From a virus: a stretch of 64,000 nucleotides of DNA. Below the pieces are notes generated by a model. The model saw only the letters and a program-made list of their open reading frames with translations, made no database searches and was not told where the DNA came from. The position numbers were made by a program, and so were the translations under genes. The first letter of the stretch is position 1, and every line of letters starts with the position of its first letter. This document shows, one piece after another, positions 1 through 64,000 of the stretch. The DNA lies in IMG/VR virus record IMGVR_UViG_3300045988_116240. One strand, written 5' to 3'.

Positions 1-244
1 AGGTGTGTTCTTTTCTTGTGTAAATGCCGGCTTCGGCTAGTTCCTCTTCAGAAAAGTTATTTTCTAGGTAATTTGCGTCAATCATATTGGATGCACTCAA
101 GACCCAATACCAATTATCGGTTATCGCTTTCAGTAAGTCCTGTTTGCTTTTTGCGTTTAACCCCATCCTGTATCCATTTTGACAAGCATTATGTTTTTTA
201 GCCCGTTCAAGCAGATCTTCTTTTAATTCCTCGAATGTCTTCAT
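1..244 (-). CDS. partial CDS (N-terminal part, runs off window start); hypothetical protein
   Basis: ATG at 244-242 directly follows the TAA of the upstream small ORF. Open to the window edge (MKTFEELKEDLLERAKKHNACQNGY...). Absent from the ORF track because it is truncated. Confidence 0.4.
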   Translation of the reverse strand, partial: MKTFEELKEDLLERAKKHNACQNGYRMGLNAKSKQDLLKAITDNWYWVLSASNMIDANYLENNFSEEELAEAGIYTRKEHT

Positions 245-405
245 TATTTTTCGTTTATTAGTTCTACAATGTCTTTTCTTATCTCTATCAATTCTTCTTT
301 GCTAAGTGTCTTTAATTCGTCTAGGATATCGTCCTTCTTGGATCGGTTAGGTCTTGAAGGGGCTTGCACCACATATAACACCCCGAAATCATTTTTCTGA
401 CTCAT
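245..405 (-). CDS. small hypothetical protein (53 aa)
   Basis: Hand-translated ORF MSQKNDFGVLYVVQAPSRPNRSKKDDILDELKTLSKEELIEIRKDIVELINEK. Its stop abuts the next ATG (TAATG). Confidence 0.3.
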
Positions 406-658
406 AAGTCATTATAACTATTTGGCGTACCACAATAAAGATTGATATGATCGCTAGGATCAAGAGGTGAATATTGAGAGGTTTTTCGTACCACTCAAAT
501 ATTGACACTATTGATATCAGCCCTAGTACGGTAGCCGCGATCATCCTTAGCGAGAAGATGGTAATGCTCTTTATGGCCCGGAATATCTTCCAGAGCCACG
601 CTTGGTTTCTCTTTATCATATATATTGTTGTTTTTAAAAATCGGAAGAAAGGCCTCAT
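389..658 (-). CDS. small membrane protein, hypothetical
   Basis: 89-aa ORF with two hydrophobic helices. The start codon sits in the 3' arm of a conserved hairpin (650-678). Confidence 0.4.
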   Translation of the reverse strand: MRPFFRFLKTTIYMIKRNQAWLWKIFRAIKSITIFSLRMIAATVLGLISIVSIFEWYEKPLNIHLLILAIISIFIVVRQIVIMTYESEK

Positions 659-732
659 ATCCTCACGGACGGAGACCTGCGTTGCACTTTAGTGAAATAA
701 TTGATTGAATAGCATCCGCTAGGGATGAAGCG

Positions 733-806
733 TGCTCCCTGCCGGGCTTGAACCGGCGACCTTCCGCTTATGAGGCGGCTTCTCTTACCTACTGAGCTAA
801 GGGAGC
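733..806 (-). tRNA. tRNA-Met/Ile2-type (anticodon CAT)
   Basis: Minus strand GCTCCCTTAGCTCAGTAGGTAAGAGAAGCCGCCTCATAAGCGGAAGGTCGCCGGTTCAAGCCCGGCAGGGAGCA folds as a canonical cloverleaf. Anticodon loop is CTCATAA, T-loop TTCAAGC. Confidence 0.85.
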
Positions 807-928
807 GTTTGCCGGGGTGGGATTCCCCGGCACAGTTTAATAATAACTAATATCTAATTGCCTGCCTCACGGCAGTATATTAAGGTCTTGGTTGAGAAGT
901 GTAAATAATTAGCAATGTGATTTAAGCG

Positions 929-997
929 TGGTAGCCGGGGGAACTCGAACCCCCTGTAACCCTGAATAATAATATGAATTTATTATGGTTCGCTACC
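929..997 (-). tRNA. atypical tRNA-like element (no D-arm; possible UCA anticodon)
   Basis: Acceptor GGTAGCG/GGCTACC plus A, and T-arm GGGGG-TTCGAGTT-CCCCC. The middle is one AT-rich 7-bp hairpin ATAATAA-ATTCATA-TTATTAT. Total 69 nt. Confidence 0.35.
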
Positions 998-1075
998 TGC
1001 CCTAGCCATTTCCTAGGGTGGGATTCTTCTTTCTTTCATTGTTATAAAACTTGGTTATTAATAGGTCTATCGGTT

Positions 1076-1591
1076 TTATTCGTTTTCTTCCTCTATTGTA
1101 TCATCCAATAACTTATCGATAGCCATGATAACCTTATCCGGCAACTTATTGGCGGTATCGTTAGACTTGAGATATTCTATAGTTCCACCTATTCCGATAA
1201 TCATCAGCATATCCCTTTTAGAGGGGATGAACAGCAGCAAAAAAATAGGGATTGATATATAGGCGGCACATTTGATAGCCATGTTCTTAAACTTGGATTC
1301 GTTTTCAAAATCATCATCAACAAACCATCCGATAATACTTATGGAAGTTAATACTCCCAAGATAAATACTGCGATTATCGCCAACGTTTGTATGGCATCT
1401 AATCTTGTGATCCAATAAATCTCATTCATGTTGTTATTATTTAAAAGTGTTCGCTCCCCCACAACCTCCAACGGTTTCGAACCCGAATCATAGACGGGTG
1501 GGGGAGTATTTATCACTAACGTAAATCCGTAGTTCTCGGATTGACCGTCTTTCCGATCTGTCGTCATATGATTGTCTGTCCAATCTGTCAT
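1076..1591 (-). CDS. membrane protein, hypothetical
   Basis: 171-aa ORF with two or three hydrophobic segments (LAIIAVFILGVLTSISIIGW, AAYISIPIFLLLFIP). Confidence 0.55.
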   Translation of the reverse strand: MTDWTDNHMTTDRKDGQSENYGFTLVINTPPPVYDSGSKPLEVVGERTLLNNNNMNEIYWITRLDAIQTLAIIAVFILGVLTSISIIGWFVDDDFENESKFKNMAIKCAAYISIPIFLLLFIPSKRDMLMIIGIGGTIEYLKSNDTANKLPDKVIMAIDKLLDDTIEEENE

Positions 1592-1896
1592 ACGTTTGGC
1601 CGTATTAACCTCCTACTATATCTTAGATACGACCCGTAGGAAAAGTCGTATTATTTAGTACGATACGGTTTTATTTGCCAACCACCGAAAGGATACCCAA
1701 ATGGGATCGTACTTATTATATATACATTATTAATTATATGTATAAATCCAATACCGGAACCGATTAAACTACATCGGGAGCAAGGACTATCGTCCTTTCC
1801 TGTATTTTCACCTTACGCTTATCCCGTTTATATCTCGTATACCTTTTGATAGCCATAAGGATTTTTCTCACTAAGTCAAAGAACTCTTTTTTTTAG

Positions 1897-1969
1897 TAGC
1901 CCCACCGGTAATCGAAACCGGAACCTTCTTCTTAGGAGGAAGACGCTCTATCCGTTGAGCTATGGGGCC
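1897..1969 (-). tRNA. tRNA-Arg (anticodon CCT)
   Basis: GGCCCCATAGCTCAACGGATAGAGCGTCTTCCTCCTAAGAAGAAGGTTCCGGTTTCGATTACCGGTGGGGCTA forms a canonical cloverleaf. Anticodon loop is CTCCTAA; pair 1-72 is G-U. Confidence 0.85.
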
Positions 1970-1975
1970 GAGGAT

Positions 1976-2284
1976 TTATCTTTTTCTCTTTTTATCCTCT
2001 TTGCTTGACATCCATCGGATGTAAATCTCATCAGTCCGACTTAGTTCTTTCAGCCTTACTGTTGGATATTCAATCTTACCGGGACGGCATATTGGGCTTA
2101 TTGCTCCCATTTTTCTCCATCTTAATACATTAGCTTTACCATAAAGAGCTTCTGCTTTCCTTTGGGAAATGTAAGCTGGATCATCTTTATCCTCTTTGGC
2201 GAAGGTGTTTATCTTTGCCGCTAAGTCACGAATGAAGTCGTGATAAGACACAGATCTATCTGGAAATGTTATCTCGGCTATCAT
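1976..2284 (-). CDS. hypothetical protein
   Basis: 102-aa ORF, coupled by an ATGA overlap to the upstream HTH gene. Confidence 0.5.
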   Translation of the reverse strand: MIAEITFPDRSVSYHDFIRDLAAKINTFAKEDKDDPAYISQRKAEALYGKANVLRWRKMGAISPICRPGKIEYPTVRLKELSRTDEIYIRWMSSKEDKKRKR

Positions 2285-2466
2285 GATGGATCACTTTTAA
2301 TTTCTACACCTCCGTAAAATTTCAAGGCTCTTCTCCTTATCAATCTGGTATTGGCCGTATCTGTCAGTCCTTTTAACGCTTGCCGGACACACACCGTAGA
2401 TAAGCCCGTGTCGTTAGCGATTTTTGTTTGAGCTCCATGTGGAACCATTATTTCGTTCTTTCTCAT
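2281..2466 (-). CDS. small HTH DNA-binding protein (Cro/excisionase-like)
   Basis: 61 aa. TKIANDTGLSTVCVRQALKG looks like a helix-turn-helix. It faces an operator-like intergenic region. Confidence 0.5.
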   Translation of the reverse strand: MRKNEIMVPHGAQTKIANDTGLSTVCVRQALKGLTDTANTRLIRRRALKFYGGVEIKSDPS

Positions 2467-2555
2467 AATGTTATGTATTTTTTATTACTATCTTTGCCGA
2501 ATAATTATAACTGTTTCTATTTCGAAACCTATTTGTGCTTCGATTTTGATACCGC

Positions 2556-2598
2556 AAATGTACATCATTTAATGTACAAAACAAACATTTTGTACATT
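2556..2598. promoter_or_regulatory. three ATGTACA / TGTACA half-palindromes in a divergent promoter region
   Basis: aaatgtacat (2556-2565), aatgtacaaa (2571-2580) and ttttgtacatt (2588-2598), between divergent genes 2466<- and ->2663. Confidence 0.4.
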
Positions 2599-2662
2599 AA
2601 AATAATTACAATATTTATGCTATAAAACATGTATTATTGTATGTGATTGATTTATAAATAGT

Positions 2663-3235
2663 TTGATAAGTATTAAAGAAAGGAGTATGAGAGATAGATT
2701 ATTATTGGCATCATGTGCATGCTCTATGTTGATGAGCATATTGGCGATCTGTGTGGCGTTTTATAGATCACCAAACTTGGGTTTTGATTATCAGGGAGTG
2801 ATTGTCGCTACATTGACTATTCTTGTGACAGTGTTGGTTGGTTATCAGGTGATGAGCGTTCTTTCTTTTGATAAGACTATGAACACCAAGTTTGATAAGT
2901 TCAAGGAAGAATATAAAAAGGAGTTGAAATTGGAGACGGTGAAGGCGAATATAGACTTGAAGACTAATATTCGCTTTGCGTTTTTCAAATATGGAGATCA
3001 AGAGGTCATTTTCCATTTGTCAGAGAAAATACCAGATCTTATAGGAGAGCTTGAAGAGAAAGATCAGGTCATATTCTTTGTCGCCGAAATAGAACGGTTA
3101 AAGAAATATATACAAGAAAATCTGAAAGACATAGATAAGAAGTATCTCATTCGTATGAAAGAGGCTTACTTACGTTACGGATATGTTCCTTGCGTCTTTG
3201 ATTTTCTAAAATACTTAGATAACGTTTGTGCATAG
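2663..3235 (+). CDS. hypothetical membrane-anchored protein
   Basis: 190-aa ORF with two N-terminal hydrophobic helices and a charged helical C-terminus. Confidence 0.5.
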   Translation: MISIKERSMRDRLLLASCACSMLMSILAICVAFYRSPNLGFDYQGVIVATLTILVTVLVGYQVMSVLSFDKTMNTKFDKFKEEYKKELKLETVKANIDLKTNIRFAFFKYGDQEVIFHLSEKIPDLIGELEEKDQVIFFVAEIERLKKYIQENLKDIDKKYLIRMKEAYLRYGYVPCVFDFLKYLDNVCA

Positions 3236-3491
3236 CGTTGAGTATTAATAGCTCAGGTTCTTCCATTTTGTCTCCGAATGGATTTATATGCTTTTCCCAA
3301 TGCTTGTAAGTCCCTTTTGAGATGGCTTTAACGCTTTCGCTAATGATATAATAGAAATGCTCGTTATAGTGGTATCTTCTATACATATCAACTAAATCAG
3401 GCTTATACGGCTTATACCGTATTCCTATTAAGGACTCAAGGAATATCCTTAAACGTGATTTGATGGGTATTTTCTTTACGTTCTCTAACAT
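3147..3491 (-). CDS. hypothetical protein
   Basis: 114-aa ORF, convergent with and overlapping the 3' end of 2663..3235. Confidence 0.4.
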   Translation of the reverse strand: MLENVKKIPIKSRLRIFLESLIGIRYKPYKPDLVDMYRRYHYNEHFYYIISESVKAISKGTYKHWEKHINPFGDKMEEPELLILNAMHKRYLSILENQRRKEHIRNVSKPLSYE

Positions 3492-3559
3492 GGTTATAGC
3501 ATCCGATATGCGGATCGGATTTAATTGATAAACGTATCACCCGCATGTGATATAAAAAC

Positions 3560-3569
3560 AAATGTACAT
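3560..3569. promoter_or_regulatory. fourth copy of the AAATGTACAT operator-like motif
   Basis: acaaatgtacat lies 15 nt upstream of the ATG of the HTH gene at 3584. It has the same 10-mer as 2556-2565. Confidence 0.35.
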
Positions 3570-3583
3570 AAAATAATTTACAT

Positions 3584-4030
3584 ATGAGTATTAATACTAG
3601 AATAAAAGAAATAGTGGATTATTATTATGGAAGAGAAAGAGGCTCTTTCCAAAAATTTGCAGATAAGCTTAATGTGTCAAGACAAGCTGTAACAAATTTA
3701 TGTACTGAAGGATCTAGTGTTGGCATGACATCTGTAATGAAAATCCTAGATGCGTTTGATCTTATTGATGCAAATTGGCTTTTACGGGAAAAAGGCAACA
3801 TGTTAAGGGTTGTAACTTCAAATGATGCGTCAGCCGTTTCTGACGAGAAAGTAAAAGATGTCGCTTATTGGAAACATGTAGCTCTTTCCATGAGTGAGGA
3901 GGTGACAGAGAAGAAAGATCGTATTAAAGAATTGGAAAGAGAACTTCAGCGATTAGGTGATGAGTTGGATCAACGTTTATTAAAGGAGGAGAGAAGGGGA
4001 GCATCCGGCAACGCTTCCAAGACTGCCTAG
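3584..4030 (+). CDS. HTH transcriptional regulator with C-terminal coiled coil (repressor candidate)
   Basis: The N-terminus FQKFADKLNVSRQAVTNLCTEG...DANWLLREKGNM has an HTH pattern common in Bacteroidota phage regulators. The C-terminus is a coiled coil. Confidence 0.65.
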   Translation: MSINTRIKEIVDYYYGRERGSFQKFADKLNVSRQAVTNLCTEGSSVGMTSVMKILDAFDLIDANWLLREKGNMLRVVTSNDASAVSDEKVKDVAYWKHVALSMSEEVTEKKDRIKELERELQRLGDELDQRLLKEERRGASGNASKTA

Positions 4031-4125
4031 GTAAAAGACATAGATCGTGTTGTATAACATGTGAAAGATCGCATCATATAGGATCGTTTTCGTGTTATAA
4101 TAAGACAATTCATCATATTAGTCTA

Positions 4126-4293
4126 ATGAAACAAAAAACAAGTTCTTTGTCGGATCTAATCCACCCGATAGAGGTATCCGCTGATGAGCAGGAAGAAGTT
4201 AAGGTTTATCCTTTTGGAAAGTTGGTCCCATATCGAAGGGTAGGGAATAAGGTGTATGTGCGTTATATAAGGAATATAGATGAACGGACATAG
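4126..4293 (+). CDS. small hypothetical protein (55 aa)
   Basis: Hand-found ORF MKQKTSSLSDLIHPIEVSADEQEEVKVYPFGKLVPYRRVGNKVYVRY..., followed by a hairpin plus T-run. Confidence 0.3.
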   Translation: MKQKTSSLSDLIHPIEVSADEQEEVKVYPFGKLVPYRRVGNKVYVRYIRNIDERT

Positions 4294-4305
4294 TTTTCTT
4301 TGAAA

Positions 4306-4330
4306 GAGGCCGTTAATGCGGTCTTTTTTT
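4306..4330 (+). terminator. hairpin + T7 run
   Basis: ggccgt-taat-gcggtc (two G-U pairs) followed by ttttttt. Confidence 0.45.
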
Positions 4331-4615
4331 ATGCTTATATATTAATATGTATGCGCGCGAGGAAACATATGGATTTTTTAGTATATTGCGAAGCGTTTGA
4401 AAATGACGGTATGTGCTGTGGTTGATTTTAACTGTTCCAATGACTTACTTTTAAGCTTTTTGGCAGTTATTGAAGTGTCAAAAATTAAACCTAAATGTTT
4501 GTATATTGTTTTACCTTTTTTGCTAAACATCTGATAATCATATATAGAATTACTGCGGCGCAAGCAGCTATAGAAGGATAGGCTGTTAAAAACTGCAAGT
4601 CTTAAATATCAATAT

Positions 4616-4664
4616 ATAAGGCTGATAGACGGGTTGAGTCTTGTTTATCAGCCTTATATTTTTA
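4616..4664 (+). terminator. 12-bp perfect hairpin + T-run
   Basis: ataaggctgata (4616-4627) pairs with tatcagccttat (4646-4657), followed by attttt. Confidence 0.55.
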
Positions 4665-4703
4665 TGTCATTATTAGCGTAAAATGATCTGAATGATATGT
4701 GAT

Positions 4704-4756
4704 GTTTACACTTTGTTTGCTATATTTGCACATGGCGTTTACACCGTGTTTACACC
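4704..4756 (+). repeat. three direct GTTTACAC(C) repeats just upstream of the integrase gene
   Basis: gtttacac at 4704-4711, gtttacacc at 4737-4745 and 4748-4756. The last two are 11 nt apart. A related gtttacat lies inside the int 5' end. Confidence 0.6.
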
Positions 4757-4784
4757 ATAAATTTAATGTATAAAGTGTTGATAT

Positions 4785-6269
4785 ATGGCAACTTTTAAGA
4801 TTTGTGTTAGAAAGCAGCGTTCTGATGGCTTCTATCCTGTTTACATCAGAGTAACCCATAACCGTAAATCCTCTTATATAAAAATGGATAAAATGGTTGA
4901 TAAAAAAGGGTTGACTCGCACGGGGGAGGTGAAAGATCCTTTTGTCGTATCCTTCTGTTCAGATGTAATCATGCGATATGTGGAGAGAGCAAACAAAGAG
5001 GATATATCGCAATGGGATGTAAAAACCCTAGTGGAATATCTGGAAAAAGCGGATGAGGATATCTGTTTTTCTGATTATGCGAGAAAGTATAAACGGGAAA
5101 TGGAAACAGTTAGAGGCATGGCCCGTAACGCCAAGAATTATGAGTTGGCCTATTGTCATCTTGAGAGATTTGCGGGAACTAGCAAGTTGATGTTTTCCCG
5201 GTTTACCACGAAATTCATAAATGACTGGATAAAAACCTTATTACCAACGGCAAGGGCGAAAGAAATGTATCCTGTTAATGTTCGCCAGATTTTTAAAGCT
5301 GCAATAAATGAGTTCAACGATTACGATAGGGGCATAATCAGGATCAAGACTAATCCTTGGCTAAAGGTAAAAATCCCCAATGCGGACACCCCCGATCACA
5401 GGGCCTTGGATGCGGACTTCGTTCGTGAGTTTTTTGCGACACCCATACCTCCGACAAAGATGATATTATCACTTCCAGAGTTGGCTAGGGATGTAGCCTT
5501 GATGGTCTTTTGCTTGGCAGGAATTAATACCGTAGACCTTTTTAGGGCAAAGAAGTCCAATTTGAAAGGCTGGACATTCTGTTATAATAGGGCTAAGACC
5601 CAAAAATTCAGAAGGGATAAGGCGTATATGGAGATTATTGTTCCGGATATTCTCCGTCCTGTCATGGAAAAATACTTTACACCGGATGATGATGAGTTTT
5701 TGTTTAATTTCCATAAGACCTATCGTGATGACGATTCTTTCAACGCAAATATGAACTCTGGATTGAAACGTATTTGCAAACATGGCGGTCTCAATGCTAT
5801 ATGTATGTATAATTTCCGGCATTCATGGGGAACCATAGCGAGAAACGATATAAAAGCCTCAATGTATGACGTGGCTTTCTGTATGAATCATTCAAGCGCT
5901 CATAAGACTACAGAGATATATGTAAGACCGGATTACTCTATAGTCTCTGAGATAAACAATAAGGTTATTGATTTTGTATTTAACCAAAAAAAGGAAGAAA
6001 TGGTATATGAGGATCCTGTGAAATATTACCCTGATGATCAGATGAAAATATCTTTTAGACAGATGATTAAAGGCAGTGTCATATATCAAGGCAAGGAGAT
6101 ATTCTCATTTACGGATATAGGATATAATAACATTGACGAAATAATAAAAAAGCTAGCGGGGCATGTCCCGTCGTTTGTTCCAGATGGAGCCAAGGTTGAT
6201 TTTAGGATAGACAATTTAGATAAAGGCGAATACCGGATATTTATGAGACAAAAAGGAAAAGGCTTTTGA
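4785..6269 (+). CDS. int: tyrosine recombinase / phage integrase
   Basis: The N-terminus KICVRKQRSDGFYPVYIRVTHNRK is an arm-binding domain typical of Bacteroidota integrases. The C-terminus NFRHSWGT...HSSAHKTTEIYV fits the His/Arg...Tyr catalytic pattern. About 100 aa of extra C-terminal tail. Confidence 0.85.
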   Translation: MATFKICVRKQRSDGFYPVYIRVTHNRKSSYIKMDKMVDKKGLTRTGEVKDPFVVSFCSDVIMRYVERANKEDISQWDVKTLVEYLEKADEDICFSDYARKYKREMETVRGMARNAKNYELAYCHLERFAGTSKLMFSRFTTKFINDWIKTLLPTARAKEMYPVNVRQIFKAAINEFNDYDRGIIRIKTNPWLKVKIPNADTPDHRALDADFVREFFATPIPPTKMILSLPELARDVALMVFCLAGINTVDLFRAKKSNLKGWTFCYNRAKTQKFRRDKAYMEIIVPDILRPVMEKYFTPDDDEFLFNFHKTYRDDDSFNANMNSGLKRICKHGGLNAICMYNFRHSWGTIARNDIKASMYDVAFCMNHSSAHKTTEIYVRPDYSIVSEINNKVIDFVFNQKKEEMVYEDPVKYYPDDQMKISFRQMIKGSVIYQGKEIFSFTDIGYNNIDEIIKKLAGHVPSFVPDGAKVDFRIDNLDKGEYRIFMRQKGKGF

Positions 6270-6298
6270 TACTTATAAGACAAATAGACCAATAAAAA

Positions 6299-6326
6299 AC
6301 GCCCGTGTCAGAAAAAACACGGGCGT
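6299..6326. terminator. bidirectional terminator hairpin between convergent int and XRE genes
   Basis: acgcccgtgt-cagaaaaa-acacgggcgt, a 10-bp perfect stem with A/T runs on both sides. Confidence 0.65.
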
Positions 6327-6358
6327 TATACTTTTGGCATGCGACAAATAGGACAATT

Positions 6359-6577
6359 TTAGAGACTGGTATCATGCCGGACAAAATCAAGCTCATAACC
6401 TAGAGCGTCTCCGATCTTTGATAACAGGTCGATGCCCGTGCTGTATTTCCCGGACTCAATCCGGGCGATATTCCCTTGGCTGATCCCTGTAAGATCAGCC
6501 AGCTTGTATTGAGATATACCGGCCTCCATGCGGAGCCGGGATATCCTTTTGCCGATTCTTTCTCTATCATTTCCCAT
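6359..6577 (-). CDS. XRE-family (Cro/CI-type) HTH regulator
   Basis: IGKRISRLRMEAGISQYKLADLTGISQGNIARIESGK is a classical HTH_3 signature. Confidence 0.8.
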   Translation of the reverse strand: MGNDRERIGKRISRLRMEAGISQYKLADLTGISQGNIARIESGKYSTGIDLLSKIGDALGYELDFVRHDTSL

Positions 6578-6590
6578 ACTGCGGATTTTT

Positions 6591-6776
6591 TCATTCTATA
6601 TCTTCTATCGCATAATCTCCAGATGCAGCAGGAGCAAGCTCATTTACAATACTGTCAATTTTTTCCGCATCTTCATCAGATATTTCGATCTGCATATTTT
6701 CATTGCAGATCATTTCTATCCCGTTATTTTCCAGAATCTCTAATAACTCGCTATTTTTGCAATATAATGTCTTCAT
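6591..6776 (-). CDS. small acidic hypothetical protein
   Basis: 61-aa ORF, 14 nt upstream of the XRE gene on the same strand. Confidence 0.4.
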   Translation of the reverse strand: MKTLYCKNSELLEILENNGIEMICNENMQIEISDEDAEKIDSIVNELAPAASGDYAIEDIE

Positions 6777-6886
6777 TTTTATTACGCCGCTTATCCGTTG
6801 CCGCCGGTTCTATTGTTATTTTGATATTGCAAATGTAATATCAAATTTGATATCATGCAAGGCTTTGGTAAATTATTTTATATGTT

Positions 6887-7117
6887 TTATGGCATATTTT
6901 CTTTCTCTTTCTCCTCCAGTACCTTTTTAAGCTGATATAGGCTCAAAATATCATACTCAAATGTCGGATTTTCCCAGTTTCTTCGGACGGAGTTTGTCTG
7001 TACAGCAATGAATTTATGGAGGTCAAATATGTATTGACACGGGCTTAGTCTGATTTCGTTAAATGTGATCTCGTAGTTGTCGAACCACTCCAAAAGTTGT
7101 TTTAGTTCCTCGTTCAT
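6887..7117 (-). CDS. hypothetical protein
   Basis: 76-aa ORF, the first gene of the leftward unit from the 7118-7312 divergent region. Confidence 0.45.
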   Translation of the reverse strand: MNEELKQLLEWFDNYEITFNEIRLSPCQYIFDLHKFIAVQTNSVRRNWENPTFEYDILSLYQLKKVLEEKEKENMP

Positions 7118-7312
7118 GGTTATACAATAAAATTTGTTCTCGCAAATATGCCAATAATGCCTATATGACCGGACCTAACTATGTACGAATGATTCGTAGA
7201 TGATAGAAAACAGTATAGAATAGTTGATTTTTTGGTGTCCGATGGGAGATAATGATCAAAGTAACAAACACGAGTCACTTTATTTATCTCTTTTGCGAGA
7301 AAACAGTAGATT

Positions 7313-7867
7313 ATGATCGGAGCGATAGTTGGAGCCGCCAGTTCCTTGGCGAGTGGCATTGCCGGGGGAATAAAGGCAAGGAAGGCGGCTAGAAAAGCGA
7401 ACGCCGTGTTGGATAAACAGGCAAAGGAGAATGAGGATTGGTTTAACCGTAGGTATAACGAGGATTATACCCAAAGCGCGGAGGCGCAAGCCGCCTTGAC
7501 CAAGGCTAGGGAATTAGCGGATGAGCAGTACCGTAAGGCCTCCGGTACCGCCGCGGTCGTAGGAGCTACTGATGAGTCCGTAGCTCAGGCCAAGAAAGCG
7601 GCGGGCGAGGTGATATCCGATACCGCTAGTGGTATAGCCACTAACGCTACCGCACGGAAGGATGCTGTGGAATCCCAATATCTCAACACCAAGAATAATA
7701 TCAGTAACCAAAGGCTGTCTATCTATAATCAACAGGCGGCAAACGCCACGCAAGCGGCTAATCAAGGATTACAGGCAGGGATGGGCCTCGTTGGGGCTGA
7801 TGCGCAAGCCCATCTTGACAAGGGTAAGGGATTATTCGAGTCTATATTCAAAAGTAAACAACAATGA
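7313..7867 (+). CDS. Ala/Gln-rich putative internal virion (ejection/pilot-like) protein
   Basis: 184 aa. Gly/Ala hydrophobic N-terminus MIGAIVGAASSLASGIAGG, then low-complexity A/Q/N helices. An ATGA overlap couples it to the next gene. Confidence 0.55.
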   Translation: MIGAIVGAASSLASGIAGGIKARKAARKANAVLDKQAKENEDWFNRRYNEDYTQSAEAQAALTKARELADEQYRKASGTAAVVGATDESVAQAKKAAGEVISDTASGIATNATARKDAVESQYLNTKNNISNQRLSIYNQQAANATQAANQGLQAGMGLVGADAQAHLDKGKGLFESIFKSKQQ

Positions 7868-8913
7868 CATTAGAGGAAAGATATAATAGGAAAAGGACCC
7901 CGGTCGTTCAAAGGCCGGAATTGTCCACTACGCCATTGGTTGAGCCGGAGGTTGCCGGAAGCCAGAACCCTGTCGCTCCAACCGTGGATAATACGGATGA
8001 GACCGCTCCGCAAGCGAGCGTTGTCGAGCCTCAAATGAACGATTACCAATGGAACCAAAGGCTTTATGAGACGCTCTTTCAAAAGCCGATAAGTCAAGAG
8101 GAGGAGGAGAGAAGAAAACGGGCCGCTTCCGTAGCTACTGGAATCGGGCATCTAGGCAATGTGTTGTCTTCCTTCTCCAATTTGGCATTCGCGGGAGAGG
8201 CACCTTCGCAGAAACTACCCACCGTAGCTGATCCTAAACTACAATCCTATTCTGACAGGTTGGAGGCTATCAGGCAAAGATACGGGGCCGGGTATCTGGC
8301 CGCAAGGCAAAACGACATCAATAATTATCAAAGGGCATTGCAGCTTTATAGACAGGATCAAGCGAGAAAAGCCCAGAATGATTTGGAAAAGGCCAAGATA
8401 GCGCAAAGTGCCGCTCAATTCGCAATAAAGAATGACAGGGAGGAGCGGAAGATGAAACAGGATGCCGCATATAAAGAGAGAGAGTTGGGTATAAGGCAAT
8501 CCAATCTCCGTAGTCTTGAGCAATATCGTACCGCTAAAGCTAATGGTTCTGGGGCGGATAAGTCTATTGACATCATCGGCAGAAACGGTAAACGTTTCAC
8601 TTTGTCCGGTAAGGATAAAGATGGGGTTATCGCTTATATGTATAAGAGGATGTTGGAGTATGCGGAGGAAAATAAAGATAAAAACAAGAGCGTATCGGAT
8701 GTAACGTGGCAGCTTGGTGAAGGTGGAGACCAAAAGACCAAACAAGCCGCTATTGTCATGAGTAATATTCAGAATTTCCCGGAATTATACGATGAGTTTG
8801 ATAGGGTGATCGGATCGGGAGGTTCTTCTAGTAAGGGCAAGCATATCCCTTTAAACGATGAAGGAGGAACAGAAAATACAAACGAAAAATACAGCTGGAT
8901 TCATGGATTCTAA
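7864..8913 (+). CDS. putative virion protein with central coiled coil
   Basis: 349-aa ORF, translationally coupled on both sides to virion-type genes. Confidence 0.55.
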   Translation: MTLEERYNRKRTPVVQRPELSTTPLVEPEVAGSQNPVAPTVDNTDETAPQASVVEPQMNDYQWNQRLYETLFQKPISQEEEERRKRAASVATGIGHLGNVLSSFSNLAFAGEAPSQKLPTVADPKLQSYSDRLEAIRQRYGAGYLAARQNDINNYQRALQLYRQDQARKAQNDLEKAKIAQSAAQFAIKNDREERKMKQDAAYKERELGIRQSNLRSLEQYRTAKANGSGADKSIDIIGRNGKRFTLSGKDKDGVIAYMYKRMLEYAEENKDKNKSVSDVTWQLGEGGDQKTKQAAIVMSNIQNFPELYDEFDRVIGSGGSSSKGKHIPLNDEGGTENTNEKYSWIHGF

Positions 8914-11900
8914 TGTAAAACATTTATATGACGCTATGATTAGCCAAGGATATACGGGACTTGGCGATTTCTCTAATTTTGAGGGTAAGATGAAAGACTC
9001 TGGAAAGAGGAGAATGGTTTATGATTATTTGATACAAGATGATTATTTCTCCGAGATAGGCGATTTCTCCAAGTTCGAGAGTGCCCTAGGGTATTCGCCC
9101 GCAGAGAGGAAAGATTACGTTTCTCAATCAAGCGTTAATCCTGCACCTATCGCTTTAAGACAGGAGGTTGACGTGCCTATGAAGGATCAATCGGAATACG
9201 TTAATCCGTGGACGAACTCACCTGATTACAATTTTGAGTCCTTGCGTAAAAAAGGAAAGATTGAGACCGCTACTCCTCCACCTCCTACGGAGTATGAGAA
9301 GGATTCTTCTTTCATGAATACTTGGGTAGGAGACGCTATACAGAAACTTAACGCAGGAGGAGCCGATCTTGGTGCCGGTATATTTGGGGTCTTGGATAAG
9401 GCGGCTAAAGGGTTGGAATCCGCAACGGGAGGACTGATCCCACGTGGCGGGGCATTCAAGGATATCTCAGATATATTTAAGGCTGATGCGGAGTTTTCCC
9501 GGGCAAGGTCAAACAGATACAATGGCAAGGATTTCACCGATCTTTGGAAAGAAGGGAATTATATGGGTGCCATAGGTGATATAGCCTTGCAAGGCGTAGA
9601 GTCGCTTCCGATGTCAATCGGGGCCATGGCCGCTACAATGGCCGGAGCTCCAGCGGCCGGACTCGCAGGTATAGGGTCAATAGTAGCTAGCCAGAAATAT
9701 GATGATCTTGACCAGAATAACCCAAACATGGGAGAGTTCGCAAAGGTATCTAACGCTATTCTTACAGGTACGGCAGAATCCTTGTCTGAGATGCTGGGCG
9801 CTGGCGTATCCAAGGCTTGGATGTCAACCTTATTCAAGACGTTAGGAAAGGAAAAGGCACAAGAGGCTATCAAGCGTGGCATAATGGGTAAGATGCAAGA
9901 GTTCTATAAAAAATTCGGTATGTTTTTCGAGCCTGTAAATGAAGGTATCGAAGAGGTATCTTCCACGCTAGCGGAGAATATAACGGATAAGATAACAGGT
10001 GCGGATCCGGAAAGGGATTTGACCGATGGTGTATTGCAGAGTTTTGTCTATGGAATGGGAGGCGGCGCTTATTTTACTGGGGCCGGAGCGTTGGCTAAAG
10101 GTGCGCAATACGTAGCGGATAAAATAGGAGGCAAACAGGCTCAGCAGCCTATCACCGATTCCAATGTAACAGATCAAGGCGTTGAAACTCCTCCTCTATT
10201 AACTAAGTCTAGGTTTGCCGAGGCAGAGGAAGAAGGTCGAAATATGACTGATCCGGGCGATATACGGACGGCGAGCAAAAAGATGGAAGAGACAAGGCTT
10301 TCCCTATCTGGAATGGTTCCGGGTTTGGCTAGTACGATAGAAAGCTATGTGGATGATAAAGCTAGCGAGGCCCAAGTGATGAGTCTTCTTGATGGAGTTA
10401 ATGCGGATGCCCGTCCGTTAGCCGAGGATTTCTACGCTGATTATCTCAGGATATCCGGTTTGCAGGATCGTATAGGCGAGGAAATAGACAATGAGGTTGA
10501 AACTTACGTTGCCAATAATATTACTCCTTATGTTACCACGAATCCTGATGGTCAGTCTATCGTTACCATGGCTACGCTTAGCGAGGGAAATGAGGAAAGA
10601 CCTGTGTACGTTAGGAGTATCGAGGGAGATAAGGCCGTTATTTCCGATAACGGACAGGATCGGATGGTCTCGGTGAAAAGGTTGAGCGATATAGTAGAGC
10701 AAGATGCCGGTCATATGAGACGGACCTATGAGGATCAATTATTGGCTAACCGCCAGTCCGAGCTTGACATGACCATGCATCATAATCCCAAGACGCAATT
10801 ACCAAAGCCGGGGTTGATCGTATGGAACGGGGATAATGCGTTTATCCTTCAAGGACAAGATGAGAACGGTGATTGGATCGCTCAACCTGCGGCTTATGAT
10901 AGAGAAACCGGGCAGGTGACAGCCAAGAATGGCTCTTCTCCAGCAATGCCTATAACAGAGAATGAGATTCTTGATCTTCAAGATGCCATATATGACGCTC
11001 AACAAGTTAATGTGGTGTCGCCAGAGGATGATAATGTTGCAAGTGCTGATGCCGAGATAACCTCTGCACCTCCCGTGGAAGATGCGATCAACCAGCCAAC
11101 GAGTGAGATTGAGACGGAAGGTGCCATTGATCAGATAGCACAACCTAGCAATGTGGAGAATCTTTCCATGGTTATGCGAGAAGATGGTACACCCGATTTC
11201 GTATCATCAGGAACGGATATGGCCTTGGATTTCCTCTATGATAAATATGGCGATAAGATGCCAAGGAAGATCGAGGTGACGAGAAAGTCTTTCGATGAAA
11301 GCCTTAAAAAAGCGTCTGATGCCTTGGAAAAGGCGCAAGAGGCATACGATGATGCCCCTATCGGAAAAGAGGATAAGCCTGAGGCCGCATTGATAAAAGC
11401 CCGACAAGAATATGAGGCGATCAAGGTCGAGGCTGATTTCTGGGCTAATCTTGATGATGATATCAAGGAGGCCAGCAAGAAGCCGGGTGATGTCATAGCG
11501 AAGGAGATCTCCGTGATAGGTGATCCTATGAGCGGAGAGGAGCTTGCGGCCATGATGCTGGCTAATGGGGCGATCAAATTGACACGTGACAGTTACAAGA
11601 AAGAGACCGGTGCCGGGAATAATGAGACAGCGAGGATGTTCGGACTGTTCGCCTCTCCGGAGAAAGGCGGTGTTAATATAGAGAGGGCGGGTGAGATATT
11701 GGAGCTTGCCGATAGGGAGAATGGCACTAACTTCTTCGATGAGAACGATACGAACGCCGGAAGGGACGCTATCATAGAGGTCTTGTCTTCCGCTCATACA
11801 CGTGGAGACTTGATCGATTATGTCAAGAGGAACCGTGAGGCGATCGCTGAGCGTGAGAGACAGGCCGAGTACAACGCTTACGCTGAGTGGTGCGAGGAGA

Positions 11901-14900
11901 ATTATCATATGTCCCCGGAAGAATACGAGGCGTATGAGGAAAGCATGGTACGTGATTTCTCGGAGAAACAATTGACTGATGAGGAGCGAGGCGAGCTTGA
12001 TTCGCAAATCGTGGATGAAATACAGGCCATAATTGACGAACAAAATGAAATAGACGCTATCTTAGCGCAAAATAAACCGATAGAAAATGAAAACATTGAA
12101 GGAAATGACGAAAGCGGAGGCGATGGCTTACGCGAGGGAGGCGGCGAGGTACTGCCAAGAGAACAACTTGATCAGACCGGGGGAACTGGAGAGGTTGAGG
12201 GAAGAGAATCGGCTGGCCCCGACATTGATCGCACGGATGGAGCTACACAAGAAGGCTCATCAAGGGGACTAGTTCCTTTTGTCGCTCCTTCTCCAAAGGA
12301 GAATGAGACCCCATTGGACTATGCCGAGCGCATAGTTGAGGCTAAGAGATTGCACGAAGAGGAGCTAAAGGTTGATACCAATCCAACCGAGGCGCAGAAA
12401 GAGGCCGGCAATTACAAGAAAGGCCATATAAAGATAAACGGTTTTGATGTCACCATAGAGCAGCCCGCCGGTTCCGTCCGTTCCGGTAAGGACGCTAGCG
12501 GAAAGGAGTGGTCGCAGGTCATGAATAACACTTACGGTTACATTCGAGGTACTGAAAGTGTGGATGGTGATCATATAGACGTATTCCTAGGTCCGGATAT
12601 GAATAGTGACATGGTGTATGTCGTGGATCAGGTGAATACTGATGGCTCATTCGATGAGCATAAGGTTATGATGGGATTCCCTTCCTTGGAAGACGCTAGG
12701 TCCGCTTACTTGTCAAACTATGAGGAGGGTTGGCAAGGGTTAGGCAACATTACCGGGGTCACGTTGGATGGGTTCAAGAAATGGATTGATTCCTCGACTC
12801 GCAAAACAAAGCCCTTCTATGAGTATAAGGGAATTAAACAGGAGGAAAGCGATATTTCTAAAAATAATGATTCTGATAATTATAGCATTGTTTCCTCCCA
12901 ATATACTACCAAGAAAGGAAAAGTTCTTGATATGTGGCTATTGAAGTTCGGTAATGAATTATCGAAGGAACAGCAACGTGCCGCCAAAGAGCTAGCCAAG
13001 GCTGAAAAGGGTTGGTATGACAGGGAACAGCGAGGTTTCATGATGCGTAGCGATGAAAGCGCAAGGCGGTTGGCTGATACCATTCTTGGCGATACCGATG
13101 CCGTAAGCGATGCGCAACCTATTTCTCTTGAAGACACACGCAGGGTCGTAGAGCCTCAAAAGGTAAATGTAGAAAACCTTATTGGTGATATCAACGATAA
13201 GGGCAAAGCCAAATTGAGCGATCGTACCGTTACCCCTAGCGGTAACCGCCTTGTTACCGATGAACGGTATGCGGAACTCCGTGAGCGCATGCGCAAGAAA
13301 CTAGGCGGTCAAATGAATATGGGTGTTGATCCTGAGATATTGGCGATAGGTACTGAAATGGCGGTTTATCATATAGAGAAAGGCTTGCGTAAGTTCTCTG
13401 ATTACTCAAAGGCTATGATCGATGATCTAGGTGACGCTATACGACCGTATCTTAAATCATTCTACAATGGAGCGAGGGATTTACCGGAAGTAGAAGAGAA
13501 CGGATGGGATAAGGATATGACCACTTATGAGGATGTCCGTTCGTTTGATGTAGCTAATTTTGATAAGCCAGTCCCGGATATAATGGATGCCGCTGAGACC
13601 GTGGTTAAAGAGACTGAGATTGCCGGACAAGCGAGTGCCGCGGAGAAAAAAATAAAAAATAGCCGGAAAAAGCGAACGGACAACAAGGACAAACCATTAC
13701 CTTTGTATGGTAACGATTTATTCACTCCTAATAATATTAAAGACAATGAGCAAGGAAATTCAAGAGCGGATCAAGGCGTGGGAAGAAAAGCACGGGAAGA
13801 GGATCGAGGATCTGAACGCGGAGGAGACCGTGGAGGCGTGCATGGAAGTGATGTGCTTGACACGGAGCGAGGCCGAGGAATACCTATCAGCGACAGCGAC
13901 AAGCGGCCTGTTGTAAGGAATCAAAACAATTTCAGCTTCCCGGAGAAAGGTATTGAGCTTCCTTCCGGTGATATATCCAAGCTAAAAGCCAATATTGAGG
14001 CGATAGAAACGCTGAAAGACGTAGAGGACGGCCAAGGAAAACCTACCCCGGAACAACAAGCCAAGATGTCAAGGTACGTTGGATGGGGAGGTTTGGCCGA
14101 AGCCTTGAACGAAGGCAAATACAACGCACGTGACAACAATTGGACTAAGGATCGAAATTGGAATGATAAGTATCTACGTTATTATGAGAAACTAAAATCC
14201 TTATTAAGTAAAGAAGAGTTCGACAGTGCCGTCCGTTCCACGACAACCTCTCATTATACCCCGTCCGAGGTCGTGGAAAGCTTATGGGGAATAACGGAGA
14301 AACTTGGATTCAAGGGTGGCAATATCAGTGAACCCGCTATGGGTATAGGCAACATAATCGGTATGATGCCTAGGTCTATATCTGAAAACTCAAGTATAAG
14401 TGGGTTCGAGATAGATAGTTTATCCGGTCGTATGGCAAAGGCTTTATATCCTGACGCTAATATAAAGGTACAAGGATATGAGAAAGCGTTTTCTCCAAAC
14501 TCGAAAGACTTAGTTATCACCAACGTCCCATTCGGGAAAAACGCTCCATATGATAAGGTTTTAGATAAGCAATTCAGGAAGAAACTTGGTTCCTCTTATA
14601 ATCTCCATAATTATTTTATCCTAAAGGGGCTTCTGGAATTGAAAGAAGGTGGTCTCGGCGTATTCGTCACGTCCTCGGCTACGATGGATGGGGCCGATAG
14701 TAAGTTCCGTGAGTACGTGAGTGGGAACGGTTATGATCTGGTCGGAGCTATCCGATTGCCTAATGACGCTTTCCAGAAAGGGGCCGGCACGAGTGTCACG
14801 GCCGACATCGTTATATTCCGTAAAAGAAAGTATGGGGAACCTTCGAATGGGATAGGGTTCGCTACTACAACGCAAATAGGTGAAGGAACTTATATGGAGG

Positions 14901-17900
14901 ACGGGGATAAAAGGAGCAAGCCTATCATGGTTAACGAGTATTTCTCCAATCATCCCGATATGATGTTAGGTGATATGATGACTGCTTATGACGCTGGTAG
15001 CGGAGGTCTATATAGTGGAGCGTCCCAGACATTGAAAGCCAAACCCGGGGCCGATTTAAGCAAGGAGCTATTTAACGCTATTGATAACTTACCAAAGAAT
15101 ATCCTATCAGGTGTTGTAGAGACTAAAGGGCCGGAGGTTGTGGGTGACTCCACTTTGAAAGATGGTACTATTACCGTCCAGAATGGCAATGTCTTTGTTT
15201 TAGATGGGGACTCGTTAAAACCGATTAAGGCAAATCCTACGTTCGTTCATAATGGTAAGACCCGGAAAATAGCGGATGCGGTAAATGATTACAATGATAT
15301 AAAGAAAAATCTATACGATCTTATCCATGATGAGCAAACAAAGGGTGTGGATCCCGAGCCCGCGAGGAAAAGGCTAAACAAAGTATATGATGCTTTCGTG
15401 TCCAAATATGGGACACTTAACAGGAACAAGGCTTTGGACGATATTTTCGCCGAGGATGTTGAGCATGGATTACCCTTCTCTTTGGAAACCGTTAGAAGGG
15501 TACCTTCCACGACCGGAAAATCTATGGTATGGGAAGTCTCGAAAGCGGATGGTATCTTGAATAAGCGTGTAAGTTATCCATTCGAGCTACCGACAAAAGC
15601 GGATAATGTCTTGGATGCCGTCAATATAAGCAAGTCATATAAAGGTAATATTGATATACCTTATATCTCGGAGATAACGGGTATGGATGAGGTGAACGTG
15701 ACAAACGAGATACTAGAGAAGGGAATTGCTTATAGGGATCCTGTTACCGGCAATATAATAGATAAGAGCGAATATCTCTCTGGAAACGTAAAAGATAAGT
15801 TGGTAGAGGCTAAGGCGGCCTTGGAAGATCATCCGGAGTTTCAAAAAAACGTGGATGACTTGGAAGCCGTACAGCCAGAACGTATACCCTATGGTGAGAT
15901 AAGTTATCGACTGGGGACTACATGGATCCCGTCTGAGTTTATAAATAATTTCGCTGATAATGTACTGGGTATATCTTACGCCAACGCTAATTTTATCCCG
16001 GAGATCGGTGAGTATATTCTTGATAAGAGGGCGTTCATAACCGATTACGCTAAAGCCGGTCAATTCAAGACTGAGAGAATGGACGCTATAGACGTGTTCA
16101 AGGCCGCTCTTAACCAACGTAAACCCAAGGTTTATGACGAGATTAAATATTATGAGGATGGTAAGCAGAAAACGAGAAGGGTCGTAAACGAGCAGGAGAC
16201 ACAGGCCGTTGCCGAGAAAATATCCGACATGTCCGATAAGTTCGTGGAGTATATTGATTCTAAAACGATGTTTCATGGTCGTATTGAGGACGTGTATAAT
16301 GATAAATATAACAACTATGTACTAAAAAAGTATGACAAACCGGTTTTTGAGCATTATCCTAACGCTAATAAGAATATAACACTTAGGGATCACCAGAGCA
16401 AGGCGGTGCAACGTTGTCTATCCGAGAGCACGTTACTCGCTCACCAAGTCGGTACGGGAAAGACCTTTACCATGATTACGTCCGCTATGGAAATGAGACG
16501 GCTAGGTATAGCGAAGAAACCCATGATCGTTGTCCAAAACGCTACCCTAGAGGATTTCGTCCGTGACTTTTATAAACTGTATCCTTCCGCTAAGATTCTA
16601 TCTCCGACAAAGGAGGAGCGTAACGCCGATAATAGGACAAGGCTGTTCAATCTTATAGCTACCGGAGATTTTGACGCTATCGTTGTCCCACAGTCATTCA
16701 TGGCGTTTATCCCGGATAGCGAGGAAAGGAAAAAGGCATATATCCAAAAGCGTATAGATGATTTTGAGGAGGCTATCGATCGCATAGAAGACAAGGCTTT
16801 ACAGGAGAGATTGAAAAGGGAGGCCAAGAGTATGCGTGATTCTCTGGAAGGTATAAAGAAAGGGAAAAACGTAAAGGGCAAGGCAAAGACAGCGGAGACT
16901 ATCACGGCCAAGACGGAGCGTATTCTTGACAGGCGGACTGATAACGTCATGACGTTTGAGCAAATGGGTGTTGACGCTTTGTTCATTGACGAGGCGCATA
17001 ATTATAAGAAGATCGGGTTTCCAAGCAAGATGTCGAACGTTAAAGGTATCGATACGAGCGCGTCACAAAGGGCTAATAGTATGTTGCTAAAAGCCCAATG
17101 GATATCTGAGAATAATGGTGGTCGAAACGTGGTTCTGGCAACCGGTACCCCTATCACTAATACAATGGCAGAGGTCTGGACTATGATGAATTTCGTGGCA
17201 CCCGATATCCTAGACGCGTATAATATCAATAGCTTTGACGAGTTCGCTACCACTTTTGGAACGGTTGAGCCCTCATTGGAGTTTACCGCTACCGGTAACT
17301 TTAAGATAGCCGAGAGGTTCAAGAGCTATACGAATGTCCCGGAGCTTATAAAGGCGTTCAGGAGCCATACGGACGTTGTCTTGACAGAGGATGTCAAGGA
17401 GTTCAAGGAAGACAAGAATATCCCTAAGTTGAAAGACAATAAGATGACCAATGTCATTGTCGAGAAGAACGAGGACTTGGAGGATGTCATGCAAACCCTT
17501 ATCAAGGAATTAGAGGATTATAACAAATTGACAGGAAAAGAGAAGAAGGATAAGAGCGCGCTACCCTTGGTCGTGTTCAGCAAGGCTAAACAGGCTGCGA
17601 TTGACCTTCGCTTGCTTAATCCTACATTTCCCGACAATCCTGATAGCAAGACAAACAAGGTGGTCGATAACGTGTTGAGATTATATAAGGAGAGCGATAA
17701 GGACAAAGGCACGCAACTTATATTCTGCGATAGTTATCAATCCCCTTCTGAGACTCCAAAAATGGATTTATTCGATGTCGATTTATCTGTTCCTCAGTTT
17801 AATTTGTACAATGATATAAAGGAAAAGCTTATCAAGGGAGGTATTCCGTCTAATCAGATAGCTATCGTTGGCAATTATGAGGGAGAAAGGAGAAACGCCT

Positions 17901-20900
17901 TGTTCGATAAGGTCCGTAATGGGGATGTGCGCATTCTTATTGGAAGCACGGAGAAAATGGGAGTGGGTGTCAACGTGCAAGATCGTCTATTCGCCCTGCA
18001 TCATATTGACGCTCCAATCAGGCCTATGGATTTTGAGCAACGCAACGGTCGTATCTTACGACAAGGAAACTTATACGCCACATGGGATAAACCGGTGAAC
18101 ATCGTCACATATGGCGTTAAAGGTACCCTTGACGCTACCGCCTATGACAGGCTTCGTATAAAACAAAACTTCATCAACCAAATGATGAAAGGCGATATAT
18201 CGTCTCGTGTAATGGAGGAGCAAGACGATAGTGATCCGTCTGGAATGACATTTAGTGAGATGGCGGCGACGTTATCAGGAGATAAGACCGCCCAACTGCT
18301 GTTTGTGGCACAGAACAAGTTAAAGAAATTGCAAAACTCCAAGAGGAGCGATCTTAACAGTAAGTCTTCCATGCGTGACTCTATATCTAACTCCAAACTT
18401 AGGATACAAGAATACAACAGCCGGAAGGATATCATGGAAAGGAACGCCAATATCGTAAAAGAAAACTTCCCTGATGGGGTTGAGTCCGTGACTGTTAAAG
18501 GCAATACTTTCAGCGATGGTATATCGAATGAGCTTACGCCCATTATTGATGATTACTATGATAGATATACGCTTGACAGAAACACCCCTCCTCTGAAAAT
18601 CAGTCTCAATGGAGGAAAAGGCGAGGCAATCGTGCATTTCAATGAAGGTATGATGGTCTATAGCTTATATTTAGGAAAGGAAAAACTGGTTGAGAATCGT
18701 GATTTTAGCGGCGGCAAGGGTTTGATGGCTAGCATTGACAGGCAGTTGGGGATTCCCGCTAAATCCGTCTCAGATATAGCCGCTAAAATAAAGGCAGAGG
18801 AAAACAAGATAGCGGGATTAGAGGAAGCCGTTAAGAAACCGTGGGGAAAAGAGGATGAACTTAATGCGGCTCAGGCAGAGGTTAATGATCTGCAGAGACA
18901 ATTAGTTGAAAAAGCTAAAGCTGAGGATATTCAGTTAGAATCAACTCTTGACGTTGATGGTACGTTGGTAAAAGAGGAAGGAGAGACTCGATTTCGATTC
19001 ATGGGAGTAGATACAACTAATAATCAGGATAATGTAAGTTCTATTGAATCCTCAATCAACGATTGGTCAAACAAGCTTAATACCCCTGTCAGGGTAATCC
19101 ATGACGTGGACGATATAAACGATACGGATGAGAATATGTTGGCCCGTAAGAGAGATTCCAAAGGCTGGTATGATACTTCTACCGGGGAGATAGTCATAGT
19201 ATCACCTAATTCCACGTCCGTAGGTGACGCTCAAAGGACTTTCCTCCATGAGGTGGTAGGGCATCATGGGTTACGTGAGCTATTCAGGGATGATTTCGAT
19301 ACTTTCCTTGATAACGTGTATCGGAACGCCAACGAGGATATCCGGAAAAATATCATTGATCGGACTAAAGGCAATCCTCTTAACTTGCGTGAGGCTACAG
19401 AGGAATACCTCGCTGAATTAGCGGAACGTGGTTTCGATAACAAGGCCGAGCGTTCGTTATGGGAAAAGATCAAGGACTCTTTTCTTGATATGTTGAGAAA
19501 GGCAGGTATTAGTCTTGATTTCAAGTTATCGGATAATGACCTCCGTTATATTCTCTGGAGAAGCTATAAGAACTTGGAGCAAGGAAACTTGATGGATGTG
19601 GCCGAGGATATCGTGATGAGAAATAGATTAAGTCTTAACAATATAAATTTGAACGAAAATGGATCAATCGCAAGAGATATTGAACCTGAAAAAGGAAAAC
19701 AACCTTCTGAAACAAAAGGTACTGGAAGGGAACTCGAGACAATCGATGGCGTTGATGAGAACGGAAACGAAAGTGAACGAGACCATATCGACAAACCAAG
19801 GGGAGTTGAAAACGCTATTGACGGAACTGAAAACGCAACTGACCGAAATGGAAAAAAGACTGACGGCCAAGTTGACAACGATGGAGACCAACTTGACGGA
19901 GGAGATACGGGCGATAGGAACGGAAGTGTCCGGGATGGAATCGGCGGTGATCGGACTGTCATCGGACGTGCAGGATCTGAAAACAAGGGTAGAGGCGTTG
20001 GAGAAAGCGTAAGGGAAAAGACGGATGATTTCTCTTTCGCCGAGAAAACAATCCGTTTTAGGGAGAACGCGCGGAATGAGTCGGTATTGTTCGCTGATAA
20101 TGATATCCAAGTAGTAGAGAAACAGGTAGGTTCCGCCAAAGATCAATATGAGCGTACCCTATCTACATCGTCCTATCAATTTCAGGAGGCGTTTCAGGAT
20201 TCTATGCTAGGGCTTAAAACATTGCAGGATGCCGTGGCAAAGGCAACGAGGAGTCGTATATTGGATTATGAGAACGCTTATATGGCCGAGAATGCCCTTT
20301 CCTCCGTTAATGAAGCGGAGTTCAACGCTTATAGGAAAGCGGCTTTCGAGCCTATCTTAAAAGCGATCTCACGTTTGGAAAAGATGGGATCCACCATTGA
20401 TGAGATAAGGGATTACCTTATAACCAAGCATGGTATTGAGCGTAACAGGGAAATGGCCGTTAAACGAGTGTTGTCACAAAACTCGGAAACATATAAATCC
20501 CTGCTTGACGAGTATATCGGGAGAAGGAATGAGATACGTGAGAACGGTAGGTCTTGGGAAGAGCAGCAATCAGAAATGGATAGGCTTTCCGAGGAATACG
20601 GAGCTAATCTTTCTGATGATTTCAGCGGATTCACGTCCATGTATCCTAACGAGGATAACACGGGGTATGATCCGGATTCCGCAAGGAGATACGTATTGGA
20701 TTACGAGTCAAGATATGATACATCGGAATTATCGGCCTCTGTCAAAAGAGCCACTGACGCTATATTGGCAAAGCAACGGGATAGCGGGCTTATGAGCCAA
20801 AATACGTTTGATTCGATCAGCGATATGTATCAGTTCTATGTGCCTTTGCGTGGATGGGAGGAGACTACGGCAGATGAGGTTTACGCTTATCTTACATCCG

Positions 20901-23122
20901 AAAGCCAAACGTTCAACGCCCCTATAAAGACTGTCGTTGGGCGAAAGAGCAAGGCTGACGATCCTATAGCGACGATCGCTAATATGGCAGAGAGCGGAAT
21001 CATGCAAGGGAATAGGAACTTGATGAAGCAAAAGTTTTTGACAATGGTACAAAACCATAAGACGGATCTCGTGAGCGTAAGCGAAATGTGGGTTCGTCTT
21101 GACGAGGCTTCCGGTGAGTGGATCGCCGTTTTCCCGGATATACCATCTAACGCCAATCCGGAACAGGTGGAGTCTATCGTGGAATCTTTCAACAAACGCA
21201 TGGAGGAGCTATCCAATGAAAAAGGATCTAATGTTAGACGTTCAAGGGATGCTATAGGGATACCTTACAAGATATTGCCAAAGGACTTGAAGGAGCATCA
21301 AGTGATCGTAAAGAGAGCCGGCAAAGAATACTTACTTACCATAAACGGGAACCCAAGGGCCGCTCAAGCGTTGAACGGGCTTACAAACCCGGATAATACG
21401 AAAGGATGGTTTGGTACCGTGGAGAGATACGCCGGATGGCTGAATCGAAACTTGGCGGCTAATTTTACGACACGTAACCCGAATTTCATGGTAAGTAACT
21501 TCCTCCGTGACGCTCTTTATTCGAATACTACCGTATGGGTCAAGGAAAGTCCTGTATACGCATGGAAGTTCAATAAGAATTTCGCTATGGTAAACCCGAT
21601 CAATATGTATCGTCTGGTCAAGGGGTATGAGAACGGTACGTTGGATATGAGCGATCCATTGAATAAGGCATATCATGATTTTGTAATGAGAGGAGGAGAG
21701 ACCGGATACACCAATTTGAGAGACGTGGAAGCCAAGAAGAAGGCGATCCAAAAAGAACTTCAATACTCCAAGCAAAAGGTATCTATCGGAAAGGCTTTGA
21801 AAATACTAGGCGAATGGATGGACTTGTTCAATAAGAGCGTAGAGAATTGCGCTAGGTTCGCCGCGTTCATTACTTCTAGGGAAATGGGGCGGAGCATGGA
21901 TAAATCCATTTATGACGCTAAGGAGATATCCGTAAACTTCAATAAGAAAGGGGCGGGTTCAAAATTCTTGAATACTGAGGGGCAGACCAAGATAGGTAAC
22001 GCTAGCGCTTTCACGTCCGGATTGTCAAGATCCATGTATGTGTTTTGGAACGCTGGTGTACAAGGTATGTATAATTTCGGAAGGCTAGCCAAGGATAATC
22101 CCAAGAAATTCTTGGGGTTAGCGTCCTCTTTCTATTTACTTGGCACTATCATGCCTATGATCGCTGCCGCTTTTGGGGATGATGAAGATGATGATTACTA
22201 CGATCTTCCGGAATACGTGAGACGTAATAATATCTGTTTCCGTAACGGTGGAGGAAATTGGATTACAATTCCTATGCCCATAGAGTTAAGGGCTATATAT
22301 GGACTAGGAGAAATGTCTTCTGGAATAGTTTCCGGAAAGGAGAAGTATACCGATAAAAAGATGGCCATGAAGATAGCGGAGCAAATGTCACAGGTTCTTC
22401 CTTTGGACATGATGGAGGGAGGTGGAGGATTCTCCGCTTTCGTCCCAAGCTCGGTAAAGCCATTGATTGAGGCCGGAGATAACAAGGATTGGACAGGTTT
22501 GCCTTTATATAAGGATAACGATTTCAACAAGGGTATGCCTGAATGGACGAAGGCTTTCAAGAGCGTGGATCCCGCTATATTGGCGATGACTGAATATGCC
22601 AATAAGTTGACCGGTGGAGATAAATACACTATCGGTGCGGTTAATCTGAACCCGGCCATTATAGAGCATATATTGGACGGCTATTTCGGAGGTATCGAGG
22701 CTACACGTGCGCAGATGGTCAAATCCGCTGAAACCGCTTGGGGTAGTCGTGATTTTGACTGGAGGAATATCCCTGTCGGGAACCGTCTTATAAAAAGTGG
22801 TGATGAGCGGACGAAAAAGAAAGCCATAGATAACGCTTATTATGAGAATTTGGAGGAAATGGATAAGATCGGACAAAGATTGAGAGGATATCGTAAAGAA
22901 TTGTCTAATCCACAGAACGATAGTTTTGATATAGCAGAGTATCAGAAAAAATTGAATGATCTTATGATGAGCGATGAATATCGTGGATATGTAGAGTTTA
23001 ATAATCTTAACAAATTGTATCAATCAATGGGTGAGTATTTGAAGAAGGTAGATGATGAAAGATTGGAAATGGAGTTATACGATTTGAAAGCTATGATGAA
23101 TGAGATAGCTAATGGTAAATAG
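8858..23122 (+). CDS. giant polyvalent protein (4754 aa): pyrophosphatase-like + N6-adenine MTase + SNF2/DEAD helicase + zincin-like + C-terminal membrane-associated region
   Basis: A single uninterrupted 14.3 kb ORF. Motifs are listed in the sub-features below. The true start may be the ATG at 8903 (MDSNVKH). Confidence 0.9.
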   Translation: MKEEQKIQTKNTAGFMDSNVKHLYDAMISQGYTGLGDFSNFEGKMKDSGKRRMVYDYLIQDDYFSEIGDFSKFESALGYSPAERKDYVSQSSVNPAPIALRQEVDVPMKDQSEYVNPWTNSPDYNFESLRKKGKIETATPPPPTEYEKDSSFMNTWVGDAIQKLNAGGADLGAGIFGVLDKAAKGLESATGGLIPRGGAFKDISDIFKADAEFSRARSNRYNGKDFTDLWKEGNYMGAIGDIALQGVESLPMSIGAMAATMAGAPAAGLAGIGSIVASQKYDDLDQNNPNMGEFAKVSNAILTGTAESLSEMLGAGVSKAWMSTLFKTLGKEKAQEAIKRGIMGKMQEFYKKFGMFFEPVNEGIEEVSSTLAENITDKITGADPERDLTDGVLQSFVYGMGGGAYFTGAGALAKGAQYVADKIGGKQAQQPITDSNVTDQGVETPPLLTKSRFAEAEEEGRNMTDPGDIRTASKKMEETRLSLSGMVPGLASTIESYVDDKASEAQVMSLLDGVNADARPLAEDFYADYLRISGLQDRIGEEIDNEVETYVANNITPYVTTNPDGQSIVTMATLSEGNEERPVYVRSIEGDKAVISDNGQDRMVSVKRLSDIVEQDAGHMRRTYEDQLLANRQSELDMTMHHNPKTQLPKPGLIVWNGDNAFILQGQDENGDWIAQPAAYDRETGQVTAKNGSSPAMPITENEILDLQDAIYDAQQVNVVSPEDDNVASADAEITSAPPVEDAINQPTSEIETEGAIDQIAQPSNVENLSMVMREDGTPDFVSSGTDMALDFLYDKYGDKMPRKIEVTRKSFDESLKKASDALEKAQEAYDDAPIGKEDKPEAALIKARQEYEAIKVEADFWANLDDDIKEASKKPGDVIAKEISVIGDPMSGEELAAMMLANGAIKLTRDSYKKETGAGNNETARMFGLFASPEKGGVNIERAGEILELADRENGTNFFDENDTNAGRDAIIEVLSSAHTRGDLIDYVKRNREAIAERERQAEYNAYAEWCEENYHMSPEEYEAYEESMVRDFSEKQLTDEERGELDSQIVDEIQAIIDEQNEIDAILAQNKPIENENIEGNDESGGDGLREGGGEVLPREQLDQTGGTGEVEGRESAGPDIDRTDGATQEGSSRGLVPFVAPSPKENETPLDYAERIVEAKRLHEEELKVDTNPTEAQKEAGNYKKGHIKINGFDVTIEQPAGSVRSGKDASGKEWSQVMNNTYGYIRGTESVDGDHIDVFLGPDMNSDMVYVVDQVNTDGSFDEHKVMMGFPSLEDARSAYLSNYEEGWQGLGNITGVTLDGFKKWIDSSTRKTKPFYEYKGIKQEESDISKNNDSDNYSIVSSQYTTKKGKVLDMWLLKFGNELSKEQQRAAKELAKAEKGWYDREQRGFMMRSDESARRLADTILGDTDAVSDAQPISLEDTRRVVEPQKVNVENLIGDINDKGKAKLSDRTVTPSGNRLVTDERYAELRERMRKKLGGQMNMGVDPEILAIGTEMAVYHIEKGLRKFSDYSKAMIDDLGDAIRPYLKSFYNGARDLPEVEENGWDKDMTTYEDVRSFDVANFDKPVPDIMDAAETVVKETEIAGQASAAEKKIKNSRKKRTDNKDKPLPLYGNDLFTPNNIKDNEQGNSRADQGVGRKAREEDRGSERGGDRGGVHGSDVLDTERGRGIPISDSDKRPVVRNQNNFSFPEKGIELPSGDISKLKANIEAIETLKDVEDGQGKPTPEQQAKMSRYVGWGGLAEALNEGKYNARDNNWTKDRNWNDKYLRYYEKLKSLLSKEEFDSAVRSTTTSHYTPSEVVESLWGITEKLGFKGGNISEPAMGIGNIIGMMPRSISENSSISGFEIDSLSGRMAKALYPDANIKVQGYEKAFSPNSKDLVITNVPFGKNAPYDKVLDKQFRKKLGSSYNLHNYFILKGLLELKEGGLGVFVTSSATMDGADSKFREYVSGNGYDLVGAIRLPNDAFQKGAGTSVTADIVIFRKRKYGEPSNGIGFATTTQIGEGTYMEDGDKRSKPIMVNEYFSNHPDMMLGDMMTAYDAGSGGLYSGASQTLKAKPGADLSKELFNAIDNLPKNILSGVVETKGPEVVGDSTLKDGTITVQNGNVFVLDGDSLKPIKANPTFVHNGKTRKIADAVNDYNDIKKNLYDLIHDEQTKGVDPEPARKRLNKVYDAFVSKYGTLNRNKALDDIFAEDVEHGLPFSLETVRRVPSTTGKSMVWEVSKADGILNKRVSYPFELPTKADNVLDAVNISKSYKGNIDIPYISEITGMDEVNVTNEILEKGIAYRDPVTGNIIDKSEYLSGNVKDKLVEAKAALEDHPEFQKNVDDLEAVQPERIPYGEISYRLGTTWIPSEFINNFADNVLGISYANANFIPEIGEYILDKRAFITDYAKAGQFKTERMDAIDVFKAALNQRKPKVYDEIKYYEDGKQKTRRVVNEQETQAVAEKISDMSDKFVEYIDSKTMFHGRIEDVYNDKYNNYVLKKYDKPVFEHYPNANKNITLRDHQSKAVQRCLSESTLLAHQVGTGKTFTMITSAMEMRRLGIAKKPMIVVQNATLEDFVRDFYKLYPSAKILSPTKEERNADNRTRLFNLIATGDFDAIVVPQSFMAFIPDSEERKKAYIQKRIDDFEEAIDRIEDKALQERLKREAKSMRDSLEGIKKGKNVKGKAKTAETITAKTERILDRRTDNVMTFEQMGVDALFIDEAHNYKKIGFPSKMSNVKGIDTSASQRANSMLLKAQWISENNGGRNVVLATGTPITNTMAEVWTMMNFVAPDILDAYNINSFDEFATTFGTVEPSLEFTATGNFKIAERFKSYTNVPELIKAFRSHTDVVLTEDVKEFKEDKNIPKLKDNKMTNVIVEKNEDLEDVMQTLIKELEDYNKLTGKEKKDKSALPLVVFSKAKQAAIDLRLLNPTFPDNPDSKTNKVVDNVLRLYKESDKDKGTQLIFCDSYQSPSETPKMDLFDVDLSVPQFNLYNDIKEKLIKGGIPSNQIAIVGNYEGERRNALFDKVRNGDVRILIGSTEKMGVGVNVQDRLFALHHIDAPIRPMDFEQRNGRILRQGNLYATWDKPVNIVTYGVKGTLDATAYDRLRIKQNFINQMMKGDISSRVMEEQDDSDPSGMTFSEMAATLSGDKTAQLLFVAQNKLKKLQNSKRSDLNSKSSMRDSISNSKLRIQEYNSRKDIMERNANIVKENFPDGVESVTVKGNTFSDGISNELTPIIDDYYDRYTLDRNTPPLKISLNGGKGEAIVHFNEGMMVYSLYLGKEKLVENRDFSGGKGLMASIDRQLGIPAKSVSDIAAKIKAEENKIAGLEEAVKKPWGKEDELNAAQAEVNDLQRQLVEKAKAEDIQLESTLDVDGTLVKEEGETRFRFMGVDTTNNQDNVSSIESSINDWSNKLNTPVRVIHDVDDINDTDENMLARKRDSKGWYDTSTGEIVIVSPNSTSVGDAQRTFLHEVVGHHGLRELFRDDFDTFLDNVYRNANEDIRKNIIDRTKGNPLNLREATEEYLAELAERGFDNKAERSLWEKIKDSFLDMLRKAGISLDFKLSDNDLRYILWRSYKNLEQGNLMDVAEDIVMRNRLSLNNINLNENGSIARDIEPEKGKQPSETKGTGRELETIDGVDENGNESERDHIDKPRGVENAIDGTENATDRNGKKTDGQVDNDGDQLDGGDTGDRNGSVRDGIGGDRTVIGRAGSENKGRGVGESVREKTDDFSFAEKTIRFRENARNESVLFADNDIQVVEKQVGSAKDQYERTLSTSSYQFQEAFQDSMLGLKTLQDAVAKATRSRILDYENAYMAENALSSVNEAEFNAYRKAAFEPILKAISRLEKMGSTIDEIRDYLITKHGIERNREMAVKRVLSQNSETYKSLLDEYIGRRNEIRENGRSWEEQQSEMDRLSEEYGANLSDDFSGFTSMYPNEDNTGYDPDSARRYVLDYESRYDTSELSASVKRATDAILAKQRDSGLMSQNTFDSISDMYQFYVPLRGWEETTADEVYAYLTSESQTFNAPIKTVVGRKSKADDPIATIANMAESGIMQGNRNLMKQKFLTMVQNHKTDLVSVSEMWVRLDEASGEWIAVFPDIPSNANPEQVESIVESFNKRMEELSNEKGSNVRRSRDAIGIPYKILPKDLKEHQVIVKRAGKEYLLTINGNPRAAQALNGLTNPDNTKGWFGTVERYAGWLNRNLAANFTTRNPNFMVSNFLRDALYSNTTVWVKESPVYAWKFNKNFAMVNPINMYRLVKGYENGTLDMSDPLNKAYHDFVMRGGETGYTNLRDVEAKKKAIQKELQYSKQKVSIGKALKILGEWMDLFNKSVENCARFAAFITSREMGRSMDKSIYDAKEISVNFNKKGAGSKFLNTEGQTKIGNASAFTSGLSRSMYVFWNAGVQGMYNFGRLAKDNPKKFLGLASSFYLLGTIMPMIAAAFGDDEDDDYYDLPEYVRRNNICFRNGGGNWITIPMPIELRAIYGLGEMSSGIVSGKEKYTDKKMAMKIAEQMSQVLPLDMMEGGGGFSAFVPSSVKPLIEAGDNKDWTGLPLYKDNDFNKGMPEWTKAFKSVDPAILAMTEYANKLTGGDKYTIGAVNLNPAIIEHILDGYFGGIEATRAQMVKSAETAWGSRDFDWRNIPVGNRLIKSGDERTKKKAIDNAYYENLEEMDKIGQRLRGYRKELSNPQNDSFDIAEYQKKLNDLMMSDEYRGYVEFNNLNKLYQSMGEYLKKVDDERLEMELYDLKAMMNEIANGK
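12404..12830 (+). other. domain: inorganic-pyrophosphatase-like module of the giant protein
   Basis: NYKKGHIKINGFDVTIEQPAGSVRSG...YGYIRGTESVDGDHIDVFLG...DEHKVMMGF resembles the family I PPase signature YGxIPxT..DGDPxDVLV. Confidence 0.45.
13930..14960 (+). other. domain: N6-adenine DNA methyltransferase module
   Basis: SRYVGWGGLAEAL; AdoMet motif I ISEPAMGIGNIIG (about 14330); catalytic motif IV DLVITNVPFGK (14522-14536). Confidence 0.75.
16350..18150 (+). other. domain: SF2 (SNF2/DEAD-like) helicase module
   Basis: Motif I AHQVGTGKTF (16441-16470), motif II FIDEAHNYKK (16982-17002), motif III LATGTPITN, motif V GSTEKMGVGVNVQ, motif VI QRNGRILRQGN (18038-18070). Confidence 0.8.
19000..19560 (+). 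other. domain: zincin-like metallopeptidase-type module (non-classical HExxxH)
   Basis: TFLHEVVGHHGLRELF (19241-19270). The spacing is HEVVGH rather than HExxH, so catalytic competence is uncertain. Confidence 0.45.
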
Positions 23123-23130
23123 GAGAAGTG

Positions 23131-23154
23131 GCGGGTGACGTTGGTGTCACCCGC
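23131..23154 (+). terminator. 9-bp GC-rich hairpin after the giant gene
   Basis: gcgggtgac-gttggt-gtcacccgc, 8 nt after the stop codon. The T-run is weak. Confidence 0.5.
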
Positions 23155-23204
23155 TATATGTTATCAAACAGATTGTATAATATACTTCATGTAAAATAAT
23201 GAAG

Positions 23205-23212
23205 TACTTTTG
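23205..23212 (+). promoter_or_regulatory. Bacteroidota-type -7 box (TAnnTTTG)
   Basis: tacttttg lies 23 nt upstream of the ATG at 23235. Confidence 0.45.
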
Positions 23213-23234
23213 TGAAACCTAAATCTATTTTACC

Positions 23235-23993
23235 ATGGAAGAAAATATTGATATGCCTATTGAGCAAGATGTGACTATAGAGCTGATATTGTCTGTATTT
23301 AAAAATTATTCAGACTCGAAGCGGATGAAAGAAATAAAAGACATAATAGTTTCATTAATTCATCCTGATGAATTAATAGTTGACTCTGAAGAGAGAAGTC
23401 GTATAGAAAATAAAGTGGTTGAACTTATATCCATAGATAAGAGAAGAGGGGACGAATCCGAGCTCAAATATTCTAACGGTAAATATAGTAAGAGAAAAAA
23501 AAGATCAGATCCTAAACCTATAGTGGATCTATTGCCCAGCGTGGAGTATACAGGCACCGCCGGAGAATGCGCCGTGATATCAGAGCTGTTGTTTTCCGGT
23601 TACAATGCAAATAGGATGATGGTCGATGAGGGCGTAGATATAATAGCGGTAAAGGATAATATCTATTATTATGTACAGGTAAAGACTACGACCATAAAGG
23701 ATGGGCGTGTTTATGCGCAGATAAAAACAGATAGGTTCAACCAATTTATGTCCGCACAAATAAGATATATTATTGTAGCAAGGTATGATGATCATGGGAT
23801 TTCCCGTAATATGTTCTTCTCTTTCACTCCACAGCAAATAGATCAGGCGGCTTATGAAGGATGTATAAAGAAGAATGAAAACACGGTAAGTATAAAGATA
23901 AAGTTTAATGATAAAACCGGGAAGCCTTATCTTTATGATAACAATGAGTGTAGTTGTGCTTGGAATTGGAACAAGAAGGATCTTTTAGGATAA
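23235..23993 (+). CDS. PD-(D/E)xK nuclease-fold protein (Hjc/restriction-endonuclease-like core) with N-terminal extra domain
   Basis: GTAGECAVISELLFSGYNANRMMVDEGVDIIAV...YYYVQVKTTT fits the G..GE...L...G....D.G.D-x(n)-QVK nuclease pattern. The gene is AT-rich. Confidence 0.55.
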   Translation: MEENIDMPIEQDVTIELILSVFKNYSDSKRMKEIKDIIVSLIHPDELIVDSEERSRIENKVVELISIDKRRGDESELKYSNGKYSKRKKRSDPKPIVDLLPSVEYTGTAGECAVISELLFSGYNANRMMVDEGVDIIAVKDNIYYYVQVKTTTIKDGRVYAQIKTDRFNQFMSAQIRYIIVARYDDHGISRNMFFSFTPQQIDQAAYEGCIKKNENTVSIKIKFNDKTGKPYLYDNNECSCAWNWNKKDLLG

Positions 23994-24005
23994 AATTTTA
24001 AGACT

Positions 24006-24404
24006 ATGCCAAATATAAAGAAGAAATATATTCCTTTTTTTGTTCCCGCTTTGCTTTCAGTGATAGCGTTTTTTTATATTCCATCTCCATCCGAATTTAG
24101 CGATGAGAATCATGTGTATGTAAAAGCTTTTGATACTTATATGGAAGTTCTTAGCGTATCTACATGGCTTTGGGTCATTATACCGTTCTTTTTGTACTAT
24201 ATAGGAACTGTATATGAATTTTCTAAGAAAAGAGGAGATAGCGCTTTCCGGCTTTCATTATATTCAACATTGGCATTCATATCGCTATGGTTGTTCTGCA
24301 TTCAATTATCAACGGAATTTCATACACCTTGTTTATTACTCTTGTTCGCTTCGGTTTATACGTTCTTTTTCCCTTGGATAGGTAATAAAGTTAATTTGTT
24401 TTAG
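24006..24404 (+). CDS. multi-pass membrane protein, hypothetical
   Basis: 132 aa with four hydrophobic helices, AT-rich, paired with the nuclease-fold gene. Confidence 0.5.
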   Translation: MPNIKKKYIPFFVPALLSVIAFFYIPSPSEFSDENHVYVKAFDTYMEVLSVSTWLWVIIPFFLYYIGTVYEFSKKRGDSAFRLSLYSTLAFISLWLFCIQLSTEFHTPCLLLLFASVYTFFFPWIGNKVNLF

Positions 24405-24480
24405 AACCGTACTTGCTCTGCTAACGAAGTATATTTCCTATGGGATGAAGCTATTGATCGTTTTGAGGTATCTAAAATAG

Positions 24481-24515
24481 AAAACTCCCCAAATCCTCAC
24501 GGACAAGGGAGTTTT
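24481..24515. terminator. two-tier hairpin (family member H3), terminator-like
   Basis: aaaactccc...tcc-tcac-gga...gggagtttt followed by tatt. There are T-rich tracts on both strands. Confidence 0.5.
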
Positions 24516-24949
24516 TATTATTTAACTATAATCTATATGAATGGTTTTCAGACAACCTTAAACGATCCGATTCTCACGAACTAGAGCGTTTGTAATATCT
24601 AAATCCATATCTAAACAAAGACATACTTAATCATCATTGCCGATCCTCCCGGAATAGCAACGGTGGGTATATCCGTCTTAAAATGCTTCCCAATACCACC
24701 CAAGGGAAGCGGGAAATATTTATTCAAACTATATTTTATGCCATAAGGAAAGGAGTGTGCCCCCATCCTCCAAAGCTATCCCCTTGACATAAATATACCT
24801 CTGGTTCTCACGAAAGAGCGGTATGACATTGATAAAATTATTTTATGAATACAACCTAGTGTAATATCTTTAAGTAATGACTCCAGTCCATCACGGATGA
24901 GAGCCATAAGGGGTTATAAATATATAACATACCATATACGCATAAAAAA

Positions 24950-25087
24950 CGTGGCGCCGTCGCAACTACCAAGACCCGGCGTCCCCACGCCAACATAACA
25001 GGTAGTAAGCAACGGCCCACGTCTTATATATAGATTATATATACAAATAACGTGGGCGTATTGTTGCTATCGGCTCCCTGTTATGTT
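24950..25087. other. compound structured element (two adjacent long imperfect hairpins)
   Basis: cgtggcgccg pairs with cggcg-(tcc)-ccacg across 24950-24989. In 24992-25087, aacataacagg/cctgttatgtt, agcaac/gttgct and cccacgt/acgtggg enclose a 27-nt AT-only loop. Confidence 0.5.
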
Positions 25088-25270
25088 TATAAATTTGGGG
25101 AATTTAGGTCTTTATAGGAGACGATATCTTTAACGCCACAATGTGTGTCACGTCTTATATTCTAATCAGTGACTACGCAAATATACTCTATTTATTTTAT
25201 ATTAGTAAAAAATAAGTCGTATTTTATTTATCTAATATTGATTTTTACAGGGGAAACGTTCATGCGCACG

Positions 25271-27385
25271 CTATAAACTCGACTCATTTTTGGGATATGA
25301 ATCAAGATATCCCGTTGATTCTTCTTTGATTATAGAAGGCTTAGGCATATCCTCTGATATGAGCGCTCCTATCATGTCTGTCATCAATATATCGTCGTGA
25401 TTGCCACGACCGGGAATATTACCGTAACTACCGTCCGGACGTTGCTCGTATTTTGACGCTTCCTTGTACATACGCTCATCCGGGTCTATAAACATATCGT
25501 CCTCGAACGCCACTATGAAATTATCCACCATGTCCTGCTTGGTCTTCTTGTTGGTCTGGAAGCCTATCTTCTTGTATATGCCGTTCCTTATGTCCTCGGG
25601 ATCCGTCGCCGCTCGCATGTAAAGATTAGGGTAGATATCCTCTATCTTTTTCAGTATGCCACGAATATGATCGCCTTCCTCCACGAACTCGGATGCCTCT
25701 GATTTTTTCTTATCAAACGTATTGCTCTCGAAGGCGAGAAGGGCGTTCTTGTAGTATCTGGCGATCTTGACGGCTTTGTAGGCGAGCCAGTCATATCGTA
25801 TATGACCGTGCCATCTGGCTACCACCTCCGGCTTTCCTCCGCTAAATCGTAAATTCCATCTGTTTATCACTGTTATACATGAGGGGTCTGAGTTCTTGCT
25901 ACGTCCACCGACATCGACAATAACAAGATACTCGTTGGATGTCCTTGTATCATCGGGCCTCTTCCAGATTCTCAACAGGCCGTTCGGATTCTTGGTGAGA
26001 ATTATCCTCTTGGTCTTCTCTGATTGGGATATGTCGCCAATGAACTCCGGGGGTGATACGTATCTTTCCCGCATTACCTCGATCGTATAGATATTGAACA
26101 CGAGATTACCGGAATACTTGAAACACTCGACATCATCGGATGGTGCCTCGGATGCCATCGAGGCGTGATCATGAAACGAGGCCCTTTTCTTGATATACCA
26201 TTTGATGTGCTCCAGCGTAGCTCCTTTTTCCCATAGAGACCATAGATACTGTCCCGGCTCGCTATTGTCATTAGGGGAGGTCGTGACATCCCTTCCCTCT
26301 AATAGATCCAGTATGAAAAGCCGGGTCTCTTTCTTGTCCTTGAATCTTATCATGTCGTTCTCGATAAAGAAGAACGGTATGAATAGCGCCTTACGGGATG
26401 AAGTGCCCTCCTTGGCCATTTGGTACTCATCATAGAAATAACCGGCCATGCCATTAGCTGTAGACTCGGAGATCTCCATGGTCAACGGTCTCTCCAATAT
26501 ATTCGAGTCTATGTTTGTTATAACCTGCTCCGCCGATTTGCCATCCGTTGTTTTCCAGTAGGCTACCTCCGAGAAGTGAGCCATGGCATAGTCCATACCA
26601 CGTGTTGACTCGAAATTCTCATAAGATGCCACGGTTATCACGTTATCACGTACCTTGTTCCCGGACGGGTCGGTGATTATGGAGTCGGACGCCGAATGCT
26701 CGTAAGGGGCGAATTGTAGCTTGTCAACACCATATATAAATCCCGGGATATTATCGAGAACCTTTTTATACATGGCCTTGATACGTTTGGCGGTATCTTT
26801 CGTCTGGGCTATAATTACGGAATACCATCCTTCCATGACGAATAGCTGTATCCACGCCATATAAAGCTGTACCAAGGTGGAACCTCCCCATTGCCGGGCT
26901 TTCAATAATATTATACGGATCGGGACTCCCTTATGCCTCATTTCCTCCAGAACGGATAGCACGTAACGTTGGGCGTAATTAAGCTCGAAGGGGATCATTT
27001 CTCCCGCCTCTTTCGACTTGATCTTAAATAACGAGAAAAAGGCGAAGGAGGGGTCTCTCGAGCAACGAGCCCAAAATAGCATGTTGGCCACGTCCTCCTC
27101 ATTTATCCCATCTGAATCCGGGTACAGCTCGTTGAACCTTATCGTGTAGTCCTTTATGGAACCAGCTTTCAGAACATCTTGATACAGATCGTTCTTGAAA
27201 ACCTCCTCGGTAAGCCACTGCACCCTTATGGGGTAATCATCTATGACAACCCTATGGCTATGCCCCTCCATTCCACGCCCCGTGAATTGGTCGTGCGTGC
27301 CGAATATATTTTTCAGCCTCTTGTTATTCTCGGCCAATATAGACTCAACCTCTTCCGTGAACGCTAATTTTCTGTATGACTCCAT
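25271..27385 (-). CDS. terL: terminase large subunit
   Basis: 704 aa. ATPase region IILLKARQWGGSTLVQ, and a C-terminal RNaseH-like nuclease region (YLVIVDVGGRSKNSDPSCITV, GNHDDILMTD). Confidence 0.8.
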   Translation of the reverse strand: MESYRKLAFTEEVESILAENNKRLKNIFGTHDQFTGRGMEGHSHRVVIDDYPIRVQWLTEEVFKNDLYQDVLKAGSIKDYTIRFNELYPDSDGINEEDVANMLFWARCSRDPSFAFFSLFKIKSKEAGEMIPFELNYAQRYVLSVLEEMRHKGVPIRIILLKARQWGGSTLVQLYMAWIQLFVMEGWYSVIIAQTKDTAKRIKAMYKKVLDNIPGFIYGVDKLQFAPYEHSASDSIITDPSGNKVRDNVITVASYENFESTRGMDYAMAHFSEVAYWKTTDGKSAEQVITNIDSNILERPLTMEISESTANGMAGYFYDEYQMAKEGTSSRKALFIPFFFIENDMIRFKDKKETRLFILDLLEGRDVTTSPNDNSEPGQYLWSLWEKGATLEHIKWYIKKRASFHDHASMASEAPSDDVECFKYSGNLVFNIYTIEVMRERYVSPPEFIGDISQSEKTKRIILTKNPNGLLRIWKRPDDTRTSNEYLVIVDVGGRSKNSDPSCITVINRWNLRFSGGKPEVVARWHGHIRYDWLAYKAVKIARYYKNALLAFESNTFDKKKSEASEFVEEGDHIRGILKKIEDIYPNLYMRAATDPEDIRNGIYKKIGFQTNKKTKQDMVDNFIVAFEDDMFIDPDERMYKEASKYEQRPDGSYGNIPGRGNHDDILMTDMIGALISEDMPKPSIIKEESTGYLDSYPKNESSL

Positions 27386-27818
27386 AGATGATATAGGCTA
27401 TTAGGAATGACAGCAAGTGTATCCTCCAGTTGAATAAGGGGATAAACGCCATGACGATATTGCTCAATATTATTCTCCAAAGGCTTAGTTTATAGGCGTG
27501 ATATCTGCGAGCGTAACATCCCATGATAAATCCGGACATGCCGCATGTAGGAACCGGCAATGAGGCTAGTGGTACGAACGAGGCCAAGACGCAAGACACG
27601 TAACCGATCAGGCATGTTTTCACACGAGGCTTAAACTGGAATAAGGCGATAAGATTTAATGATAAATGAAAGATGTTCGCGTGGGTGAACGTGTAAAGGA
27701 AATGGTCGTATGGTATGGAATTGGTATCGAAATAGAAATGTTTACCTGCGAGTTGGAGTATGACGCTTGTCAAGGCGATTATTAATGAAGGAATCAGTCT
27801 TTTTAGCTTACCTTCCAT
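27345..27818 (-). CDS. rhomboid-like intramembrane serine protease (minimal, 157 aa)
   Basis: FTHANIFHLSLNLIALF matches HxxxxHxxxN, CGMSGFIMG matches GxSG, and a later His lies in a TM helix (WRIHLLSF). The protein is hydrophobic throughout. Confidence 0.55.
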   Translation of the reverse strand: MEGKLKRLIPSLIIALTSVILQLAGKHFYFDTNSIPYDHFLYTFTHANIFHLSLNLIALFQFKPRVKTCLIGYVSCVLASFVPLASLPVPTCGMSGFIMGCYARRYHAYKLSLWRIILSNIVMAFIPLFNWRIHLLSFLIAYIIYGVIQKISVHGRG

Positions 27819-28215
27819 TTTTCCTTTCCCGGTTGATGCGTTGTATTATCGCCAACGCCCGTGAATAGGATATGTAAAAACAGGGGGCCGTTTGATAGAC
27901 CGCGAAAGAGGTGATGAAATAAACGGAGCTTCCCTTGAATTCTCTCTTTTTCTCCAGCTCTTTGTAAATCTCATAAATGTCATCGATCATCTTGTTCCTG
28001 ATCGATCGACCCTTTTCCTTGGTCTTCCCTTTCCTGATCAGCAGGATTCCCCTATACGCTTGAAGGGTGGAGATCCAGAACCTAGAGGCATGTGAGGATA
28101 TAGCCCTCATTACCGCCTCTCGGTGGGATTTCACTTCCCTCATCTTCAAAGCACGTCTATAAGCTTCGTAAAGCTCCATGTCCCGCTCTGGGATGAAATC
28201 TACGCCATTAACCAT
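27808..28215 (-). CDS. hypothetical basic protein (position compatible with small terminase / DNA-binding)
   Basis: 135-aa ORF at the head of the leftward packaging operon, with its own TAnnTTTG box. No motif recognised. Confidence 0.5.
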   Translation of the reverse strand: MVNGVDFIPERDMELYEAYRRALKMREVKSHREAVMRAISSHASRFWISTLQAYRGILLIRKGKTKEKGRSIRNKMIDDIYEIYKELEKKREFKGSSVYFITSFAVYQTAPCFYISYSRALAIIQRINRERKNGR

Positions 28216-28242
28216 AAAGAACGCTTGTTTTGGTGAACATCA

Positions 28243-28250
28243 CAAAGATA
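28243..28250 (-). promoter_or_regulatory. Bacteroidota-type -7 box (TATCTTTG on minus strand)
   Basis: caaagata on the plus strand, 28 nt upstream of the ATG at 28215. Confidence 0.45.
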
Positions 28251-28368
28251 AAAAATAGATTCACATGTTTGATTATTCTTAGGGTTCATGGGTTAAATAA
28301 AATAATCAAAATAACAAAACGGATATACCTTATTATTTTCCTTTGCCTAAAACAAAATCGATTAAGGT

Positions 28369-29073
28369 ATGGCAGATATATCTAACAAAGAGAGATTCAG
28401 ACAGAGATACGCCAAACGGAATCCGGATCTTAACATGGATGACGAGGAGGCTTACTACGGCTCGGTCAACCAGTTCATGGACGAGTATGAGGGTTATGAG
28501 GGAAACTCTAAGAAAATGCGAGAGAACCTATCGAAGAGTCCAGCTTTCGCCGAGTTGATGGTAGCCGCTAGGGATCAGGATGATTTCGATCCCGTGGTGT
28601 GGATGGTACAGAATAAGGGGCTTGACTTAAAAGCCTTGGCCGATGATCCCGATTATTCGCAAAAGCTGGCCGACGCTCATAACGCTTACTTGGAGAAACT
28701 GGCGAAACAGGACGAGATCGAGAAACAAATGTCGGAGAATATGCCGGCTAGCGTGGAAGCGATTAGGGCGAAAGCCTCGGAGATGGGCCTTTCCGATGAT
28801 CAAGCGGAGGAGGTTATAGGCAAGATGTATCAAGTCATGGATGACTTGATCGTCGGTAAATTGGACCCGTCTATTTTCGAGATGATGGCCAAGGGAATGA
28901 ATTATAACCAAGACGTGGAGGCCGCTCGGGAGGAAGGCGTTGCGGAAGGGATCAACAAGAAAGTTACCGACAAGTTAAAGGATCTTAGCGGTAAGCAGGA
29001 AAGACCGAGAGGAAGACAAGGAGCACGGCAGGAGAAGCCGGTTACGCAAGACGTGAACAATCCTTTTTTATAA
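28369..29073 (+). CDS. putative head scaffolding protein
   Basis: 234 aa, acidic and predicted helical, with a basic C-terminal tail. It lies immediately upstream of the capsid-size gene. Confidence 0.55.
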   Translation: MADISNKERFRQRYAKRNPDLNMDDEEAYYGSVNQFMDEYEGYEGNSKKMRENLSKSPAFAELMVAARDQDDFDPVVWMVQNKGLDLKALADDPDYSQKLADAHNAYLEKLAKQDEIEKQMSENMPASVEAIRAKASEMGLSDDQAEEVIGKMYQVMDDLIVGKLDPSIFEMMAKGMNYNQDVEAAREEGVAEGINKKVTDKLKDLSGKQERPRGRQGARQEKPVTQDVNNPFL

Positions 29074-29102
29074 TAAGAATAATAACAATTAATACTTTTG
29101 CG

Positions 29103-30704
29103 ATGAATAAATTATTTAAAGACAAGATGTTTTGGGTCAAGGCTTTGTTCTTTGTCTTGGCGGTATTGACTGGTGGAGCGGCTATGGCCGTGGAGATCGG
29201 GGAGAATGGAAGTGATACGGATCCCAATGATGGCAAGCCGTTGGAGAACGCGACCCCGGACGCAGCAGGTAAGGGTATTGATCAGCAGGGGCAGGGGGCT
29301 ACCGGATCTGCGGTCACTGACGCTGATCTGGCCGAGAACAAGGTAGAGGATTACGTCAGTAAATTTCAAGCGTACAAATATCCCATGCACACGGATTTCC
29401 TCAAGCTCGCCAAGCAAGTCCATGTCAACACGAAGGAACCGGAGCATTACAATATTGGCGAGGCTATAATGGATTGCGTTACCAAGGCGGCGGTGACCAA
29501 CACGGAAAAGGACGCTGAGGTAAAACTAAGCTTGTATAAGAATGACGAGAAGTTATTTGCCGAGTGCAACACTGTCTTGGTAGACGGCGTAACCGGATAT
29601 GATGAGAACGGAAATTCTGACGGTAGTCCGTTAGTCCTCTATGTCATATCCGCGGATAAGGCTAACGGTATTATGGTTTCCGCTCTTAATGGCCCGTTGG
29701 ATGAAGGAAAAAACATGTATGTGCCGGATTTGAAAGCGGGTACCGGATTGCACATCATGGCACCGGCCATGAGTGAGAGTGAGGTGGAGATCGCCCCGGA
29801 TTCCGCTTATCCCAAGAAAGAGATCGCCTACTTGCAGAAGAAGGTATGTCCAATCACGTGGACGGAATTCTTCGAGCGTATCAATAAGAAGGCTAAGTGG
29901 AACGTGCAAGACTTGAAGGATTGGACTTTGTCTAATTTCCGTAAGAAATGTACACGCACGATGTTGATCGGCGTAGGTACGAAGTTCGTGAAGTATGGCT
30001 CCAAGAAAACAGGTACCGAATACGTGTATGCCCAGAAAGGCGTGTTGAGACAATTACGGCTGGGTTACCAGATCGGTTCGACATTGGAGTTCGCCGATCT
30101 TATCGGTATCACCCGTATGCTTTTCGGAAAGTACTCGAACACGAACGAGATGGACGTGTATTGCGGTACCAAGTTCATCGAGAAGTTGCTGAACATCGAT
30201 TTCACGAAACATAAGGATATCTCATTCGTCAAGAAACAGAATATCGGTATTGATATCTCCTCTTTCGAGACCACTTTCGGAAAGTTGAACTTCAAGGTCG
30301 AGCACGCCCTTGACGATCTTGGATATGAGGAATGCGCCGTCGCTTTCCCGATGTCCGAGGCCAAGCGTTATTACTACCAGAAAGGAAAGACTCTTACCGT
30401 GGATCATTCCAAGGGGGAAGGCGGTGAGGTGCGGGAGGCCAAATCCCAATATTATATTCAGGATGACTGCTTGATGCTTACGGGTTATAACTCGATGCTG
30501 ATCGGTCCGGACGTGACAGTGAGCGGATATAAGCTGTCTATGCTTGACACGGTCGTTTCCAGCGTGGCTTCCCTGAGTTCCGTATCTACACCGAAAAAGG
30601 ACGATGTGGTTTACTTGACCGTAGCGGACGATACGCACGCCGTCGGATTATATGTATATGACGGTACGGCATGGAAACCATACAAGGGAGAGATCAACGT
30701 GTAA
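29103..30704 (+). CDS. putative major capsid protein
   Basis: 533-aa ORF after the scaffold-like gene, followed by a strong 10-bp hairpin. Assignment is by position and size only. The first 30 aa are hydrophobic, so the start is uncertain. Confidence 0.55.
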   Translation: MNKLFKDKMFWVKALFFVLAVLTGGAAMAVEIGENGSDTDPNDGKPLENATPDAAGKGIDQQGQGATGSAVTDADLAENKVEDYVSKFQAYKYPMHTDFLKLAKQVHVNTKEPEHYNIGEAIMDCVTKAAVTNTEKDAEVKLSLYKNDEKLFAECNTVLVDGVTGYDENGNSDGSPLVLYVISADKANGIMVSALNGPLDEGKNMYVPDLKAGTGLHIMAPAMSESEVEIAPDSAYPKKEIAYLQKKVCPITWTEFFERINKKAKWNVQDLKDWTLSNFRKKCTRTMLIGVGTKFVKYGSKKTGTEYVYAQKGVLRQLRLGYQIGSTLEFADLIGITRMLFGKYSNTNEMDVYCGTKFIEKLLNIDFTKHKDISFVKKQNIGIDISSFETTFGKLNFKVEHALDDLGYEECAVAFPMSEAKRYYYQKGKTLTVDHSKGEGGEVREAKSQYYIQDDCLMLTGYNSMLIGPDVTVSGYKLSMLDTVVSSVASLSSVSTPKKDDVVYLTVADDTHAVGLYVYDGTAWKPYKGEINV

Positions 30705-30723
30705 ACTGTAATATTGTCAAACA

Positions 30724-30754
30724 AGACCCACCGGAGCAAACGCACGGTGGGTCT
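30724..30754 (+). terminator. 10-bp perfect hairpin downstream of the capsid gene
   Basis: agacccaccg-gagcaaacgca-cggtgggtct. There is no clear T-run, so it may be an attenuator or an RNA-stability element. Confidence 0.45.
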
Positions 30755-30769
30755 AATAAAATCAATCGA

Positions 30770-31174
30770 ATGATCACGAAAACATATGAGTTGGTAGGCA
30801 AGGATAATTGCATGCTCCGTACTATATACTGCGGCACAAGGGTCAGCATGGAGTTCAAGGGCGGTAATTTCATCAATGGCAAGAACGCCTTACTACGGAC
30901 TAGCAACCCTTTCGTACAAGACGCTATCGAGAATGATTGCCGATTTGGTACGTCTATCCGGCTCGTCTCTACGTTAAAAGACGATGATGTGTCTGGTGTC
31001 TCGGTCATGAGGAACTCGAGAGGCCGGGAAAAACAAGTGAAAGAGGTCAAGACCGTAAAGAACGTGAATGATGCTATTGACTATTTCGCCAAAATGGGCT
31101 ATAAAGTGGAGAACGATGATATGCTCGAGGAGTTAAAGGATAAATTAAGTGTCTCGTTCCCGAACATGAAATGA
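30770..31174 (+). CDS. hypothetical head-associated protein
   Basis: Start trimmed to MITKTYE (ATG 30770), downstream of the capsid stop and hairpin. Confidence 0.5.
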   Translation: MITKTYELVGKDNCMLRTIYCGTRVSMEFKGGNFINGKNALLRTSNPFVQDAIENDCRFGTSIRLVSTLKDDDVSGVSVMRNSRGREKQVKEVKTVKNVNDAIDYFAKMGYKVENDDMLEELKDKLSVSFPNMK

Positions 31175-31175
31175 T

Positions 31176-31814
31176 ATGGATATTAGCGTGAGCGACATAG
31201 TGAGTGAGGTCAAGATCTGCATAGACGAGATCGGGCTTAATGACGCTGAGTTCCTAGGAACGCAGGATAACGAGGAAATGGACACGATTATCAAGTCCAA
31301 GATATCGGAGGCGTTGCGCTTCGTGAACGGTAACGCAGACTGGGGCCTGTTGGAACCAAACAAGATAATAACGGACGGAACCATAGAGGAAGATCTTGTC
31401 GCTCATGTAAGCTTGCCGGAGAACTACTCTCGGATTTGTTACGCTAGGCTATCATCATGGCCTTTATTTATTTCAGATCCTATCTATTGGAACGATAAGG
31501 AATACGCCACGCTGTCGGATCCATACGCAACGGGGACATGGGAAAGACCTAAACTGGCGTTGACCATGAGGCCGGGTAAGACATTGGAGCTATATAAGGC
31601 GAAGGATAAATCCGACACGTTCGAGATCGGGATCATAACGGACGAGGATATAACGGATAGCTTGGAGGTAAGCACCAAGCTGAAAAAGGCGCTGATCTAT
31701 TATATATCCGGCCTCACGTTGCTTACTTACAGGGATCAGCACGCGGACAGTATGTTTAATCAAGCGTTGGTTCTTATGGGTGTCAATCCATCCGGGGCCA
31801 ACTCCAATCAATAA
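31176..31814 (+). CDS. hypothetical structural protein (head completion/adaptor position)
   Basis: 212-aa ORF, tightly packed in the late operon. Confidence 0.5.
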   Translation: MDISVSDIVSEVKICIDEIGLNDAEFLGTQDNEEMDTIIKSKISEALRFVNGNADWGLLEPNKIITDGTIEEDLVAHVSLPENYSRICYARLSSWPLFISDPIYWNDKEYATLSDPYATGTWERPKLALTMRPGKTLELYKAKDKSDTFEIGIITDEDITDSLEVSTKLKKALIYYISGLTLLTYRDQHADSMFNQALVLMGVNPSGANSNQ

Positions 31815-31829
31815 CAAGACTATAGAATC

Positions 31830-34196
31830 ATGGTATACATATTCAAGGACAGGTTAATTCGGGTAGAGTGGACTATTTACAAGGGGATAAGCCCGGTGAA
31901 AGAGGATTTCTCCCGATCTAATGTAAAGGTTTTTCTATTAGGCAACCGGGAGAAATATCTACTTCAAGCGAGAGCGGACAAAGGTACGCTTTATGTAGAC
32001 ATTCCTTCAGGGTTGGAAGAAGGAACTTACTCTATCGAGGCGATATGGGTCAAGAATATGGATCATGTCTTTGATACACGAAGCGTATGCCGCTCCAAGA
32101 AAGAGGATCTTTTCTCTATTACCGAATTTGAGGACGAGGCTACGAATATCGGAGAAGGTGTCGTCGTGCTGAAAGTAAAGACCTCTACCGCCACTTATGG
32201 CTATGATGGCTTGTCCTCATACGAGCTGGCCGTATTACGTGGGGACTGGAGCGGTACGGAAGGAGAGTGGCTGAAGCATGAGCGTTATGTAAGCGTACTC
32301 GATTCCCGTGGTGATAGCGAGGTTGACACCATGAGCCAAAAGGCCATTACCGATGAGTTGGAGAAACAAGACGAGGCTATAGAGGACATTCGAAATGATA
32401 CAAATGATCTTGGTGATCGGGTAGAGGAAGCGGAGGACAAGGTTAATAATATGGGGAATATCGTTGATGAGATCAAGAGTCACGCCCCGGTATCAGCCCG
32501 TCCCGCCGGTTTCAAGCCGGACATCGACCTTACCCCGGAGATCACGGTAGACCGTGCTTGGAGAGACCATGAGGGTAACGTTATCCGTGATACGTATATC
32601 ACCCGGAGGGGATTGAGGAACGAGATAATCGACATCACCAACCAGCAGGTAACGGACTTGAAGCCCGGTTCCGTCGATCCGGACGATCTTTCCGAGGCTA
32701 CGAAGCAATTGATAGGTAACAAGAGCATAACCAACCTTCCGGACGAGGAGGATATAACCGTTACGGATAACCAGACCTTAAAATTAAAAGACAAGGAATA
32801 CGCCCCGAAGGATTACTCCGGCATGGGACGTGTGTATCTCCGGAAGCATTACGTGAACGGCGTGAACACGCTCACGCAACACATGATGAGAAAACCGAAC
32901 ACCATTTATATCATCCAGTACGATTACTGCCTCGCTGGGCAGACGATCGAGGTGCCGGAGAATTGCGTGTTGAAATTCCAAGGGGGGAGTTTGAGGAATG
33001 GAATAGTAATATTGAATGGAACTTCTTTAATGGAAGATGGATCGAGAATTTTTGATAATATCACTCTTTCGGGCATTCTAAATGGGGACTTATCATGTAC
33101 GATGTTCGGGGCTTCTCCTTCTAGCTCAAAAGACCTAAATTTGGATTCCATAAAAGAAACAATAAAACAGTTAGATAACGTTGGTGGAGGGGAGTTGCTT
33201 ATTCCACAAGAAATAAACTATGGGTATGAAAGAAATACTCCATCTACATGGGTGTATACTACTGTGTCTAATAATATCATCGTAAAGGATGAATCAAAAG
33301 GGAATACATATAATCTTCCATCAAGAGATGGCTCCCAGATTAGAAACTTCTTTATGACAGAAGGAAACCCAATGGATGGCAAGCATGATGGAGGAGGATT
33401 CATGGTGAGAGCTAATTGGCATCCTTACATGATGCTTAGCAATGATAGAGATCCTGTTGAGGCTAATAACAGAAGAGCTACTTATTTTGTAGGTAATAAT
33501 GGGAAAATCTGTTGGGGCATAGGTCAAGGTTCTAATACAATAGAACCTGATGGGACGGATAGGGATGATGCTCTCTCTAATTTCAAGATAGTAGGAAATG
33601 ATATTGCAGGGGGAAATGGGCTTACCAATATGATGGTAATTAATAAAACTAATGCTTTTTTTGGTTTTAATTTGAGTACTCCAGCACAAGATTATCATTT
33701 TAATTTTAGAAATGTAGAAGGGAGGGATAATGCCAATGTTCATTTTGATGCGAGTCTTAGGAGTGGTACATTAGAAATATTATTAACGGCAGGTGAAGCG
33801 AAGAAAAGAATAGGAGTTTCACCAATTACAAATAATCTTTATTTTGTCTCAGATAATAGTATAGTTACAAGTATTACCCGAAATGGAGACATTTTATTAA
33901 AGGGTAACTTAGGCCTATTTACAGGAGAAGGAGACCCAAATGGTGTATTTAGTTGTGGAATTGGAGCACTTTACCAAAATAGAACTGTTCGGGCAAATGG
34001 AAAAGGTTTATATGTGTGTACTGATACAGCCAATAAAAAATTTAATCTGGTTTCGGGTGTAGATTCCTGTACATCGACCTCAAGACCTTCTACTACTGAG
34101 TTACCTGTAGGATTTCCAACTTTTGACACAACATTAGGTAAGCCTATTTGGTGGACAGGCACGAACTGGGTCGATGCCACCGGAGCTACCGTATAA
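31830..34196 (+). CDS. tail fibre / tailspike protein
   Basis: 788 aa with a coiled-coil neck and an AT-rich central module. The C-terminal tip is GFPTFDTTLGKPIWWTGTNWVDATG, a motif shared with 37505..38077. Confidence 0.65.
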   Translation: MVYIFKDRLIRVEWTIYKGISPVKEDFSRSNVKVFLLGNREKYLLQARADKGTLYVDIPSGLEEGTYSIEAIWVKNMDHVFDTRSVCRSKKEDLFSITEFEDEATNIGEGVVVLKVKTSTATYGYDGLSSYELAVLRGDWSGTEGEWLKHERYVSVLDSRGDSEVDTMSQKAITDELEKQDEAIEDIRNDTNDLGDRVEEAEDKVNNMGNIVDEIKSHAPVSARPAGFKPDIDLTPEITVDRAWRDHEGNVIRDTYITRRGLRNEIIDITNQQVTDLKPGSVDPDDLSEATKQLIGNKSITNLPDEEDITVTDNQTLKLKDKEYAPKDYSGMGRVYLRKHYVNGVNTLTQHMMRKPNTIYIIQYDYCLAGQTIEVPENCVLKFQGGSLRNGIVILNGTSLMEDGSRIFDNITLSGILNGDLSCTMFGASPSSSKDLNLDSIKETIKQLDNVGGGELLIPQEINYGYERNTPSTWVYTTVSNNIIVKDESKGNTYNLPSRDGSQIRNFFMTEGNPMDGKHDGGGFMVRANWHPYMMLSNDRDPVEANNRRATYFVGNNGKICWGIGQGSNTIEPDGTDRDDALSNFKIVGNDIAGGNGLTNMMVINKTNAFFGFNLSTPAQDYHFNFRNVEGRDNANVHFDASLRSGTLEILLTAGEAKKRIGVSPITNNLYFVSDNSIVTSITRNGDILLKGNLGLFTGEGDPNGVFSCGIGALYQNRTVRANGKGLYVCTDTANKKFNLVSGVDSCTSTSRPSTTELPVGFPTFDTTLGKPIWWTGTNWVDATGATV

Positions 34197-34215
34197 CCAT
34201 TAAAACATTATAATC

Positions 34216-34521
34216 ATGAGACAATTCATATACACGATCATCAGAAAGATATTCAAGCTTGTATTCTCTATCTACAAGCCTAAGGTAAGGACATTGTACA
34301 AAGGCCGTAAGAACATCGATCTTACGGAGAACGGCAATCAGCGCATAATGGTAGGTAAGCCTTTCTATCTGGCCGGGAACACCTACAAGTTAGATCAACG
34401 AGATAATACGAGCGTATTCAAGCTGGCCCTTTACAAGAAGGAAGGCGAGGATTGGGTAAAGGCTAATGACCTAGACTTGATCTTGAAGTTGAACGCCGGC
34501 TACAACATATTTTACGTATAA
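34216..34521 (+). CDS. hypothetical protein in the tail-fibre cluster
   Basis: 101-aa ORF between fibre genes. Confidence 0.45.
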   Translation: MRQFIYTIIRKIFKLVFSIYKPKVRTLYKGRKNIDLTENGNQRIMVGKPFYLAGNTYKLDQRDNTSVFKLALYKKEGEDWVKANDLDLILKLNAGYNIFYV

Positions 34522-34542
34522 CGAACTAAAGCACGATACATC

Positions 34543-35499
34543 ATGGAAGAGCGAAAAGATATTTGCGAGGGTTACGAGAGGGATAGCGTACAGCAGCTAG
34601 ACAAGCTGGCCAAGGATAAGAACGAGCGTTTTCCGATCTATCCGTTGACATACATTCAGGCCGTATATGACGCTAGGACGAAAGAGAGGCTTGATTCCAT
34701 ATTGTGGAAATGCAACAACGTGTATTTGCCTTGGATGGGATCGGCGGGGGATACCCGCGTACAGTTACCTTTCTGGATGAGAAGGAAGGGTATCATAATC
34801 ACTTACAAGAACCTTGACGAGGAGACGATAACGGAGAAGCTCACCTATGATCTTTGTATCGCCGATGATTTCTTCCGTCTTGACTCCTCTTGGACTAGGA
34901 TAACGGACGCCCTTCCGGTCGGGGGTAACATAACCATAGGCTCTAACGGAAATTGGTTTCAAGATGGCGTTGATACCGGCTTCAAGGCACAGGGGCCTAA
35001 AGGGGACAACGGACAAGTTCCACACCTTCGCTTGGCTGGTGGATACGTAAAATATAGCTACGATGAAGAGATATGGTATGATCTTTTTCCGCTCATTGAC
35101 ATAACGCCAAGCGTAAAGGTGGGGGAGGTAAAGACTTTACCCGCAGGTAGCAAGGCTTCGGTAACGAACGTTAGCGGGGATAAGGACGCCATTTTCGACT
35201 TTGGAATCCCTATGGGAAATACTGGGGCCAAGGGAGAGAAGGGGGATGGGTATGATTTGTTGGAATTCAGGGATACGGCGGATGCTTTGCCTTCCACCGC
35301 TAATATCGGTGACGCTTACGCTGTAGGAACTTCCTCCCCATATCATCTTTACGTATGGAAGGACAATGTTAGTAAGTTCGTTGATATAGGCTCACTTAAC
35401 GAGATAAAGGCCTCTATCTTTGACGGGGGTAGGGCTGATAGTAATTATGGTGGGACAAGAACCATCGATTGCGGTGGGGCTGACGCTTATTTGGTGTAA
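34543..35499 (+). CDS. tail-fibre protein with short collagen-like G-X-Y stretches
   Basis: GPKGDNGQ and GAKGEKGDG triplets, located in the fibre cluster. Confidence 0.55.
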   Translation: MEERKDICEGYERDSVQQLDKLAKDKNERFPIYPLTYIQAVYDARTKERLDSILWKCNNVYLPWMGSAGDTRVQLPFWMRRKGIIITYKNLDEETITEKLTYDLCIADDFFRLDSSWTRITDALPVGGNITIGSNGNWFQDGVDTGFKAQGPKGDNGQVPHLRLAGGYVKYSYDEEIWYDLFPLIDITPSVKVGEVKTLPAGSKASVTNVSGDKDAIFDFGIPMGNTGAKGEKGDGYDLLEFRDTADALPSTANIGDAYAVGTSSPYHLYVWKDNVSKFVDIGSLNEIKASIFDGGRADSNYGGTRTIDCGGADAYLV

Positions 35500-35517
35500 C
35501 TCATAAATTATTTACCT

Positions 35518-37494
35518 ATGGAAAGAATTCAGTTAAGAAGAGATACGTCGACAAGATGGAGAGAGGTGAACCCTATTCTCATGGAAGGTGAGGTCGGATT
35601 TGAGACGGATACCAGATTGAGAAAGATCGGTGATGGCGTGAACCGTTGGAATGACCTTGAATATTTGAAGGCAGAAGGTATCGTACAAGAAATTGGGGAT
35701 AGCGAGGATGTATCCATTAGCCAGAAAACGCTTTCTAATGAAACATTTTTGAATCGTGTGAACTTAAAAAGCTCAAATGATTTAGACTTGTGTACTCAAA
35801 TTGGAATTTATACATGGGCAAATGATGAGGTTCCTCTAAATTCCCCGGTACAAAGCTTAGGTTTAATGAGCGTATTTCCCTATCTCCTAGATAAAGATGT
35901 CTTAAAACAACGAATTGTCCAGCAAGTCTTCGATTACTATGGGAGAATGTATGTCAGGTATAAAGGTAGTGGAGAATGGGGTGATTGGAACAGTCCTGCT
36001 GAAAAATCCATATTGGATAACACCGTAGACAATACTTTCACTTACAGAAGAATTTTAAATTCGGATAACAATTTAGATGAGATCTCTCATATCGGGATAT
36101 ACTCGTGGATATCGGGCTCGGTTCCTCAAAACGCACCAGTTAGTTACGGAGGCGTACTTCTATTATTCCCTTATTTCCGGACGGAGTATACCGAGTTAAG
36201 CCGTACCGTGCAAATAGTCATAGCCTCAAGCGGGAAGATGTTCTCCCGATATCGTACCACATCGGGTTGGGGTTCTTGGGTCTCTGGAGGATCGGGAGGA
36301 TCTGGAAAGACTTATGAGGATCGATTGATGAGGGCGTTTTTAGATAAAACTTTCACGACGTGGCAACCCGAAGGTAATATACCTCGTAATTCACAAGAAT
36401 TGTCATATTACAGTGGGGCTATAAGTGGCCTTCCTTATAGCTCCGTGTTTAATTTTGGTAATGACATTTACTATAACCGTGGTCTCTCCTCCTTTTTTTC
36501 AGCGGTAAAGAATAAGGGAAGTGTTTTATATAGTAAAGGTTACGGACAGGACACTAGAAGAGGCTCTTATTATGGTACCGTTTGCTCTACTTTTGGATCT
36601 TATATATCTGGTCAAAAGATATATTATACCACGACGGAGATTCCGGAGGTTGCCGAGGAGATCACCTATGTTGATATCGAGCAAATAAACATAGGTGATA
36701 TTTTGTGGACTTCCGGGCATTGTAAGGTTGTTTCCTCTGTCAATGTGGATGAGGATGGCATCTATAATATCGTCGTTACGGAGCAAGGAGGATATAATAT
36801 GATGGAAACGGTTTACGATAAAGATGGGTTTGAGAAAATCCTTAAAGGGATAGATCCTCATGATAAGAGGGTCTTTAAATTATACCGTTTCCAAAATCAA
36901 AGGATACCGGTTTTGCCTAAAATAGAATATAGCGAGAATGTCATTTCTGAATATGGGGATAGGACCTATTTTGAGCAAGGGCAAGATGTCTTTATAGCGG
37001 TCAAAGACGGGGATCATATTAATATTTCTGATGGAAGCAATACGAATAGATACCTTTTATCGGGAATGTCCTCTAAAATCGTGAACGGGATCGAGCTATA
37101 TAACGTGCGACCATATCTATCAGGGACGGCAGAGTATGATTTGTATACCGATAATGATGATCTTCACGCTAAACTATCTGTGATAGACATGGGTGATGTT
37201 ATCTTGGATGATATTACAGTGAGGTTGACAGGATACAGCGACAATGTAAAACCTAGCTGGTATAACGTAATATACCTAATAGAAGCGGAGGAAGGAGAGT
37301 ATCCGTATTTTCCGGCCCCAGAAGGATACATGGGGCATAATGCCGTGATGTGCAAGGATTTCATAAAAGACAATACTTTTAACGTAATCATGAAGGATGT
37401 GAAGGATTATGCCTCTGGATATTACGTCAGATGTTATTATGAAACAAGATTTGGATTAGCTTATAAGGACAGTAATATCATTATGATAAAATAA
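35518..37494 (+). CDS. tail fibre protein (Mtd-N-like conserved N-terminus)
   Basis: MERIQLRRDTSTRWREVNPILMEGEVGFETDTRLRKIGDGVNRWNDLEYL is a fibre N-terminal motif. It is paralogous to the start of 37505..38077. Confidence 0.65.
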   Translation: MERIQLRRDTSTRWREVNPILMEGEVGFETDTRLRKIGDGVNRWNDLEYLKAEGIVQEIGDSEDVSISQKTLSNETFLNRVNLKSSNDLDLCTQIGIYTWANDEVPLNSPVQSLGLMSVFPYLLDKDVLKQRIVQQVFDYYGRMYVRYKGSGEWGDWNSPAEKSILDNTVDNTFTYRRILNSDNNLDEISHIGIYSWISGSVPQNAPVSYGGVLLLFPYFRTEYTELSRTVQIVIASSGKMFSRYRTTSGWGSWVSGGSGGSGKTYEDRLMRAFLDKTFTTWQPEGNIPRNSQELSYYSGAISGLPYSSVFNFGNDIYYNRGLSSFFSAVKNKGSVLYSKGYGQDTRRGSYYGTVCSTFGSYISGQKIYYTTTEIPEVAEEITYVDIEQINIGDILWTSGHCKVVSSVNVDEDGIYNIVVTEQGGYNMMETVYDKDGFEKILKGIDPHDKRVFKLYRFQNQRIPVLPKIEYSENVISEYGDRTYFEQGQDVFIAVKDGDHINISDGSNTNRYLLSGMSSKIVNGIELYNVRPYLSGTAEYDLYTDNDDLHAKLSVIDMGDVILDDITVRLTGYSDNVKPSWYNVIYLIEAEEGEYPYFPAPEGYMGHNAVMCKDFIKDNTFNVIMKDVKDYASGYYVRCYYETRFGLAYKDSNIIMIK

Positions 37495-37504
37495 TTTAAG
37501 GAAT

Positions 37505-38077
37505 ATGGACAGAGTATTACAAAGAAGAGATACGGCATCGAACTGGGCTAAGTTTAACCCTGTTCTTTCGGAAGGGGAGATAGGAATCGTCATCGACGGA
37601 GGTAAAGGTTATAAGATAGGTGACGGTGTCACACATTGGAATGATCTGGAATACCCCTCTAATCCAACCAGTGTTGTGGGCACGATCGGAGATAGCGAGG
37701 TTGCCGTGATTAACCAGAAAGGCGTATCCTCTTTGGTCGGCCTAGATACGTACCCTGTATTCTCCGATACCAAGCCCTACGTAAAAGGCGAGATCGTTAA
37801 TTACGGCGGTCTCTTGTACGAGTTCACGGCTGATCATGAGGCGGGAGGATGGAATGAAGACGATAATGAGTCTATTTCTTTTAAAGAAATAATTAATAAG
37901 TCAATTAACATTGTATTAAATCAAATCAACTTAATTAAAGGTAAAGGAACCTCATTAGAAAGACCTATCCTATCGGAACTAGATGATGGAGGTTTGTTTT
38001 ACGATACCTCCGTGAAAAAGTATATCTGTTGGGATGGGACTAAATGGGTAAATATGGATGGATCAGAATTAAATTAA
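37505..38077 (+). CDS. short tail fibre protein
   Basis: The N-terminus MDRVLQRRDTASNWAKFNPVLSEGEIGIVIDGGKGYKIGDGVTHWNDLEY carries the fibre motif. The C-terminus is GGLFYDTSVKKYICWDGTKWVNMDG. Confidence 0.6.
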   Translation: MDRVLQRRDTASNWAKFNPVLSEGEIGIVIDGGKGYKIGDGVTHWNDLEYPSNPTSVVGTIGDSEVAVINQKGVSSLVGLDTYPVFSDTKPYVKGEIVNYGGLLYEFTADHEAGGWNEDDNESISFKEIINKSINIVLNQINLIKGKGTSLERPILSELDDGGLFYDTSVKKYICWDGTKWVNMDGSELN

Positions 38078-38082
38078 AATAT

Positions 38083-38574
38083 ATGTACCGTTACCTCTCC
38101 TACATATCCGACCTCGCTAACTGGGCCAAGTCCATCGCCATAGCTGCCGTAGTAACGGCGATGGACTTTGTTTCGCCTATCGAGAACTTCTTGGTGGTGA
38201 TCCTGTCGCTGGCCTTCATCGATACGTTCTGGGGGTTGGCCGCGGATCACGGGGATTTCCGGAAGAGCAAGTTCATCCGTAGCTGGGTGTACATGCTAGT
38301 CTATTTCCTGATCATAATCATCTCGTTCTGGATAGGCGTGATGATGGATATATCGGAGGATAACGCCAAGGCTTTCGTATCTTGGATCACGTGGGCGATG
38401 ATATGGTTTTATGGTACTAATGTATTGAAGAACATGGGCAAGGTATTCCCGGATAACAAGGTGATAGCCTTCTTGTATTGGGTTGCCGCCGTGAAATTTA
38501 TCAGAAAGGTCAATTTCTTGGATGAGTATAACAAGACAAAGAATAAAAAAGGCTCCCCAGATCCAAAAGGATAG
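38083..38574 (+). CDS. holin (multi-TM)
   Basis: Start trimmed to MYRYLSY. It has three or four TM helices (LVVILSLAFIDTFWGLAADHGDFRKSKF) and sits immediately upstream of the amidase. Confidence 0.55.
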   Translation: MYRYLSYISDLANWAKSIAIAAVVTAMDFVSPIENFLVVILSLAFIDTFWGLAADHGDFRKSKFIRSWVYMLVYFLIIIISFWIGVMMDISEDNAKAFVSWITWAMIWFYGTNVLKNMGKVFPDNKVIAFLYWVAAVKFIRKVNFLDEYNKTKNKKGSPDPKG

Positions 38575-38663
38575 GGGAGCCGAATAAATTTTCGCTTCCT
38601 GTCTTTCGCAAGGGAGGATAGCAAGGTTAACAAAGCGCATAAAAGTATAAAAAAATAATTGAT

Positions 38664-39125
38664 ATGAGAACGATTAACAGGAAAATCAACTTGATCGTGA
38701 TCCATTGTTCAGCCACTAGGGTAGATAAGGATTATACCCCTGAGCAATTAGAGAGAGACCACAAGGCGAGAGGATTCAACTCCGCGGGTTATAACTATTA
38801 TATCCGGAAGAGCGGGGAGATAGTATCTATGCGTCCATTGGAATTGATTCCGGCTCATGTGACCGGATATAACAAGAACAGTATAGGAATATGCTATGAG
38901 GGTGGTCTTGATCCGGACGGGAATCCGGATGATACACGTACGGAGGCACAGAGACAGTCGATTATAAGGCTGTTGTTGGATTTGGTCGTACAGTTCCCGG
39001 ATAGTAGGATCTGCGGTCATCGTGACCTATCCCCGGATCTTAACGGTAACGGTAAGATTGAACCGGACGAGTGGATGAAGATGTGTCCGTGTTTTAATGC
39101 CGAGGAGGAGTATCGCAATATATGA
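38664..39125 (+). CDS. N-acetylmuramoyl-L-alanine amidase (Amidase_2/PGRP-type endolysin)
   Basis: LIVIHCSATR...GYNYYIRKSGEIV...AHVTGYNKNSIGICYEGG...CGHRDL matches the T7-lysozyme-type zinc amidase pattern. Confidence 0.85.
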   Translation: MRTINRKINLIVIHCSATRVDKDYTPEQLERDHKARGFNSAGYNYYIRKSGEIVSMRPLELIPAHVTGYNKNSIGICYEGGLDPDGNPDDTRTEAQRQSIIRLLLDLVVQFPDSRICGHRDLSPDLNGNGKIEPDEWMKMCPCFNAEEEYRNI

Positions 39126-39589
39126 AACCTTGGCAAGTAATATTAATACTAGTGTGCTTGGTAGCCAGTTTCACGGCTGGCTACCATATCCGGGGGGATG
39201 TGGATGGCAATCAAATACATAAGACCGACAGGTTTACTTATGTTGACACGATACATGACAGCATCCCGTACCCGGTCTATGAGACACTGGTACAAACAAT
39301 ACCTGAGCCGTTCCCTGTTTATATCACGTTGGACGGTGACACGGTAAAGGAACCTGTATATGTCCCGGTGCCGATAACCAACAAGGAGTACAAGACGGAT
39401 GATTATAAACTGTCGATTTCGGGTTACAAGCCAAATCTCGATTACATCGAGGTTTATAGAAGGACTGAGTATATAACCAAGACGATCTCCCCACGTAGAT
39501 GGGGAATCGGTGCGATAGCCGGTTATGGGATCGGTAAACACGGGTTGTCTCCCTATGTAGGGATAGGCGGGTTCTATAGGATTTGGTGA
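39122..39589 (+). CDS. spanin-like lysis accessory protein (possible unimolecular spanin)
   Basis: The N-terminal signal MKPWQVILILVCLVASF contains a Cys. The C-terminus is Gly-rich and hydrophobic (WGIGAIAGYGIGKHGLSPYVGIGGFY). An ATGA overlap couples it to the amidase gene. Confidence 0.4.
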   Translation: MKPWQVILILVCLVASFTAGYHIRGDVDGNQIHKTDRFTYVDTIHDSIPYPVYETLVQTIPEPFPVYITLDGDTVKEPVYVPVPITNKEYKTDDYKLSISGYKPNLDYIEVYRRTEYITKTISPRRWGIGAIAGYGIGKHGLSPYVGIGGFYRIW

Positions 39590-39595
39590 AAAAGG

Positions 39596-39631
39596 TTAAG
39601 CCCACCGAATCTCACGATCAAGCGAGCTTAA
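39596..39631. terminator. two-tier hairpin (family member H7) after the lysis cassette
   Basis: ttaagc...atc-tcac-gat...gcttaa followed by tatttattt. Confidence 0.45.
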
Positions 39632-39775
39632 TATTTATTTATGAATGCGTGCGGGGTAAAGCCCCTATTCCTTCTCTGATTCGACCCGGACGAAGGAAAA
39701 CATAGCCAAGCCATGTGTGTTTTTCGGGGCTTCCTTGATATAACATGCGTGGCTTTATTAATGTTCAATTAAAAT

Positions 39776-40081
39776 ATGAATATGAACAAGGTCGAAGAGT
39801 TTTACAAGCGAGTGATTTGTATCGCAGGTGAGGTATGCGGGGTTGATCCCGTAGACATGATGTCATTTAACCGTGAGGAATGCGTTAACGCCCGTGGTAT
39901 CCTCATTATAATACTCTTGGATAAGGGGTACTCGGAGAAAGTTGTGGCCGATCTTACAGGGCTTACCAGACGGGGCGTTAATAGGATCAAGAACGATTTT
40001 CCAGATAGGATAAGGCGTAATTGGATGATACATATGCTTGACCGGGAGGTCAGGAACAAACTAGGAATGAATAAGGAATAA
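39776..40081 (+). CDS. hypothetical protein with possible HTH
   Basis: 101 aa, with LTGLTRRGVNRIKNDF. Confidence 0.45.
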   Translation: MNMNKVEEFYKRVICIAGEVCGVDPVDMMSFNREECVNARGILIIILLDKGYSEKVVADLTGLTRRGVNRIKNDFPDRIRRNWMIHMLDREVRNKLGMNKE

Positions 40082-40172
40082 GCTAGGAACAAGATATTTC
40101 CCATGGTATGGACTTCTCTGGATTTTTGTGGTGTCCGGGATACCCGGACATGATCATTAAAAAATCTAGGTT

Positions 40173-40673
40173 ATGAGAATTAAAGGAATGAATGGTGAGG
40201 AGTACAGTGTCACCGGGCAAGGCCAAGGTAATTACAACACCGTGGGAGCTTCCGCAGGTATCGCTTCTTTCTTGGGATTGAACGCCGGGAATCTTTTGGG
40301 TGGTTGTGGCAACGTAAGGAACGCTGGATATGGCGGTCCGGTTGAGGTAATCACATCCGAAGACAGGCCTATTTCCCGCTATGAGGCTGGGATGATGGAT
40401 AAGATTTCCGCTAAGGACTCTGAGATCGCCTTGTTGAAATCCAACACTTACACTGACCAAAAGTTGGCGGATGTTTATGACCGCTTGTTGACAATCATCA
40501 ACAGGAACAAGGAGGAACAAGCCTCAATTAACATGAACCAAGCCGTTTACAATGGGACTAACACCGCTACATTGAAATGCATGCAACAGCAGATCGCGGA
40601 TCTAGCAGCATTGAGCGAGTTGGTGATCCCGCAGCGTAAGGTTTGTGATACGGGATGTTGCGGATGTAATTGA
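40173..40673 (+). CDS. hypothetical protein, Gly-rich N-terminus and Cys-rich C-terminal tip (CDTGCCGCN)
   Basis: 166-aa ORF. Confidence 0.5.
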   Translation: MRIKGMNGEEYSVTGQGQGNYNTVGASAGIASFLGLNAGNLLGGCGNVRNAGYGGPVEVITSEDRPISRYEAGMMDKISAKDSEIALLKSNTYTDQKLADVYDRLLTIINRNKEEQASINMNQAVYNGTNTATLKCMQQQIADLAALSELVIPQRKVCDTGCCGCN

Positions 40674-41140
40674 TGATGACCATGTACTCTAACGCTCAAA
40701 AACTGGCGGCTGTGCTCAATAAGTGGGCACAGCCCGCTATCCAAGGTCTCTTGGGAACTCGGTTGGGACAACTTCCTTTCATAGCGAACATAGACGCTAA
40801 GTTACGCTCCACGGGTTGGGTAAGTCCCATGTGGAGCATATCCAAGGAGATATCCCCATTGCTAGACGGATTGTCATCCTCATTAGTTGAGCCGATGTTG
40901 GCTCGGTACCTTCAAGGCATCCCCGATGAGGCTATCCCGGAGTTGGCGCACAAGGTGGTGGAGGACGCTATAAGAAACGGCGGGCTTTCCCTGTTTGAGG
41001 GAAAGGTCGAGTTCGAGACCGATGACTTGGAGGAACTAAGGACGTTGTTGCGTTACAATCTTCCGGTCCCGGAAAAGACCGGCTCATACGATGTATTGAC
41101 AGAGGAACCTATTCCACAAGGTGATGATGTGGATAAATAA
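40670..41140 (+). CDS. hypothetical protein
   Basis: 156-aa ORF with an ATGA overlap to the preceding gene. Confidence 0.5.
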   Translation: MMMTMYSNAQKLAAVLNKWAQPAIQGLLGTRLGQLPFIANIDAKLRSTGWVSPMWSISKEISPLLDGLSSSLVEPMLARYLQGIPDEAIPELAHKVVEDAIRNGGLSLFEGKVEFETDDLEELRTLLRYNLPVPEKTGSYDVLTEEPIPQGDDVDK

Positions 41141-41162
41141 ATAATCAATAATAATTACGATC

Positions 41163-41579
41163 ATGATTCAATTAACACCAATTGCGATCGCCGCTACCAG
41201 CCAACAATACTTGACTAATGTAGTGGAGAATTTATGTCAGGCCTATTGCGTAGACAATGGCGTACAGCCTACCGGCATAGTCAATTTCACCGTCGCCGAG
41301 CAAAGTACGGTGAATACGCAAACGACGGTTACGATCAATGCCGCCATACTTGTGGCTTATACGCCCAAGGGATCCTGCAGGACGGTTACCAAGCAATGGG
41401 TCGAGCAATTCAAGGTAGCTTTTATCGGGGCCGCTGGCGCTGTTCCCACGATATCTCTTACCCCTCTCGTCACCCAAGTCACGCCCGAGAACGTCAAGTG
41501 TTGTAACCGTGCCTACGGTGTAAGTTTGGCTACCCCATTGACTATTTCCGCTACCTTTCCAGCGGCTCCCGGCGCTTGA
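41163..41579 (+). CDS. hypothetical protein
   Basis: 138-aa ORF. Confidence 0.5.
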   Translation: MIQLTPIAIAATSQQYLTNVVENLCQAYCVDNGVQPTGIVNFTVAEQSTVNTQTTVTINAAILVAYTPKGSCRTVTKQWVEQFKVAFIGAAGAVPTISLTPLVTQVTPENVKCCNRAYGVSLATPLTISATFPAAPGA

Positions 41580-41605
41580 TTCATTAATGTTTAAAATGCA
41601 AGATC

Positions 41606-42097
41606 ATGCGTTACAAAGAACTGATGAAGGATTACCACTCAAAAGGGATGGTATCCGAAAAAAAGATGTGGGAGGCCATAGGAGAACTGGACGAGGCGAT
41701 GGAGTGTCTAAAGGAAAAAGATCCCGAGAAGTATGACGAGGCCATACGTGATATACATGAGGTTTTTTGCGGTCCTCATTATAATGAGCATTTCGCTAAG
41801 ATGGACGTGGCGGCAATGCGTCATAAAGGCAAGGCGGGAGAGCATAAAGGCGAGCACTGGAATATGGAGCAGGTGGCTACCGCTATAAAAGGCATGAGCA
41901 TACCGGGAAATACCAACATATGGGACGTGTACGTTGCTCTTAACGCGAACTGGCATGACAAGGAGATTAAATTCACGGAATGGTTTGACCATGACGCTGA
42001 AAAGAAAATCATCGAGGACGCTATAAATTTCTATTTCCTTGACGATGACGCTCCTGAAGGCAAGGTTTGGATTTATATGTGTGCCATGGATGACTAA
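41606..42097 (+). CDS. hypothetical protein
   Basis: 163-aa ORF. Confidence 0.5.
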   Translation: MRYKELMKDYHSKGMVSEKKMWEAIGELDEAMECLKEKDPEKYDEAIRDIHEVFCGPHYNEHFAKMDVAAMRHKGKAGEHKGEHWNMEQVATAIKGMSIPGNTNIWDVYVALNANWHDKEIKFTEWFDHDAEKKIIEDAINFYFLDDDAPEGKVWIYMCAMDD

Positions 42098-42245
42098 GAC
42101 ACGATCACATAACAAGAAAAGAAACGATTCTGTAAGACGGGAGATAGACCGCCTTATAGAATCGTTGTCGTTCGAGCCTATAAACTTTCATGAGATTAAG
42201 GCTAGGATAAGGCACCTAATGAGCATAGAAGGGAAAAGAAAGTGA
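42090..42245 (+). CDS. small basic hypothetical protein
   Basis: Start trimmed to MTKTRSHNKKRND (ATG 42090), overlapping the preceding stop by 8 nt. Confidence 0.35.
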   Translation: MTKTRSHNKKRNDSVRREIDRLIESLSFEPINFHEIKARIRHLMSIEGKRK

Positions 42246-42261
42246 TATTACACTTTATCCT

Positions 42262-44244
42262 CTATGCTGACATCAAGGCTTGTCGTGCCTTATTGAGCGC
42301 ATCTTGATTAACCTGTCCGTTGATTGCGTTCATTTGATCAGCTGGGACACCTTGGATATTACCACCTTGCTCAACCACTTGTTTGTTGGATTGAATGGAC
42401 TGAAGTATCTGGTCTGATCCGGGGTAATATGATAGTGATAACATTTGCTCCGCAGAAATGGCTCCGGCCATCCATAATTCCTTCACCAAGTCGTTTAACA
42501 TCATTCTCGCTACCGGAGATTCAGCGGATTCCTTGATATTGACCTTGAAATCTATATCTTGGACTGTCTTCGGGTCATACTCATTATAAGTGGCATAACC
42601 CGCTGATCTCTCCATCGATATGTTCCTTGGGGATTGATAATATTGATGGATCGTTTTCATCTTTTTACGAGCGATCTCGGCCTCGAACGTGGAGAACTTG
42701 GTTAGTAACGTAGCGATAGATGTAGTGGAGTTCTGTGTTTCCATGGCATATCTGCTTGCCGCTGTTGATCCCGACGGGGTTTTCCCTTGCAAGGCTTCCG
42801 ACACGGACGTTATATCGTTTATGAAACTCAATTGTAATTGCAATAGCTCCGTGGTACCGATATTGGTAGAGTTCGATGTTATGACTTCCGGTTTGTTCCC
42901 GCTCTTGGACGGCTCATAAAAAATAAATGATCCGATCTCAACGAATTGCTCGGCGAACTCACGATTGGACATCCCGTCCGGAACGGAGTCTTTAGGGATC
43001 ATCTTTACTCCCTTTACCGCTGATTGGATAGCCAAGTCGTTAAGCATGATCAGCCGGTTGATGTATCGTTGCTGATCTATGATAACGGAAATAAAAGGAA
43101 CTGTCCGTCCATTCACCAAATAGTGTAGCTTGTAAATATAGGGGTGAGACTTATATTCATAAGGCGTGTCATACTCGGTAAGTACACGTCCGTCCGGTGA
43201 TAGCATTTGGAAATGCCAATATTGATCTATTATATAGGTGTATTCTATCAATGGGATCTCCTCCGGAGGTAATCCCTGTGACATTCCCATACGCATACGA
43301 TCCTCGTTCTCTCTCTTGATGACAGGAAGATCGCTAAGCTCTATCCTGTATATAGGATCATCGGTGTCCATGATATCCACGCAACGGTATCTAGGCTTGT
43401 TCTCCAGTGTCCAAACATGGTAGGTCCGGCACAGGTCGGCGGCGGGAGGCGTGTCGAAAGACTCGTCCATGAAACGATCCGTCTGCTGGGTTCCCAGATT
43501 TTCCATACGATTGAGCCAAGATGAGTAAATCTCCTCCAATTGCCTGTAATCATACTCGGACTCCGCTAATACCGAGGCCAGCTCGCCTAATGTATAGTCA
43601 CGGATCTCCCCGATCAAGGAATCATCCCAGTGCCTTGGATCATTGGCTTTCGACTCATAGAAGAAATAGGAAGGGTTGACCACGTAGGTGTAGCTGTCCT
43701 CTATATCGTCATGACTAGACCATTCTTCCGTTACCACGGCGCATCCACCGCAAATAAACTCTATCATTTCGGAGGTGAGGACATCTTTCATAAGGTTATT
43801 TTCCCAGTTGGTCTGTAAAGCGTCCGTCATCATCTGTGACTTGGTATCCGCGTCTTTCTGCCGGGCGAAACATACGGGAAGGGTAGCGGTCTTTGCGTAT
43901 AACCCCGCCAAAGTATTTACGATCTTGAAAAGATGATTGTTCTGCAAAGCGACCCCTCCCGTACGCCTCGCTATCCTATCGCGTTCCTTCACCCTTTCCC
44001 CGTCCTTGTCCACCACGATATCACCCCATTGGTCACCGAACACGTAACGGAAATTGCGAAGACGGGTGGCCCTGAAATCGCTAAGGTTTTCCCAAGCGTT
44101 TTGGCACCTAGACAGTAAAGGTATGTTGGTCTTGTCCGTGCCTGATATCTTGATGCGGTGCTTGACGCTATCAACCGTCGTGGGGCGTCGGGAAAACCGA
44201 GATTTAGGAATAAGTCGTTTCATGATTGGTCTTTTTAATCGCAA
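42262..44244 (-). CDS. putative portal protein
   Basis: 660-aa acidic protein in the structural region. Assignment is by size and context only, with no diagnostic motif recognised. Confidence 0.45.
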   Translation of the reverse strand: MRLKRPIMKRLIPKSRFSRRPTTVDSVKHRIKISGTDKTNIPLLSRCQNAWENLSDFRATRLRNFRYVFGDQWGDIVVDKDGERVKERDRIARRTGGVALQNNHLFKIVNTLAGLYAKTATLPVCFARQKDADTKSQMMTDALQTNWENNLMKDVLTSEMIEFICGGCAVVTEEWSSHDDIEDSYTYVVNPSYFFYESKANDPRHWDDSLIGEIRDYTLGELASVLAESEYDYRQLEEIYSSWLNRMENLGTQQTDRFMDESFDTPPAADLCRTYHVWTLENKPRYRCVDIMDTDDPIYRIELSDLPVIKRENEDRMRMGMSQGLPPEEIPLIEYTYIIDQYWHFQMLSPDGRVLTEYDTPYEYKSHPYIYKLHYLVNGRTVPFISVIIDQQRYINRLIMLNDLAIQSAVKGVKMIPKDSVPDGMSNREFAEQFVEIGSFIFYEPSKSGNKPEVITSNSTNIGTTELLQLQLSFINDITSVSEALQGKTPSGSTAASRYAMETQNSTTSIATLLTKFSTFEAEIARKKMKTIHQYYQSPRNISMERSAGYATYNEYDPKTVQDIDFKVNIKESAESPVARMMLNDLVKELWMAGAISAEQMLSLSYYPGSDQILQSIQSNKQVVEQGGNIQGVPADQMNAINGQVNQDALNKARQALMSA

Positions 44245-44313
44245 ATAAATCGAATAAAAGGACTTGGTTTTGTCAGAATAACCAAAATAACAAAATAATC
44301 ATACCTAAAGCCC

Positions 44314-44321
44314 TATTTTTG
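44314..44321 (+). promoter_or_regulatory. Bacteroidota-type -7 box (TATTTTTG)
   Basis: 18 nt upstream of the ATG at 44339, in the divergent region facing the portal candidate. Confidence 0.45.
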
Positions 44322-44338
44322 CCAGAAAAGGATCACAA

Positions 44339-44782
44339 ATGACATATGAGTTTGAATATATAAAGGCGATAAATAAATGCGAGATGCTATCCAGCTTCGA
44401 GGGACGTGATCTCGTCGGGGATAGCGGGGAAAGCCTATATCTAAAGATAAAGATAACGGAACAGGACAGGCCTCTTATAAGGACATATCTGGAACAAGCG
44501 GCAAGGTCGTTGGAGGAAGGCATGTCCAAAATCATAACCTCTTCCGCTTACTCGGAAGAAGGGTTCGTATGGGAGGTCAGGACGGAGGATACACGTTGGA
44601 ACGTCAACAGGAAACTGGACGAGAACCTGTTGGACGCTCTGGTTGGTTATTCCATGATGAGTTGGCTTTCTGATCGGAAGCCTGATAGGATAGGGGTTTA
44701 TAAATCTTTGTGGGAGGATATGTCCGTCATGTGCGTGAAGAACATATACAGGAAGAATCCCCCGCTATTAAAAAAAGCATGA
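44339..44782 (+). CDS. hypothetical structural protein (paralogue set 1/3)
   Basis: 147 aa. Shares the pattern W-x-[VIL]-N...L-[AD]-x-[LY]-[IV]-x-[YF]-x-[VM] with the next two genes. Confidence 0.5.
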   Translation: MTYEFEYIKAINKCEMLSSFEGRDLVGDSGESLYLKIKITEQDRPLIRTYLEQAARSLEEGMSKIITSSAYSEEGFVWEVRTEDTRWNVNRKLDENLLDALVGYSMMSWLSDRKPDRIGVYKSLWEDMSVMCVKNIYRKNPPLLKKA

Positions 44783-44783
44783 T

Positions 44784-45311
44784 ATGGACATAAATCTAGG
44801 TTGGACATATTTAAAGCATGACATAGACCAGTGGACGTGGAGGCTGGGAGATATGAGAAAGGAGGATCCCGGTAAAAGATTCTCCTCGCAGTCCGATGAT
44901 AACGAGGCCGATGATACTTTTATAAGACGCAAGATAGAGGAGGCGGTGGCGACCTTAAAGGTTTCCTTGTCCGGTATCTTGGAGGATATGCCCGGCGATT
45001 CGGATGACTCATTGGATACCGATGCCGTGAATTGGGTGTTGCGCATGAAGGATCGTCGTGGAGGATATGATAGTGAGTCATTGGCGACCTTGATCCATAA
45101 ATACGTGGTGTGGTTCGTCCTTTGGAATTGGTGCCTGATTTACTTTGAGGAACTAGCCGGAAAGCTAGAGGAGGAGTTAAAGGGAATAGCGTCCATGATA
45201 GAGGAAACCGCCTATTCAAGGAAAGCCCCGCGAAAGTGCAAGAGGAAGCCGTTTAAGGATATCGATGATGTCATTGTTGATGATGTCATTATAGAAACAG
45301 GAGAAATATGA
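44784..45311 (+). CDS. hypothetical structural protein (paralogue set 2/3)
   Basis: NWVLRMKDRRGGYDSESLATLIHKYVVWFVLWNW resembles EWIINLVMERGWRGDPRRLAVYIHRFVVDSVLSFW in the next gene. Confidence 0.5.
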   Translation: MDINLGWTYLKHDIDQWTWRLGDMRKEDPGKRFSSQSDDNEADDTFIRRKIEEAVATLKVSLSGILEDMPGDSDDSLDTDAVNWVLRMKDRRGGYDSESLATLIHKYVVWFVLWNWCLIYFEELAGKLEEELKGIASMIEETAYSRKAPRKCKRKPFKDIDDVIVDDVIIETGEI

Positions 45312-45823
45312 GAGACAGGAAAATCATACAGCCACGTGTCGATATGCGTGGATTTGAGTTAACGATAACGCTATTGAGGTGCGAGATTGAGTATGACGTG
45401 GATTTCGAGACATGGAAGGTTGGGGATGTATCGGGCCTTCCCGGAAAGGAAAGAGCTGGGCTGGAGACCTCAGAGGAAACGGCGGATTGGATGTTTCGTC
45501 AAGTGAATGACGCGTTGTCGGAGGCTACCGGCCATTTACGGGCGTTTTCCCCTTGGGTTCAGAGCCGTGCCGTAACGGACGAGGTGAAGGATGATAGGGA
45601 ATGGATCATAAACTTGGTGATGGAAAGAGGATGGCGTGGAGATCCGAGGAGATTGGCCGTTTATATCCACCGTTTCGTGGTTGATAGCGTATTATCTTTT
45701 TGGTATAGGATGGTAGATCCATCTAGGGTACAGATGTACGCCTCTCAAAAGGAGGAGGATCGAAGAAATATCATAAACGAGGCAAGGGAGACACAGGTTA
45801 AGGATGTTTATTTCAGATTATAA
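45308..45823 (+). CDS. hypothetical structural protein (paralogue set 3/3)
   Basis: 171 aa, with an ATGA overlap. Confidence 0.5.
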   Translation: MRDRKIIQPRVDMRGFELTITLLRCEIEYDVDFETWKVGDVSGLPGKERAGLETSEETADWMFRQVNDALSEATGHLRAFSPWVQSRAVTDEVKDDREWIINLVMERGWRGDPRRLAVYIHRFVVDSVLSFWYRMVDPSRVQMYASQKEEDRRNIINEARETQVKDVYFRL

Positions 45824-45826
45824 ATC

Positions 45827-46117
45827 ATGGGAAAAGGTTTTGAGAATGGTCACATGAAGATGGGAGGAAGGGAGAAGGGAACCCGGAATAAGAACACGGA
45901 GATAAAGAATTTTTTCCGTGATTTCGTAATCGACAATCAGGAAGAGTTCAAGAAAGCTTTCCTCAAGCTAAAGGATAAGGATAAATGCGCTGTTTATTTA
46001 AAAGCTAGTGAGTTCGTGGTACCAAAGGTATCCTCTATAAAGTTCGAGGACGCTAAAAACACTAATTCCGCTATTGAGTTGTTGAAGGTTGCGGCCAGTT
46101 ACAAGCAAAAAAAATGA
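45827..46117 (+). CDS. small basic protein (DNA-binding / small-terminase-like N-terminus?)
   Basis: MGGREKGTRNKNTEIK is a basic motif of the kind seen at the N-termini of phage DNA-binding proteins. Confidence 0.4.
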   Translation: MGKGFENGHMKMGGREKGTRNKNTEIKNFFRDFVIDNQEEFKKAFLKLKDKDKCAVYLKASEFVVPKVSSIKFEDAKNTNSAIELLKVAASYKQKK

Positions 46118-46147
46118 CATATACCCCCGGCTAGGCCGAGGGGTACT

Positions 46148-48694
46148 TTAACGCATCCTCCAATCCCTTCTAGTCTCGAATCTTACTCTGGTTCCTGATA
46201 ATGTATCTAAATCATATAGGTTTGAGAAATAAACGAGCCGATAGTATTTAAAAGCCCTTTGCCTAAGAGATTTAAGCCGAGACCAATTTTTCCTATCCGC
46301 GCTTACGAATACCGCTATCTTGATTTTCGAGGACTCATCCTTTCGTAAACCCAACGTCCTAAGATCGACTAGTACCTTCAAAGAGAAAGGATCTCCTAAC
46401 GTCAAGGCACGTGTGATCGCTATGCCTTTTCTGGTATCTTCCGAGACATATTTTTCCAGTGAGTACAAGGCGTTACCTATTTGCACTACCGAGCTTGGAT
46501 AATCTTGCGCCATGGCCTTGACCTCTTCCCCTACGAAAGTGGAGAATTCCCCGGTGTCCAAAGAATATACATAATGCTTTCTAGTCCCTTTGGGATAAAT
46601 ATGCAATAGGGAATTCGTATAATCATAGGCAATCTTACAAGCTCGCAATGTCTCTACGAAAGTTTCCGTGTCCGGGATGAAAAGATCGCTAAAATCCGGG
46701 TTGACATTAAAGAATGTCTCATCAATATTTACTCCTTCCAACGATGACGATAAAAGGCTGATATCGGAGCCTTGCAATAATTTAAGGCCACGCTCGGTAC
46801 TGAATACTATCGAGGAATCCAGTTGCGTGATACTATCCGGATTATTGCAAACATCCCTGCTTATAGGTTGGATGGAGGAATACAATCCCGCATCCGATAA
46901 TTGCAAGGCCCATATCCCATCGGAAGAGAAAGCGTATAAGGGAAACTGCCCGAATTGCCCTTGGGACAGTGCTTTAGTGGTGGATCGGATACCTACGATC
47001 TCACCGGTTCCCACCGTGTTTATTCCCGCCAACGGGAAATAAAACGGGTTATTGACCTCGGACGTATATATCTTGTTTGGCATATTGACCGACTTGTCCG
47101 TTGATATTGGTGTGCTATCGCTGCCCGGTTTAAATATGATCGGGGCGTATGAGTCGAAATAGTAAGCCCCGTTCAGCGTGTTATGCGGAGAGAGGGTAAC
47201 GATCGCTTGGTATCCGTCCGAGTTTCGTGTTATCACCATCTTGTATGCGTTAGCGTTGGGGTAATATAGGTAATGCAAATTGATACCAAGGTTATATGAG
47301 GAGGATGTTTGAACGACGATATCCTTTTCTCCTTCTCTTATGAAAACCTTTATGCTCAACGTGCTGCTACCGTCGTTGTACGTTACCATGGACTCCGGAG
47401 GATAACCATCAAATAGTATCCTTTTTATATTAGCTATATTTAACCGCTGGTTATAAGTATAGGAATAATCAGGTATTAGCCAATCTAAATTCTGGTACCC
47501 GTCCGCGTCAACAAGTTGCTCTCGATTTTGCAACGATCCCAGCACATTATCCTCTAAAGTTAGAGAGCGTCTTTCACCCCCGTTATAACCGCACAAGTCC
47601 TCATACGCTATGCTTGCTACTTTGTAAAACAATGAATTATCCGGCACCTTATTATCCATGGCCTTTCCGGGTAAGACGAGTTGATCGGTATAACCTGATC
47701 CCGGCAGGGCTATGGACAAGGCTTCCTCGAATGTATGCCTATTGTAATATCCTCCACCTATAGAGTACACCCCGAAACCGTTATCGTCTGATATCTTTTG
47801 TGCCCCATTAATCTCCCCATAATAATCAAAGGTGTATATTGGCGGCGTTATGAATATATCAAGGCTTTTAACTATGTCCTTCCACCATTCCCTTTGATTC
47901 CCCATTCCGCTGACTTTGTAATTAATGGAGCATACCACTGAGGATATAATGAAGTTTACAATGATCTTTGCGTCAAAATCCTCTGTGTCCACGTCAATAG
48001 TAAATGGAACGTGAGGAGTTACTCCGGACGATGGTATCATCAGTATCGGGGCTGATTGCATGTAAGACGTTCCGTCATATAGTCTATAAGCGTAACGAAT
48101 AAAGAACGGATATATAAACATGCCTCGATCTACACTTCTCTCCCTGATAAATTTTGAGACATATCCCATTACGGAATTACTGATAGTTGATAGTTGATCT
48201 TCCGTAAAGGCTCCATTATAGGGAGGATCAACGGATACGGACAATTGTTCGGTCTTATCCAATGATCCTACCAATCCGAATGACAGGATAGGGAAGGGGG
48301 GCTTATCTCCTAATTCCTTATAAAACTCTCCATCCCAAAGTAAATATCTTATAGGATCTTCGCTTATTACAATCAAGGTGTTTCCTATGGACGTGATAGC
48401 TTTGGGAATTTTGTCATATTGGTTCGCCCCTATAAGATGGGTCGTTCCGTCCGTATCCGCATAGCGTAAAACATTCGTCTGGAAAAAGATATAGTGAAGG
48501 AGATCCTTTGTCCGATGCACGTACATAAGTATCGATCCTTCCGGAAGGGTTATGCCTAGTTCTTTTGGAGGCTGTATATTCACCAGTTCGCCATTCTTTG
48601 GTATCAGATTCACGCATTCTGATAATTCCCCCTCGTTTCCAATAGATGGAGAACGGTGTATCCCATAGGATAATGAAATATCTTGCTGTTCCAT
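46148..48694 (-). CDS. large structural protein (848 aa), function unknown
   Basis: Long ORF with beta-rich composition in a structural neighbourhood. Confidence 0.6.
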   Translation of the reverse strand: MEQQDISLSYGIHRSPSIGNEGELSECVNLIPKNGELVNIQPPKELGITLPEGSILMYVHRTKDLLHYIFFQTNVLRYADTDGTTHLIGANQYDKIPKAITSIGNTLIVISEDPIRYLLWDGEFYKELGDKPPFPILSFGLVGSLDKTEQLSVSVDPPYNGAFTEDQLSTISNSVMGYVSKFIRERSVDRGMFIYPFFIRYAYRLYDGTSYMQSAPILMIPSSGVTPHVPFTIDVDTEDFDAKIIVNFIISSVVCSINYKVSGMGNQREWWKDIVKSLDIFITPPIYTFDYYGEINGAQKISDDNGFGVYSIGGGYYNRHTFEEALSIALPGSGYTDQLVLPGKAMDNKVPDNSLFYKVASIAYEDLCGYNGGERRSLTLEDNVLGSLQNREQLVDADGYQNLDWLIPDYSYTYNQRLNIANIKRILFDGYPPESMVTYNDGSSTLSIKVFIREGEKDIVVQTSSSYNLGINLHYLYYPNANAYKMVITRNSDGYQAIVTLSPHNTLNGAYYFDSYAPIIFKPGSDSTPISTDKSVNMPNKIYTSEVNNPFYFPLAGINTVGTGEIVGIRSTTKALSQGQFGQFPLYAFSSDGIWALQLSDAGLYSSIQPISRDVCNNPDSITQLDSSIVFSTERGLKLLQGSDISLLSSSLEGVNIDETFFNVNPDFSDLFIPDTETFVETLRACKIAYDYTNSLLHIYPKGTRKHYVYSLDTGEFSTFVGEEVKAMAQDYPSSVVQIGNALYSLEKYVSEDTRKGIAITRALTLGDPFSLKVLVDLRTLGLRKDESSKIKIAVFVSADRKNWSRLKSLRQRAFKYYRLVYFSNLYDLDTLSGTRVRFETRRDWRMR

Positions 48695-48781
48695 TTTTTG
48701 CGATAAAATTATATGATATAAGTAATAGGTTTTGACATATTGATCAAAACCTATTGCATTTAGATGGCCTTGATGTGCCTG

Positions 48782-49606
48782 TTATGATGACATGTATTTT
48801 TTTACGACATCCATATTACTAAAGGACATGGATAGAAACCGCACTGAGTCATTCCTTACGCTAGTCAATGCCTCCACGTTGTCTTCAAATGGATTTAACG
48901 ATTTTATGGCGGAGACAAGATCATGCATACAATAGCATGCCAACAATACATACGATCCCATGACCTCTGAATTGTTTTGTTCAGCGGCTTTATGCAATAC
49001 TTTGTCTGCGAATCCCATCTTAACCATATTGCCATTGTCATCTTTTTGATACATAGGTATATCAACTCCCATTTTGTCCTTGAAAAAATCCGCTATGGAT
49101 AAATTAGCCTCTGCTTGTAGGCATCCGTATAGCCTCTCCAAATCTTTCGGGATGGTCTCTTGAACTATATCTGTCCAATCATCACAGACCAACTCCCTTA
49201 TGACTGAGTAAGGCTCAAGCCTGTCATTGGGAATATCCATGACTTTCACGCTTCCATCCTCGTTATAGTCATCGTCATCGCCGCCATATTCATTAACGCT
49301 CTCGACACGTTTCGAGGAAGCGTAATATTTCCAGCTCCCACCAAACTCTGTCAGGTATTCATCCAGTGTTTTTATCCATCCATTCAGCTTGTATATGAAT
49401 TGATGAAGATACATTTCCCACAAGCATGTATCATAAAAAAGATCAATGCAATATCGGCTATTTTCATCATCTTTATGACGAAAAGTACGGGGTGCGGATA
49501 TGATTCTCGCCATATCCAAATTCCCTAACACCTTATTGAAAAAGTTGGCCAATAAACTGTCTTCATCTATGCGTGATAACAGCTCATAAAAAGGTTTATC
49601 TCTCAT
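48782..49606 (-). CDS. hypothetical protein
   Basis: 274-aa ORF. Confidence 0.55.
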   Translation of the reverse strand: MRDKPFYELLSRIDEDSLLANFFNKVLGNLDMARIISAPRTFRHKDDENSRYCIDLFYDTCLWEMYLHQFIYKLNGWIKTLDEYLTEFGGSWKYYASSKRVESVNEYGGDDDDYNEDGSVKVMDIPNDRLEPYSVIRELVCDDWTDIVQETIPKDLERLYGCLQAEANLSIADFFKDKMGVDIPMYQKDDNGNMVKMGFADKVLHKAAEQNNSEVMGSYVLLACYCMHDLVSAIKSLNPFEDNVEALTSVRNDSVRFLSMSFSNMDVVKKYMSS

Positions 49607-49696
49607 TAGGCTGAAATTTTAAGGTTATACAAATCAAGGATGAACTTCTTCCCGGCCTCCGTCCAATACATATGCTGGCGTGTCTTAATCTCATGG

Positions 49697-49882
49697 TTAT
49701 TTATTATTAATAGAATGCTCTAATTCCGTAACCAATGACACATTGCAGATAGCTCTTTGTCTCTGCCACTCAAGAAACTTATTTTGTAATTCCTCGTTTC
49801 CCGAGTCAGATATTAATCTGAGCAGTTCAGATTCTATTTTGCTAAGTTTTTCAACTTCGATTTGATGATTACTTTTACTCAT
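49697..49882 (-). CDS. small hypothetical protein
   Basis: 61-aa ORF in a tightly packed leftward operon. Confidence 0.4.
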   Translation of the reverse strand: MSKSNHQIEVEKLSKIESELLRLISDSGNEELQNKFLEWQRQRAICNVSLVTELEHSINNK

Positions 49883-49888
49883 GATTTC

Positions 49889-50167
49889 TTACGGTTTAGC
49901 TACTAATTTCAATCTATATCCTAAGTTGTTAGTTTTCTCATCCTTATCTATCAGATGAGAGTACAATTCATCCATTATGATATAAAATATCACTTTGGGT
50001 AAAGGCTTTTGAAGGTAATTTGCGAAGTCTTCAAACAATAAATGTTTTGGGGTTACTTCTTCTATTTCTTCAAAACATTCATGTAGTGGCTTAAATTGTA
50101 AGCCATGTTTTTGGGGATTTGTCAGCAATTCTTTATATGCATTGACTGTTTCAGGTGATAATACCAT
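49889..50167 (-). CDS. hypothetical protein
   Basis: 92-aa ORF. Confidence 0.45.
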   Translation of the reverse strand: MVLSPETVNAYKELLTNPQKHGLQFKPLHECFEEIEEVTPKHLLFEDFANYLQKPLPKVIFYIIMDELYSHLIDKDEKTNNLGYRLKLVAKP

Positions 50168-50181
50168 AAATTCATCATTTA

Positions 50182-50403
50182 TTAATGTTGTACTAACTCT
50201 AACTCTGATTCAAAAAATTCCTCGAAATACATTTTCCCGTTAGGATAATGGAGCATAACACAATAAAGGTTTTCTTTACGTGCCCCATCTTTGGTTTTAA
50301 CTAAAGACTTTTCTTCCACGACTTCAGCGATAACGCCGACTTCCGACTTATGCCTTTCGTTCGTACACCACACATGTTGTTTTATTTTATATTTTGTTGC
50401 CAT
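50182..50403 (-). CDS. hypothetical protein
   Basis: 73-aa ORF. Confidence 0.45.
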   Translation of the reverse strand: MATKYKIKQHVWCTNERHKSEVGVIAEVVEEKSLVKTKDGARKENLYCVMLHYPNGKMYFEEFFESELELVQH

Positions 50404-50417
50404 GATTTATTTATTTG

Positions 50418-50630
50418 TTACCATTCTATTATTAATCCATAATCCCCTCGGAGCCATTCTCCTTGATAGACTTTGAATCCTTGTCTCATGAGTTCAAGTT
50501 TGCACTCATCGGAGAAGTATACCCAATGCGGGAAAAATATTTTATACTCGTTTTGTTTATTCGCTTCTTTTATAGCATTATATATCTGATCTAACGATGG
50601 TGAGTTTTTTTCTAATTCTCTAGCTTCCAT
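50418..50630 (-). CDS. hypothetical protein
   Basis: 70-aa ORF. Confidence 0.45.
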   Translation of the reverse strand: MEARELEKNSPSLDQIYNAIKEANKQNEYKIFFPHWVYFSDECKLELMRQGFKVYQGEWLRGDYGLIIEW

Positions 50631-50836
50631 ATATTTTTTTAATTATGAGCCTCCCATGAAGGCTCGGTTAATACTATTCATTTTTGCTACGTTTCTCGAT
50701 CATATAAATATTTTTACCATCATTTACCGTGACCAGAAATAACTTATCGCAATTTAGACATTTGCAATTATATAACCCACAGAGAAAAGATCCCTTTATG
50801 TATCTAGTCGAATGACAGAATGGGCATTTTATTGAA

Positions 50837-51202
50837 TTATCCATGATTTTCAGGTATTATCATCCAGTGTGTAATGTCTTCATCATCAACATGACCATTT
50901 GACAAAGCCCACATACTTTTATTATATCCTTTATTCTCTCTTAACCAGCCTAAGACAAGATGTCTTATAGAATTTATATCAAATAACAGAACCTCTTCTC
51001 CGGGTGGCGGTAGCCGATCCTTCACGCTTATCCACGGAGATTTCTTTGCCTGCCATTCGGCACCGGCTTTGAAAGCATTTATCATATCTATATCATCATA
51101 AGGATAGTCTAATGATGATTGACAATTAGCGATCCTACATCTATTGGAAAATAATTTTGCTGCTTCTTCTACTGTCTGTCCCATATCAATATTTCTTTCC
51201 AT
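50837..51202 (-). CDS. DUF551-like protein
   Basis: WISVKDRLPPPGEEVLLFD resembles the DUF551 core (W.s..d.lP..g..VL). Confidence 0.45.
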   Translation of the reverse strand: MERNIDMGQTVEEAAKLFSNRCRIANCQSSLDYPYDDIDMINAFKAGAEWQAKKSPWISVKDRLPPPGEEVLLFDINSIRHLVLGWLRENKGYNKSMWALSNGHVDDEDITHWMIIPENHG

Positions 51203-51773
51203 GTTTATTCTCCCTTAATTCGTTGTATTTCATTTTCTGCTCGATGTGCCATAGGAGATCTATATACAGTAAATCTGCGTTAAGAAATATAACTACGATC
51301 GAAGCCTTGATTACTTCCGCTATATCCCCATCGTTGGTTAGGATAGATGTTAAAAAGAACATCCTCTCAGTAAAAGACATTTCCTTTAAAGCATCATCCC
51401 AGTCTTTATATTCCGGCTCTTTCATGAAATCGTAGATATCTTCAAGGCTGATATCTAACGATCCGGCAAGGTCTAGCAAGCGGATAACCGCATCTGAAAG
51501 TTCATCCTCCACGGTATCCTTAATATACCTATTGAATACGTTAATAAACTTTTCTTCAGTTGTTAACCACCCTTGACACTCTGCATATTCACCGAGTTTA
51601 TGCTTTTCTTTATCAAAGCGCCTATTTTTCCTATCCGCTTCCACGGCTTCCATCAGCTCACTGATAACAAGACAAAGGAAATGCTCGTTAATTAACTCTG
51701 TATTGTGAAACCCATGCGCACATGCGCATTTGTACGCACGGTCACGGAGTGCGTTGAAATCAATCTTGCTCAT
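51186..51773 (-). CDS. MazG-like nucleotide pyrophosphohydrolase
   Basis: LCLVISELMEAVEADRK and DELSDAVIRLLDLAG are the two EExxE/D-type helices typical of phage MazG-family proteins. Confidence 0.6.
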   Translation of the reverse strand: MSKIDFNALRDRAYKCACAHGFHNTELINEHFLCLVISELMEAVEADRKNRRFDKEKHKLGEYAECQGWLTTEEKFINVFNRYIKDTVEDELSDAVIRLLDLAGSLDISLEDIYDFMKEPEYKDWDDALKEMSFTERMFFLTSILTNDGDIAEVIKASIVVIFLNADLLYIDLLWHIEQKMKYNELRENKHGKKY

Positions 51774-52068
51774 ATTTATTTCTCCTTTTTATAACTTTTA
51801 CAAATGTTACTTCTTGATCCGGATTTTCTTCCTCAAACCTAAATTTCTCGTTATAGAAGTCTATGAGTTCATCGAGGTCTGTAAATTCCTTTTCCACGTT
51901 ATCGATGTAGTATGTCGTTTTTGGCTTGCCGTATGATAGCTCGTGTTTTCTTGGGGTGATAGTAACAGCGGAAATCTTGTTAACGTCATCCCTGTACTTA
52001 ACGATTCCACTACCTTCCATAGACATACAGGACAATATCCTTAATTGTAAATCATCACGTGTGATCAT
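51760..52068 (-). CDS. hypothetical protein
   Basis: 102-aa ORF. Confidence 0.45.
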   Translation of the reverse strand: MITRDDLQLRILSCMSMEGSGIVKYRDDVNKISAVTITPRKHELSYGKPKTTYYIDNVEKEFTDLDELIDFYNEKFRFEEENPDQEVTFVKVIKRRNKYEQD

Positions 52069-52522
52069 GGTTACCTCCTTTCAGTAGTTCGGGATTGTCA
52101 TACACTGAGCCTATAACACTTCCTTGGCACACCTCTGAGTCTAGCAGTTCACATGGATTAACCCCATCTAGGGATATGCACCATCCTGTATGTTCATATA
52201 TATCAATTATTTTTAGAAACTCTCTTTTCTCTTCATGTTTCCATGTTGAGAATATAACGGCATAAATACGTCCGCTTGGAGCTTTTATTAAATCCCCCTC
52301 GTAAATCTCCTTTCCGTTCTTGTCTTTTAGGCCTGTGTACTGGCCTACGGTAGTTTCATCAACATAAGGTGTTTTATCATAGTTTTCATTAAAATGATAA
52401 CCGTCATCAATGAATTGTCCATGAACACCAATAGCTGTTTCTCCATCATTCCATTGCAATAAATCTCCATACACCCACTCTTTAGTATTAAGATTCTTCC
52501 CTCTGAATTTAATCTCACGCAT
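52055..52522 (-). CDS. YopX-family protein
   Basis: MREIKFRGKNLNTKEWVYGDL is a typical YopX N-terminus. Confidence 0.6.
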   Translation of the reverse strand: MREIKFRGKNLNTKEWVYGDLLQWNDGETAIGVHGQFIDDGYHFNENYDKTPYVDETTVGQYTGLKDKNGKEIYEGDLIKAPSGRIYAVIFSTWKHEEKREFLKIIDIYEHTGWCISLDGVNPCELLDSEVCQGSVIGSVYDNPELLKGGNHDHT

Positions 52523-53132
52523 TTGATCCTCCTTTCTCTAAAATATCCTTACAAGCCTTGCTATCGCACCTTACCGGTTTTTGATGGAAAGCGCACCAAG
52601 CGCCCCCGTTTGCGTCTTCATCCTCGATAAGTCGGCAATCACCGCATTTATCTGTTAGGTATTTCTTGTCAAGGTATCCTTCCTTGATAAGCCATTCAAT
52701 CATATTCACAACAGCATCTAAGACATTCTTTTTCATAACCTCATGCTTGCAGTCGTATCCCAGTTCTGTGTATTGGATGAACCAATACACGCTATCTTTT
52801 GTGATTTCCAACCTTAAATCGGGTCGGTTGCGTTGTGAAATCGAGGCAGGAAGCATGTCTATCATCTTGGATAGAGACCAAGCGGGACAATCGTCTTGAT
52901 ATGAATGATCGTAATCAGGGCTATCTCTAAGAAGTACACTTTCTGTCAAAGTGTATGTCTCTCCATATACATCATAGAAAAACTTTCCTTTTTCGTCTTT
53001 ACGGATATCCTCCCATGGCGCTATATTGCTTTCATCGTCAACATATAGTAAAACCATGTCCGCCGTCTCCGGTCTCACCCCGACCTCTAATAGCCGGGAT
53101 GATTGTTCTTTATTCGTGCAAATTTGATTCAT
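52515..53132 (-). CDS. hypothetical protein with C-terminal Cys cluster
   Basis: 205-aa ORF with CGDCRL...CAFHQKPVRCDSKAC. Confidence 0.5.
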   Translation of the reverse strand: MNQICTNKEQSSRLLEVGVRPETADMVLLYVDDESNIAPWEDIRKDEKGKFFYDVYGETYTLTESVLLRDSPDYDHSYQDDCPAWSLSKMIDMLPASISQRNRPDLRLEITKDSVYWFIQYTELGYDCKHEVMKKNVLDAVVNMIEWLIKEGYLDKKYLTDKCGDCRLIEDEDANGGAWCAFHQKPVRCDSKACKDILEKGGSNA

Positions 53133-53171
53133 GTTATAATTCGTTGTTAAAATATTCCTTATTATCCATAT

Positions 53172-53318
53172 TTATCCCTCATGAATAACCACGCATTCAA
53201 TTTGTTCCTCAAACGTAACGTCCACTATATCGTAGGTATAGTCATCGGATGTTTGTATAACGACCTCCGCTTCCGGGTCTTGCTCTTGGAGAAGAGCGAT
53301 TAGTTCTTTATTTCTCAT
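53172..53318 (-). CDS. small acidic hypothetical protein (48 aa)
   Basis: Hand-found ORF MRNKELIALLQEQDPEAEVVIQTSDDYTYDIVDVTFEEQIECVVIHEG that fills an otherwise empty gap. Confidence 0.35.
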   Translation of the reverse strand: MRNKELIALLQEQDPEAEVVIQTSDDYTYDIVDVTFEEQIECVVIHEG

Positions 53319-53323
53319 GACTG

Positions 53324-53560
53324 TTATTTTATTTCCTCATTAATAAAATCCTTCATCTCTTCATCGTAAACCCCGCTGTCACGCTGGAGCTCCAAGCATT
53401 TATCCTTGGAAAAATTGGCCTCCCTAGCTATATTAGCGGCCATAGATGGTGCCCTTAGCTCGACAACGAGCATCTGTATGGCGTACCATACGCCTCTGCA
53501 AAAGTCTAAATCGTTCATGTTGTTATATTTGATCTTATCATAGATGAATGCATCTTTCAA
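53324..53560 (-). CDS. hypothetical protein
   Basis: 78-aa ORF. Its start directly abuts the stop of the methyltransferase gene. Confidence 0.45.
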   Translation of the reverse strand: MKDAFIYDKIKYNNMNDLDFCRGVWYAIQMLVVELRAPSMAANIAREANFSKDKCLELQRDSGVYDEEMKDFINEEIK

Positions 53561-54718
53561 CTATGATGAATGAATTGATGCCTCTATCGCCTTGAATATC
53601 TCAAATGCTACTTGTGGGACGATGGCGTTTCCGTAGGCTTTTATCGACTCTTGTCTCCATTTTGTGAAAGGAATGGCAAGGTAGTCCACATCAAAGGGTA
53701 ACCCATCATCTCTTCCACAAACAGGGGGTTGAGTTGGGAAGTCTTTCCACCGTTCTGCTGACAATGCCGGCCTATCATTACTGGTATATTGCATAAGGCA
53801 TCGTCTCTTCTTTTCCCGTTCTTCCGAACTAACCCTGTCGGTGATACCGATGGTTGATAGTCTCTCATTGTCGGAGTCGGCAAAAGCATTGATACAGCAA
53901 GATCGTTCAACTCCATTGTCCAGCCTTGCGATATTTTCCTCCTCGATCTCCCGTCCGTTATTTTTGAGCCATTTTTGTAGCTTCTCGCCGTAGGTGTCGG
54001 TAGCATCTTTTTGTAGGCCGCCTCCGGTAATCCCTGTTGTTTGCTGTTCGGTCCCCTTCGCTTGAAATCTTGGGCCGTCGGTGTCGGAAGCAACGAGACA
54101 TCCATGAACCTTGTCTTTCCGTTCTTGTCGCAAACCTTCAATCCTTGCGTCTGAACGGTCGGAAGCAATGAACCATACCCTGTCCCTCCTGTGAGGGGCT
54201 CCGACACCGCAAGCTGGAATAAGAATCGGCTGGACGGAATATCCCTCACGCTCAAGATCTCGGCAGACGGTCTCGATAACGTATTCTTGCTCGAGTAGCG
54301 TTTCCTTGTCAGACGTTTCAAACAAAGAGGCTTGACTTTCCACCGTAACCTCACTGCCGGGTTGTACCATCGATAGGATTCCAGCAACGTTCTCACCAAT
54401 GACCCAAGTGGGTCGTATCTCTCGTATAGCACGGAGCATTTCTGGCCAGAGGTAACGGTCATCCTCCTGTCCTTTTCGTTGTCCTGCGACTGAAAACGGC
54501 TGACAGGGGAATCCTCCTGTGAGTACGTCAACCTTCCCTCTCCACGGAGTGAAATCAGTTCTTGTAATATCGTCATATTGAATGCTTTTTGGGAAATGAA
54601 ACCTCAGTACCTTTTGGCACCACTCGTTAATCTCGCAATGGAACAGGTTCTCCCATCCCATCCATTCGGCGGCAAGGTCAAAACCGCCCACGCCAGAAAA
54701 TAATGATCCATGTGTCAT
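53561..54718 (-). CDS. DNA (cytosine-5)-methyltransferase (frame A)
   Basis: Motif I LFSGVGGFD, IV GGFPCQPFS, VI GENV, VIII APHRRDRVWF, X YGNAIVPQV (53609-53632). Confidence 0.85.
   Translation of the reverse strand: MTHGSLFSGVGGFDLAAEWMGWENLFHCEINEWCQKVLRFHFPKSIQYDDITRTDFTPWRGKVDVLTGGFPCQPFSVAGQRKGQEDDRYLWPEMLRAIREIRPTWVIGENVAGILSMVQPGSEVTVESQASLFETSDKETLLEQEYVIETVCRDLEREGYSVQPILIPACGVGAPHRRDRVWFIASDRSDARIEGLRQERKDKVHGCLVASDTDGPRFQAKGTEQQTTGITGGGLQKDATDTYGEKLQKWLKNNGREIEEENIARLDNGVERSCCINAFADSDNERLSTIGITDRVSSEEREKKRRCLMQYTSNDRPALSAERWKDFPTQPPVCGRDDGLPFDVDYLAIPFTKWRQESIKAYGNAIVPQVAFEIFKAIEASIHSS
53641..54576 (-). CDS. nested +1-frame ORF (frame B, 311 codons) with LPTPT repeats and a motif-IX-like MMGYPLMWT
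   Basis: Fully inside the methyltransferase gene. Three LPTPT repeats lie at 54067-54093, 53980-54006 and 53860-53886, and LNPLFVEEMMGYPLMWT at 53683-53733. See findings. Confidence 0.45.
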   Translation of the reverse strand: MTILQELISLRGEGRLTYSQEDSPVSRFQSQDNEKDRRMTVTSGQKCSVLYERYDPLGSLVRTLLESYRWYNPAVRLRWKVKPLCLKRLTRKRYSSKNTLSRPSAEILSVRDIPSSRFLFQLAVSEPLTGGTGYGSLLPTVQTQGLKVCDKNGKTRFMDVSLLPTPTAQDFKRRGPNSKQQGLPEAAYKKMLPTPTARSYKNGSKITDGRSRRKISQGWTMELNDLAVSMLLPTPTMRDYQPSVSPTGLVRKNGKRRDDALCNIPVMIGRHCQQNGGKTSQLNPLFVEEMMGYPLMWTTLPFLSQNGDKSR

Positions 54719-54957
54719 ATCTCCTTGGTTTTAGCGAATACCACGCTTTCATGATCCGGTCTCAGATGGGCCATGCAAGCAGATGAGTATTCGCAGAATC
54801 TCGCTCCCTCGTCCCGAAAGACGCATCCCCTGCACGGGATCTTGTTCTGCCCGTTGTAGTAAGGCCTGTACTTTTCCACGACAATTTTCATGTCTCCTAC
54901 CAACACGATCAAACCGGTAGGGGTGTTCTTCAGTCTGTTTATTATTTCCATTTTCAC
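54715..54957 (-). CDS. small Cys-rich hypothetical protein
   Basis: 80 aa with CRGCVFRDEGARFCEYSSAC. An ATGA overlap couples it to the methyltransferase gene. Confidence 0.45.
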   Translation of the reverse strand: MKMEIINRLKNTPTGLIVLVGDMKIVVEKYRPYYNGQNKIPCRGCVFRDEGARFCEYSSACMAHLRPDHESVVFAKTKEI

Positions 54958-55433
54958 TTGTTTAAGTATTCAAACAGGCAAAAGTCTAAAAGCTGTTTGT
55001 CCCAGTTTATCCCATTGCCAGAATATGTCTTCTTGATTATAGTCTTATACTCATCGGCCTTTAATCCGGAATCCAAGCACGATATGTAGTCATTTACCTT
55101 ATCTATCGTGAAACTGTTTACCTTGATAATCTTGGCCTTACCCCGTGGTTGCTGCTTGACCGAAACCGTGAGGACGTTCCCCACGCAATACTTTATCGGA
55201 TCGTGCAACCTCAATGCGGTGAAATACGTGCCGTTCAACTTGTTATTCGAGTTAACGGCGAAATCTATGTTCTGATCCATGATTCTTATGTGTTTTCCGG
55301 TCTGTTGCTTGCAAGCGAAGCAATAGACCGCTACGTTACTAGTCTTCCTGTATAAGGTCATCACCTGATAGGGATGGCCGCAAGGACAGATATAGGCGTA
55401 TCTGCCCGGATAGAGAGTTACGGTCTTAATCAT
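54954..55433 (-). CDS. hypothetical protein with N-terminal zinc-ribbon-like CxC...CxxC
   Basis: 159 aa with CPCGH...CFACKQ. Confidence 0.5.
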   Translation of the reverse strand: MIKTVTLYPGRYAYICPCGHPYQVMTLYRKTSNVAVYCFACKQQTGKHIRIMDQNIDFAVNSNNKLNGTYFTALRLHDPIKYCVGNVLTVSVKQQPRGKAKIIKVNSFTIDKVNDYISCLDSGLKADEYKTIIKKTYSGNGINWDKQLLDFCLFEYLNK

Positions 55434-56223
55434 TGTTTTTTAATCTGGAGATCAAAAATCTTCCGGGATGATCGATCTTGTATTTCCCCTCCCGGCTATC
55501 CCGTATCCTTTGCAATAGTTTCCACACGGGATTTCCTATCTCTCCATAGTTCGATAACTCGCAAATAGTATTGAACTCATCAGGAGATAGCTTGAAATTG
55601 GTGAGTTCCCGTGTCAAAGCCTCATAATTCCTTTTCACGCCGTCCGAAGGCGGCGGGTCATTCCTAGAAAGATTAAAAAAACTTCCTCCTCCGCTTCCCC
55701 CCGTGGGGGATAGAGGGGGTATTTCTTTACTTTCCTTTTCTTTACTATACTTTACTTTACTTTGTCCTTGAATGTTGACATTTTCGTTGTTAATGCATAC
55801 ATTTTTGCCATTAATGTATACATTCTTGAAATCGGATACGTCTATAAGCAAAAAATCAGGATTAACGTCTATTCTCTTACGCCGTTTTGCCGCCTCAAAA
55901 TATCGTCTCTGGATACCGGAAGAGGTAAGTATACCGAACGAGTCAAAGCACCCCTTGTCAAAGAAACACCGTCTGACCAACCCGTTTACAACTTCCTTTA
56001 CAAATCCCGGGACAAATTCAGCACCCGCCTTCTTTGAAAAAAGCAAACACTCGTCTTCACCCCATTTATAAAAATATCCTTCCTTGTATATTTTACAAAG
56101 CAACTTTACGGCAAGGATTGAGCCTTTTATCCCAAATTCAGCCTCTATGAGTTCTATCTTATCATCTTCGAAAAAATCCACATTCATAGGAAAGTAGTCA
56201 AGTCCCATTATTTGAATACCCAT
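55426..56223 (-). CDS. DUF4373 (Lin1244/Lin1753-like) replication-associated protein
   Basis: LDYFPMNVDFFEDDKIELIEAEFGIKGSILAVKLLCKIYKEGYF is a typical DUF4373 N-terminal domain. Confidence 0.6.
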   Translation of the reverse strand: MGIQIMGLDYFPMNVDFFEDDKIELIEAEFGIKGSILAVKLLCKIYKEGYFYKWGEDECLLFSKKAGAEFVPGFVKEVVNGLVRRCFFDKGCFDSFGILTSSGIQRRYFEAAKRRKRIDVNPDFLLIDVSDFKNVYINGKNVCINNENVNIQGQSKVKYSKEKESKEIPPLSPTGGSGGGSFFNLSRNDPPPSDGVKRNYEALTRELTNFKLSPDEFNTICELSNYGEIGNPVWKLLQRIRDSREGKYKIDHPGRFLISRLKNND

Positions 56224-56773
56224 GTTCTATTCTCCATTTGATGAATTCTTCAACTGTTTTATCTTTTTTCTGTCTATTGCAGCGTCTGCAAGATGTAATC
56301 AAATTTGACATATCATCTGGCCCTCCTTTAGAAAATGGTATTATGTGATCAATCTCTAATATTCCTCCAATTTTACCACAATACTGACAAGTGTAGCTAT
56401 CTCGTTCAAAAACCAAATGTGCAATTCTATGCCATTCTTTTATATTGATTTCGTGCATCCTTTTGCGAGAAAATTCCATCCATTTATTTAAAATGTCAGA
56501 GTAGAATCTTTTATTATCATCAGTGAATTTAAATAGATCAAAATCCTCTATAACCGATTTTATTAATGTGGGGTCTTCGTGGAAATCAAATGCTAGTATA
56601 TCGTAATCTTTGATACTGGTATGATGTGGATCCTCTCTAAGACGTTCTAAGATCATAAGAAATATTCCATATCCAGTAGCTTTATATTTGTCTCGTAAGA
56701 GCGTCAACTTATCCGAGTTTCTAGCATTACTGTCATGAGGGAAAAATATTTTCTTTTCTTTCCTTATATCCAT
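56198..56773 (-). CDS. DUF4373-like N-terminal domain fused to an HNH endonuclease
   Basis: FFPHDSNARNSDKLTLLRDKYKATGYGIFLMILERL is followed by CQYCGKIGGILEIDHIIPFSKGGPDDMSNLITSCRRCNRQK. Confidence 0.7.
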   Translation of the reverse strand: MDIRKEKKIFFPHDSNARNSDKLTLLRDKYKATGYGIFLMILERLREDPHHTSIKDYDILAFDFHEDPTLIKSVIEDFDLFKFTDDNKRFYSDILNKWMEFSRKRMHEINIKEWHRIAHLVFERDSYTCQYCGKIGGILEIDHIIPFSKGGPDDMSNLITSCRRCNRQKKDKTVEEFIKWRIEHGYSNNGT

Positions 56774-56812
56774 ACGCTAATCCTCCATAAGCATGTTTTT
56801 TATATCATGTAA

Positions 56813-56971
56813 TCATAATTTTCTTTTGAATGCATCGCAAAACCTAAGACTATTAGCGACTCTTCCGGTATTTAGCACTATGCACCATACAGCTAGTCCC
56901 TTGTGAGGCTTACCGTTCACGCAATCGGCGCATCTGATACGCTCGGGTTGCTTGGTAGGTTTCTTCGCCAT
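56813..56971 (-). CDS. small Cys-containing hypothetical protein (52 aa)
   Basis: Hand-found ORF MAKKPTKQPERIRCADCVNGKPHKGLAVWCIVLNTGRVANSLRFCDAFKRKL. Confidence 0.3.
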   Translation of the reverse strand: MAKKPTKQPERIRCADCVNGKPHKGLAVWCIVLNTGRVANSLRFCDAFKRKL

Positions 56972-56972
56972 T

Positions 56973-57389
56973 TCAATCCTTTATGCCTTTCTGATCCCTC
57001 AAATCCTTTATTCGTTTCTTGTAATCTTCGATCATCAATTGGTAATCGAATGCCGAGAGTTTGGAGATAGAGTGCTTTTTCACCTCAAGCTCGTTAATTA
57101 CTTTTACGCCATACTTATTTATCAAGCCCTTGGCATAACCGATGTTGTTGCCCTCGTCGAAACGGTTGCAAGACCTGCATTGAGCGTTGCAGTTTCTCTC
57201 GCTGTATCTGGTACCCATATGTGACCGGTTGACGAAATGTCCGCAATCTGCCTCTTTCCAATGCACGATCTTCCCACAGCTTATACAACGGCAATAACCG
57301 TTGCCGTCAGCGTCCCTTATTCTTATAAATACGGAGAATATACGGTCTAGTCTGCTCTTTAAAGAGGTTATGTTCTTTACTTTTCCCAT
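56973..57389 (-). CDS. NinG/Rap-family recombination endonuclease
   Basis: FSVFIRIRDADGNGYCRCISCGK...ADCGHFVNRSHMGTRYSERNCNAQCRSCNRF matches the lambda NinG pattern. Confidence 0.7.
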   Translation of the reverse strand: MGKVKNITSLKSRLDRIFSVFIRIRDADGNGYCRCISCGKIVHWKEADCGHFVNRSHMGTRYSERNCNAQCRSCNRFDEGNNIGYAKGLINKYGVKVINELEVKKHSISKLSAFDYQLMIEDYKKRIKDLRDQKGIKD

Positions 57390-57511
57390 GGATGTTTTCT
57401 TTTTTCGTTTATTAATAAGAATCCTGCCAAGATCACTGCTATAAGTCCGAGTATTGCGGTGATAAGGTACATGGCCATTGTCAAGTGATCTAAATTCTGT
57501 ATTGTTTCCAT
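57377..57511 (-). CDS. small single-pass membrane protein
   Basis: Trimmed to METIQNLDHLTMAMYLITAILGLIAVILAGFLLINEKRKHPWEK. The longer track ORF would run through the tRNA-like gene. Confidence 0.4.
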   Translation of the reverse strand: METIQNLDHLTMAMYLITAILGLIAVILAGFLLINEKRKHPWEK

Positions 57512-57529
57512 AATTAGATTTGTTATTTG

Positions 57530-57730
57530 TGATGGTAGCGGGACTCGAACCCGCATGAGTGGAGTTTTCTCAGGACTCTCACCTGATAGTTTTGTTATTG
57601 GCACGTTGCGGTGACATTCGGCCTTACCCGTTATACTTCCTTTGGCTAGTTCAGTTTATTTTACGATAACCTTCATTCAACCACTCTATAAGAAATTAAC
57701 TTTAGCGTCTACCAATTCCGCCATACCACC
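57530..57730 (-). tRNA. class-II-like tRNA gene interrupted by a ~125-nt insert (intron-like or giant variable arm)
   Basis: The 5' part GGTGGTATGGCGGAATTGGTAGACGC is a Leu-type acceptor plus D-arm. The 3' part is GCGGGTTCGAGTCCCGC-TACCATC-A. The acceptor halves are complementary (one G-U). The insert is closed by GAGTGG/CCACTC. Confidence 0.5.
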
Positions 57731-57821
57731 GTGTTTGCCCCGCATATCCTCACGGACGGCGGGGATAATCATTCTAACCCAAATCTAATACCATGAAAAA
57801 CACACTCTAATATTAATATCC

Positions 57822-58634
57822 TTAGTTCTGAATCTTTATTAAATCGGGTATCGCTCCATAAATGGGGGTACGACCATCCCATTTGTCGATAAACTGCTTA
57901 TAAAGAATTTCTTTAGTCAATCCTCTCGAGGTGATTAACGCTTGTTCCGTTTTCAATTGCTCCAACTCGTTGCGTTTCCGTTGCTCCGCTATCTGCTGGT
58001 CTAAAACCGAAATATTGGTGTTAACTTCATTCCTACTATCAATTTTCTCGCGAACCGCCTTAGAAAACTCTAATTGCGCCGAGAATGTGAGTAATTGAAG
58101 ACCTCTTTTCTCGAATTCCTTATCTACAATCTGCTCAAGGCGTTTCTCAAAAAGAAGCGAACCTCCGTCTGCCATTAAGCTATCGGTCTTATGTTTACGG
58201 CTTTCCTCCTTGATCAGGTCATAGATGCGAGGTTCTAGTATATTATCCTCCAATGATTGCATGAAACCGTCTTTGCCTGATTCCGTATCAGCCTTGTCTA
58301 TATGTTTGTTATCGAAAACAACGTCTATTGCCCTGTTTTTGATGACCTTGTAGGAGTAAGTGGGGCGTGCGTTAAACTCCGTATTGTCTGCGGCTTTTAA
58401 CGTGACAGGGCTTCCGAACTCGCCTCGTTGGTCGAATAGCGGGACTTGAAATAATTCCGTGCCCCATTCCCAAGTTGAAACCTTGCCCGATACGACCTTG
58501 AAATCCTCCTTCCCTTGTTTCCCATAATTTTCCATCAATACCCCGGCGTAATTAGGTGCTACACGTTCACAAGAGGATAAAAATACCATAGCGATTATCG
58601 CTATAGTAAAAAACTTAAAACTTGTCCTTTTCAT
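57822..58634 (-). CDS. SPFH/band-7-like lipoprotein
   Basis: Lipoprotein signal MKRTSFKFFTIAIIAMVFLSSC, followed by a prohibitin-like beta/alpha region and a coiled coil. Confidence 0.5.
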   Translation of the reverse strand: MKRTSFKFFTIAIIAMVFLSSCERVAPNYAGVLMENYGKQGKEDFKVVSGKVSTWEWGTELFQVPLFDQRGEFGSPVTLKAADNTEFNARPTYSYKVIKNRAIDVVFDNKHIDKADTESGKDGFMQSLEDNILEPRIYDLIKEESRKHKTDSLMADGGSLLFEKRLEQIVDKEFEKRGLQLLTFSAQLEFSKAVREKIDSRNEVNTNISVLDQQIAEQRKRNELEQLKTEQALITSRGLTKEILYKQFIDKWDGRTPIYGAIPDLIKIQN

Positions 58635-58794
58635 TCTTGATAAAATTAAATAGTTTGTAAATTATAAATAATGAACTAGTTAACATAATGACTATTCCTA
58701 GCCATGCGTCAACATGGTTAAAAACTCTGTTCCCTACCGGAATAAAGGCTATGGCCAATATCAATATCCAGTGTTTGTTGATAAATTTCTTCAT
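58615..58794 (-). CDS. small two-TM membrane protein
   Basis: Trimmed to MKKFINKHWILILAIAFIPV..., immediately upstream of the SPFH gene. Confidence 0.4.
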   Translation of the reverse strand: MKKFINKHWILILAIAFIPVGNRVFNHVDAWLGIVIMLTSSLFIIYKLFNFIKNEKDKF

Positions 58795-58808
58795 GATCTT
58801 TTTATTTA

Positions 58809-59534
58809 TTAAACCTCCAACTCCTCGATTAATAGCTGTCCACATCCCATGAACCATACTTGGGAAGCTGGCGATTTCTGGAGCAAGGCGATCTCTATCG
58901 CGGCCTCCTTGAACTTGCTCTTGTCATGCCCGGCCTTTTGCCGGATGAAGGATTGCGTCCTAGTTATAAGATCCCCGTCCCCTTCCTTGGGATCACGGGT
59001 TATGATATCCTTGCACTCTCTCATCTTATCCTCTATTGATTTAGAGGTGTCAGACAATGATTTCTCTATCTCTTTTTTATCAATGTCAACAACTCTCTTA
59101 TTGACATCCGCGTTGAACGGGAATACGTCCATGATCATTGTCTCCGAGACAGAGGCGATGGTGTAATCCGCCATTGTCCCCTTCATGCCTTCTTCTAGCA
59201 CGGCTATGGCCTCTTTTAGATTAGAGGCTTGGGCTAACATGGTAGCGGCGGTTTTCTTTTCCGCTCCGCTCTTCTCGTCCAGCGTGATAAAATAAACCTT
59301 GATCTTATAGAACCGATCACCATTCTCGTTGAAGAATAATTCGGATAAACGAGCTCGTTTGATGTCTGTTACCGTGAATTCACCCGTGATGAAGGGGCGG
59401 ATCTCCTCGGTGATGCGAGCTTCCGCCTCCGTAAAAGACAGGGCGTCTACCAAGTAAGGCTCGGTTACTTTTTTCTGCGTGCCATTTTCCAGCATTTTCT
59501 CGTAAGAGACCTTGCACTCAAACCAATTTGTCAT
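58809..59534 (-). CDS. DUF4494-like protein
   Basis: MTNWFECKVSYEKMLENGTQKKVTEPYLVDALSFTEAEARI resembles the DUF4494 N-terminus common in Bacteroidota. Confidence 0.5.
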   Translation of the reverse strand: MTNWFECKVSYEKMLENGTQKKVTEPYLVDALSFTEAEARITEEIRPFITGEFTVTDIKRARLSELFFNENGDRFYKIKVYFITLDEKSGAEKKTAATMLAQASNLKEAIAVLEEGMKGTMADYTIASVSETMIMDVFPFNADVNKRVVDIDKKEIEKSLSDTSKSIEDKMRECKDIITRDPKEGDGDLITRTQSFIRQKAGHDKSKFKEAAIEIALLQKSPASQVWFMGCGQLLIEELEV

Positions 59535-59540
59535 AACTTA

Positions 59541-59768
59541 TTAATAATTAATACCATATTTCTTTCTTTCGTATTGTGGTACATACCCCTTGCAAGGGGT
59601 GTTCCCTTCAAATAGGGCCGAAGCCCTTACAGTTTCCCCATCTTTTTTAGACGGGTCTTTCCAATGCTTTTGCCGTTGATGACAGAGGCAATGCTTTTTA
59701 GAGCAAGCCTCATTGAGGCATAATATCAGTTCTTTCATTATTCTTGTATTGTGGGTCTGGAATCTCAA
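59541..59768 (-). CDS. small Cys/His-rich hypothetical protein
   Basis: 75-aa ORF. The start is uncertain (internal MKELILCLNEACSKKHCLCH). Confidence 0.35.
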   Translation of the reverse strand: MRFQTHNTRIMKELILCLNEACSKKHCLCHQRQKHWKDPSKKDGETVRASALFEGNTPCKGYVPQYERKKYGINY

Positions 59769-60138
59769 TACCTATATAATTAAGCGACCATTCCCTGATT
59801 ACCTGTAAATATGTGGCGAAAGTCTTCCTGTCCATTTCCTTGGTGGAGTCAGGGATGTCTATGATCTCTCCGGAATGGTAATTCACGTATCTATCAGAAA
59901 ACGTCCTCTTGCAAAACTCGTGGACTTCTTGGGTAGTCGTATAAGCGTAGCCTATATCTTTGAGTCCCTCGAGCAGGAGAGGGTAGACCACTCCCCACAG
60001 ATACCTGTTTTGCTCGCCGGATCTTAGATCTCCGACGGGATATATCGTCACTTGGTAAGTACCGGGTGGATATCCGGCCAGCTCACAAAGGAACTCCGTC
60101 AAATCCGTGTCCGTCCCAGTCTTCTCTATCTTGACCAT
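59710..60138 (-). CDS. hypothetical protein
   Basis: 142-aa ORF. Confidence 0.5.
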   Translation of the reverse strand: MVKIEKTGTDTDLTEFLCELAGYPPGTYQVTIYPVGDLRSGEQNRYLWGVVYPLLLEGLKDIGYAYTTTQEVHEFCKRTFSDRYVNYHSGEIIDIPDSTKEMDRKTFATYLQVIREWSLNYIGIEIPDPQYKNNERTDIMPQ

Positions 60139-60869
60139 GGCCGTGTAAGGTTTATGTCCAAGCCCGGCGTTGCCACGAAAGTCGGTCGTTGGGTAGCCTC
60201 GCTTACTTTCTCCTTGAATAAGACCTCGTCACTATTGTCATCGGACAAATGGAGCAGGATTATGTTGTCAACCCCCGAGAGGTCGTTAGCCTCCAAGGTT
60301 GTCACGCATGTTCCTAGCTCCATATGGGATAGCAATGTCCGGTCTCGTCTGGACTTGTTTATCCTCCCTTCCGTTACGTTCCTGTCTAGGATAGACCTGT
60401 CGTAATTGCACTCGATCATGACGTGCCTGAGATTCGGGAACCGATAATAGAGCATGTACGTGTCCGTGGCGAACAGGATAGGCCCCGTATCCGGATGGTC
60501 TATGAGAAAACCCAGAGGCTCATTGGCATCATGGGCTATCTTGAAAGGGACTATGGAGAAGGCCCCGGCCATTACGGTAACGCCTTCCTCGATCATCAAT
60601 GGCAGGCGCTTGCTCGTAAAAGATAACGAGCTTATCGTGCCGGATGACGCCAAACAATCTACCCCGTAATCAAGGAACTCGTTCATCCTTCCGGCGTGAT
60701 CGCCGTGCTCATGCGATATCACGCATCCAACGACCTTCTCCAGATCGAAGAACGGGAGGCCGTTGATGTTCTTGAAAGGTACGCCGCATTCCAGTATCAG
60801 AATCTCCCTCTCATCATATAATAGGTAGCAGTTCCCCGAGGAGGAACTGCCCGCTACGTATAGTCTCAT
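60126..60869 (-). CDS. metallo-beta-lactamase-fold hydrolase/nuclease
   Basis: The VISHEHGDHAG HxHxDH motif, plus later His/Asp residues. Confidence 0.75.
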   Translation of the reverse strand: MRLYVAGSSSSGNCYLLYDEREILILECGVPFKNINGLPFFDLEKVVGCVISHEHGDHAGRMNEFLDYGVDCLASSGTISSLSFTSKRLPLMIEEGVTVMAGAFSIVPFKIAHDANEPLGFLIDHPDTGPILFATDTYMLYYRFPNLRHVMIECNYDRSILDRNVTEGRINKSRRDRTLLSHMELGTCVTTLEANDLSGVDNIILLHLSDDNSDEVLFKEKVSEATQRPTFVATPGLDINLTRPWSR

Positions 60870-61744
60870 CTTCTCATCCAGTTAGGCTTGCCTTGAGGGG
60901 CGTTATTAAATGCTTGCGTTTTGGGAGGCTCGGGATTGCCGGGATTGGGTTGATCTTCCATGACGGGAGAAGGATCGCTCGCCGCTTTCGCTTCTTGCTG
61001 GCACTTGAACTCTTCCTTGTTAGCCTTTTCCAGTTCCTCCTTCAGCTTGTCTTCCGGATTGATCTCAATGTAATCCACGTCCTCTATATCACGTGCCTCC
61101 TCCTGCGTGATCATTCCCATGCTGATCTCCGGAGCGTACGCCCTTTGCCAGAAGGAAGCCGCCCGGTATTGGAGCATCAGCCTAGGCATTGTCTGCCATT
61201 TAGATCCCGACTTGGTATACCAGCCTTCCTTTATCGCCATTTCCATGGTGATAGGGGTGGATTCCAATATCTCGTCACGGCCTTTCTCCGAGGAATAAGC
61301 TATACATTCCCAATTGTCGATCTCGATATTCAATGTCTTTGTCACGGCCTCTTTCCTTCCGTTCCTCCATTCATAGTCGGTATACGTCACGTTCTTGATC
61401 TTTCCTAGGTTGGTGAACTTATACCTTAACGGGGAGAATCTCCCGCATGAGTTGACCGTAGCGATGAGAAATTTCGCGGACCATGACGGACGGCCTTGTA
61501 TGATATCGAGATTCTGCATGACCATCATATGGTCGGCGTTCATCCTTTGCGCCATGCTTACCGCTATCATGCAGTTCGCCACGGCCTTGCTCTCCGATCT
61601 CTTGTCCGTTACCCTATACGATTCGGGTACCAGATCGGAGTTCACGTACATCTTGCATATCCTTTGCATTGTCTCGAATTGTGCGGGATCGAAAAGATTG
61701 ATCGCCATGTTTTGCGGTTGCGCCGCTAATACGGGTGTGTTCAT
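60866..61744 (-). CDS. RecT-family single-strand annealing protein
   Basis: 292 aa. Pattern MQRICKMYVNSDLVPESYR...IIQGRPSWSAKFLIATVN with an acidic/proline-rich tail. It sits between the ATPase and the MBL nuclease. Confidence 0.55.
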   Translation of the reverse strand: MNTPVLAAQPQNMAINLFDPAQFETMQRICKMYVNSDLVPESYRVTDKRSESKAVANCMIAVSMAQRMNADHMMVMQNLDIIQGRPSWSAKFLIATVNSCGRFSPLRYKFTNLGKIKNVTYTDYEWRNGRKEAVTKTLNIEIDNWECIAYSSEKGRDEILESTPITMEMAIKEGWYTKSGSKWQTMPRLMLQYRAASFWQRAYAPEISMGMITQEEARDIEDVDYIEINPEDKLKEELEKANKEEFKCQQEAKAASDPSPVMEDQPNPGNPEPPKTQAFNNAPQGKPNWMRR

Positions 61745-61745
61745 A

Positions 61746-63665
61746 TCATTTGTTTTTAATTGTCAATTCTTTATGTTCTGGTGATACTATCAGCGATACG
61801 ACTTGCGTATCCGTGTCTATAAGTTCCGTGACGGACTCCCGGTTATCAAGGAATACCGGGGCGTAAACGTCATAGATACGAGAGAATGCCAAGGCTATGT
61901 CCAATCCCGCGTTTACCTTGGTGGCGGTGTTCTGCACGCCGAAGGGAACGCCATTTATATAGCACTCGCAACATTCCTTCTCGCCGCCGTTTATTTGCGG
62001 CTCGTACATCTTCCACTTGACCATGCGGAATAAGGAGTTGATCCTTTCCTCCATCATGTCCATCTTCTTATGTATGAACCTGTCCGCTATCATTTCTGTT
62101 TTCTCGTACCGGGCCAAGGATACGGCCAGATCCTTTTGCCTCGTCTCCAGCTCATCCACACGGGCCTTGGCCTTGTCGGAGTGTATCTTTCCGGAAAGCT
62201 CACCCTTTATTTCCTCTATCTCTTTCCTGATCTTGGATATCTGGTCTTTCACGGGAGACAGGTCATTGGATGTCACCACCGATCCGGATAATAGGTCTAT
62301 ATCCTCTTTTTTCTGGTCTATATCCTTGATGACATCCTTACGCTCCTCGTCTTCCGTATAGGCTGATACGAAGTGCTTGATGACTCTCCTGTCAAGAATA
62401 TCAAGATTGGAGGATAGCTCCGTGCGTCTGGCATTAAGGGCGGTTATCTTGTTCTCGTACTCCGATATAATTTGGTCATATGACCTTAGAAGGGCATCGT
62501 TTTCCTCTCCCTTCTTGTTTATATCCTCCAAAAGGTGGGCCTTGCGGTCATGCAGGAATTTCTCCGTGAACTCCTGTCCGCATGTCGGGCATATGCGATC
62601 ATCGCCTTCCACCTTACCGGAAAGGATCGCCTCGTATTGCGCCCCCAATTTGCTCAATATGTCGGATACCCTTTCCTTGGCCTTGGCATTGTCCGTTATA
62701 CCCTTTGCGAGTCGATTGATCTCGTCCTCTATGCCGGCGATCTCTCTCCTCGTCCTCTCTTTTTCGGATTCGAGATCGTTGGACTCCTTTTGATAGGAGG
62801 CCTTATATCGGTTCTCGATATCCATCTTTCTTCTTTCCAAGGAAGCGATCTCATTATATAGGGCTTGTATCTTGAAGTTGACATCCTTGTTCTCCTCTTG
62901 CACCCGTAGGTTCTCGTCCGCTATCCTCCTATCCAGTTTCTCGATCATGGTTTCCCGATCCTTGATTATGCCTTCCAAGGCGGTCCAGTCCTTATCGATA
63001 ATGCCTTGTCTGGCCTCGTCTATCCGGGCGGGGATCTCGTCCAGCTCTTTCTTGATCGGCTTCTTCTTGGCGGCGATCTCTTTCCTGTACTCATCCATCG
63101 TCTTGCCGGTGCAATAGGATAGGAGCCTCTTGAAATCCTCGTTGTCCCCGATAATCTCTTCCTCGCTCGGCTCCCCGGCCGCTTGGATAAGAAGGTTCCT
63201 CTTGTCTTGCCATTTCAAGGTGTTGAAATAGGAGGAGGAAGTGATAAGCTTGAACCTGTCCTCGTCTAGGATGGAGTTTATCTTGGTCTTGAAGTTCGTG
63301 GCGTTACATGCCACTCCGTTGATGGAATACTCGGTGACGTTGCCGGAGAACTCGGCCTCTTCCGATCCTTTTTTCTTTGTCCACTTCTCCGAGTAGATAC
63401 GCTCGAGCGTTAATTCTTGCCCGTCAAGATCGAACATTCCTCGCACGGATACCTTTGAGTTTCTCATGTCTTGATCCCGGGGCTTGATCTCGTAGTCTTG
63501 CCGCCCTTGCGTGTCCTTGCCGAATAAAAGCCAAAGGAAAGCGTCGTTAACCCTAGTTTTTCCGATTCCGTTCATTCCCAATATAAGCGTGTTCGCCGAG
63601 AACGAAATGCTGATTGTTAATCCCCTGAAATTGACAAGGGATAATTCTTTGATTGTAAGTCTCAT
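61746..63665 (-). CDS. Rad50/SbcC-like AAA ATPase with coiled coil and CxxC zinc hook
   Basis: Walker A LGMNGIGKTR, a long coiled coil with a central CPTCGQ hook, and a C-terminal Walker B-like VFLDNRES. Confidence 0.7.
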   Translation of the reverse strand: MRLTIKELSLVNFRGLTISISFSANTLILGMNGIGKTRVNDAFLWLLFGKDTQGRQDYEIKPRDQDMRNSKVSVRGMFDLDGQELTLERIYSEKWTKKKGSEEAEFSGNVTEYSINGVACNATNFKTKINSILDEDRFKLITSSSYFNTLKWQDKRNLLIQAAGEPSEEEIIGDNEDFKRLLSYCTGKTMDEYRKEIAAKKKPIKKELDEIPARIDEARQGIIDKDWTALEGIIKDRETMIEKLDRRIADENLRVQEENKDVNFKIQALYNEIASLERRKMDIENRYKASYQKESNDLESEKERTRREIAGIEDEINRLAKGITDNAKAKERVSDILSKLGAQYEAILSGKVEGDDRICPTCGQEFTEKFLHDRKAHLLEDINKKGEENDALLRSYDQIISEYENKITALNARRTELSSNLDILDRRVIKHFVSAYTEDEERKDVIKDIDQKKEDIDLLSGSVVTSNDLSPVKDQISKIRKEIEEIKGELSGKIHSDKAKARVDELETRQKDLAVSLARYEKTEMIADRFIHKKMDMMEERINSLFRMVKWKMYEPQINGGEKECCECYINGVPFGVQNTATKVNAGLDIALAFSRIYDVYAPVFLDNRESVTELIDTDTQVVSLIVSPEHKELTIKNK

Positions 63666-63694
63666 GAATCCTGTTTTTATTAGTTATGTGTTTT

Positions 63695-63762
63695 GTAGGC
63701 CTCCGGGAGTCGAACCCGGCTATTCCCATGTTAGGGACGCTCTGCCGATAAGCTAAGGCCTT
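63695..63762 (-). tRNA. aberrant tRNA-like element (shortened anticodon arm) or tRNA pseudogene
   Basis: AAGGCCT-TA-GCTTATCGGCAGAGC-G-TCCC-TAACAT-GGGA-ATAG-CCGGGTTCGACTCCCGG-AGGCCTA-C. The T- and D-arms are good, pair 1-72 is A-A, and the anticodon arm has a 4-bp stem with a 6-nt loop. Confidence 0.35.
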
Positions 63763-63766
63763 GAAT

Positions 63767-64000
63767 TTATTCGATCTCAATAATCTCGAATTTTCCTTTC
63801 TTTATATATATCTTATGATTGTAGTAATCTTTGACTATTCCATGATCGGAAACTGTATTTATGTTTCCAGTGCAATCCTCAACATATGAGTTATCGCAAG
63901 CCTCGACCGTGGCAGAGTCGTAAGCCTCGACCGTGGCAGAGTCGTAAGCCTCGACCGTGGCAGAGCCGTAAGCCTTGACCGTGGCAGAGCCGCAAGCCTC
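63767..64000 (-). CDS. partial CDS (C-terminal part; N-terminus beyond window end): octapeptide-repeat protein
   Basis: Hand translation gives ...EACGSATVKAYGSATVEAYDSATVEAYDSATVEACDNSYVEDCTGNINTVSDHGIVKDYYNHKIYIKKGKFEIIEIE, with the stop at 63767-63769. Confidence 0.5.
   Translation of the reverse strand, partial: EACGSATVKAYGSATVEAYDSATVEAYDSATVEACDNSYVEDCTGNINTVSDHGIVKDYYNHKIYIKKGKFEIIEIE
63901..64000. repeat. 24-nt tandem repeat, at least 4 copies, in-frame coding repeat
   Basis: Unit cctcgaccgtggcagagtcgtaag starts at 63901, 63925, 63949 and 63973 with point differences. It encodes E-A-Y-D-S-A-T-V on the minus strand. Confidence 0.85.

Follow-up and report, generated by a model that had tools for sequence, protein, structure and literature searches.

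[quoted passage not shown] 2017, PMC5512222). The features catalogued for polyvalent proteins include the GXGU motif of LPD36 and a HEXXXH variant of peptidases (PMC5512222). Giant multi-enzyme proteins of such type are already known from other short-tailed phages, and documented DarB-like members of 3,764-5,007 aa take up ~22% of a podovirus genome. In the Lessievirus group, Bcep22 gp75 and JC1 gp69, which are 79% identical, are each encoded by a single ORF of ~4,500-4,900 aa, which fills ~22% of the roughly 60-kb genome of a temperate podovirus. The gene is found at the end of the morphogenesis module, preceded by genes for small virion-associated proteins, and relatives occur in Ralstonia, Erwinia, Klebsiella, Vibrio and Agrobacterium phages. 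In CsCl-purified JC1 virions, 51 unique peptides were assigned to gp69, and gp67 and gp68 were identified as well (PMC9144972).

Three other systems are relevant. P1 DarB, a myovirus protein of 2,255 aa composed of a methylase-helicase dyad only, is located in the head and bears at its N-terminus a 30-residue signal for capsid targeting (PMC9024508); its packaging depends on this signal and on DarA, Hdf, DdrA and DdrB, which DarB needs, and it guards incoming DNA from type I restriction. The LPD38-bearing gp47 of the short-tailed temperate Stx phage phi24B was identified in virions, although it is invisible in the reconstruction, and an ejection function was proposed for it (bioRxiv 10.64898/2026.04.10.717836). 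Lastly, T7 gp14, gp15 and gp16 are encoded by three consecutive genes of rising size. In Bacteroides, the isolated phages BF1-TP2 and BKO1-TP3 carry giant genes in the same synteny, i.e. integrase, gp14-like gene, second small gene, giant gene and portal/terminase. A literature search on BF1-TP2 or on Bacteroides DarB-like phages returned nothing specific.

Here we analysed a stretch of 64,000 nucleotides from the IMG/VR record IMGVR_UViG_3300045988_116240 (hereafter the window), in which one ORF unites an InPase domain, an N6-adenine methylase, an SNF2 helicase, a HEXXXH peptidase-like module and an LPD38 module (Table 1). We consider it likely that this ORF, carried by a temperate podovirus-like phage of Bacteroides, specifies a phage-type polyvalent protein that belongs to the family of giant DarB-like virion proteins.

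Table 1. Features of the giant gene and of its two upstream neighbours in the window. Residue numbers refer to the 4754-aa frame.
Feature	Coordinates	Strand	Basis or remark
Upstream gene, 184 aa, possible T7 gp14-like internal virion protein	7313..7867	+	Sub-cut-off Pfam T7_gp14
Second upstream gene, 349 aa, 0 Cys	7864..8913	+	Overlaps both neighbours
Giant polyvalent ORF	8858..23122	+	4754 aa; start probably ATG 8903, giving 4739 aa
Extreme N-terminus, aa 16-80, duplicated GDFSxFE motif	8903..9097	+	BLASTP
N-terminal module a, about aa 140-445, Gly/Ala-rich, hydrophobic	9275..10192	+	Recurrence in homologues
N-terminal module b, about aa 715-1170, unannotated	11000..12367	+	Conserved ahead of InPase
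InPase, aa 1178-1310	12389..12787	+	Pfam PF18823
Exchangeable payload cassette, aa about 1331-3395, here DarB-like block	12848..19041	+	IMG/VR comparison
LPD36-like helical region and gamma-class N6-adenine DNA methyltransferase	13955..14977	+	BLASTP, PHROG
SWI2/SNF2-type SF2 helicase/translocase (GTGKT, DEAH, QRNGR)	16376..18352	+	Pfam, PDB, BLASTP
Junction motif TRFR, aa 3377-3380	18986..18997	+	Just before peptidase-like module
Zincin-like metallopeptidase-type module, HEXXXH (H3464, E3465, H3469) and TEEY helix	19010..19657	+	Motif, AF2
Conserved C-terminal module, ~1,020 aa (aa 3732-4754), mostly alpha-helical	20051..23122	+	Homologues, AF2
Junction motif IRFR, aa 3732-3735	20051..20062	+	Start of C-terminal module; pLDDT about 30
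Hydrophobic helix, aa 4418-4440, and acidic patch DDEDDDYYD	22109..22204	+	Kyte-Doolittle 1.65
LPD38, aa 4444-4640	22187-22777	+	Pfam PF18857

An intact giant ORF in a podovirus-like prophage

The window encodes an integrase, a terminase large subunit, a P22-type portal, an SU10-like capsid protein and tail fibres, and no tape measure protein was seen in it. The host element is an integrase-bearing, temperate, podovirus-like Bacteroides prophage. A search for prophage attachment sites revealed no direct repeat of at least 14 nt between ~3.9-4.8 kb and 60-64 kb. The initial annotation had placed the giant gene among virion genes, which holds only loosely: its operon is flanked by the integrase/regulator module on one side and by the terminase gene on the other, and the portal gene is ~20 kb away on the opposite strand. 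In relatives, the giant gene is directly upstream of the portal gene, and in BF1-TP2 and BKO1-TP3 the two genes are likewise next to or near each other. The position of the operon here, outside the head-tail block, counts against a packaging reading.

Translation of the giant ORF showed no internal stop codon. The frame covers 14265 of the 64000 bases (22.3%), in agreement with the uninterrupted 14.3-kb ORF and the share of about 22 percent previously noted, and we take it that a frame open over 4754 codons cannot arise by chance. All the motifs quoted earlier were found where they had been placed, namely EPAMGIGN (1825-1832), NVPFG (1889-1893), GTGKT (2532-2536), DEAH (2711-2714), QRNGRILRQGN (3061-3071), HEVVGHH (3464-3470), the hydrophobic segment and DDEDDDYYD (4441-4449). 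Since the alignment of BF1-TP2 gp68 begins at residue 16, and since ATG 8903 overlaps the upstream stop codon by 11 nt, exactly as gp69 and gp68 overlap in BF1-TP2, translation probably starts at this ATG.

Intact giant ORFs with the same ends were rebuilt from 27 independent IMG/VR contigs, and therefore the ORF is no assembly artefact. They encode 4648-4934 aa in 23 contigs and 3306-3507 aa in the other four, which have other payloads; the contig pair L022/L117, which gave no sensible merge, was left out of this count. Homologues of the giant protein were searched with three segments separately. The representative library contains hundreds of homologues, many of more than 4000 aa and the longest of 5,572 aa. 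The initial annotation had regarded the size of the protein and its combination of modules as unusual. They are in fact typical of the known family, as Bcep22 gp75, JC1 gp69 and BKO1-TP3 gp55 are comparable.

N-terminal modules and the InPase domain

At the extreme N-terminus, residues 20-79 align with residues 8-64 of BKO1-TP3 gp55 (35% identity, E 1.8e-5, BLASTP), and this segment is thus kept in a protein whose N-terminus otherwise diverges. By analogy with the targeting signal of P1 DarB, aa 16-80 are a candidate capsid-targeting or anchoring leader. The Gly/Ala-rich, hydrophobic character attributed to the N-terminal region was confirmed, with 21-27% Gly and Ala in aa 101-300 and a hydrophobic peak at aa 252-276. 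The corresponding module a has a conserved core, PVxEGxEE...TG...FVYGxGGG (alignment A5), and recurs in giant homologues, at their N-termini, as well as in shorter proteins. It gave no match in Pfam, PHROG or the PDB, and Pfam was also negative on seven short carriers. A PDB profile match to the C-terminal domain of the Bacteroides fragilis T6SS effector Bte1 reached an E-value of 0.12 only and was rejected. Module b is found in many giant homologues, with the best stretches spanning 700-1156, and that part of the carriers matched nothing in Pfam. Over aa 1-1170, Pfam, PHROGs and NCBIfam detected no lytic transglycosylase, lysozyme or hydrolase.

The module initially described as pyrophosphatase-like is recognized far above the Pfam cut-off (PF18823, E 1.7e-58, 196.7 bits for a cut-off of 26.8, profile positions 1-134 of 135). 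It belongs to the type-I inorganic-pyrophosphatase-like OB folds in the clade of polyvalent proteins, and it contains the acidic motifs DGDHID and DGSFDEHK. In PDB profile searches, its match is the C-terminal domain of 9b41_L, a portal protein of solved structure (E 1.3e-34). With InPase and LPD38 both far above their Pfam cut-offs, the proposal of a phage-type polyvalent protein stands.

The DarB-like methylase-helicase block

In the central part of the protein, PHROG family phrog_10089 (DarB-like antirestriction) matches aa 1625-3591 with 2004 bits. In dyads of the DarB type, an LPD36 helical domain with the GXGU motif stands at the N-terminus, and the methylase is of the EcoKI/TaqI-like gamma class, with a TP-capped helix, motif I and a motif IV of the NPP(Y/F) type. 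The methylase harbours a TP motif (HYTPSE), motif I (EPAMGIGN) and motif IV (NVPFG) and aligns with residues 72-275 of P1 DarB, whose motif IV is also NVPFG. Its score for Pfam Eco57I, 24.7 bits, is just under the cut-off of 25.3; together, the BLASTP and PHROG matches bear out the N6-adenine methyltransferase that the motifs had suggested. About 80 aa upstream of motif I, a GWGG sequence fits the GXGU motif of LPD36, without a profile match to the LPD36 model. The helicase proposed in the initial annotation is confirmed and is fused C-terminally to the methylase: it matches SNF2-rel_dom (5.7e-9), ResIII (5.5e-7) and Helicase_C (2.6e-4) in Pfam and SNF2/ISWI proteins in PDB profile searches, and it aligns with residues 614-1212 and 1474-1603 of P1 DarB.

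The three BLASTP stretches shared with P1 DarB (E 4e-19 for the methylase, 1e-14 and 2e-7) are collinear, at 23-27% identity over these partial stretches, and NVPFG and QRNGR are identical. The DarB analogy drawn in the initial annotation is thereby raised to homology, between gamma-class N6-adenine methylases and between SF2/SNF2 helicases. Nevertheless, the dyad is here an internal cassette of a protein that is far larger and belongs to a podovirus-like phage, and head packaging and protection from type I restriction would apply to this protein by homology. No DarA, Hdf, DdrA or DdrB partners were identified in our analyses.

Collinearity extends further with Bcep22 gp75, in which BLASTP aligned residues 1342-3181 with 1461-3357 of the giant protein (E 0) and residues 3710-4459 with 3774-4613 (E 9e-33). 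The order of methylase, SNF2 helicase, linker region and LPD38 C-terminal module is the same in Bcep22 gp75 and JC1 gp69, and two small genes also precede the giant gene here, although their virion nature is putative. Identity to Bcep22 gp75 is limited to 21-29%, and the host belongs to the Bacteroidota here rather than to the Pseudomonadota. Furthermore, the N-terminal thirds are unrelated, with two unannotated modules and InPase in place of the part of Bcep22 gp75 that includes a lytic transglycosylase, and the gene adjoins the integrase gene instead of closing the morphogenesis module.

Payload exchange among close relatives

Comparison of IMG/VR loci showed that the DarB-like cassette is swapped for 1.9-2.9 kb of other sequence in nine of the 40 informative loci, between flanks that are 92-99% identical. 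The replacement payloads encode PBECR5, ART-PolyVal with PBECR5, or ART with LPD23. Likewise, BF1-TP2 gp68 (3,633 aa, annotated 'hypothetical') is devoid of the DarB-like cassette: its N-terminal 1,310 aa are 75% identical to those of the giant protein and its peptidase-like module 88%, but ART/PBECR5-type payloads replace the methylase-helicase block. BKO1-TP3 gp55 (5,553 aa, annotated DarB-like) shares InPase, the DarB-like block (37% identity), the peptidase-like module (47%) and LPD38 (41%), and differs by another, longer N-terminal part. Close relatives among these Bacteroides phages differ mainly in the payload within the giant protein. If the payload sets which restriction or defence systems are overcome, such exchanges would help to explain gut host range and strain-level phage-host dynamics.

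A putative peptidase module and recurrent junction motifs

The zincin-like HEVVGHH motif of the initial annotation is present, but the conserved zinc site is HEXXXH (H3464 and H3469) and not HEXXH. Across 43 homologues, T-E-E-Y never varies, and the H, E and H residues show at least 90% conservation. The confident AlphaFold2 model of the module (pLDDT 84.9) is composed of a helix, three strands, the HEXXXH helix and a Glu helix, in the order described for zincin-like peptidases of polyvalent proteins, in which a HEXX(X)H helix and a later helix with Glu are set on a core of an N-terminal helix and three strands. Pfam and Foldseek searches of the PDB gave no support, and anthrax lethal factor came second at an E-value of 1.4. 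Since the PDB profile, Foldseek and Pfam searches were all negative, the zincin assignment is kept at the level of motif and topology, and we describe the region as a putative HEXXXH metallopeptidase variant on account of its motif and predicted topology only. Matches to BiP in the PDB profile search were spurious, as they fell on a flanking coiled region.

Motifs of the type [IVT]RFR are enriched at module starts. The TRFR motif lies in a predicted disordered stretch, with pLDDT below 50 at model residues 9-15, and stand-alone homologues of the C-terminal module begin with MLFRDGD or MFRPGD at the position aligned with IRFR. A DNA recombination site was rejected as an explanation; the codons differ among the sites, and conservation is therefore at the protein level.

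The conserved C-terminal module

The ~850-aa C-terminal region of the initial annotation does contain a hydrophobic segment followed by an acidic patch, but the conserved unit is longer, about 1,020 aa. More than 300 homologues at 41-99% identity share about 90 invariant residues with it, and tblastn detected it in 346 phage records, including Stx, Bcep22-like, Ralstonia and Vibrio phages. Elsewhere, it is joined to many different effector domains, and stand-alone C-terminal/LPD38 genes adjoin P22-type portal genes. The LPD38 domain itself scores far above the Pfam cut-off (PF18857, E 3.7e-37, 128.7 bits for a cut-off of 27), and the hydrophobic helix (residues 686-710 of the model) and the acidic patch are kept in the family (consensus ...GDxDDDDKNxYYNLPEYVRR in alignment A1). 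The same LPD38 module is found in phi24B gp47 and in the 933W-type 'LPD5 domain-containing protein' (2,811 aa), with an E-value of about 1e-30 over 85% of the module in tblastn; identity is about 22%, and the payload there is LPD5, LPD1 and MuF-C instead of InPase and a DarB-like block.

The AlphaFold2 model of the module (pLDDT 76.8, pTM 0.74) matched nothing in the PDB by Foldseek, nor did its sequence profile, and hhalign of that profile with T7 gp16 gave a probability of 0.1%. Among BFVD predicted viral structures, 71 matches were found, the best with a TM-score of 0.75. The module is probably the constant virion or ejection part of the giant protein. Modules a and b and LPD38 are recurrent in hundreds of giant phage proteins, which makes them good targets for structure determination.

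Two small genes precede the giant gene

The two upstream genes overlap one another (ATGA at 7864-7867) and the second also overlaps the giant ORF, an arrangement compatible with the translational coupling proposed in the initial annotation. Their description as virion-type genes is not established. Neither has a PHROG or NCBIfam match, and T7_gp14 is just below the Pfam cut-off. The 184-aa protein lacks Cys; its N-terminal segment is Gly-rich and hydrophobic, and a helical region rich in Ala and Gln comes next. The protein matches Pfam T7_gp14 (PF24072) with an E-value of 1.1e-5 and 25.9 bits for a cut-off of 27, over profile positions 2-164 of 187, and this is the sole family matched by 13 of its 19 homologues (best E 6.5e-6). 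Alignment of the family with T7 gp14 itself by hhalign was negative (0.75% probability). The gene keeps its place ahead of the giant gene in BF1-TP2 (41% identity), BKO1-TP3 (46%) and 80 IMG/VR loci, and tblastn against phages detected it in three Bacteroides phages only, always annotated 'hypothetical'. The 349-aa protein has no significant family match in Pfam, PHROG or NCBIfam; it is 26% identical to BF1-TP2 gp69 and 74% to its counterpart at a Parabacteroides sp. ZJ-118 locus.

The resemblance to T7 gp14-gp15-gp16 resides in the three consecutive genes of rising size, the first product of about 190 aa, the podovirus context, the near absence of Cys in both sets and, presumably, the task of spanning the envelope. 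The hhalign comparisons with T7 gp14 and T7 gp16 were both negative, and we do not propose that the proteins are homologous to the T7 core. Moreover, the third protein is 3.6 times longer here and carries enzymes, with no transglycosylase domain. Indeed, Pfam and PHROG detected no peptidoglycan hydrolase domain anywhere in the giant protein, unlike Bcep22 gp75 and T7 gp16.

Packaging, ejection and alternative readings

Cys residues make up 0.11% of the giant protein and 0.97% of the 16 other ORFs of the window, about ninefold more (Poisson P about 2e-14). The median in 96 giant homologues is 0.10%, and T7 gp15, T7 gp16 and Bcep22 gp75 contain no Cys at all. We infer packaging, ejection and antirestriction from the homologues, by which the giant protein is most likely packed into the particle and injected with the DNA. 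Besides the virion-borne homologues JC1 gp69, phi24B gp47 and P1 DarB, this reading draws on the homology of InPase to a domain fused to a portal protein and on the stand-alone LPD38 gene beside the portal gene. Abundant temperate phages of human-gut Bacteroides would then devote about a fifth of their genome to one presumably injected protein of the Bcep22/DarB type. The new details are the structure-orphan C-terminal module of ~1,020 aa, payload swapping, [IVT]RFR enrichment and Cys depletion.

A plausible course of events is as follows. The giant protein would be synthesized late, together with the two small Cys-free proteins encoded upstream, and placed within the capsid near the portal. 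Upon infection, it would pass through the short tail as an unfolded chain, preceding the DNA or accompanying it. Its conserved ends, i.e. aa 16-1330 with the Gly/Ala-rich hydrophobic module and InPase, and the ~1,020-aa LPD38 module including its hydrophobic helix, could form a constant delivery chassis, and they are candidates to build or anchor a path across the envelope. The central payload, an N6-adenine methylase with an SNF2 translocase, may track along the entering DNA and, in the manner of DarB, protect it in cis from type I-like restriction, either by methylation or by shielding. InPase could clear pyrophosphate or a nucleotide signal. The HEXXXH module would probably cut the polyprotein, possibly at the [IVT]RFR linkers; alternatively, it might aid in crossing the cell wall.

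A more specific proposal is that constant N- and C-terminal ejection modules flank a swappable slot, in which the populations of one gut phage exchange antirestriction (DarB-like) for toxin-type (ART, PBECR5) payloads, and that the HEXXXH peptidase frees the modules after ejection, with [IVT]RFR at each module start as the site that it recognizes or cleaves. We put this forward tentatively and consider it rather unlikely as a whole. If true, it would represent a phage counterpart of polymorphic-toxin logic within a single gene. The conserved ends, combined with targeting in the style of P1 DarB, could also serve protein delivery into Bacteroides.

The alternative that fares best holds that the protein is mainly a structural ejectosome or internal core, an analogue of T7 gp16 or of P22 gp16/gp20. 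DNA delivery would depend on the conserved modules at both of its ends, and its enzymes would be passengers that the phage can do without and that contribute little to antirestriction. This is a real possibility, if not a probable one. It accords with a C-terminal module that is better conserved than the rest and also exists on its own beside a portal gene, with a payload freely exchanged in nature, with hydrophobic helices in an essentially Cys-free protein like T7 gp15 and gp16, with the sub-cut-off gp14-like gene upstream and with the conduit role proposed for gp47 by the phi24B authors. Nevertheless, neither T7 gp16 nor any ejection protein of solved structure was found to resemble it in sequence or fold. 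Moreover, its methylase and helicase motifs are undamaged and shared with P1 DarB, which argues for selection on methylase and helicase function. A structural role also overlaps the reading as an injected DarB-like protein rather than excluding it.

It is improbable that the protein is not packaged and acts in the cytoplasm of the producing cell, where it would methylate progeny DNA ahead of packaging like an ordinary orphan methylase of phages, or remodel host or phage DNA while replication proceeds. The gene does adjoin the lysogeny/regulation module, and methylase and helicase activities do not inherently require packaging. However, homologues were detected in virions, the InPase and LPD38 domains are reported solely in virion-linked polyvalent proteins, the extreme Cys depletion is common to ejected proteins, and relatives carry the giant and portal genes in linkage.

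An origin in host defence (DISARM DrmD-like or Zorya ZorD-like) or in a polyvalent protein of a conjugative element is very improbable. The C-terminal part of the helicase does match DrmD, ZorD and a phospholipase-D-like anti-phage protein in PADLOC/NCBIfam, but weakly (27.5 bits against 610, 17 against 1500 and 51.9 against 1100, respectively) and over generic SNF2 helicase motifs only. Membership in a defence system was rejected, as these scores are far under the curated cut-offs and the neighbouring genes are phage genes; ArdC-N, relaxase and T4SS genes are absent, and InPase and LPD38 are each of the phage type only.

Lastly, an assembly or sequencing artefact fusing several genes, for which the split of the region into genes of 4580 and 1014 aa in the related contig L003 might speak, has a negligible probability and is effectively refuted by the 27 contigs with intact ORFs, by the many long homologues in the representative library and by the single ORFs of 3633 and 5553 aa in the isolated phages BF1-TP2 and BKO1-TP3.

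The giant ORF and its relatives

The giant ORF (8858..23122, + strand) encodes a member of a family of giant DarB-like polyvalent proteins, putative ejection proteins of short-tailed phages; isolated Bacteroides phages already have relatives annotated as such. It forms a single open frame of 4754 codons with zero internal stops, as the initial annotation had it, and all motifs quoted there were located at definite positions. By merging IMG/VR locus pairs from the same contig, we rebuilt the intact giant ORF in 27 independent contigs, which rules out that the frame is an artefact. The methylase motif is present in 23 of these (4648-4934 aa, 12 of them exactly 4744 aa), and the other four (3306-3507 aa) carry other payloads. 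Translation probably begins at the second ATG in frame (8903), because the alignment with gp68 of phage BF1-TP2 begins at residue 16 and the resulting 11-nt overlap with the upstream stop codon (8911-8913) is the same as that of gp69/gp68 in BF1-TP2. The gene overlaps are compatible with translational coupling of the giant ORF to the two upstream genes, which had been presented as a feature of the sequence and which we infer from this arrangement.

Features of the window and of the giant protein (residues numbered from 8858)
Feature	Window position	Residues	Details
Tyrosine integrase	4785-6269		
Upstream genes	7313-7867, 7864-8913		mutual overlap ATGA; also overlap the giant ORF
Leader	8903-9097	16-80	duplicated GDFSxFE motif
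Module a	9275-10192	~140-445	Gly/Ala-rich, hydrophobic
Module b		~715-1170	
InPase		1178-1310	PF18823, E 1.7e-58
LPD36-like region and gamma-class N6A methylase		~1700-2040	GWGG (LPD36-like); HYTPSE, EPAMGIGN (1825), NVPFG (1889)
SNF2-type helicase		2507-3165	GTGKT (2532), DEAH (2711), QRNGRILRQGN (3061)
Peptidase-like module		3385-3600	HEXXXH (HEVVGHH, 3464) and T-E-E-Y
Low-complexity linker		3601-3731	
C-terminal module		3732-4754	Pfam LPD38 limited to 4444-4640
Hydrophobic segment		4418-4440	
Acidic patch		4441	DDEDDDYYD
Terminase large subunit (-)	25271-27385		
SU10-like capsid protein	29103-30704		
Tail fibres	35518-38077		Mtd_N heads
P22-type portal (-)	42262-44244		

Residues 1461-3357 and 3774-4613 of the window protein align collinearly with Bcep22 gp75 (4602 aa), at gp75 1342-3181 (E 0) and 3710-4459 (E 9e-33), respectively. 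The comparison with P1 DarB proposed initially is borne out by collinearity in three stretches and by the NVPFG motif, which DarB also has. JC1 gp69, a 79%-identical homologue of gp75, has 4515 aa, represents 22.1% of its genome and is organized as LT-like, methylase, helicase, LPD3 and then LPD38; it was detected in CsCl-purified virions together with the 196- and 510-aa virion-associated proteins that precede it (PMC9144972). In phage phi24B, the 2811-aa gp47 (LPD5, LPD1, MuF-C, LPD38) is abundant in virions and invisible in the map, and its authors propose that it is an ejection protein (bioRxiv 10.64898/2026.04.10.717836). The literature also mentions giant proteins of short-tailed phages, putatively ejected and up to 5007 aa long, and BKO1-TP3 gp55 (5553 aa) is already annotated as DarB-like. 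The initial interpretation was largely right but overstated how unusual the size and module combination are, a claim that does not hold in view of JC1 gp69, the proteins of up to 5007 aa and gp55.

Conserved ends

What stays constant in the protein is its C-terminal module. It has >300 homologues (41-99% identity) with ~90 invariant residues, and the hydrophobic helix and acidic patch noticed initially proved to be conserved features of the family. As a stand-alone protein of ~1,000-1,100 aa, it is encoded directly upstream of a P22-type portal gene; elsewhere, it is fused to varied N-terminal domains (LPD3, LPD23, MuF_C, PBECR3, LPD13, C5-methylase, RadC, helicase). A tblastn search found it in 346 phage records, among which are Stx phages of the 933W/phi24B type as well as Bcep22-like, Ralstonia, Vibrio and Pelagibacter phages. 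Its AlphaFold2 model is mostly helical (pLDDT 76.8, pTM 0.74). Foldseek gave no match in the PDB (best E 0.41). Among predicted viral structures the model has 71 matches; most are the C-terminal ends of giant podovirus proteins, and LT_GEWL or RelA/SpoT domains occur in some.

At the other end, the leader contains a tandem duplication, GLGDFSNFEGKM and EIGDFSKFESAL. It is the sole N-terminal stretch in common with BKO1-TP3 gp55, in which it is kept (E 1.8e-5) despite an otherwise different N-terminus, and it may be a capsid-targeting leader. The Gly/Ala-rich hydrophobic N-terminal region reported initially is present, with 21-27% Gly/Ala at residues 101-300 and a hydrophobic peak at 252-276. 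Hundreds of other proteins contain modules a and b: with residues 16-1171 as query, exhaustive searching by HMMER collected 579 cluster representatives (E<=0.001), and many of these are 3000-5572 aa long. Neither has a match in Pfam, PHROG or the PDB. With the module a profile, the C-terminal domain of Bte1, a T6SS effector of B. fragilis (8zhs_C, 9vnd_J), came up at a marginal, non-significant E of 0.12. The InPase domain has a homologue in the C-terminal domain of a portal protein whose structure is solved (9b41_L, E 1.3e-34).

The DarB-like block and the peptidase-like module

The features of the methylase region match those listed by Iyer et al. for the DarB clade (PMC5512222). BKO1-TP3 gp55 aligns with this region; simple motif searches for EPxxGxG, NxPFG and [DNS]PP[FYW] found none in gp55, whose methylase may be divergent or inactive.

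The HEVVGHH module had been called zincin-like. H3464, E3465 and H3469 are >=90% conserved and the downstream T-E-E-Y is invariant among 43 homologues; the HEXXXH variant was described by Iyer et al. (PMC5512222). The AlphaFold2 model, a confident one (pLDDT 84.9), has its elements in the zincin order: a helix at the N-terminus, then three strands, the helix with HEXXXH and a Glu-bearing helix. Pfam, PDB profile and Foldseek searches gave no significant match. Based on the motif and modelled topology, a zincin is therefore plausible, not proven.

Payload exchange and the [IVT]RFR junction motif

We compared 40 informative IMG/VR loci with flanks 92-99% identical at the nucleotide level. The DarB-like block is kept in 31 of them, and in the other nine (L010, L015, L016, L033, L037, L038, L039, L047, L050) window positions 12848-19041 (residues ~1331-3395) are swapped in frame for 1.9-2.9 kb encoding PBECR5, ART-PolyVal+PBECR5 or ART+LPD23. 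Variation is also seen at another site, immediately before InPase (~12262-12275), where ~10 loci harbour insertions of 0.3-0.6 kb (among them L025-L028, L038, L039 and L042-L044); the L026 insertion encodes LPD13, and that of L027 has no Pfam match. Similarly, BF1-TP2 gp68 has the N-terminus, peptidase-like module and LPD38 module in common with the window protein, with a different payload. Recombinational variability was earlier raised as a possibility by Iyer et al. (PMC5512222).

The motif [IVT]RFR is found in the window protein only at residues 3377 (18986-18997) and 3732 (20051-20062), with 0.44 occurrences expected, and it is precisely there that the peptidase-like and LPD38 modules begin. 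Every payload module in BF1-TP2 gp68 and in the variant loci opens with it; in gp68 the motif marks module starts at residues 1547, 1753, 2258 and 2479. Among 96 giant homologues it occurs 104 times, versus a mean of 9.4 and a maximum of 15 in shuffled sequences (~tenfold enrichment). Its codons vary from site to site, and selection therefore acts at the protein level. Stand-alone LPD38 proteins open with MLFRDGD or MFRPGD, aligned with the [IVT]RFR position. The motif falls in segments or linkers predicted by models to be disordered. We consider it a candidate linear motif for recognition or processing. The interest of the protein now lies in the natural exchange of payloads at fixed junctions, in this motif and in the large conserved modules with no structural or functional assignment.

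Proposed mode of action

According to the best-supported reading, the window protein would be packaged in the virion and ejected. The conserved ends would serve packaging and ejection, and the exchangeable centre, here a DarB-type methylase-translocase, would protect the entering DNA from restriction. We infer each step (packaging, ejection, conduit formation, processing and antirestriction) from homology. Defence-system and conjugative-element readings were excluded by score cut-offs and genomic context.

The protein has five Cys residues in 4754 (0.11%), fewer than expected from the 0.97% of 16 other window ORFs (Poisson P ~2e-14). The median is 0.10% for the 96 giant homologues, and both upstream proteins (184 and 349 aa), Bcep22 gp75, T7 gp15 and T7 gp16 are devoid of Cys. 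Such depletion, a circumstantial argument, is expected of proteins that cross the tail and periplasm unfolded.

The link between the window genes and the T7 core is a functional analogy only. The gp14 signal of the upstream gene is below threshold and was reproduced in 13 of 19 homologues; hhalign against T7 gp14 and gp16 was negative. Unlike Bcep22 gp75 and T7 gp16, the window protein has no cell-wall hydrolase domain, a role that the peptidase-like module might take over; the phi24B authors suggest a comparable role for their protein (bioRxiv 10.64898/2026.04.10.717836).

Genomic setting

The window belongs to a Bacteroides (pro)phage that is temperate and podovirus-like; a tape measure protein was not seen in it. 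The nearest sequenced phage is BF1-TP2 (68 kb, host B. fragilis), which has the same local gene order as BKO1-TP3 and BS-TP4: integrase, small gp14-like gene, second small gene, giant gene, then portal or terminase. The gp14-like gene is present in 80 IMG/VR loci, 44 of which have nearly identical flanks, which makes this a common lineage of gut phages. The portal gene is on the opposite strand, ~20 kb away from the giant gene; in BKO1-TP3, L002 and L003 it comes directly after the LPD38 module, which points to a rearrangement in the window's lineage. The adjoining tail-fibre genes (35518-37494 and 37505-38077) both encode an Mtd_N (major tropism determinant N-terminal) head domain.

Many IMG/VR contigs stop ~2.5-2.8 kb upstream of the gp14-like gene, at window ~4500-4600, and positions 1-4500 may therefore be host flank. 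A search for an att direct repeat of at least 14 nt, comparing ~3.9-4.8 kb with 60-64 kb, found none. Genes for tRNA-Met and tRNA-Arg (732-806 and 1896-1969) lie to the left of the integrase gene, and a tRNA-like call near the right end (63695-63762) is odd in having a 2-base anticodon. Also near that end, a 639-aa ORF (61746-63665, - strand) has weak AAA_13 and AAA_29 P-loop matches (E ~2e-3, below cut-offs) and may represent an ATPase gene carried by the prophage or a gene of the defence type.

Follow-up and report, generated by a model that had tools for sequence, protein, structure and literature searches.

A conserved non-coding cassette of temperate Bacteroides podophages that may encode an array of host-style small RNAs

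The window analyzed here, a viral DNA of 64,000 nucleotides (IMG/VR record IMGVR_UViG_3300045988_116240), contains at 24405-25270 an 866-nt interval in which open reading frames (ORFs) stay below 60 codons in all frames. This is the longest such interval in the window, as reported in the initial annotation, with the runner-up being 384 nt. The interval is flanked by a plus-strand ORF ending at 24404 and by the minus-strand large terminase gene, terL (25271-27385), and these genes converge across the gap. Four UCAC/GUGA-capped hairpins were found, with apices at 24494-24503, 24571-24580, 24805-24814 and, for a weaker member, 24886-24900. Three copies of the word YTCACGRA are clustered in 320 nt of one strand, as compared with ∼8 expected for the two strands of the whole window together. 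Other features that had been noted were also recovered, namely, duplicated short words (TGTAATATCT at 24591 and 24860; CACGTCTTATAT at 25018 and 25149) and a compound hairpin at 24950-25087. Folding of the region relative to shuffled sequences gave z scores of −4.5 for the plus strand and −6.1 for the minus strand. A pseudoknot proposed between GGTGGG and CCACCC was mis-registered, there being no antiparallel complementarity over 6 nt; pairing is possible only between GGTGG (24662-24666) and CCACC (24697-24701), and these 5 bp are at chance level and exhibited no covariation.

The functional core of this gap appears to be a conserved non-coding cassette of 724 nt (24474-25197, read from the minus strand) with sharp mosaic boundaries at both ends. 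Conservation among related phages had been put forward as a check on the initial annotation, and this block was found at 87 to 99% identity in Bacteroides phage BF1-TP2, which was mentioned in no paper found by a literature search, and in ∼65 contigs of IMG/VR that represent related gut Bacteroides phages. The cassette and positions 46532-47257 of BF1-TP2 are 96.3% identical, while the flanks differ on both sides and consist of unrelated genes. At least 10 types of left flank and at least 3 types of right flank were observed. Gene content past the terminator at the left end is hypervariable, and the neighborhood is a hotspot of gene gain and loss; Pfam and PADLOC searches of the swapped neighbor genes returned nothing useful except a DnaJ domain. 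In BF1-TP2, a distance of 4.4 kb separates the cassette from terL, and the genes on either side of the cassette point in the same direction. In another carrier, L067, the cassette has a virion gene on one side and an anti-repressor gene on the other, with the right-hand gene being divergent. An Ant or Rha gene is present one to two genes from the cassette in both of these phages, and no ant gene is near it in the window.

Natural variants indicated that the cassette is modular and probably dispensable, the latter arguing against a replication origin or packaging site. In a close relative whose terL is 96 to 98% identical (L097/G001), the whole tract and the neighboring two-gene island are replaced by a single ORF of 490 amino acids. 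Provirus G002 lacks 24847-25191, such that the right half (about 354 nt) is missing and the rest is kept. Both G001 and G002 are proviruses with an estimated completeness of 79 to 83% and might be defective. In nine distinct copies, a hairpin is without its 39-nt tip, and indels of 1, 3, 5 and 39 nt are tolerated among the copies. The 39-nt deletion takes only the tip and leaves a perfect stem, and the indels respect helices. Four exact-word scans of IMG/VR for more distant homologs returned the same ∼65 contigs, while one exact-word scan of 185,579 species genomes yielded only two chance matches. No cassette homolog was detected by nhmmer in the loci of terL relatives at 35 to 59% identity, and a search of 99 diverse phage loci with model R1 recovered only generic hairpins.

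Diversity in the cassette and in the adjoining terL gene was computed from one common set of 43 sequences, comprising the window plus 42 contigs. The values of pi were 0.017 for the cassette, 0.0075 for 24990-25160 and 0.058 for four-fold sites of terL, so that diversity is 3.4-fold below that of terL four-fold sites for the cassette and 8-fold below for the right part. The 73-nt spacer adjoining the block has an equally low diversity. Constraint is evenly spread across the cassette without a three-base period, and the AU-rich linkers are conserved as much as the stems. Part of the low diversity of the cassette could be due to recent exchange of a mosaic block instead of selection. A decayed coding sequence, or very small peptides (<25 amino acids) missed by the ORF test, would suit a hotspot of gene gain and loss, and ORFs of 27 to 54 codons are present in the copy in this window. 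None of the seven ORFs of at least 25 amino acids, however, is intact in all 41 distinct copies (none in more than 29 of 41), and each one of at least 25 codons is disrupted by a frameshift, a stop or a lost start in at least 12 of the 41. With the tolerated indels and the absence of periodicity also counting against a coding function, we regard this explanation as very improbable.

The left end of the cassette is formed by a two-tier hairpin on the minus strand (24515-24481; ACUCCC-UU-GUCC-GUGA-GGAU-UU-GGGGAGU) followed by UUUUCUAUUUU. A GC-rich hairpin is thus followed by a U-tract on either strand (UUUUCUAUUUU on the minus strand and UUUUUAUUAUUU on the plus strand), and the element is predicted to be a bidirectional intrinsic terminator. 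Changes among copies fit the minus strand, with C-G going to U-G and to U-A at 24508/24488 and A-U going to G-U at 24512 and 24513. This hairpin belongs to a family of GUGA-capped two-tier hairpins with the core GUCCGUGAGGAU, whose members share an outer stem of complementary strands, a 1 × 2 internal loop and a conserved core at the apex; positions 24504-24493 have the exact 12-nt core and the outer stem is ACUCCC/GGGAGU. Core variants are present in the cassette at 24581 (GUUCGUGAGAAU) and 24654 (UUCCGGGAGGAU), and the core CCGUCCGUGAGGAUAUG was found in >108 IMG/VR stretches. The family is under selection for pairing, as its outer stem covaries: 26 double-change cells were counted as compared with 9.7 ± 2.5 in shuffles, and this count was reached in 0 of 500 shuffles. 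Hairpins of this family usually close FopS-like small RNAs (sRNAs). Two-tier hairpins of the same build are also found elsewhere in the genome as ordinary terminators (e.g., 38550-38583 and 39595-39631).

A model of the FopS-like module of phages (R2; seed plus two-tier GUGA hairpin) was constructed, with E-values that are rough and scores that rest largely on the hairpins. Among 23 matches in the whole window, including a module of this kind at 57803-57736, five fell in the cassette, all on the minus strand and end to end, such that the left 460 nt tiles into five putative units of small-RNA size. Four of these matches are individually insignificant (7 to 13 bits, E of 0.36 to 8.8). Unit 1 (24939-24877; 7.3 bits) consists of an AU-rich stretch and a two-tier hairpin with a GUGAU loop (24879-24905), in which the G-U pairs exist on the minus strand only and a change of A to G at 24880 converts G-U to G-C. 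Unit 2 (24854-24795; 7.8 bits) has an AU-rich stretch and a folded two-tier GUGA hairpin (24798-24822). Unit 3 (24753-24685; 11.7 bits) has an AU-rich stretch and the hairpin GCUUCCC/GGGAAGC (24686-24712), a paralog of the terminal hairpin in the R1 alignment, followed by AUUUUAAG. Unit 4 (24628-24561; 12.7 bits) combines the seed-like UUUAGAUAUGGAUUUAGAUAUUAC with a two-tier GUGA hairpin in the predicted fold (24560-24592). The best match was to unit 5 (24537-24483; 24.1 bits), which comprises the AU-rich single strand UAUAGAUUAUAGUUAAAUAAUAAAA and the terminal hairpin; its E-value was ∼4e-4 for the whole window with filters off, and it covers only model positions 14 to 67. The array is internally paralogous, with 24863-24675 resembling 24630-24474 and unit 2 being paralogous to unit 4 (R1 alignment of 24863-24675, 19.8 bits).

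Further elements lie among these units on the same strand. Folding predicted a GGGA-capped hairpin at 24661-24636 (core UUCC-GGGA-GGAU). Alignment of the copies revealed a 9-bp helix, UUUAUGUCA/UGGCAUAAA (24793-24735), carrying an optional 39-nt apical hairpin (24744-24782); in the nine distinct copies without the apical hairpin, the stem is kept and improved by a change of U-G to C-G. The word UWWAGAUAY is present five times on the minus strand within 24468-25132 (24476, 24603, 24615, 24872 and 25132), and these represent 5 of the 10 copies on both strands of the window.

The right module (25175-24940) is predicted to form an extended rod of ∼190 to 230 nt on the minus strand, with 25139-24951 paired and a compound hairpin (24992-25087) at the apex. 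Its minimum free energy (MFE) is −86.4 kcal/mol, with z scores of −6.9 for the minus strand and −5.6 for the plus strand, and a local hairpin at 24950-24989 is 15 kcal/mol worse than the rod. The lowest diversity in the cassette is found in this module. The GC-rich base of the rod (24951-24960) is followed by a U6 tract (24949-24944) on the minus strand only. At the DNA level, the module reads as an imperfect palindrome of 190 bp, in which GC-rich arms flank a center made up of A/T only, and the numbers of G-U pairs on the two strands are similar (5 versus 4). A riboswitch-like switch between the two copies of CACGTCTTATAT and two complements was considered and rejected, the alternative folds being 8 to 23 kcal/mol worse than the MFE. 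Upstream on the minus strand, a candidate −7 promoter box was located at 25185-25178. Within an otherwise variable border, 25180-25186 is invariant and 25179 is only A or G; the box reads TATATTTG in three of the 41 distinct copies, the window among them, and TATATTCG in the remaining 38. No convincing promoter emerged from the search: nearly all copies (38 of 41) have the form TATATTCG of the −7-like box, and there was no enrichment of the full consensus, TTTG-N17-23-TAnnTTTG, which proved uninformative. An internal promoter would be needed in L067 because the neighboring gene is divergent.

All of the strand-specific features agree, and we infer from them that the cassette is transcribed from the minus strand. 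C-GUGA-G hairpins with at least 3 bp number eight on the minus strand of the window and one on the plus strand, and the sole tetraloop change seen, GUGA to GCGA, still conforms to GNRA. The MFE structures contain 31 G-U pairs on the minus strand versus 13 on the plus strand, several substitutions yield G-U on the minus strand where the plus strand would have A-C, and the minus-strand hairpins have U-tracts after them. Minus-strand pairs are, however, broken by some changes, including those at 24503 in 10 distinct copies and at 24579 in 9. Covariation within the cassette was without signal in RNAalifold analyses of both strands and in pair counts for unit c (pairing cells of 97.8% versus 97.7% in shuffles, a comparison with no power), diversity being too low.

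The whole window was compared with Rfam at the gathering score, and only two tRNAs were detected. A search of a 1.3-kb region at E values of up to 10 detected no large-RNA family, with ROOL, GOLLD and HEARO being absent; the region, which the initial annotation had been unable to assign to a known class, belongs to none of the curated Rfam classes. Resemblance was detected to base-pairing sRNAs of Bacteroides, namely, FopS, GibS and BTnc231 (PMC7366714; 10.1101/2023.12.22.572801). BTnc231 (RF04180) matched 24621-24481 on the minus strand over model positions 1 to 154 with 24.0 bits, below the gathering score of 80.4, and with an E-value of 0.003 to 0.023 depending on the region searched. BTnc231 carries GAUUUAGAU in a 5′ part that is single stranded, and it also has a GUGA-capped internal hairpin and a CGUGAG-capped terminator. 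In the cassette, GAUUUAGAU recurs exactly, hairpin 1 contains UCGUGAGA and the terminator has CGUGAG, a likeness that amounts to resemblance only. GibS (RF04182) matched 24474-24622 over the full model length with 18.8 bits, below the gathering score of 115. For FopS (RF04319; gathering score of 56 bits), no match to the cassette was detected at E values of up to 10, and the conserved 5′ seed GUGUUUUUCAUGGUAUUAGAU is absent. The phage's own FopS-like copy (57803-57686) scored 32.2 bits with 23 of 23 seed bases identical, and the hairpin core of its module at 57803-57736 is identical to the last hairpin of the cassette. Shared by the cassette and the three host sRNAs are a 5′ part that is AU rich, single stranded and marked by a UUAGAU-type word, one or more C-GUGA-G-capped hairpins, a terminator and a unit of ∼65 to 150 nt. 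Unlike FopS, the cassette lacks the signature start GUGUUUUUCAUGG, and its units follow one another in tandem after a rod of 200 nt, whereas the known sRNAs are dispersed single genes.

Prophages of enterobacteria also contain sRNA genes, including DicF, IpeX, AgvB/AsxR, StxS and the Pas family. Like the cassette, these are accessory, non-coding and terminator-bounded elements in variable moron regions of temperate phages, and the block is conserved while its neighbors change. They differ in host phylum (Hfq is not known from the phylum that hosts the cassette), have no sequence relation to the cassette and do not comprise several units within one 724-nt cassette. Small structured RNAs near ant genes also act in the RNA-based immunity regions of phages, as in P22 sar, P1/P7 c4 and the P4 CI RNA. 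The Ant or Rha gene near the cassette in BF1-TP2 and L067 is reminiscent of these regions; the window, in contrast, has no such neighbor, and no complementarity of >14 nt to any phage gene and no antisense overlap were detected. The Pas family of prophage sRNAs has been described (10.64898/2026.05.13.724894).

The cassette could also be a passive stack of terminators and RNA-stabilizing hairpins that insulates converging or adjacent transcription units, with the palindromes serving as recombination boundaries for the moron hotspot and without any trans-acting RNA. The convergent genes in this window, the bidirectional terminator bordering hypervariable gene content, the use of same-build hairpins as terminators elsewhere in the genome and the failure to find a promoter are all consistent with this explanation. 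A length of 724 nt, however, far exceeds the need of termination, the linkers are conserved like the stems at a diversity 3 to 8 times under that of synonymous sites, and the cassette is kept in BF1-TP2 and L067, where no convergent collision occurs. Neither the unit tiling nor the repeated UWWAGAUAY is expected from terminators alone, and we consider a passive stack to be possible but unlikely. The initial annotation had suggested a candidate large structured RNA, and the non-coding, conserved nature of the region and its richness in selected hairpins bear out one part of that suggestion. Were the tract a single ornate RNA (∼700 nt) like ROOL or GOLLD that functions as one structured particle, it would share with those RNAs a length of several hundred nucleotides, a phage or prophage location, many hairpins and the lack of a known function. 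Strong folding z scores, the many GNRA tetraloops, which are often docked into receptors in large RNAs, and some long-range pairs drawn by RNAalifold also favor this possibility. The cassette differs, however, in having no match to a covariance model of any large RNA and in being modular and partly deletable, since variants from which ∼354 nt on the right or the hairpin of 39 nt is missing retain the remainder. Internal terminator-like elements, such as the mid-tract GC-rich helix followed by U6, the tandem paralogous units of small-RNA size in the left part and the lack of long-range covariation also count against one particle, and its chances appear slim.

The tract might instead act as DNA, whether as a replication origin, a pac/cos site, a cruciform palindrome or a cluster of regulator binding sites (TTCnnnnGAA-like cores). 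The 190-bp palindrome folds nearly equally on both strands, the tract adjoins terL in this window and repeated short words are present. An essential cis site would be expected in all close relatives and at a fixed place by the terminase or replication genes. The whole tract is, however, absent from L097/G001 despite the near-identical terL, and the palindrome is absent from G002, although these observations concern two incomplete and possibly defective proviruses. Furthermore, position relative to terL varies between this window, BF1-TP2 and L067, and the gene contexts of the tract are unrelated in at least three cases; neither iterons nor tandem repeats are present; and the strand bias of the GNRA loops and of the G-U pairs in the left part would be unexpected for a DNA site. 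These observations make the ori/pac role suggested previously unlikely, and action as DNA in any of these forms is improbable.

The explanation that we favor, at roughly even odds, is that the cassette is a self-contained accessory (moron-like) non-coding element of temperate Bacteroides podophages and yields, from the minus strand, a string of small regulatory RNAs built like those of the host. A rod-shaped RNA of ∼190 to 230 nt (25175-24944) would be produced first, followed by five units of ∼60 to 70 nt, each consisting of an AU-rich single strand with a UAGAU-type word and a two-tier GNRA-capped hairpin, and the bidirectional terminator would close the last unit. The product may be one precursor that is cut later or nested RNAs ending at successive hairpins. 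Action in trans in the lysogen or infected cell would be likeliest because the build of the cassette is that of FopS, GibS and BTnc231, and the single-stranded stretches may pair with host mRNAs. FopS, for its part, targets the start regions of susC genes. Alternatively or in addition, the single-stranded stretches might occupy RbpB, an RRM protein of the host. A more specific possibility, which is considerably more doubtful, is that a chained multi-unit phage RNA mimics the build of the host FopS/GibS sRNAs, together with part of their seed, in order to rewire RbpB-FopS control of SusC-type outer membrane transporters.

If such rewiring occurs, altered glycan uptake or the removal of receptors for competing phages would be possible benefits, and the phage would be directing an sRNA array, or else a sponge for protein or RNA, against a core regulatory network of a major gut symbiont. 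Only recently has RNA regulation been opened up in gut Bacteroides (GibS, FopS and RbpB), and a role of phages has so far been mentioned in passing, in the form of one FopS copy in one predicted phage. Expression of the cassette would mean that temperate Bacteroides phages carry arrays of host-style small RNAs as accessory cargo and that such arrays are kept under selection and moved between phages as a block. Even if the cassette is only a stack of terminators, the gap is unlikely to be a replication origin or packaging site. As BF1-TP2 is a cultured phage with a laboratory host, its copy of the cassette provides a defined, deletable locus at which possible prophage reprogramming of a dominant gut symbiont can be studied.

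The window, essentially the whole of the 64.1-kb IMG/VR viral record, derives from a temperate Bacteroides podophage with an integrase (4785-6269), a 4,754-aa virion or ejection protein (8858-23122) and, on the minus strand, large terminase (terL; 25271-27385) and portal (42262-44244) genes. The gap at 24405-25270 (866 nt) is bordered by a two-gene island on the plus strand, which terminates at 24404, and by the terL stop codon and is, as the initial annotation stated, the window's longest interval lacking ORFs of 60 or more codons, the runner-up being 384 nt. The only public phage with similarity to this tract was Bacteroides phage BF1-TP2, a B. fragilis phage of sewage origin with an integrase and a repressor, which matched window positions 24474-25197 at 96.3% identity with an abrupt stop at both ends. 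In BF1-TP2, this block lies in unannotated DNA with gp66 on one side and a DnaJ-domain gene on the other. Genome-wide, the two phages form a mosaic of unrelated stretches and segments of 68 to 99% identity, the block being one such segment. The portal gene lies 15 kb from terL in the window phage and directly after terL in BF1-TP2 (42276-44144), indicating that the packaging and head module has been rearranged between these otherwise related phages. Exact-word scans located the block in ∼65 IMG/VR contigs, yielding 41 distinct full-length sequences of 87 to 99% identity; the conservation in related phages that the initial annotation had wanted checked was observed. Block boundaries recurred at 24474 (extending to 24409-24436 in some contexts) and 25197. 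The 500 nt beyond the block fell into at least 10 unrelated classes on the left and three on the right, namely, terL (as in the window), gp66 (as in BF1-TP2) and a divergently transcribed virion-protein gene in locus L067, where an anti-repressor gene (ant) occupies the block's other side. A scan of prokaryotes with one genome per species produced two chance matches only, and no block homolog was detectable in relatives whose terL had 35 to 59% identity.

Seven ORFs of at least 25 codons are present in the window copy; each was intact in at most 29 of the 41 distinct copies, among which indels of 1, 3, 5 and 39 nt were detected. A decayed coding sequence is, hence, a less likely explanation, and sequence comparisons indicate that the block is non-coding and constrained. 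For 43 sequences with a window-type terL (the window and 42 IMG/VR contigs), nucleotide diversity (pi) varied sharply among classes of site, being 0.058 at four-fold degenerate sites of terL, 0.0024 at terL codon positions 1 and 2, 0.017 in the block and 0.0075 in 24990-25160. A 73-nt spacer adjoining the block was as uniform as the block (pi = 0.016), and hence the low diversity of the block may be partly due to recent exchange rather than selection. The 39-nt deletion (24744-24782; 9 distinct copies) takes out exactly a helix tip and leaves a perfect stem, UUUAUGCC-AAUU-GGCAUAAA, with one U-G pair improved to C-G.

Locus L097, from provirus record G001, was 98% identical to the window across 5.1 kb including terL (96% identity for terL DNA and 98% for protein). 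In the interval separating terL from the giant gene's end, this locus has a single 490-aa ORF on the opposite strand (5195-6667, minus strand of the locus) in place of the two-gene island and the block, and the block was absent from the whole record. The replacement ORF matched no Pfam family, its sole other match being a faint LmuA-like PADLOC hit (E of 0.003). In a second provirus record, G002, positions 24474-24846 are kept and the following 354 nt are deleted between two copies of TTATTTTAT, located at 24838-24846 and 25192-25200 of the window; this natural deletion of the right module, in an IMG/VR provirus, is recorded under G002, L074, L102 and L139. The block is also found 4.4 kb from terL in BF1-TP2 and between the virion gene and ant in L067. 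The block is dispensable, and the argument that this provides against a pac, cos or origin site is strong but not absolute, as both deletion records are proviruses estimated to be 79 to 83% complete. Loss of the block with the cognate terminase almost unchanged, together with its differing position relative to terL in BF1-TP2 and L067, is not as expected for the pac, cos or origin role initially considered, and a DNA-level site is, like decayed coding sequence, one of the less likely explanations.

The four UCAC/GUGA-capped hairpins of the initial annotation (apices at 24494-24503, 24571-24580, 24805-24814 and 24886-24900), both duplicated short words and the compound hairpin (24950-25087) were all recovered. 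A proposed GGTGGG/CCACCC pseudoknot had to be abandoned, these words not being antiparallel complements and offering a maximum of 5 bp (GGTGG/CCACC), a chance level. All strand-specific features point to the minus strand as the transcribed strand. Loops on this strand (GUGA, GUGA, GUGA, GGGA and GUGAU) are GNRA tetraloops closed by C-G, the sole loop substitution seen among copies (to GCGA) retains GNRA, and C-GUGA-G hairpins of at least 3 bp number 8 on the minus strand versus 1 on the plus strand in the whole window. The MFE structures contain 31 G-U pairs for the minus strand versus 13 for the plus strand, and 31 of 232 pairs are lost when the minus-strand structure is mirrored onto the plus strand. 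Changes in the terminal hairpin (C-G to U-G to U-A, and A-U to G-U) are allowed on the minus strand but generate an A-C mismatch on the plus strand, a pattern repeated at 24638, 24687 and 24880 and in the 25171-25148 hairpin. U-tracts lie 3′ of hairpins on the minus strand, and 5 of the 10 window copies of UWWAGAUAY are inside the cassette, all on this strand. Counter-examples were minus-strand pairs broken at 24503 (10 distinct copies) and 24579 (9 distinct copies). A pairing test on the last 157 nt had no power (97.8% of cells pairing versus 97.7% in shuffles), and covariation inside the cassette was uninformative due to all homologs being close relatives.

The apical core of the terminal hairpin, GUCCGUGAGGAU, has exact further copies at 670 and 57757, and a 17-nt form was present in more than 108 IMG/VR stretches among the matches listed. 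Strong covariation was detected in the outer stem across 17 distinct versions, with 26 cells changed on both sides versus 9.7 ± 2.5 in shuffles and a score of 0.369 versus 0.125; none of 500 shuffles reached either value, and slid controls were much lower. Most copies have GUGUUUUUCAUGGUAUUAGAUUU, the 5′ seed of Bacteroides FopS/GibS sRNAs, directly 5′ of the hairpin, and this combination of seed and hairpin came in at least 27 distinct forms among the IMG/VR stretches fetched. This hairpin family is real and connects the cassette with an sRNA class already known. FopS sRNAs, ∼65 to 70 nt in length, combine a single-stranded seed with a terminator hairpin, act as repressors of susC mRNAs and bind RbpB, an RRM protein; only one phage copy, in a predicted Bacteroides phage, is mentioned (10.1101/2023.12.22.572801). 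GibS and BTnc231 have been validated by Northern blotting (PMC7366714). A clear FopS-like small-RNA gene of the window (57803-57736, minus strand) scored 32.2 bits with Rfam FopS (gathering score, 56) and 29.6 bits with GibS, its first 23 nt matching the Rfam FopS consensus seed at 23 of 23 positions; a GUGA-capped hairpin, CCCCGCC-GUCCGUGAGGAUAU-GCGGGG, follows the seed, and the gene is directly upstream of a split tRNA-Leu-like element.

On the minus strand, the right module (25175-24944) is predicted to fold into a rod of ∼190 nt, strongly preferred by the ensemble, in which 25139-25095 pairs with 24990-24951 and the compound hairpin 25087-24992 forms the apex. The MFE of this module was −86.4 kcal/mol (z = −6.9), a local hairpin at 24989-24950 being worse by 15 kcal/mol, and U6 directly follows the GC-rich rod base. 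A candidate −7-like box ∼7 nt upstream (TATATTCG in most copies, TATATTTG in the window) is nearly invariant within a variable border. With filters off, the covariance model R2, which represents the phage FopS-like module and whose E-values are rough by construction, detected 23 matches across the whole window; the copy of the module itself at 57803-57736 scored highest. Five of these matches, all on the minus strand, tile the left part (24939-24483) end to end as units 1 (24939-24877; 7.3 bits), 2 (24854-24795; 7.8 bits), 3 (24753-24685; 11.7 bits), 4 (24628-24561; 12.7 bits) and 5 (24537-24483; 24.1 bits; E of about 4e-4, a rough value). Only unit 5 was individually significant; chance would not be expected to place five same-strand, non-overlapping matches within 0.4% of the search space. 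In every unit, AU-rich sequence containing a UAGAU-type word precedes a GNRA-capped two-tier hairpin. R1, a model of the final 157 nt of the cassette, independently detected an internal paralog at 24863-24675 (19.8 bits; E-values again rough). Rfam BTnc231 and GibS aligned full length to 24621-24481 (24 and 18.8 bits), but the cassette was below the gathering scores of FopS, GibS and BTnc231; membership was, therefore, rejected, the resemblance being one of architecture only.

The best-supported interpretation is an accessory, moron-like RNA cassette, for which we infer transcription, strand, unit borders and targets. A rod-shaped RNA would be made first; behind it would come a series of small-RNA units in the FopS/GibS/BTnc231 style, with a bidirectional terminator at the end. 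The products may, by analogy, work in trans, either through base pairing with host mRNAs or through occupancy of RbpB. The chief rival reading is a stack of terminators and insulators that sits passively at a recombination hotspot. Folding of the tract was stronger than that of dinucleotide shuffles for both strands (z = −4.5 for plus, −6.1 for minus). A single ornate large RNA is judged to be less likely.

Hairpins of the family are widespread in gut phage contigs (loci L140 to L247) with an invariant 17-nt apex, CCGUCCGUGAGGAUAUG, and occur in the window at 690-640, 57765-57739 and 24515-24481; they follow tRNA-Met or FopS-like seeds, or close the cassette. At 23245-23183 (minus strand; R2, 10.4 bits; E of 1.4), a stretch with weak resemblance to the FopS seed, CCAUGGU..AAUAGAUUUAGGUU, precedes a hairpin and overlaps the oppositely oriented 252-aa island gene at its start. 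Two-tier terminators built like the family hairpins were observed at 38550-38583 and 39595-39631, both between plus-strand genes; one is GGCUCCCC-U-AUCC-UUUU-GGAU-CU-GGGGAGCC followed by U6, and the other is GUGA-capped.

Follow-up and report, generated by a model that had tools for sequence, protein, structure and literature searches.

A stretch of viral DNA of 64,000 nucleotides (IMG/VR virus record IMGVR_UViG_3300045988_116240; here, the window) carries a locus at which one DNA, by being read in two frames, probably (at a rough probability of 0.7) specifies both subunits of a C5-cytosine DNA methyltransferase. The dual coding itself is genuine and conserved, and is explained neither by chance nor by faulty assembly nor by a shadow ORF. 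In the proposed enzyme, frame A would give an alpha chain whose catalytic and AdoMet-binding core (motifs I-VIII) is followed by a hydrophilic linker and, at the end, by motif X, the linker sequence being the out-of-frame reading of B. Frame B would give a beta chain, started from its own conserved ATG, with an N-terminal domain, four LPTP-type recognition modules and motif IX. Together, alpha and beta would form one active enzyme, with beta supplying the small (DNA-recognition) domain at the place where the alpha linker loops out. Given its setting in a prophage replication module, such an enzyme would most likely shield phage DNA from host restriction. That B is the DNA-recognition partner of A is probable from its sequence; the physical association of the chains, the need for both, their biological role and a single-frame ancestor we infer.

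Layout of the locus

The two ORFs overlap on the same strand for 936 nt (Table 1). An earlier note on this DNA, made from the letters and their translations, had described ORF A, the nested +1 ORF B of 311 codons, five methyltransferase motifs in frame A, three repeats and an IX-like segment in frame B, and a B stop codon just upstream of the motif X codons of A. The ORF listing bears out these coordinates, and every one of the named motifs, repeats and segments could be placed. Canonical motif IX, which the note could not find in frame A, is indeed missing there: the IX-like motif and the conserved modules sit in frame B. The linker of A is 20% hydrophobic, versus 35% in the core of A. The methylase gene has YopX-type and replication-initiator-type ORFs as its neighbors in the prophage replication module, and no restriction enzyme gene was noticed adjoining it.

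Table 1. Features of the nested methylase locus, in window coordinates.
Feature	Position	Strand	Remarks
ORF A, proposed alpha subunit, C5-cytosine methyltransferase	53561..54718	minus	385 aa; ORF listing
ORF B, proposed beta subunit	53641..54576	minus	311 aa; +1 frame, nested wholly within A
A-only N-terminal part, motifs I-III	54577..54718	minus	upstream of B start
A motif I LFSGVGG	54683-54703	minus	
B ATG start	54574..54576	minus	made from A codons TAT-G (Tyr48-Asp49); 142 nt into A
Doubly constrained stretch, B N-terminal domain (aa 1-136) over A motifs IV-VIII	54169..54576	minus	
A motif IV GFPCQPFS	54491-54514	minus	
A motif VI ENVAG	54380-54394	minus	
A motif VIII PHRRDRV	54176-54196	minus	
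Four B recognition-type modules	53743..54168	minus	each opening LLPT/LPTP; types A-H-G-F
A hydrophilic read-through linker	53753-54163	minus	~135 residues; same DNA as B modules
B repeat LLPTPTAQD	54067-54093	minus	
B repeat MLPTPTARS	53980-54006	minus	
B repeat LLPTPTMRD	53860-53886	minus	
B motif IX-like segment TSQLNPLFVEEMMGYPLMWTTLPFLS	53665-53742	minus	overlaps A's conserved RWKDFPTQPPVCGRDDGLPFDVDYLAIPFTKW (53657-53752)
B stop codon	53641-53643	minus	8 nt upstream of A's motif X codons
A-only C-terminal part including motif X	53564..53640	minus	downstream of B stop
A motif X GNAIVPQV	53609-53632	minus	
Predicted frame-B tryptic peptides FMDVSLLPTPTAQDFK, MLPTPTAR			

Both frames are kept open

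Both frames are open in about 100 independent homologous loci. The earlier note had proposed to see whether the +1 frame stays open in homologues, and it does in nearly all: among 80 viral loci picked by frame A only, which makes the sample unbiased for B, 76 have a +1 ORF that covers at least half of A and carries an IX-like motif. The median open length in these 80 loci is 294 codons in the +1 frame versus 42.5 in the +2 frame. Chance was assessed by holding one protein fixed and shuffling its synonymous codons, with 1000 shuffles per locus. In the window, 8.4 stops are expected in B when the A protein is fixed and 13 in A when the B protein is fixed, and none of the 1000 shuffles was stop-free in either direction. 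At 27 diverse loci, 2.6-8.4 stops are expected in B (the probability of none being at most 0.02 at each locus) and 8-20 in A, for which 0 of 1000 shuffles were stop-free at any locus. The natural sequences are stop-free in both frames at 26 of the 27, the exception (L027) having one stop in A.

The nested layout is found in isolate and complete genomes (including Segatella copri HDE04, Hoylesella marshii DSM 16973 and Parabacteroides segnis BX2) and recurs in sequenced phages, among them phage genomes of two further phyla. This recurrence excludes the two compensating assembly indels that had been put forward as one explanation of the locus. A genuine conserved dual-coding pair, put forward as another, is supported by the open frames, by constraint on silent sites and by the existence of B homologues.

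Identity of the two products

The A protein matches Pfam PF00145 (E = 3e-41, residues 2-379) and phrog_363 (E = 4e-72, residues 1-380), its residues 5-115 match M.HhaI in the PDB (E = 9e-16), and a 93%-identical relative is named DNA cytosine methyltransferase (Parabacteroides distasonis). All of the catalytic-core motifs of a C5-cytosine DNA methyltransferase (I, IV, VI, VIII and X) are present, and a target-recognition domain and motif IX between VIII and X are not found in the same chain. Residues 186-322 of A show 12-30% pairwise identity among homologues and are without residue-level constraint.

The B protein matches phrog_1008, "DNA methyltransferase" (E = 5e-29, residues 15-300). Its homologues, for which the earlier note had suggested a search, number in the thousands: 4022 at E <= 1e-3 in a database search, and 7648 cluster representatives at 50% identity in a profile search of the family. 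The best 150 matches of this exhaustive search are all close relatives. The statement in the earlier note that A-type and B-type strings both exist as database proteins is true. No Pfam family was found for the B-type proteins of the window, Jacopo, Bacillus and 40AC, and the PDB held no meaningful sequence match for B or the B-family profile; because of this, motif IX was assigned from its pattern and from the alignment of the profile with a relative. That relative is gp5 of Gordonia phage Keitabear, which has motif VIII, LLPTP modules, motif IX and motif X all in one frame. The B-family profile aligns to its residues 160-285 (probability 93%, E = 3e-7), and the IX-like segment of B aligns to LNAAFAEWMMMLPAGHVT, which stands just before the same-frame motif X. 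A second hhalign match of the B profile is with the beta ORF of Mycobacterium phage 40AC (probability 98%, E = 2e-13), to which B aa 64-207 align. On these alignments, B is a homologue of the recognition and motif IX segment that lies between VIII and X in the in-frame methylases of actinophages. AlphaFold models were too poor to test fold or interface, both for B (pLDDT 56, pTM 0.23, from a 103-sequence alignment) and for A (pLDDT 38, from 37 close homologues).

A point absent from the first reading of the sequence is that the B repeats are the recognition modules of a canonical methylase lineage.

Selection along the gene

Both frames are under purifying selection, and the constraint is partitioned along the gene. 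Across 72 non-redundant loci, synonymous-codon identity in A is 0.46 outside the overlap, and against this baseline it rises to 0.60 at aa 81-176 (p = 2e-6) and to 0.80 at aa 321-352 (p = 2e-10). Over the IX-like segment of B, it is 0.80-0.92. Synonymous variation in A is therefore suppressed across the overlap, as the earlier note had asked of a dual-coding gene. Reciprocally, synonymous identity in B is 0.79-0.93 where the motifs of A lie. The parts that belong to A only behave as single-frame sequence: in the N-terminal part, variation is greatest at codon position 3, with synonymous-codon identity at 0.36-0.52, and in the C-terminal part, where it is back to 0.42-0.51, nucleotide identity at positions 1/2/3 of aa 358-369 is 0.84/0.89/0.40, a pattern of single-frame selection on A.

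In the central module region, synonymous-codon identity in B falls to 0.31-0.50, which is the neutral level, so that the residues of A are here unconstrained and only the B protein is selected. Substitutions relative to close relatives in this region number 37/14/20 at A positions 1/2/3, and the excess at A position 1 is an excess at the third position of B. Frame A is nevertheless stop-free through the region, despite the 8-20 stops expected. Within the LPTPT core of the three repeats, all nucleotide differences are silent in B (CTT/CTA/TTG, ACA/ACA/ACT, CCG/CCT/CCG, ACG/ACG/ACA) and alter the residues of A (ASDTDG / ATDTYG / ADSDNE), which confirms within that core what the earlier note had pointed out. 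Its suggestion of purifying selection on frame B is likewise supported, the central region being selected in the phase of B. Over B motif IX, A keeps a moderately constrained segment, W..FPTQSPV..G.DG, which counts against the two-subunit reading.

The start of B and its modules

An ATG is found at the aligned B start in 55 of the 72 non-redundant loci, and within 4 codons of it in 65. The A tyrosine codon at this point is TAT in 60 of 66 loci, versus 52-56% TAT elsewhere. At one locus (L007), a Tyr-Lys pair abolishes the aligned ATG and a substitute ATG lies 2 codons downstream. In Paenibacillus phage Jacopo, the Shine-Dalgarno sequence GGGAGGTG stands ~12 nt upstream of the B ATG. A survey for such sequences in Bacillota-type loci is suggestive, with 20 loci passing the motif filter, the count being inflated by taking the best of several starts.

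The modules of B form a variable tandem array. Across 67 loci we count at least 15 types and 48 different arrangements of them, with 1-8 modules per protein. The types were clustered without seed residues; when the shared LLPTPxAxD seed was included, all LPTP modules merged into one family. This variety tentatively suggests, as a possibility that we hold to be rather doubtful, that the beta chain could be an interchangeable specificity subunit with a combinatorial array of LPTP modules, in which case the enzymes would be multispecific and their target range would shift by module shuffling. That each LPTP module has its own target is conjecture. Since the modules are written over the catalytic gene, gain or loss of one would also lengthen or shorten the translated but otherwise unselected alpha linker.

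Alternative explanations

Could all motifs be brought into a single enzyme by frameshifting? The earlier note had raised this scheme, in which two programmed frameshifts would lead from A to B after motif VIII and from B to A before motif X. Only such a chimeric reading gives all motifs in canonical order and spacing, relatives with the canonical order of VIII, recognition domain, IX and X in one frame do exist, and an X XXY YYZ heptamer (C CCT TTG or TTA, 53692-53698) is found at the B Pro-Leu in 44 of 67 loci. However, the heptamer is forced by residues conserved in both frames (Pro-Phe-Asp/Asn in A, Tyr/Phe-Pro-Leu in B), it is missing in the other 23 loci, which have the same layout, and shuffled sequence folds just as well as the 92 nt downstream of it (z = 0.01). 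A +1 shift signal, for example a frame-A stop, is not present after motif VIII. The scheme also leaves two features unexplained, since it does not need A to be stop-free through a middle of 130-250 codons where 8-20 stops are expected, and selection acts on the 135 codons of B ahead of any such shift site, which start with a conserved ATG. We regard it as very unlikely. Frameshifting as the main mechanism is rejected by the heptamer scan and the downstream RNA fold, and the potential -1 slippery heptamer gives a slight chance of a B-to-A fusion product.

If both proteins are made, B might still act independently of A, as a DNA-binding regulator or an anti-restriction factor descended from the recognition domain of a methylase, and A would then be active by itself. 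Selection on both frames would be expected in this case too, the N-terminal domain of B has no known function, and the interaction between the chains is inferred rather than observed. Against this, A has no conserved recognition domain and its middle is unconstrained. It also has no canonical motif IX, and for that reason is unlikely to recognize DNA alone, whereas motif IX, which is part of the structure of the methylase small domain, is kept in B. Across phyla, A and B are inherited as a pair, and the sole characterized nested case requires both chains. An independent B is, on balance, improbable. To the reading of B as a shadow ORF that has no function and that composition or codon bias keeps open, or of the layout as two compensating sequencing or assembly indels, we give almost no credence. 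Long alternative-frame ORFs can occur by chance, and a few database proteins (P0054, P0116 and P0120) are evident frameshift fusions of the A N-terminus with B, but the short +2 control frame, the codon shuffles, the selection in the phase of B through the middle, the homology of B to a real in-frame protein segment and the recurrence of the layout in isolate or complete genomes and sequenced phages all speak against it, and these comparative data refute it. A two-subunit enzyme encoded in both frames is the preferred reading.

Significance

Gene callers admit a single frame at such a locus. Many public assemblies list B as the gene and so lose the methylase, as at L001-L004, where the product has no Pfam match; in other records, A is called and its partner is invisible. 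The RefSeq 246-aa Bacillus gene is given as a complete dcm, only A is annotated in Bacteroides phage BS-TP4, and one Bacteroides finegoldii record gives the locus as fragments. Because one frame is lost in annotation, surveys of methylomes and restriction-modification in gut Bacteroidales and in Bacillota prophages will misjudge these enzymes.

The 936-nt overlap has a clear functional rationale, strong selection that is cleanly partitioned, and hundreds of independent homologues. Since natural intermediates exist, it is well suited to the study of how overprinting originates and persists. If the beta chain is such an interchangeable specificity subunit, few functional same-strand nested pairs of bacteria and phages would be longer or more widespread than this family, with its thousands of members in Bacteroidota and Bacillota, and it would offer a traceable origin that leads from single-frame through partly overlapping to fully nested genes. 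Targeted methylation could be built on a methylase of this kind, split by nature and with a recognition chain composed of modules.

Comparison with known systems

Paenibacillus larvae phages have the same layout; in Jacopo, for example, gp56/gp57 (NC_048718.1) are a nested pair in which both genes are annotated as DNA methyltransferase. These pairs share the architecture and the +1 phase, and their B-type protein is 27-28% identical over 86-89% of the query length; they differ in host phylum, in having fewer modules and in having a Shine-Dalgarno sequence before the B start. A minimal nested form is carried by Bacillus thuringiensis plasmid p05 (A 246 aa, B 161 aa). In two papers on these Paenibacillus phages, the passages on methyltransferases and overlaps give two methyltransferase genes with no mention of nesting. 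The string "LPTPTA" was not found in the literature searched, nor was a description of the A/B family in that on overlapping genes and methylases.

The locus may be likened, by its layout and the partition of its motifs, to M.EcoHK31I, a precedent that was absent from the first reading. According to passages in two later papers (PMC2836561; PMC3404938), this two-polypeptide C5-cytosine methyltransferase of E. coli HK31 (Lee, Kam and Shaw 1995) has a beta chain encoded wholly inside the alpha gene in a different frame, alpha has motifs I-VIII and X, beta has IX, and both chains are required. A and B likewise form a large gene with a second ORF nested in another frame, with motifs I-VIII and X on the large chain and motif IX, as assigned by profile and pattern, on the small one. 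In-frame Met codons downstream of the M.EcoHK31I beta start are described as also able to initiate (PMC2836561), and B too has conserved internal Met codons. The analogy is not exact, because the predicted recognition domain of M.EcoHK31I is reported on alpha, with beta as the small subunit (PMC2836561; PMC3404938). Here, in contrast, B has 311 aa, ~80% of alpha, and bears the recognition modules, and the corresponding stretch of alpha is an unconstrained linker. A tblastn search of B against plasmids returned no Escherichia record. M.EcoHK31I has already been used as a targeted-methylation platform.

Split methylases of the M.AquI type and the adjacent "DNA methylase" gene pairs of cluster-type mycobacteriophages (for example 40AC gp84/gp83) also comprise two polypeptides, and the break lies past motif VIII, within the variable region. 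The 40AC core gene stops beyond motif VIII; its second ORF, whose product is a homologue of B, has the modules, IX and X, and the two ORFs overlap by ~180 nt in different frames. Among the matches listed for Mycobacterium phages (445 records matched), most have two adjacent methylase genes. In this type, the first gene stops after VIII and motifs IX and X are both on the second chain, as they are in 40AC, whereas at the window locus motif X is in frame A beyond the B stop, and the whole of B lies inside A instead of mostly downstream of it.

Bacillus phages SPR, phi3T, rho11s and H2 encode multispecific single-chain C5-methyltransferases with tandem recognition modules; the primary references are given in PMC8936443, which describes another small prophage methylase, M.BatI, as 20-30% smaller than typical. 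Like the present locus, these are phage-borne and have tandem short modules in the variable region, and the module set varies between related phages, as it does here; they differ in being single chains.

The dual coding at the locus is real and well supported, and the locus is a further case of a known but rarely recognized kind. The nested layout has been shown experimentally once, in M.EcoHK31I, and is here found to be conserved across a very large phage gene family.

Two reading frames in one methylase gene

The ORF nested in the C5-cytosine methyltransferase gene is real, and the locus probably encodes a nested two-chain C5 methylase, of a kind that is known but seldom recognised. The ORF listing bears out the coordinates, strand and +1 frame that the earlier note had assigned to the outer ORF, A (the proposed alpha chain), and the inner ORF, B (the proposed beta chain). 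A's motifs I, IV, VI, VIII and X lie where that note put them, B's stop falls just before motif X, and the three LPTPT repeats and the string NPLFVEEMMGYPLMWT are present in B as claimed, with the differences between the repeats on B's third codon positions. Searched separately, both translations found relatives. A matched Pfam PF00145 (E = 3e-41) and phrog_363 (E = 4e-72), and its residues 5–115 matched M.HhaI; B matched phrog_1008, a phage family labelled DNA methyltransferase, over residues 15–300 (E = 5e-29), together with thousands of homologues, and had no match in Pfam or PDB. AlphaFold models of A and of B were both poor.

Coordinates of features in the window, in homologous loci (L numbers) and in phage Jacopo
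Feature	Sequence	Position	Strand	Remarks
ORF A	window	53561–54718	minus	385 aa, C5-cytosine methyltransferase
ORF B	window	53641–54576	minus	311 aa, +1 frame of A, overlapped along whole length
Heptamer C CCT TTG	window	53692–53698	minus	frame B, Pro294-Leu295
Downstream ORF	window	53324–53560	minus	78 aa, TTG start directly after A's stop
tRNA-like gene	window	63695–63762	minus	no assigned identity, two-base anticodon loop call 'ac' (ARAGORN)
tRNA-Met(cat)	window	732–806		ordinary, near window start (ARAGORN)
tRNA-Arg(cct)	window	1896–1969		ordinary, near window start (ARAGORN)
B	L001–L004	3001–3879		retained by gene calls, methylase omitted
Downstream ORF	L001	3984–4229		81 aa, phosphopantetheine-binding PF00550 match (L001–L004)
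Frame-disturbed locus	L005	3001–4146
Bacteroides finegoldii plasmid locus	L035	995–1774
Bacillus dcm	L036	999–1739		246 aa
Keitabear genes 4 and 5	L117	120–1879
gp56	Jacopo	32454–33509		annotated DNA methyltransferase
gp57	Jacopo	32656–33360		+1 frame, annotated DNA methyltransferase

Conservation of the open frames

Through B, 26 loci were found in named Bacteroidales genomes, at 32–54% identity to the window's B. They include Bacteroides neonati, Parabacteroides segnis, Paraprevotella xylaniphila, Prevotella oral taxon 376, Hoylesella marshii and Segatella copri HDE04 (a complete genome), and in nearly all of them A and B are both open in the same phase. Synonymous codons were shuffled with one protein held fixed in 27 loci (genome loci, L001, the phage loci L032 and L034, and the window). 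When A is the fixed protein, 2.6–8.4 stops are expected in B, and the probability of finding none is at most 0.02 per locus; when B is, 8–20 are expected in A, and a stop-free A arose in 0 of 1000 shuffles in every locus. The observed number is zero, except for one stop in A of L027. To remove ascertainment bias, 80 viral loci were gathered via frame A only (41–87% identity), and 76 of these have a +1 ORF that spans at least half of A and carries a motif IX-like pattern, the median open length being 294 codons in the +1 frame versus 42.5 in the +2 control frame. That the +1 frame stays open in homologues, on which the earlier note had staked its claim, thus holds for both sets.

Some copies are frame-disturbed. 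Besides the single stop in L027, B is shortened in L026, motif X lies in the other frame in L016, and in L005 and the database proteins P0116 and P0120 the motif I region of A is fused to full-length B, with the frame change near FP-N-S-E-H-Y; L024, near-identical to L005, is intact. In another database protein, P0054, A residues 1–69 are fused to B. Sequencing errors, decay or natural fusion may account for such copies.

Selection along the gene

Across 72 non-redundant loci, A-frame synonymous identity is 0.60 at A aa 81–176 (p = 2e-6) and 0.80 at A aa 321–352 (p = 2e-10), against a baseline of 0.46, so that synonymous variation in A is indeed suppressed in the overlap. Over the modules (the recognition-type units of B, starting LLPT or LPTP), B's synonymous sites are at the neutral level, and A's residues there are therefore unconstrained. 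Pairwise identity of A's central residues is 12–30%, and this central stretch is a hydrophilic linker whose sole requirement is to stay open. In comparison with two close relatives, the middle shows 37, 14 and 20 substitutions at A positions 1, 2 and 3, the excess lying at B's third position, while those in the A-only ends fall at A's third position; downstream of B's stop, plain frame-A selection returns over motif X. The purifying selection on B that had been read from the repeats is upheld both by this third-position excess and by the constrained synonymous sites of A.

Synonymous-codon identity (how often sequences sharing an amino acid also share its codon) along the gene; these pairwise statistics ignore phylogeny, and the same sequence pairs are used inside and outside the overlap
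Region	Frame A	Frame B	Reading
A-only, A aa 1–48 and 353–385	0.36–0.52		ordinary single-frame gene
A aa 81–176 (B aa 33–128)	0.62–0.73	0.79–0.93 under A's motifs, 0.58–0.59 between motifs	both frames constrained
Modules, B aa 129–272		0.31–0.50	neutral level
A aa 321–352 (B motif IX)	0.83–0.92	0.55–0.70	both constrained, B dominant

Where does B start? Its ATG is built from the A codons TAT-G, and of the 72 loci, 55 have an ATG exactly at the aligned position and 65 have one no more than four codons away. Of 66 loci, 60 use TAT for the Tyr of A at this point, versus 52–56% elsewhere. In L007, Tyr-Lys destroys B's ATG, and a substitute ATG lies two codons downstream. In the Paenibacillus phage Jacopo, GGGAGGTG stands ~12 nt upstream of B's ATG, inside an A-frame insertion; a wider Shine-Dalgarno survey upstream of B starts was only suggestive. 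The first 32 residues of B show no excess constraint. A second conserved Met occurs at about residue 17 ('SM', in most relatives), and a third at residue 39, in R-M-T-V-T-S-G.

The B family and its relatives

A word-indexed search returned 4022 homologues of B, and an exhaustive profile search 7648 representatives of 50%-identity clusters, of which 492 lie below 1e-30. Despite its very large size, the family is systematically mis-annotated, and it is worth follow-up. Its aligned members share an N-terminal domain (~135 residues), a variable series of units (an LLPTPxAxD start, then 20–40 residues) and the invariant end TSQLNPLFVEEMMG[YF]PLMWTTLPFLS. At least 15 unit types occur, and 67 loci combine them in 48 different ways (shared seed removed before typing), the order in the window being types A-H-G-F. 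The nested chain carries a combinatorially variable recognition array, a feature that also merits follow-up.

The nature of these units is indicated by other phages. Gordonia phage Keitabear gp5 has motif VIII, four LLPTP units, motif IX (FAEWMMMLPAGHVT) and motif X (IGNGVCP) in one frame, and the B-family profile aligns with its unit and motif IX region (probability 93%, E = 3e-7). The core gene of Mycobacterium phage 40AC, gp84, ends right after motif VIII. A second ORF, in another frame, overlaps the end of gp84 by ~180 nt; it has LLPTP units and motifs IX and X behind a B-like lead-in, and is matched by the B profile (probability 98%, E = 2e-13). From these two alignments, B's units and C-terminus are, as judged from sequence, the recognition region and motif IX of a canonical methylase lineage. 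The 40AC beta ORF matches 445 Mycobacterium phage records, and in most records among the matches listed the match covers a pair of adjacent methylase genes. By tblastn against phage genomes, B matched 48 Paenibacillus larvae phage records, many of which annotate both genes; the retrieved passages of papers on these phages list two methylase genes and are silent on nesting. A minimal form is found in Bacillus thuringiensis plasmid p05, where a 246-aa dcm gene contains an unannotated 161-aa ORF with one LPTP unit and LMGFPIKWT. In nature, single-frame forms grade through split and partly overlapping ones into fully nested ones.

Keitabear gp5 itself starts at about motif VII–VIII, without motifs I–VI, and a LAGLIDADG homing endonuclease gene lies immediately upstream; this methylase may have been interrupted or split by the mobile endonuclease.

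Annotation varies between loci. Only A is annotated in Bacteroides phage BS-TP4 (L034), RefSeq lists the Bacillus dcm without its nested partner, and on the B. finegoldii plasmid the only genes recorded at the locus encode a 94-aa 'DNA cytosine methyltransferase' and a 147-aa hypothetical protein. Close relatives differ in the ORF that immediately follows the methylase (the window versus L001–L004).

Mechanism and alternatives

The best-supported reading of the locus is a two-chain methylase. A would be translated through to motif X and supply the catalytic large domain, while the recognition modules, together with motif IX, would come from B, started internally. The alpha linker would leave the core at the usual small-domain site and, by analogy with known enzymes, the two chains would assemble; an anti-restriction role in the prophage may likewise be supposed by analogy. 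End-to-end translation of A would account for the unconstrained middle staying open and for frame-A selection on motif X, and translation of B from its own ATG would explain why its N-terminal domain and start codon are constrained.

The earlier note had also considered one chain assembled from A and B by frameshifting. This would restore the canonical motif order, and a heptamer of the X XXY YYZ form (C CCT TTG/A) does occur at B's Pro-Leu in 44 of 67 loci. However, the heptamer is forced by the residues that both frames conserve, 23 loci of the same layout lack it, it has no structure downstream (z = 0.01), and frameshifting leaves the open middle of A and the constrained upstream part of B unexplained; it is a very improbable route to the enzyme. 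A minor B-to-A fusion product bearing motif X may be made. The two compensating indel errors that the note had listed, like a chance ORF, are excluded by the comparative data, since the layout recurs in the named Bacteroidales genomes, and by the codon shuffles and the 76 of 80 A-selected loci. B might instead function independently of A, but this is less economical, because A has no conserved recognition region of its own. The note's main reading, a genuine conserved dual-coding gene pair, was right, both frames being open and selected across loci.

Comparison with known methylases

M.BatI, from the Bacillus anthracis prophage LambdaBa01, is a 5mC methylase 20–30% smaller than typical, described as a possible new subclass and active from the whole gene cloned in E. 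coli (PMC8936443). Among characterised C5 methylases, M.EcoHK31I and M.AquI are described as exceptions in having two chains. M.AquI has motifs IX and X on its second chain. In M.EcoHK31I, alpha bears motifs I–VIII and X, while beta bears motif IX and is encoded inside the alpha gene in a different frame; both chains are required (PMC2836561, PMC3404938). Downstream Met codons of M.EcoHK31I beta are also described as serving as starts. The present locus resembles M.EcoHK31I in its nested two-chain layout, in motif IX being on B here and on beta there, and in the conserved internal in-frame Met positions of B.
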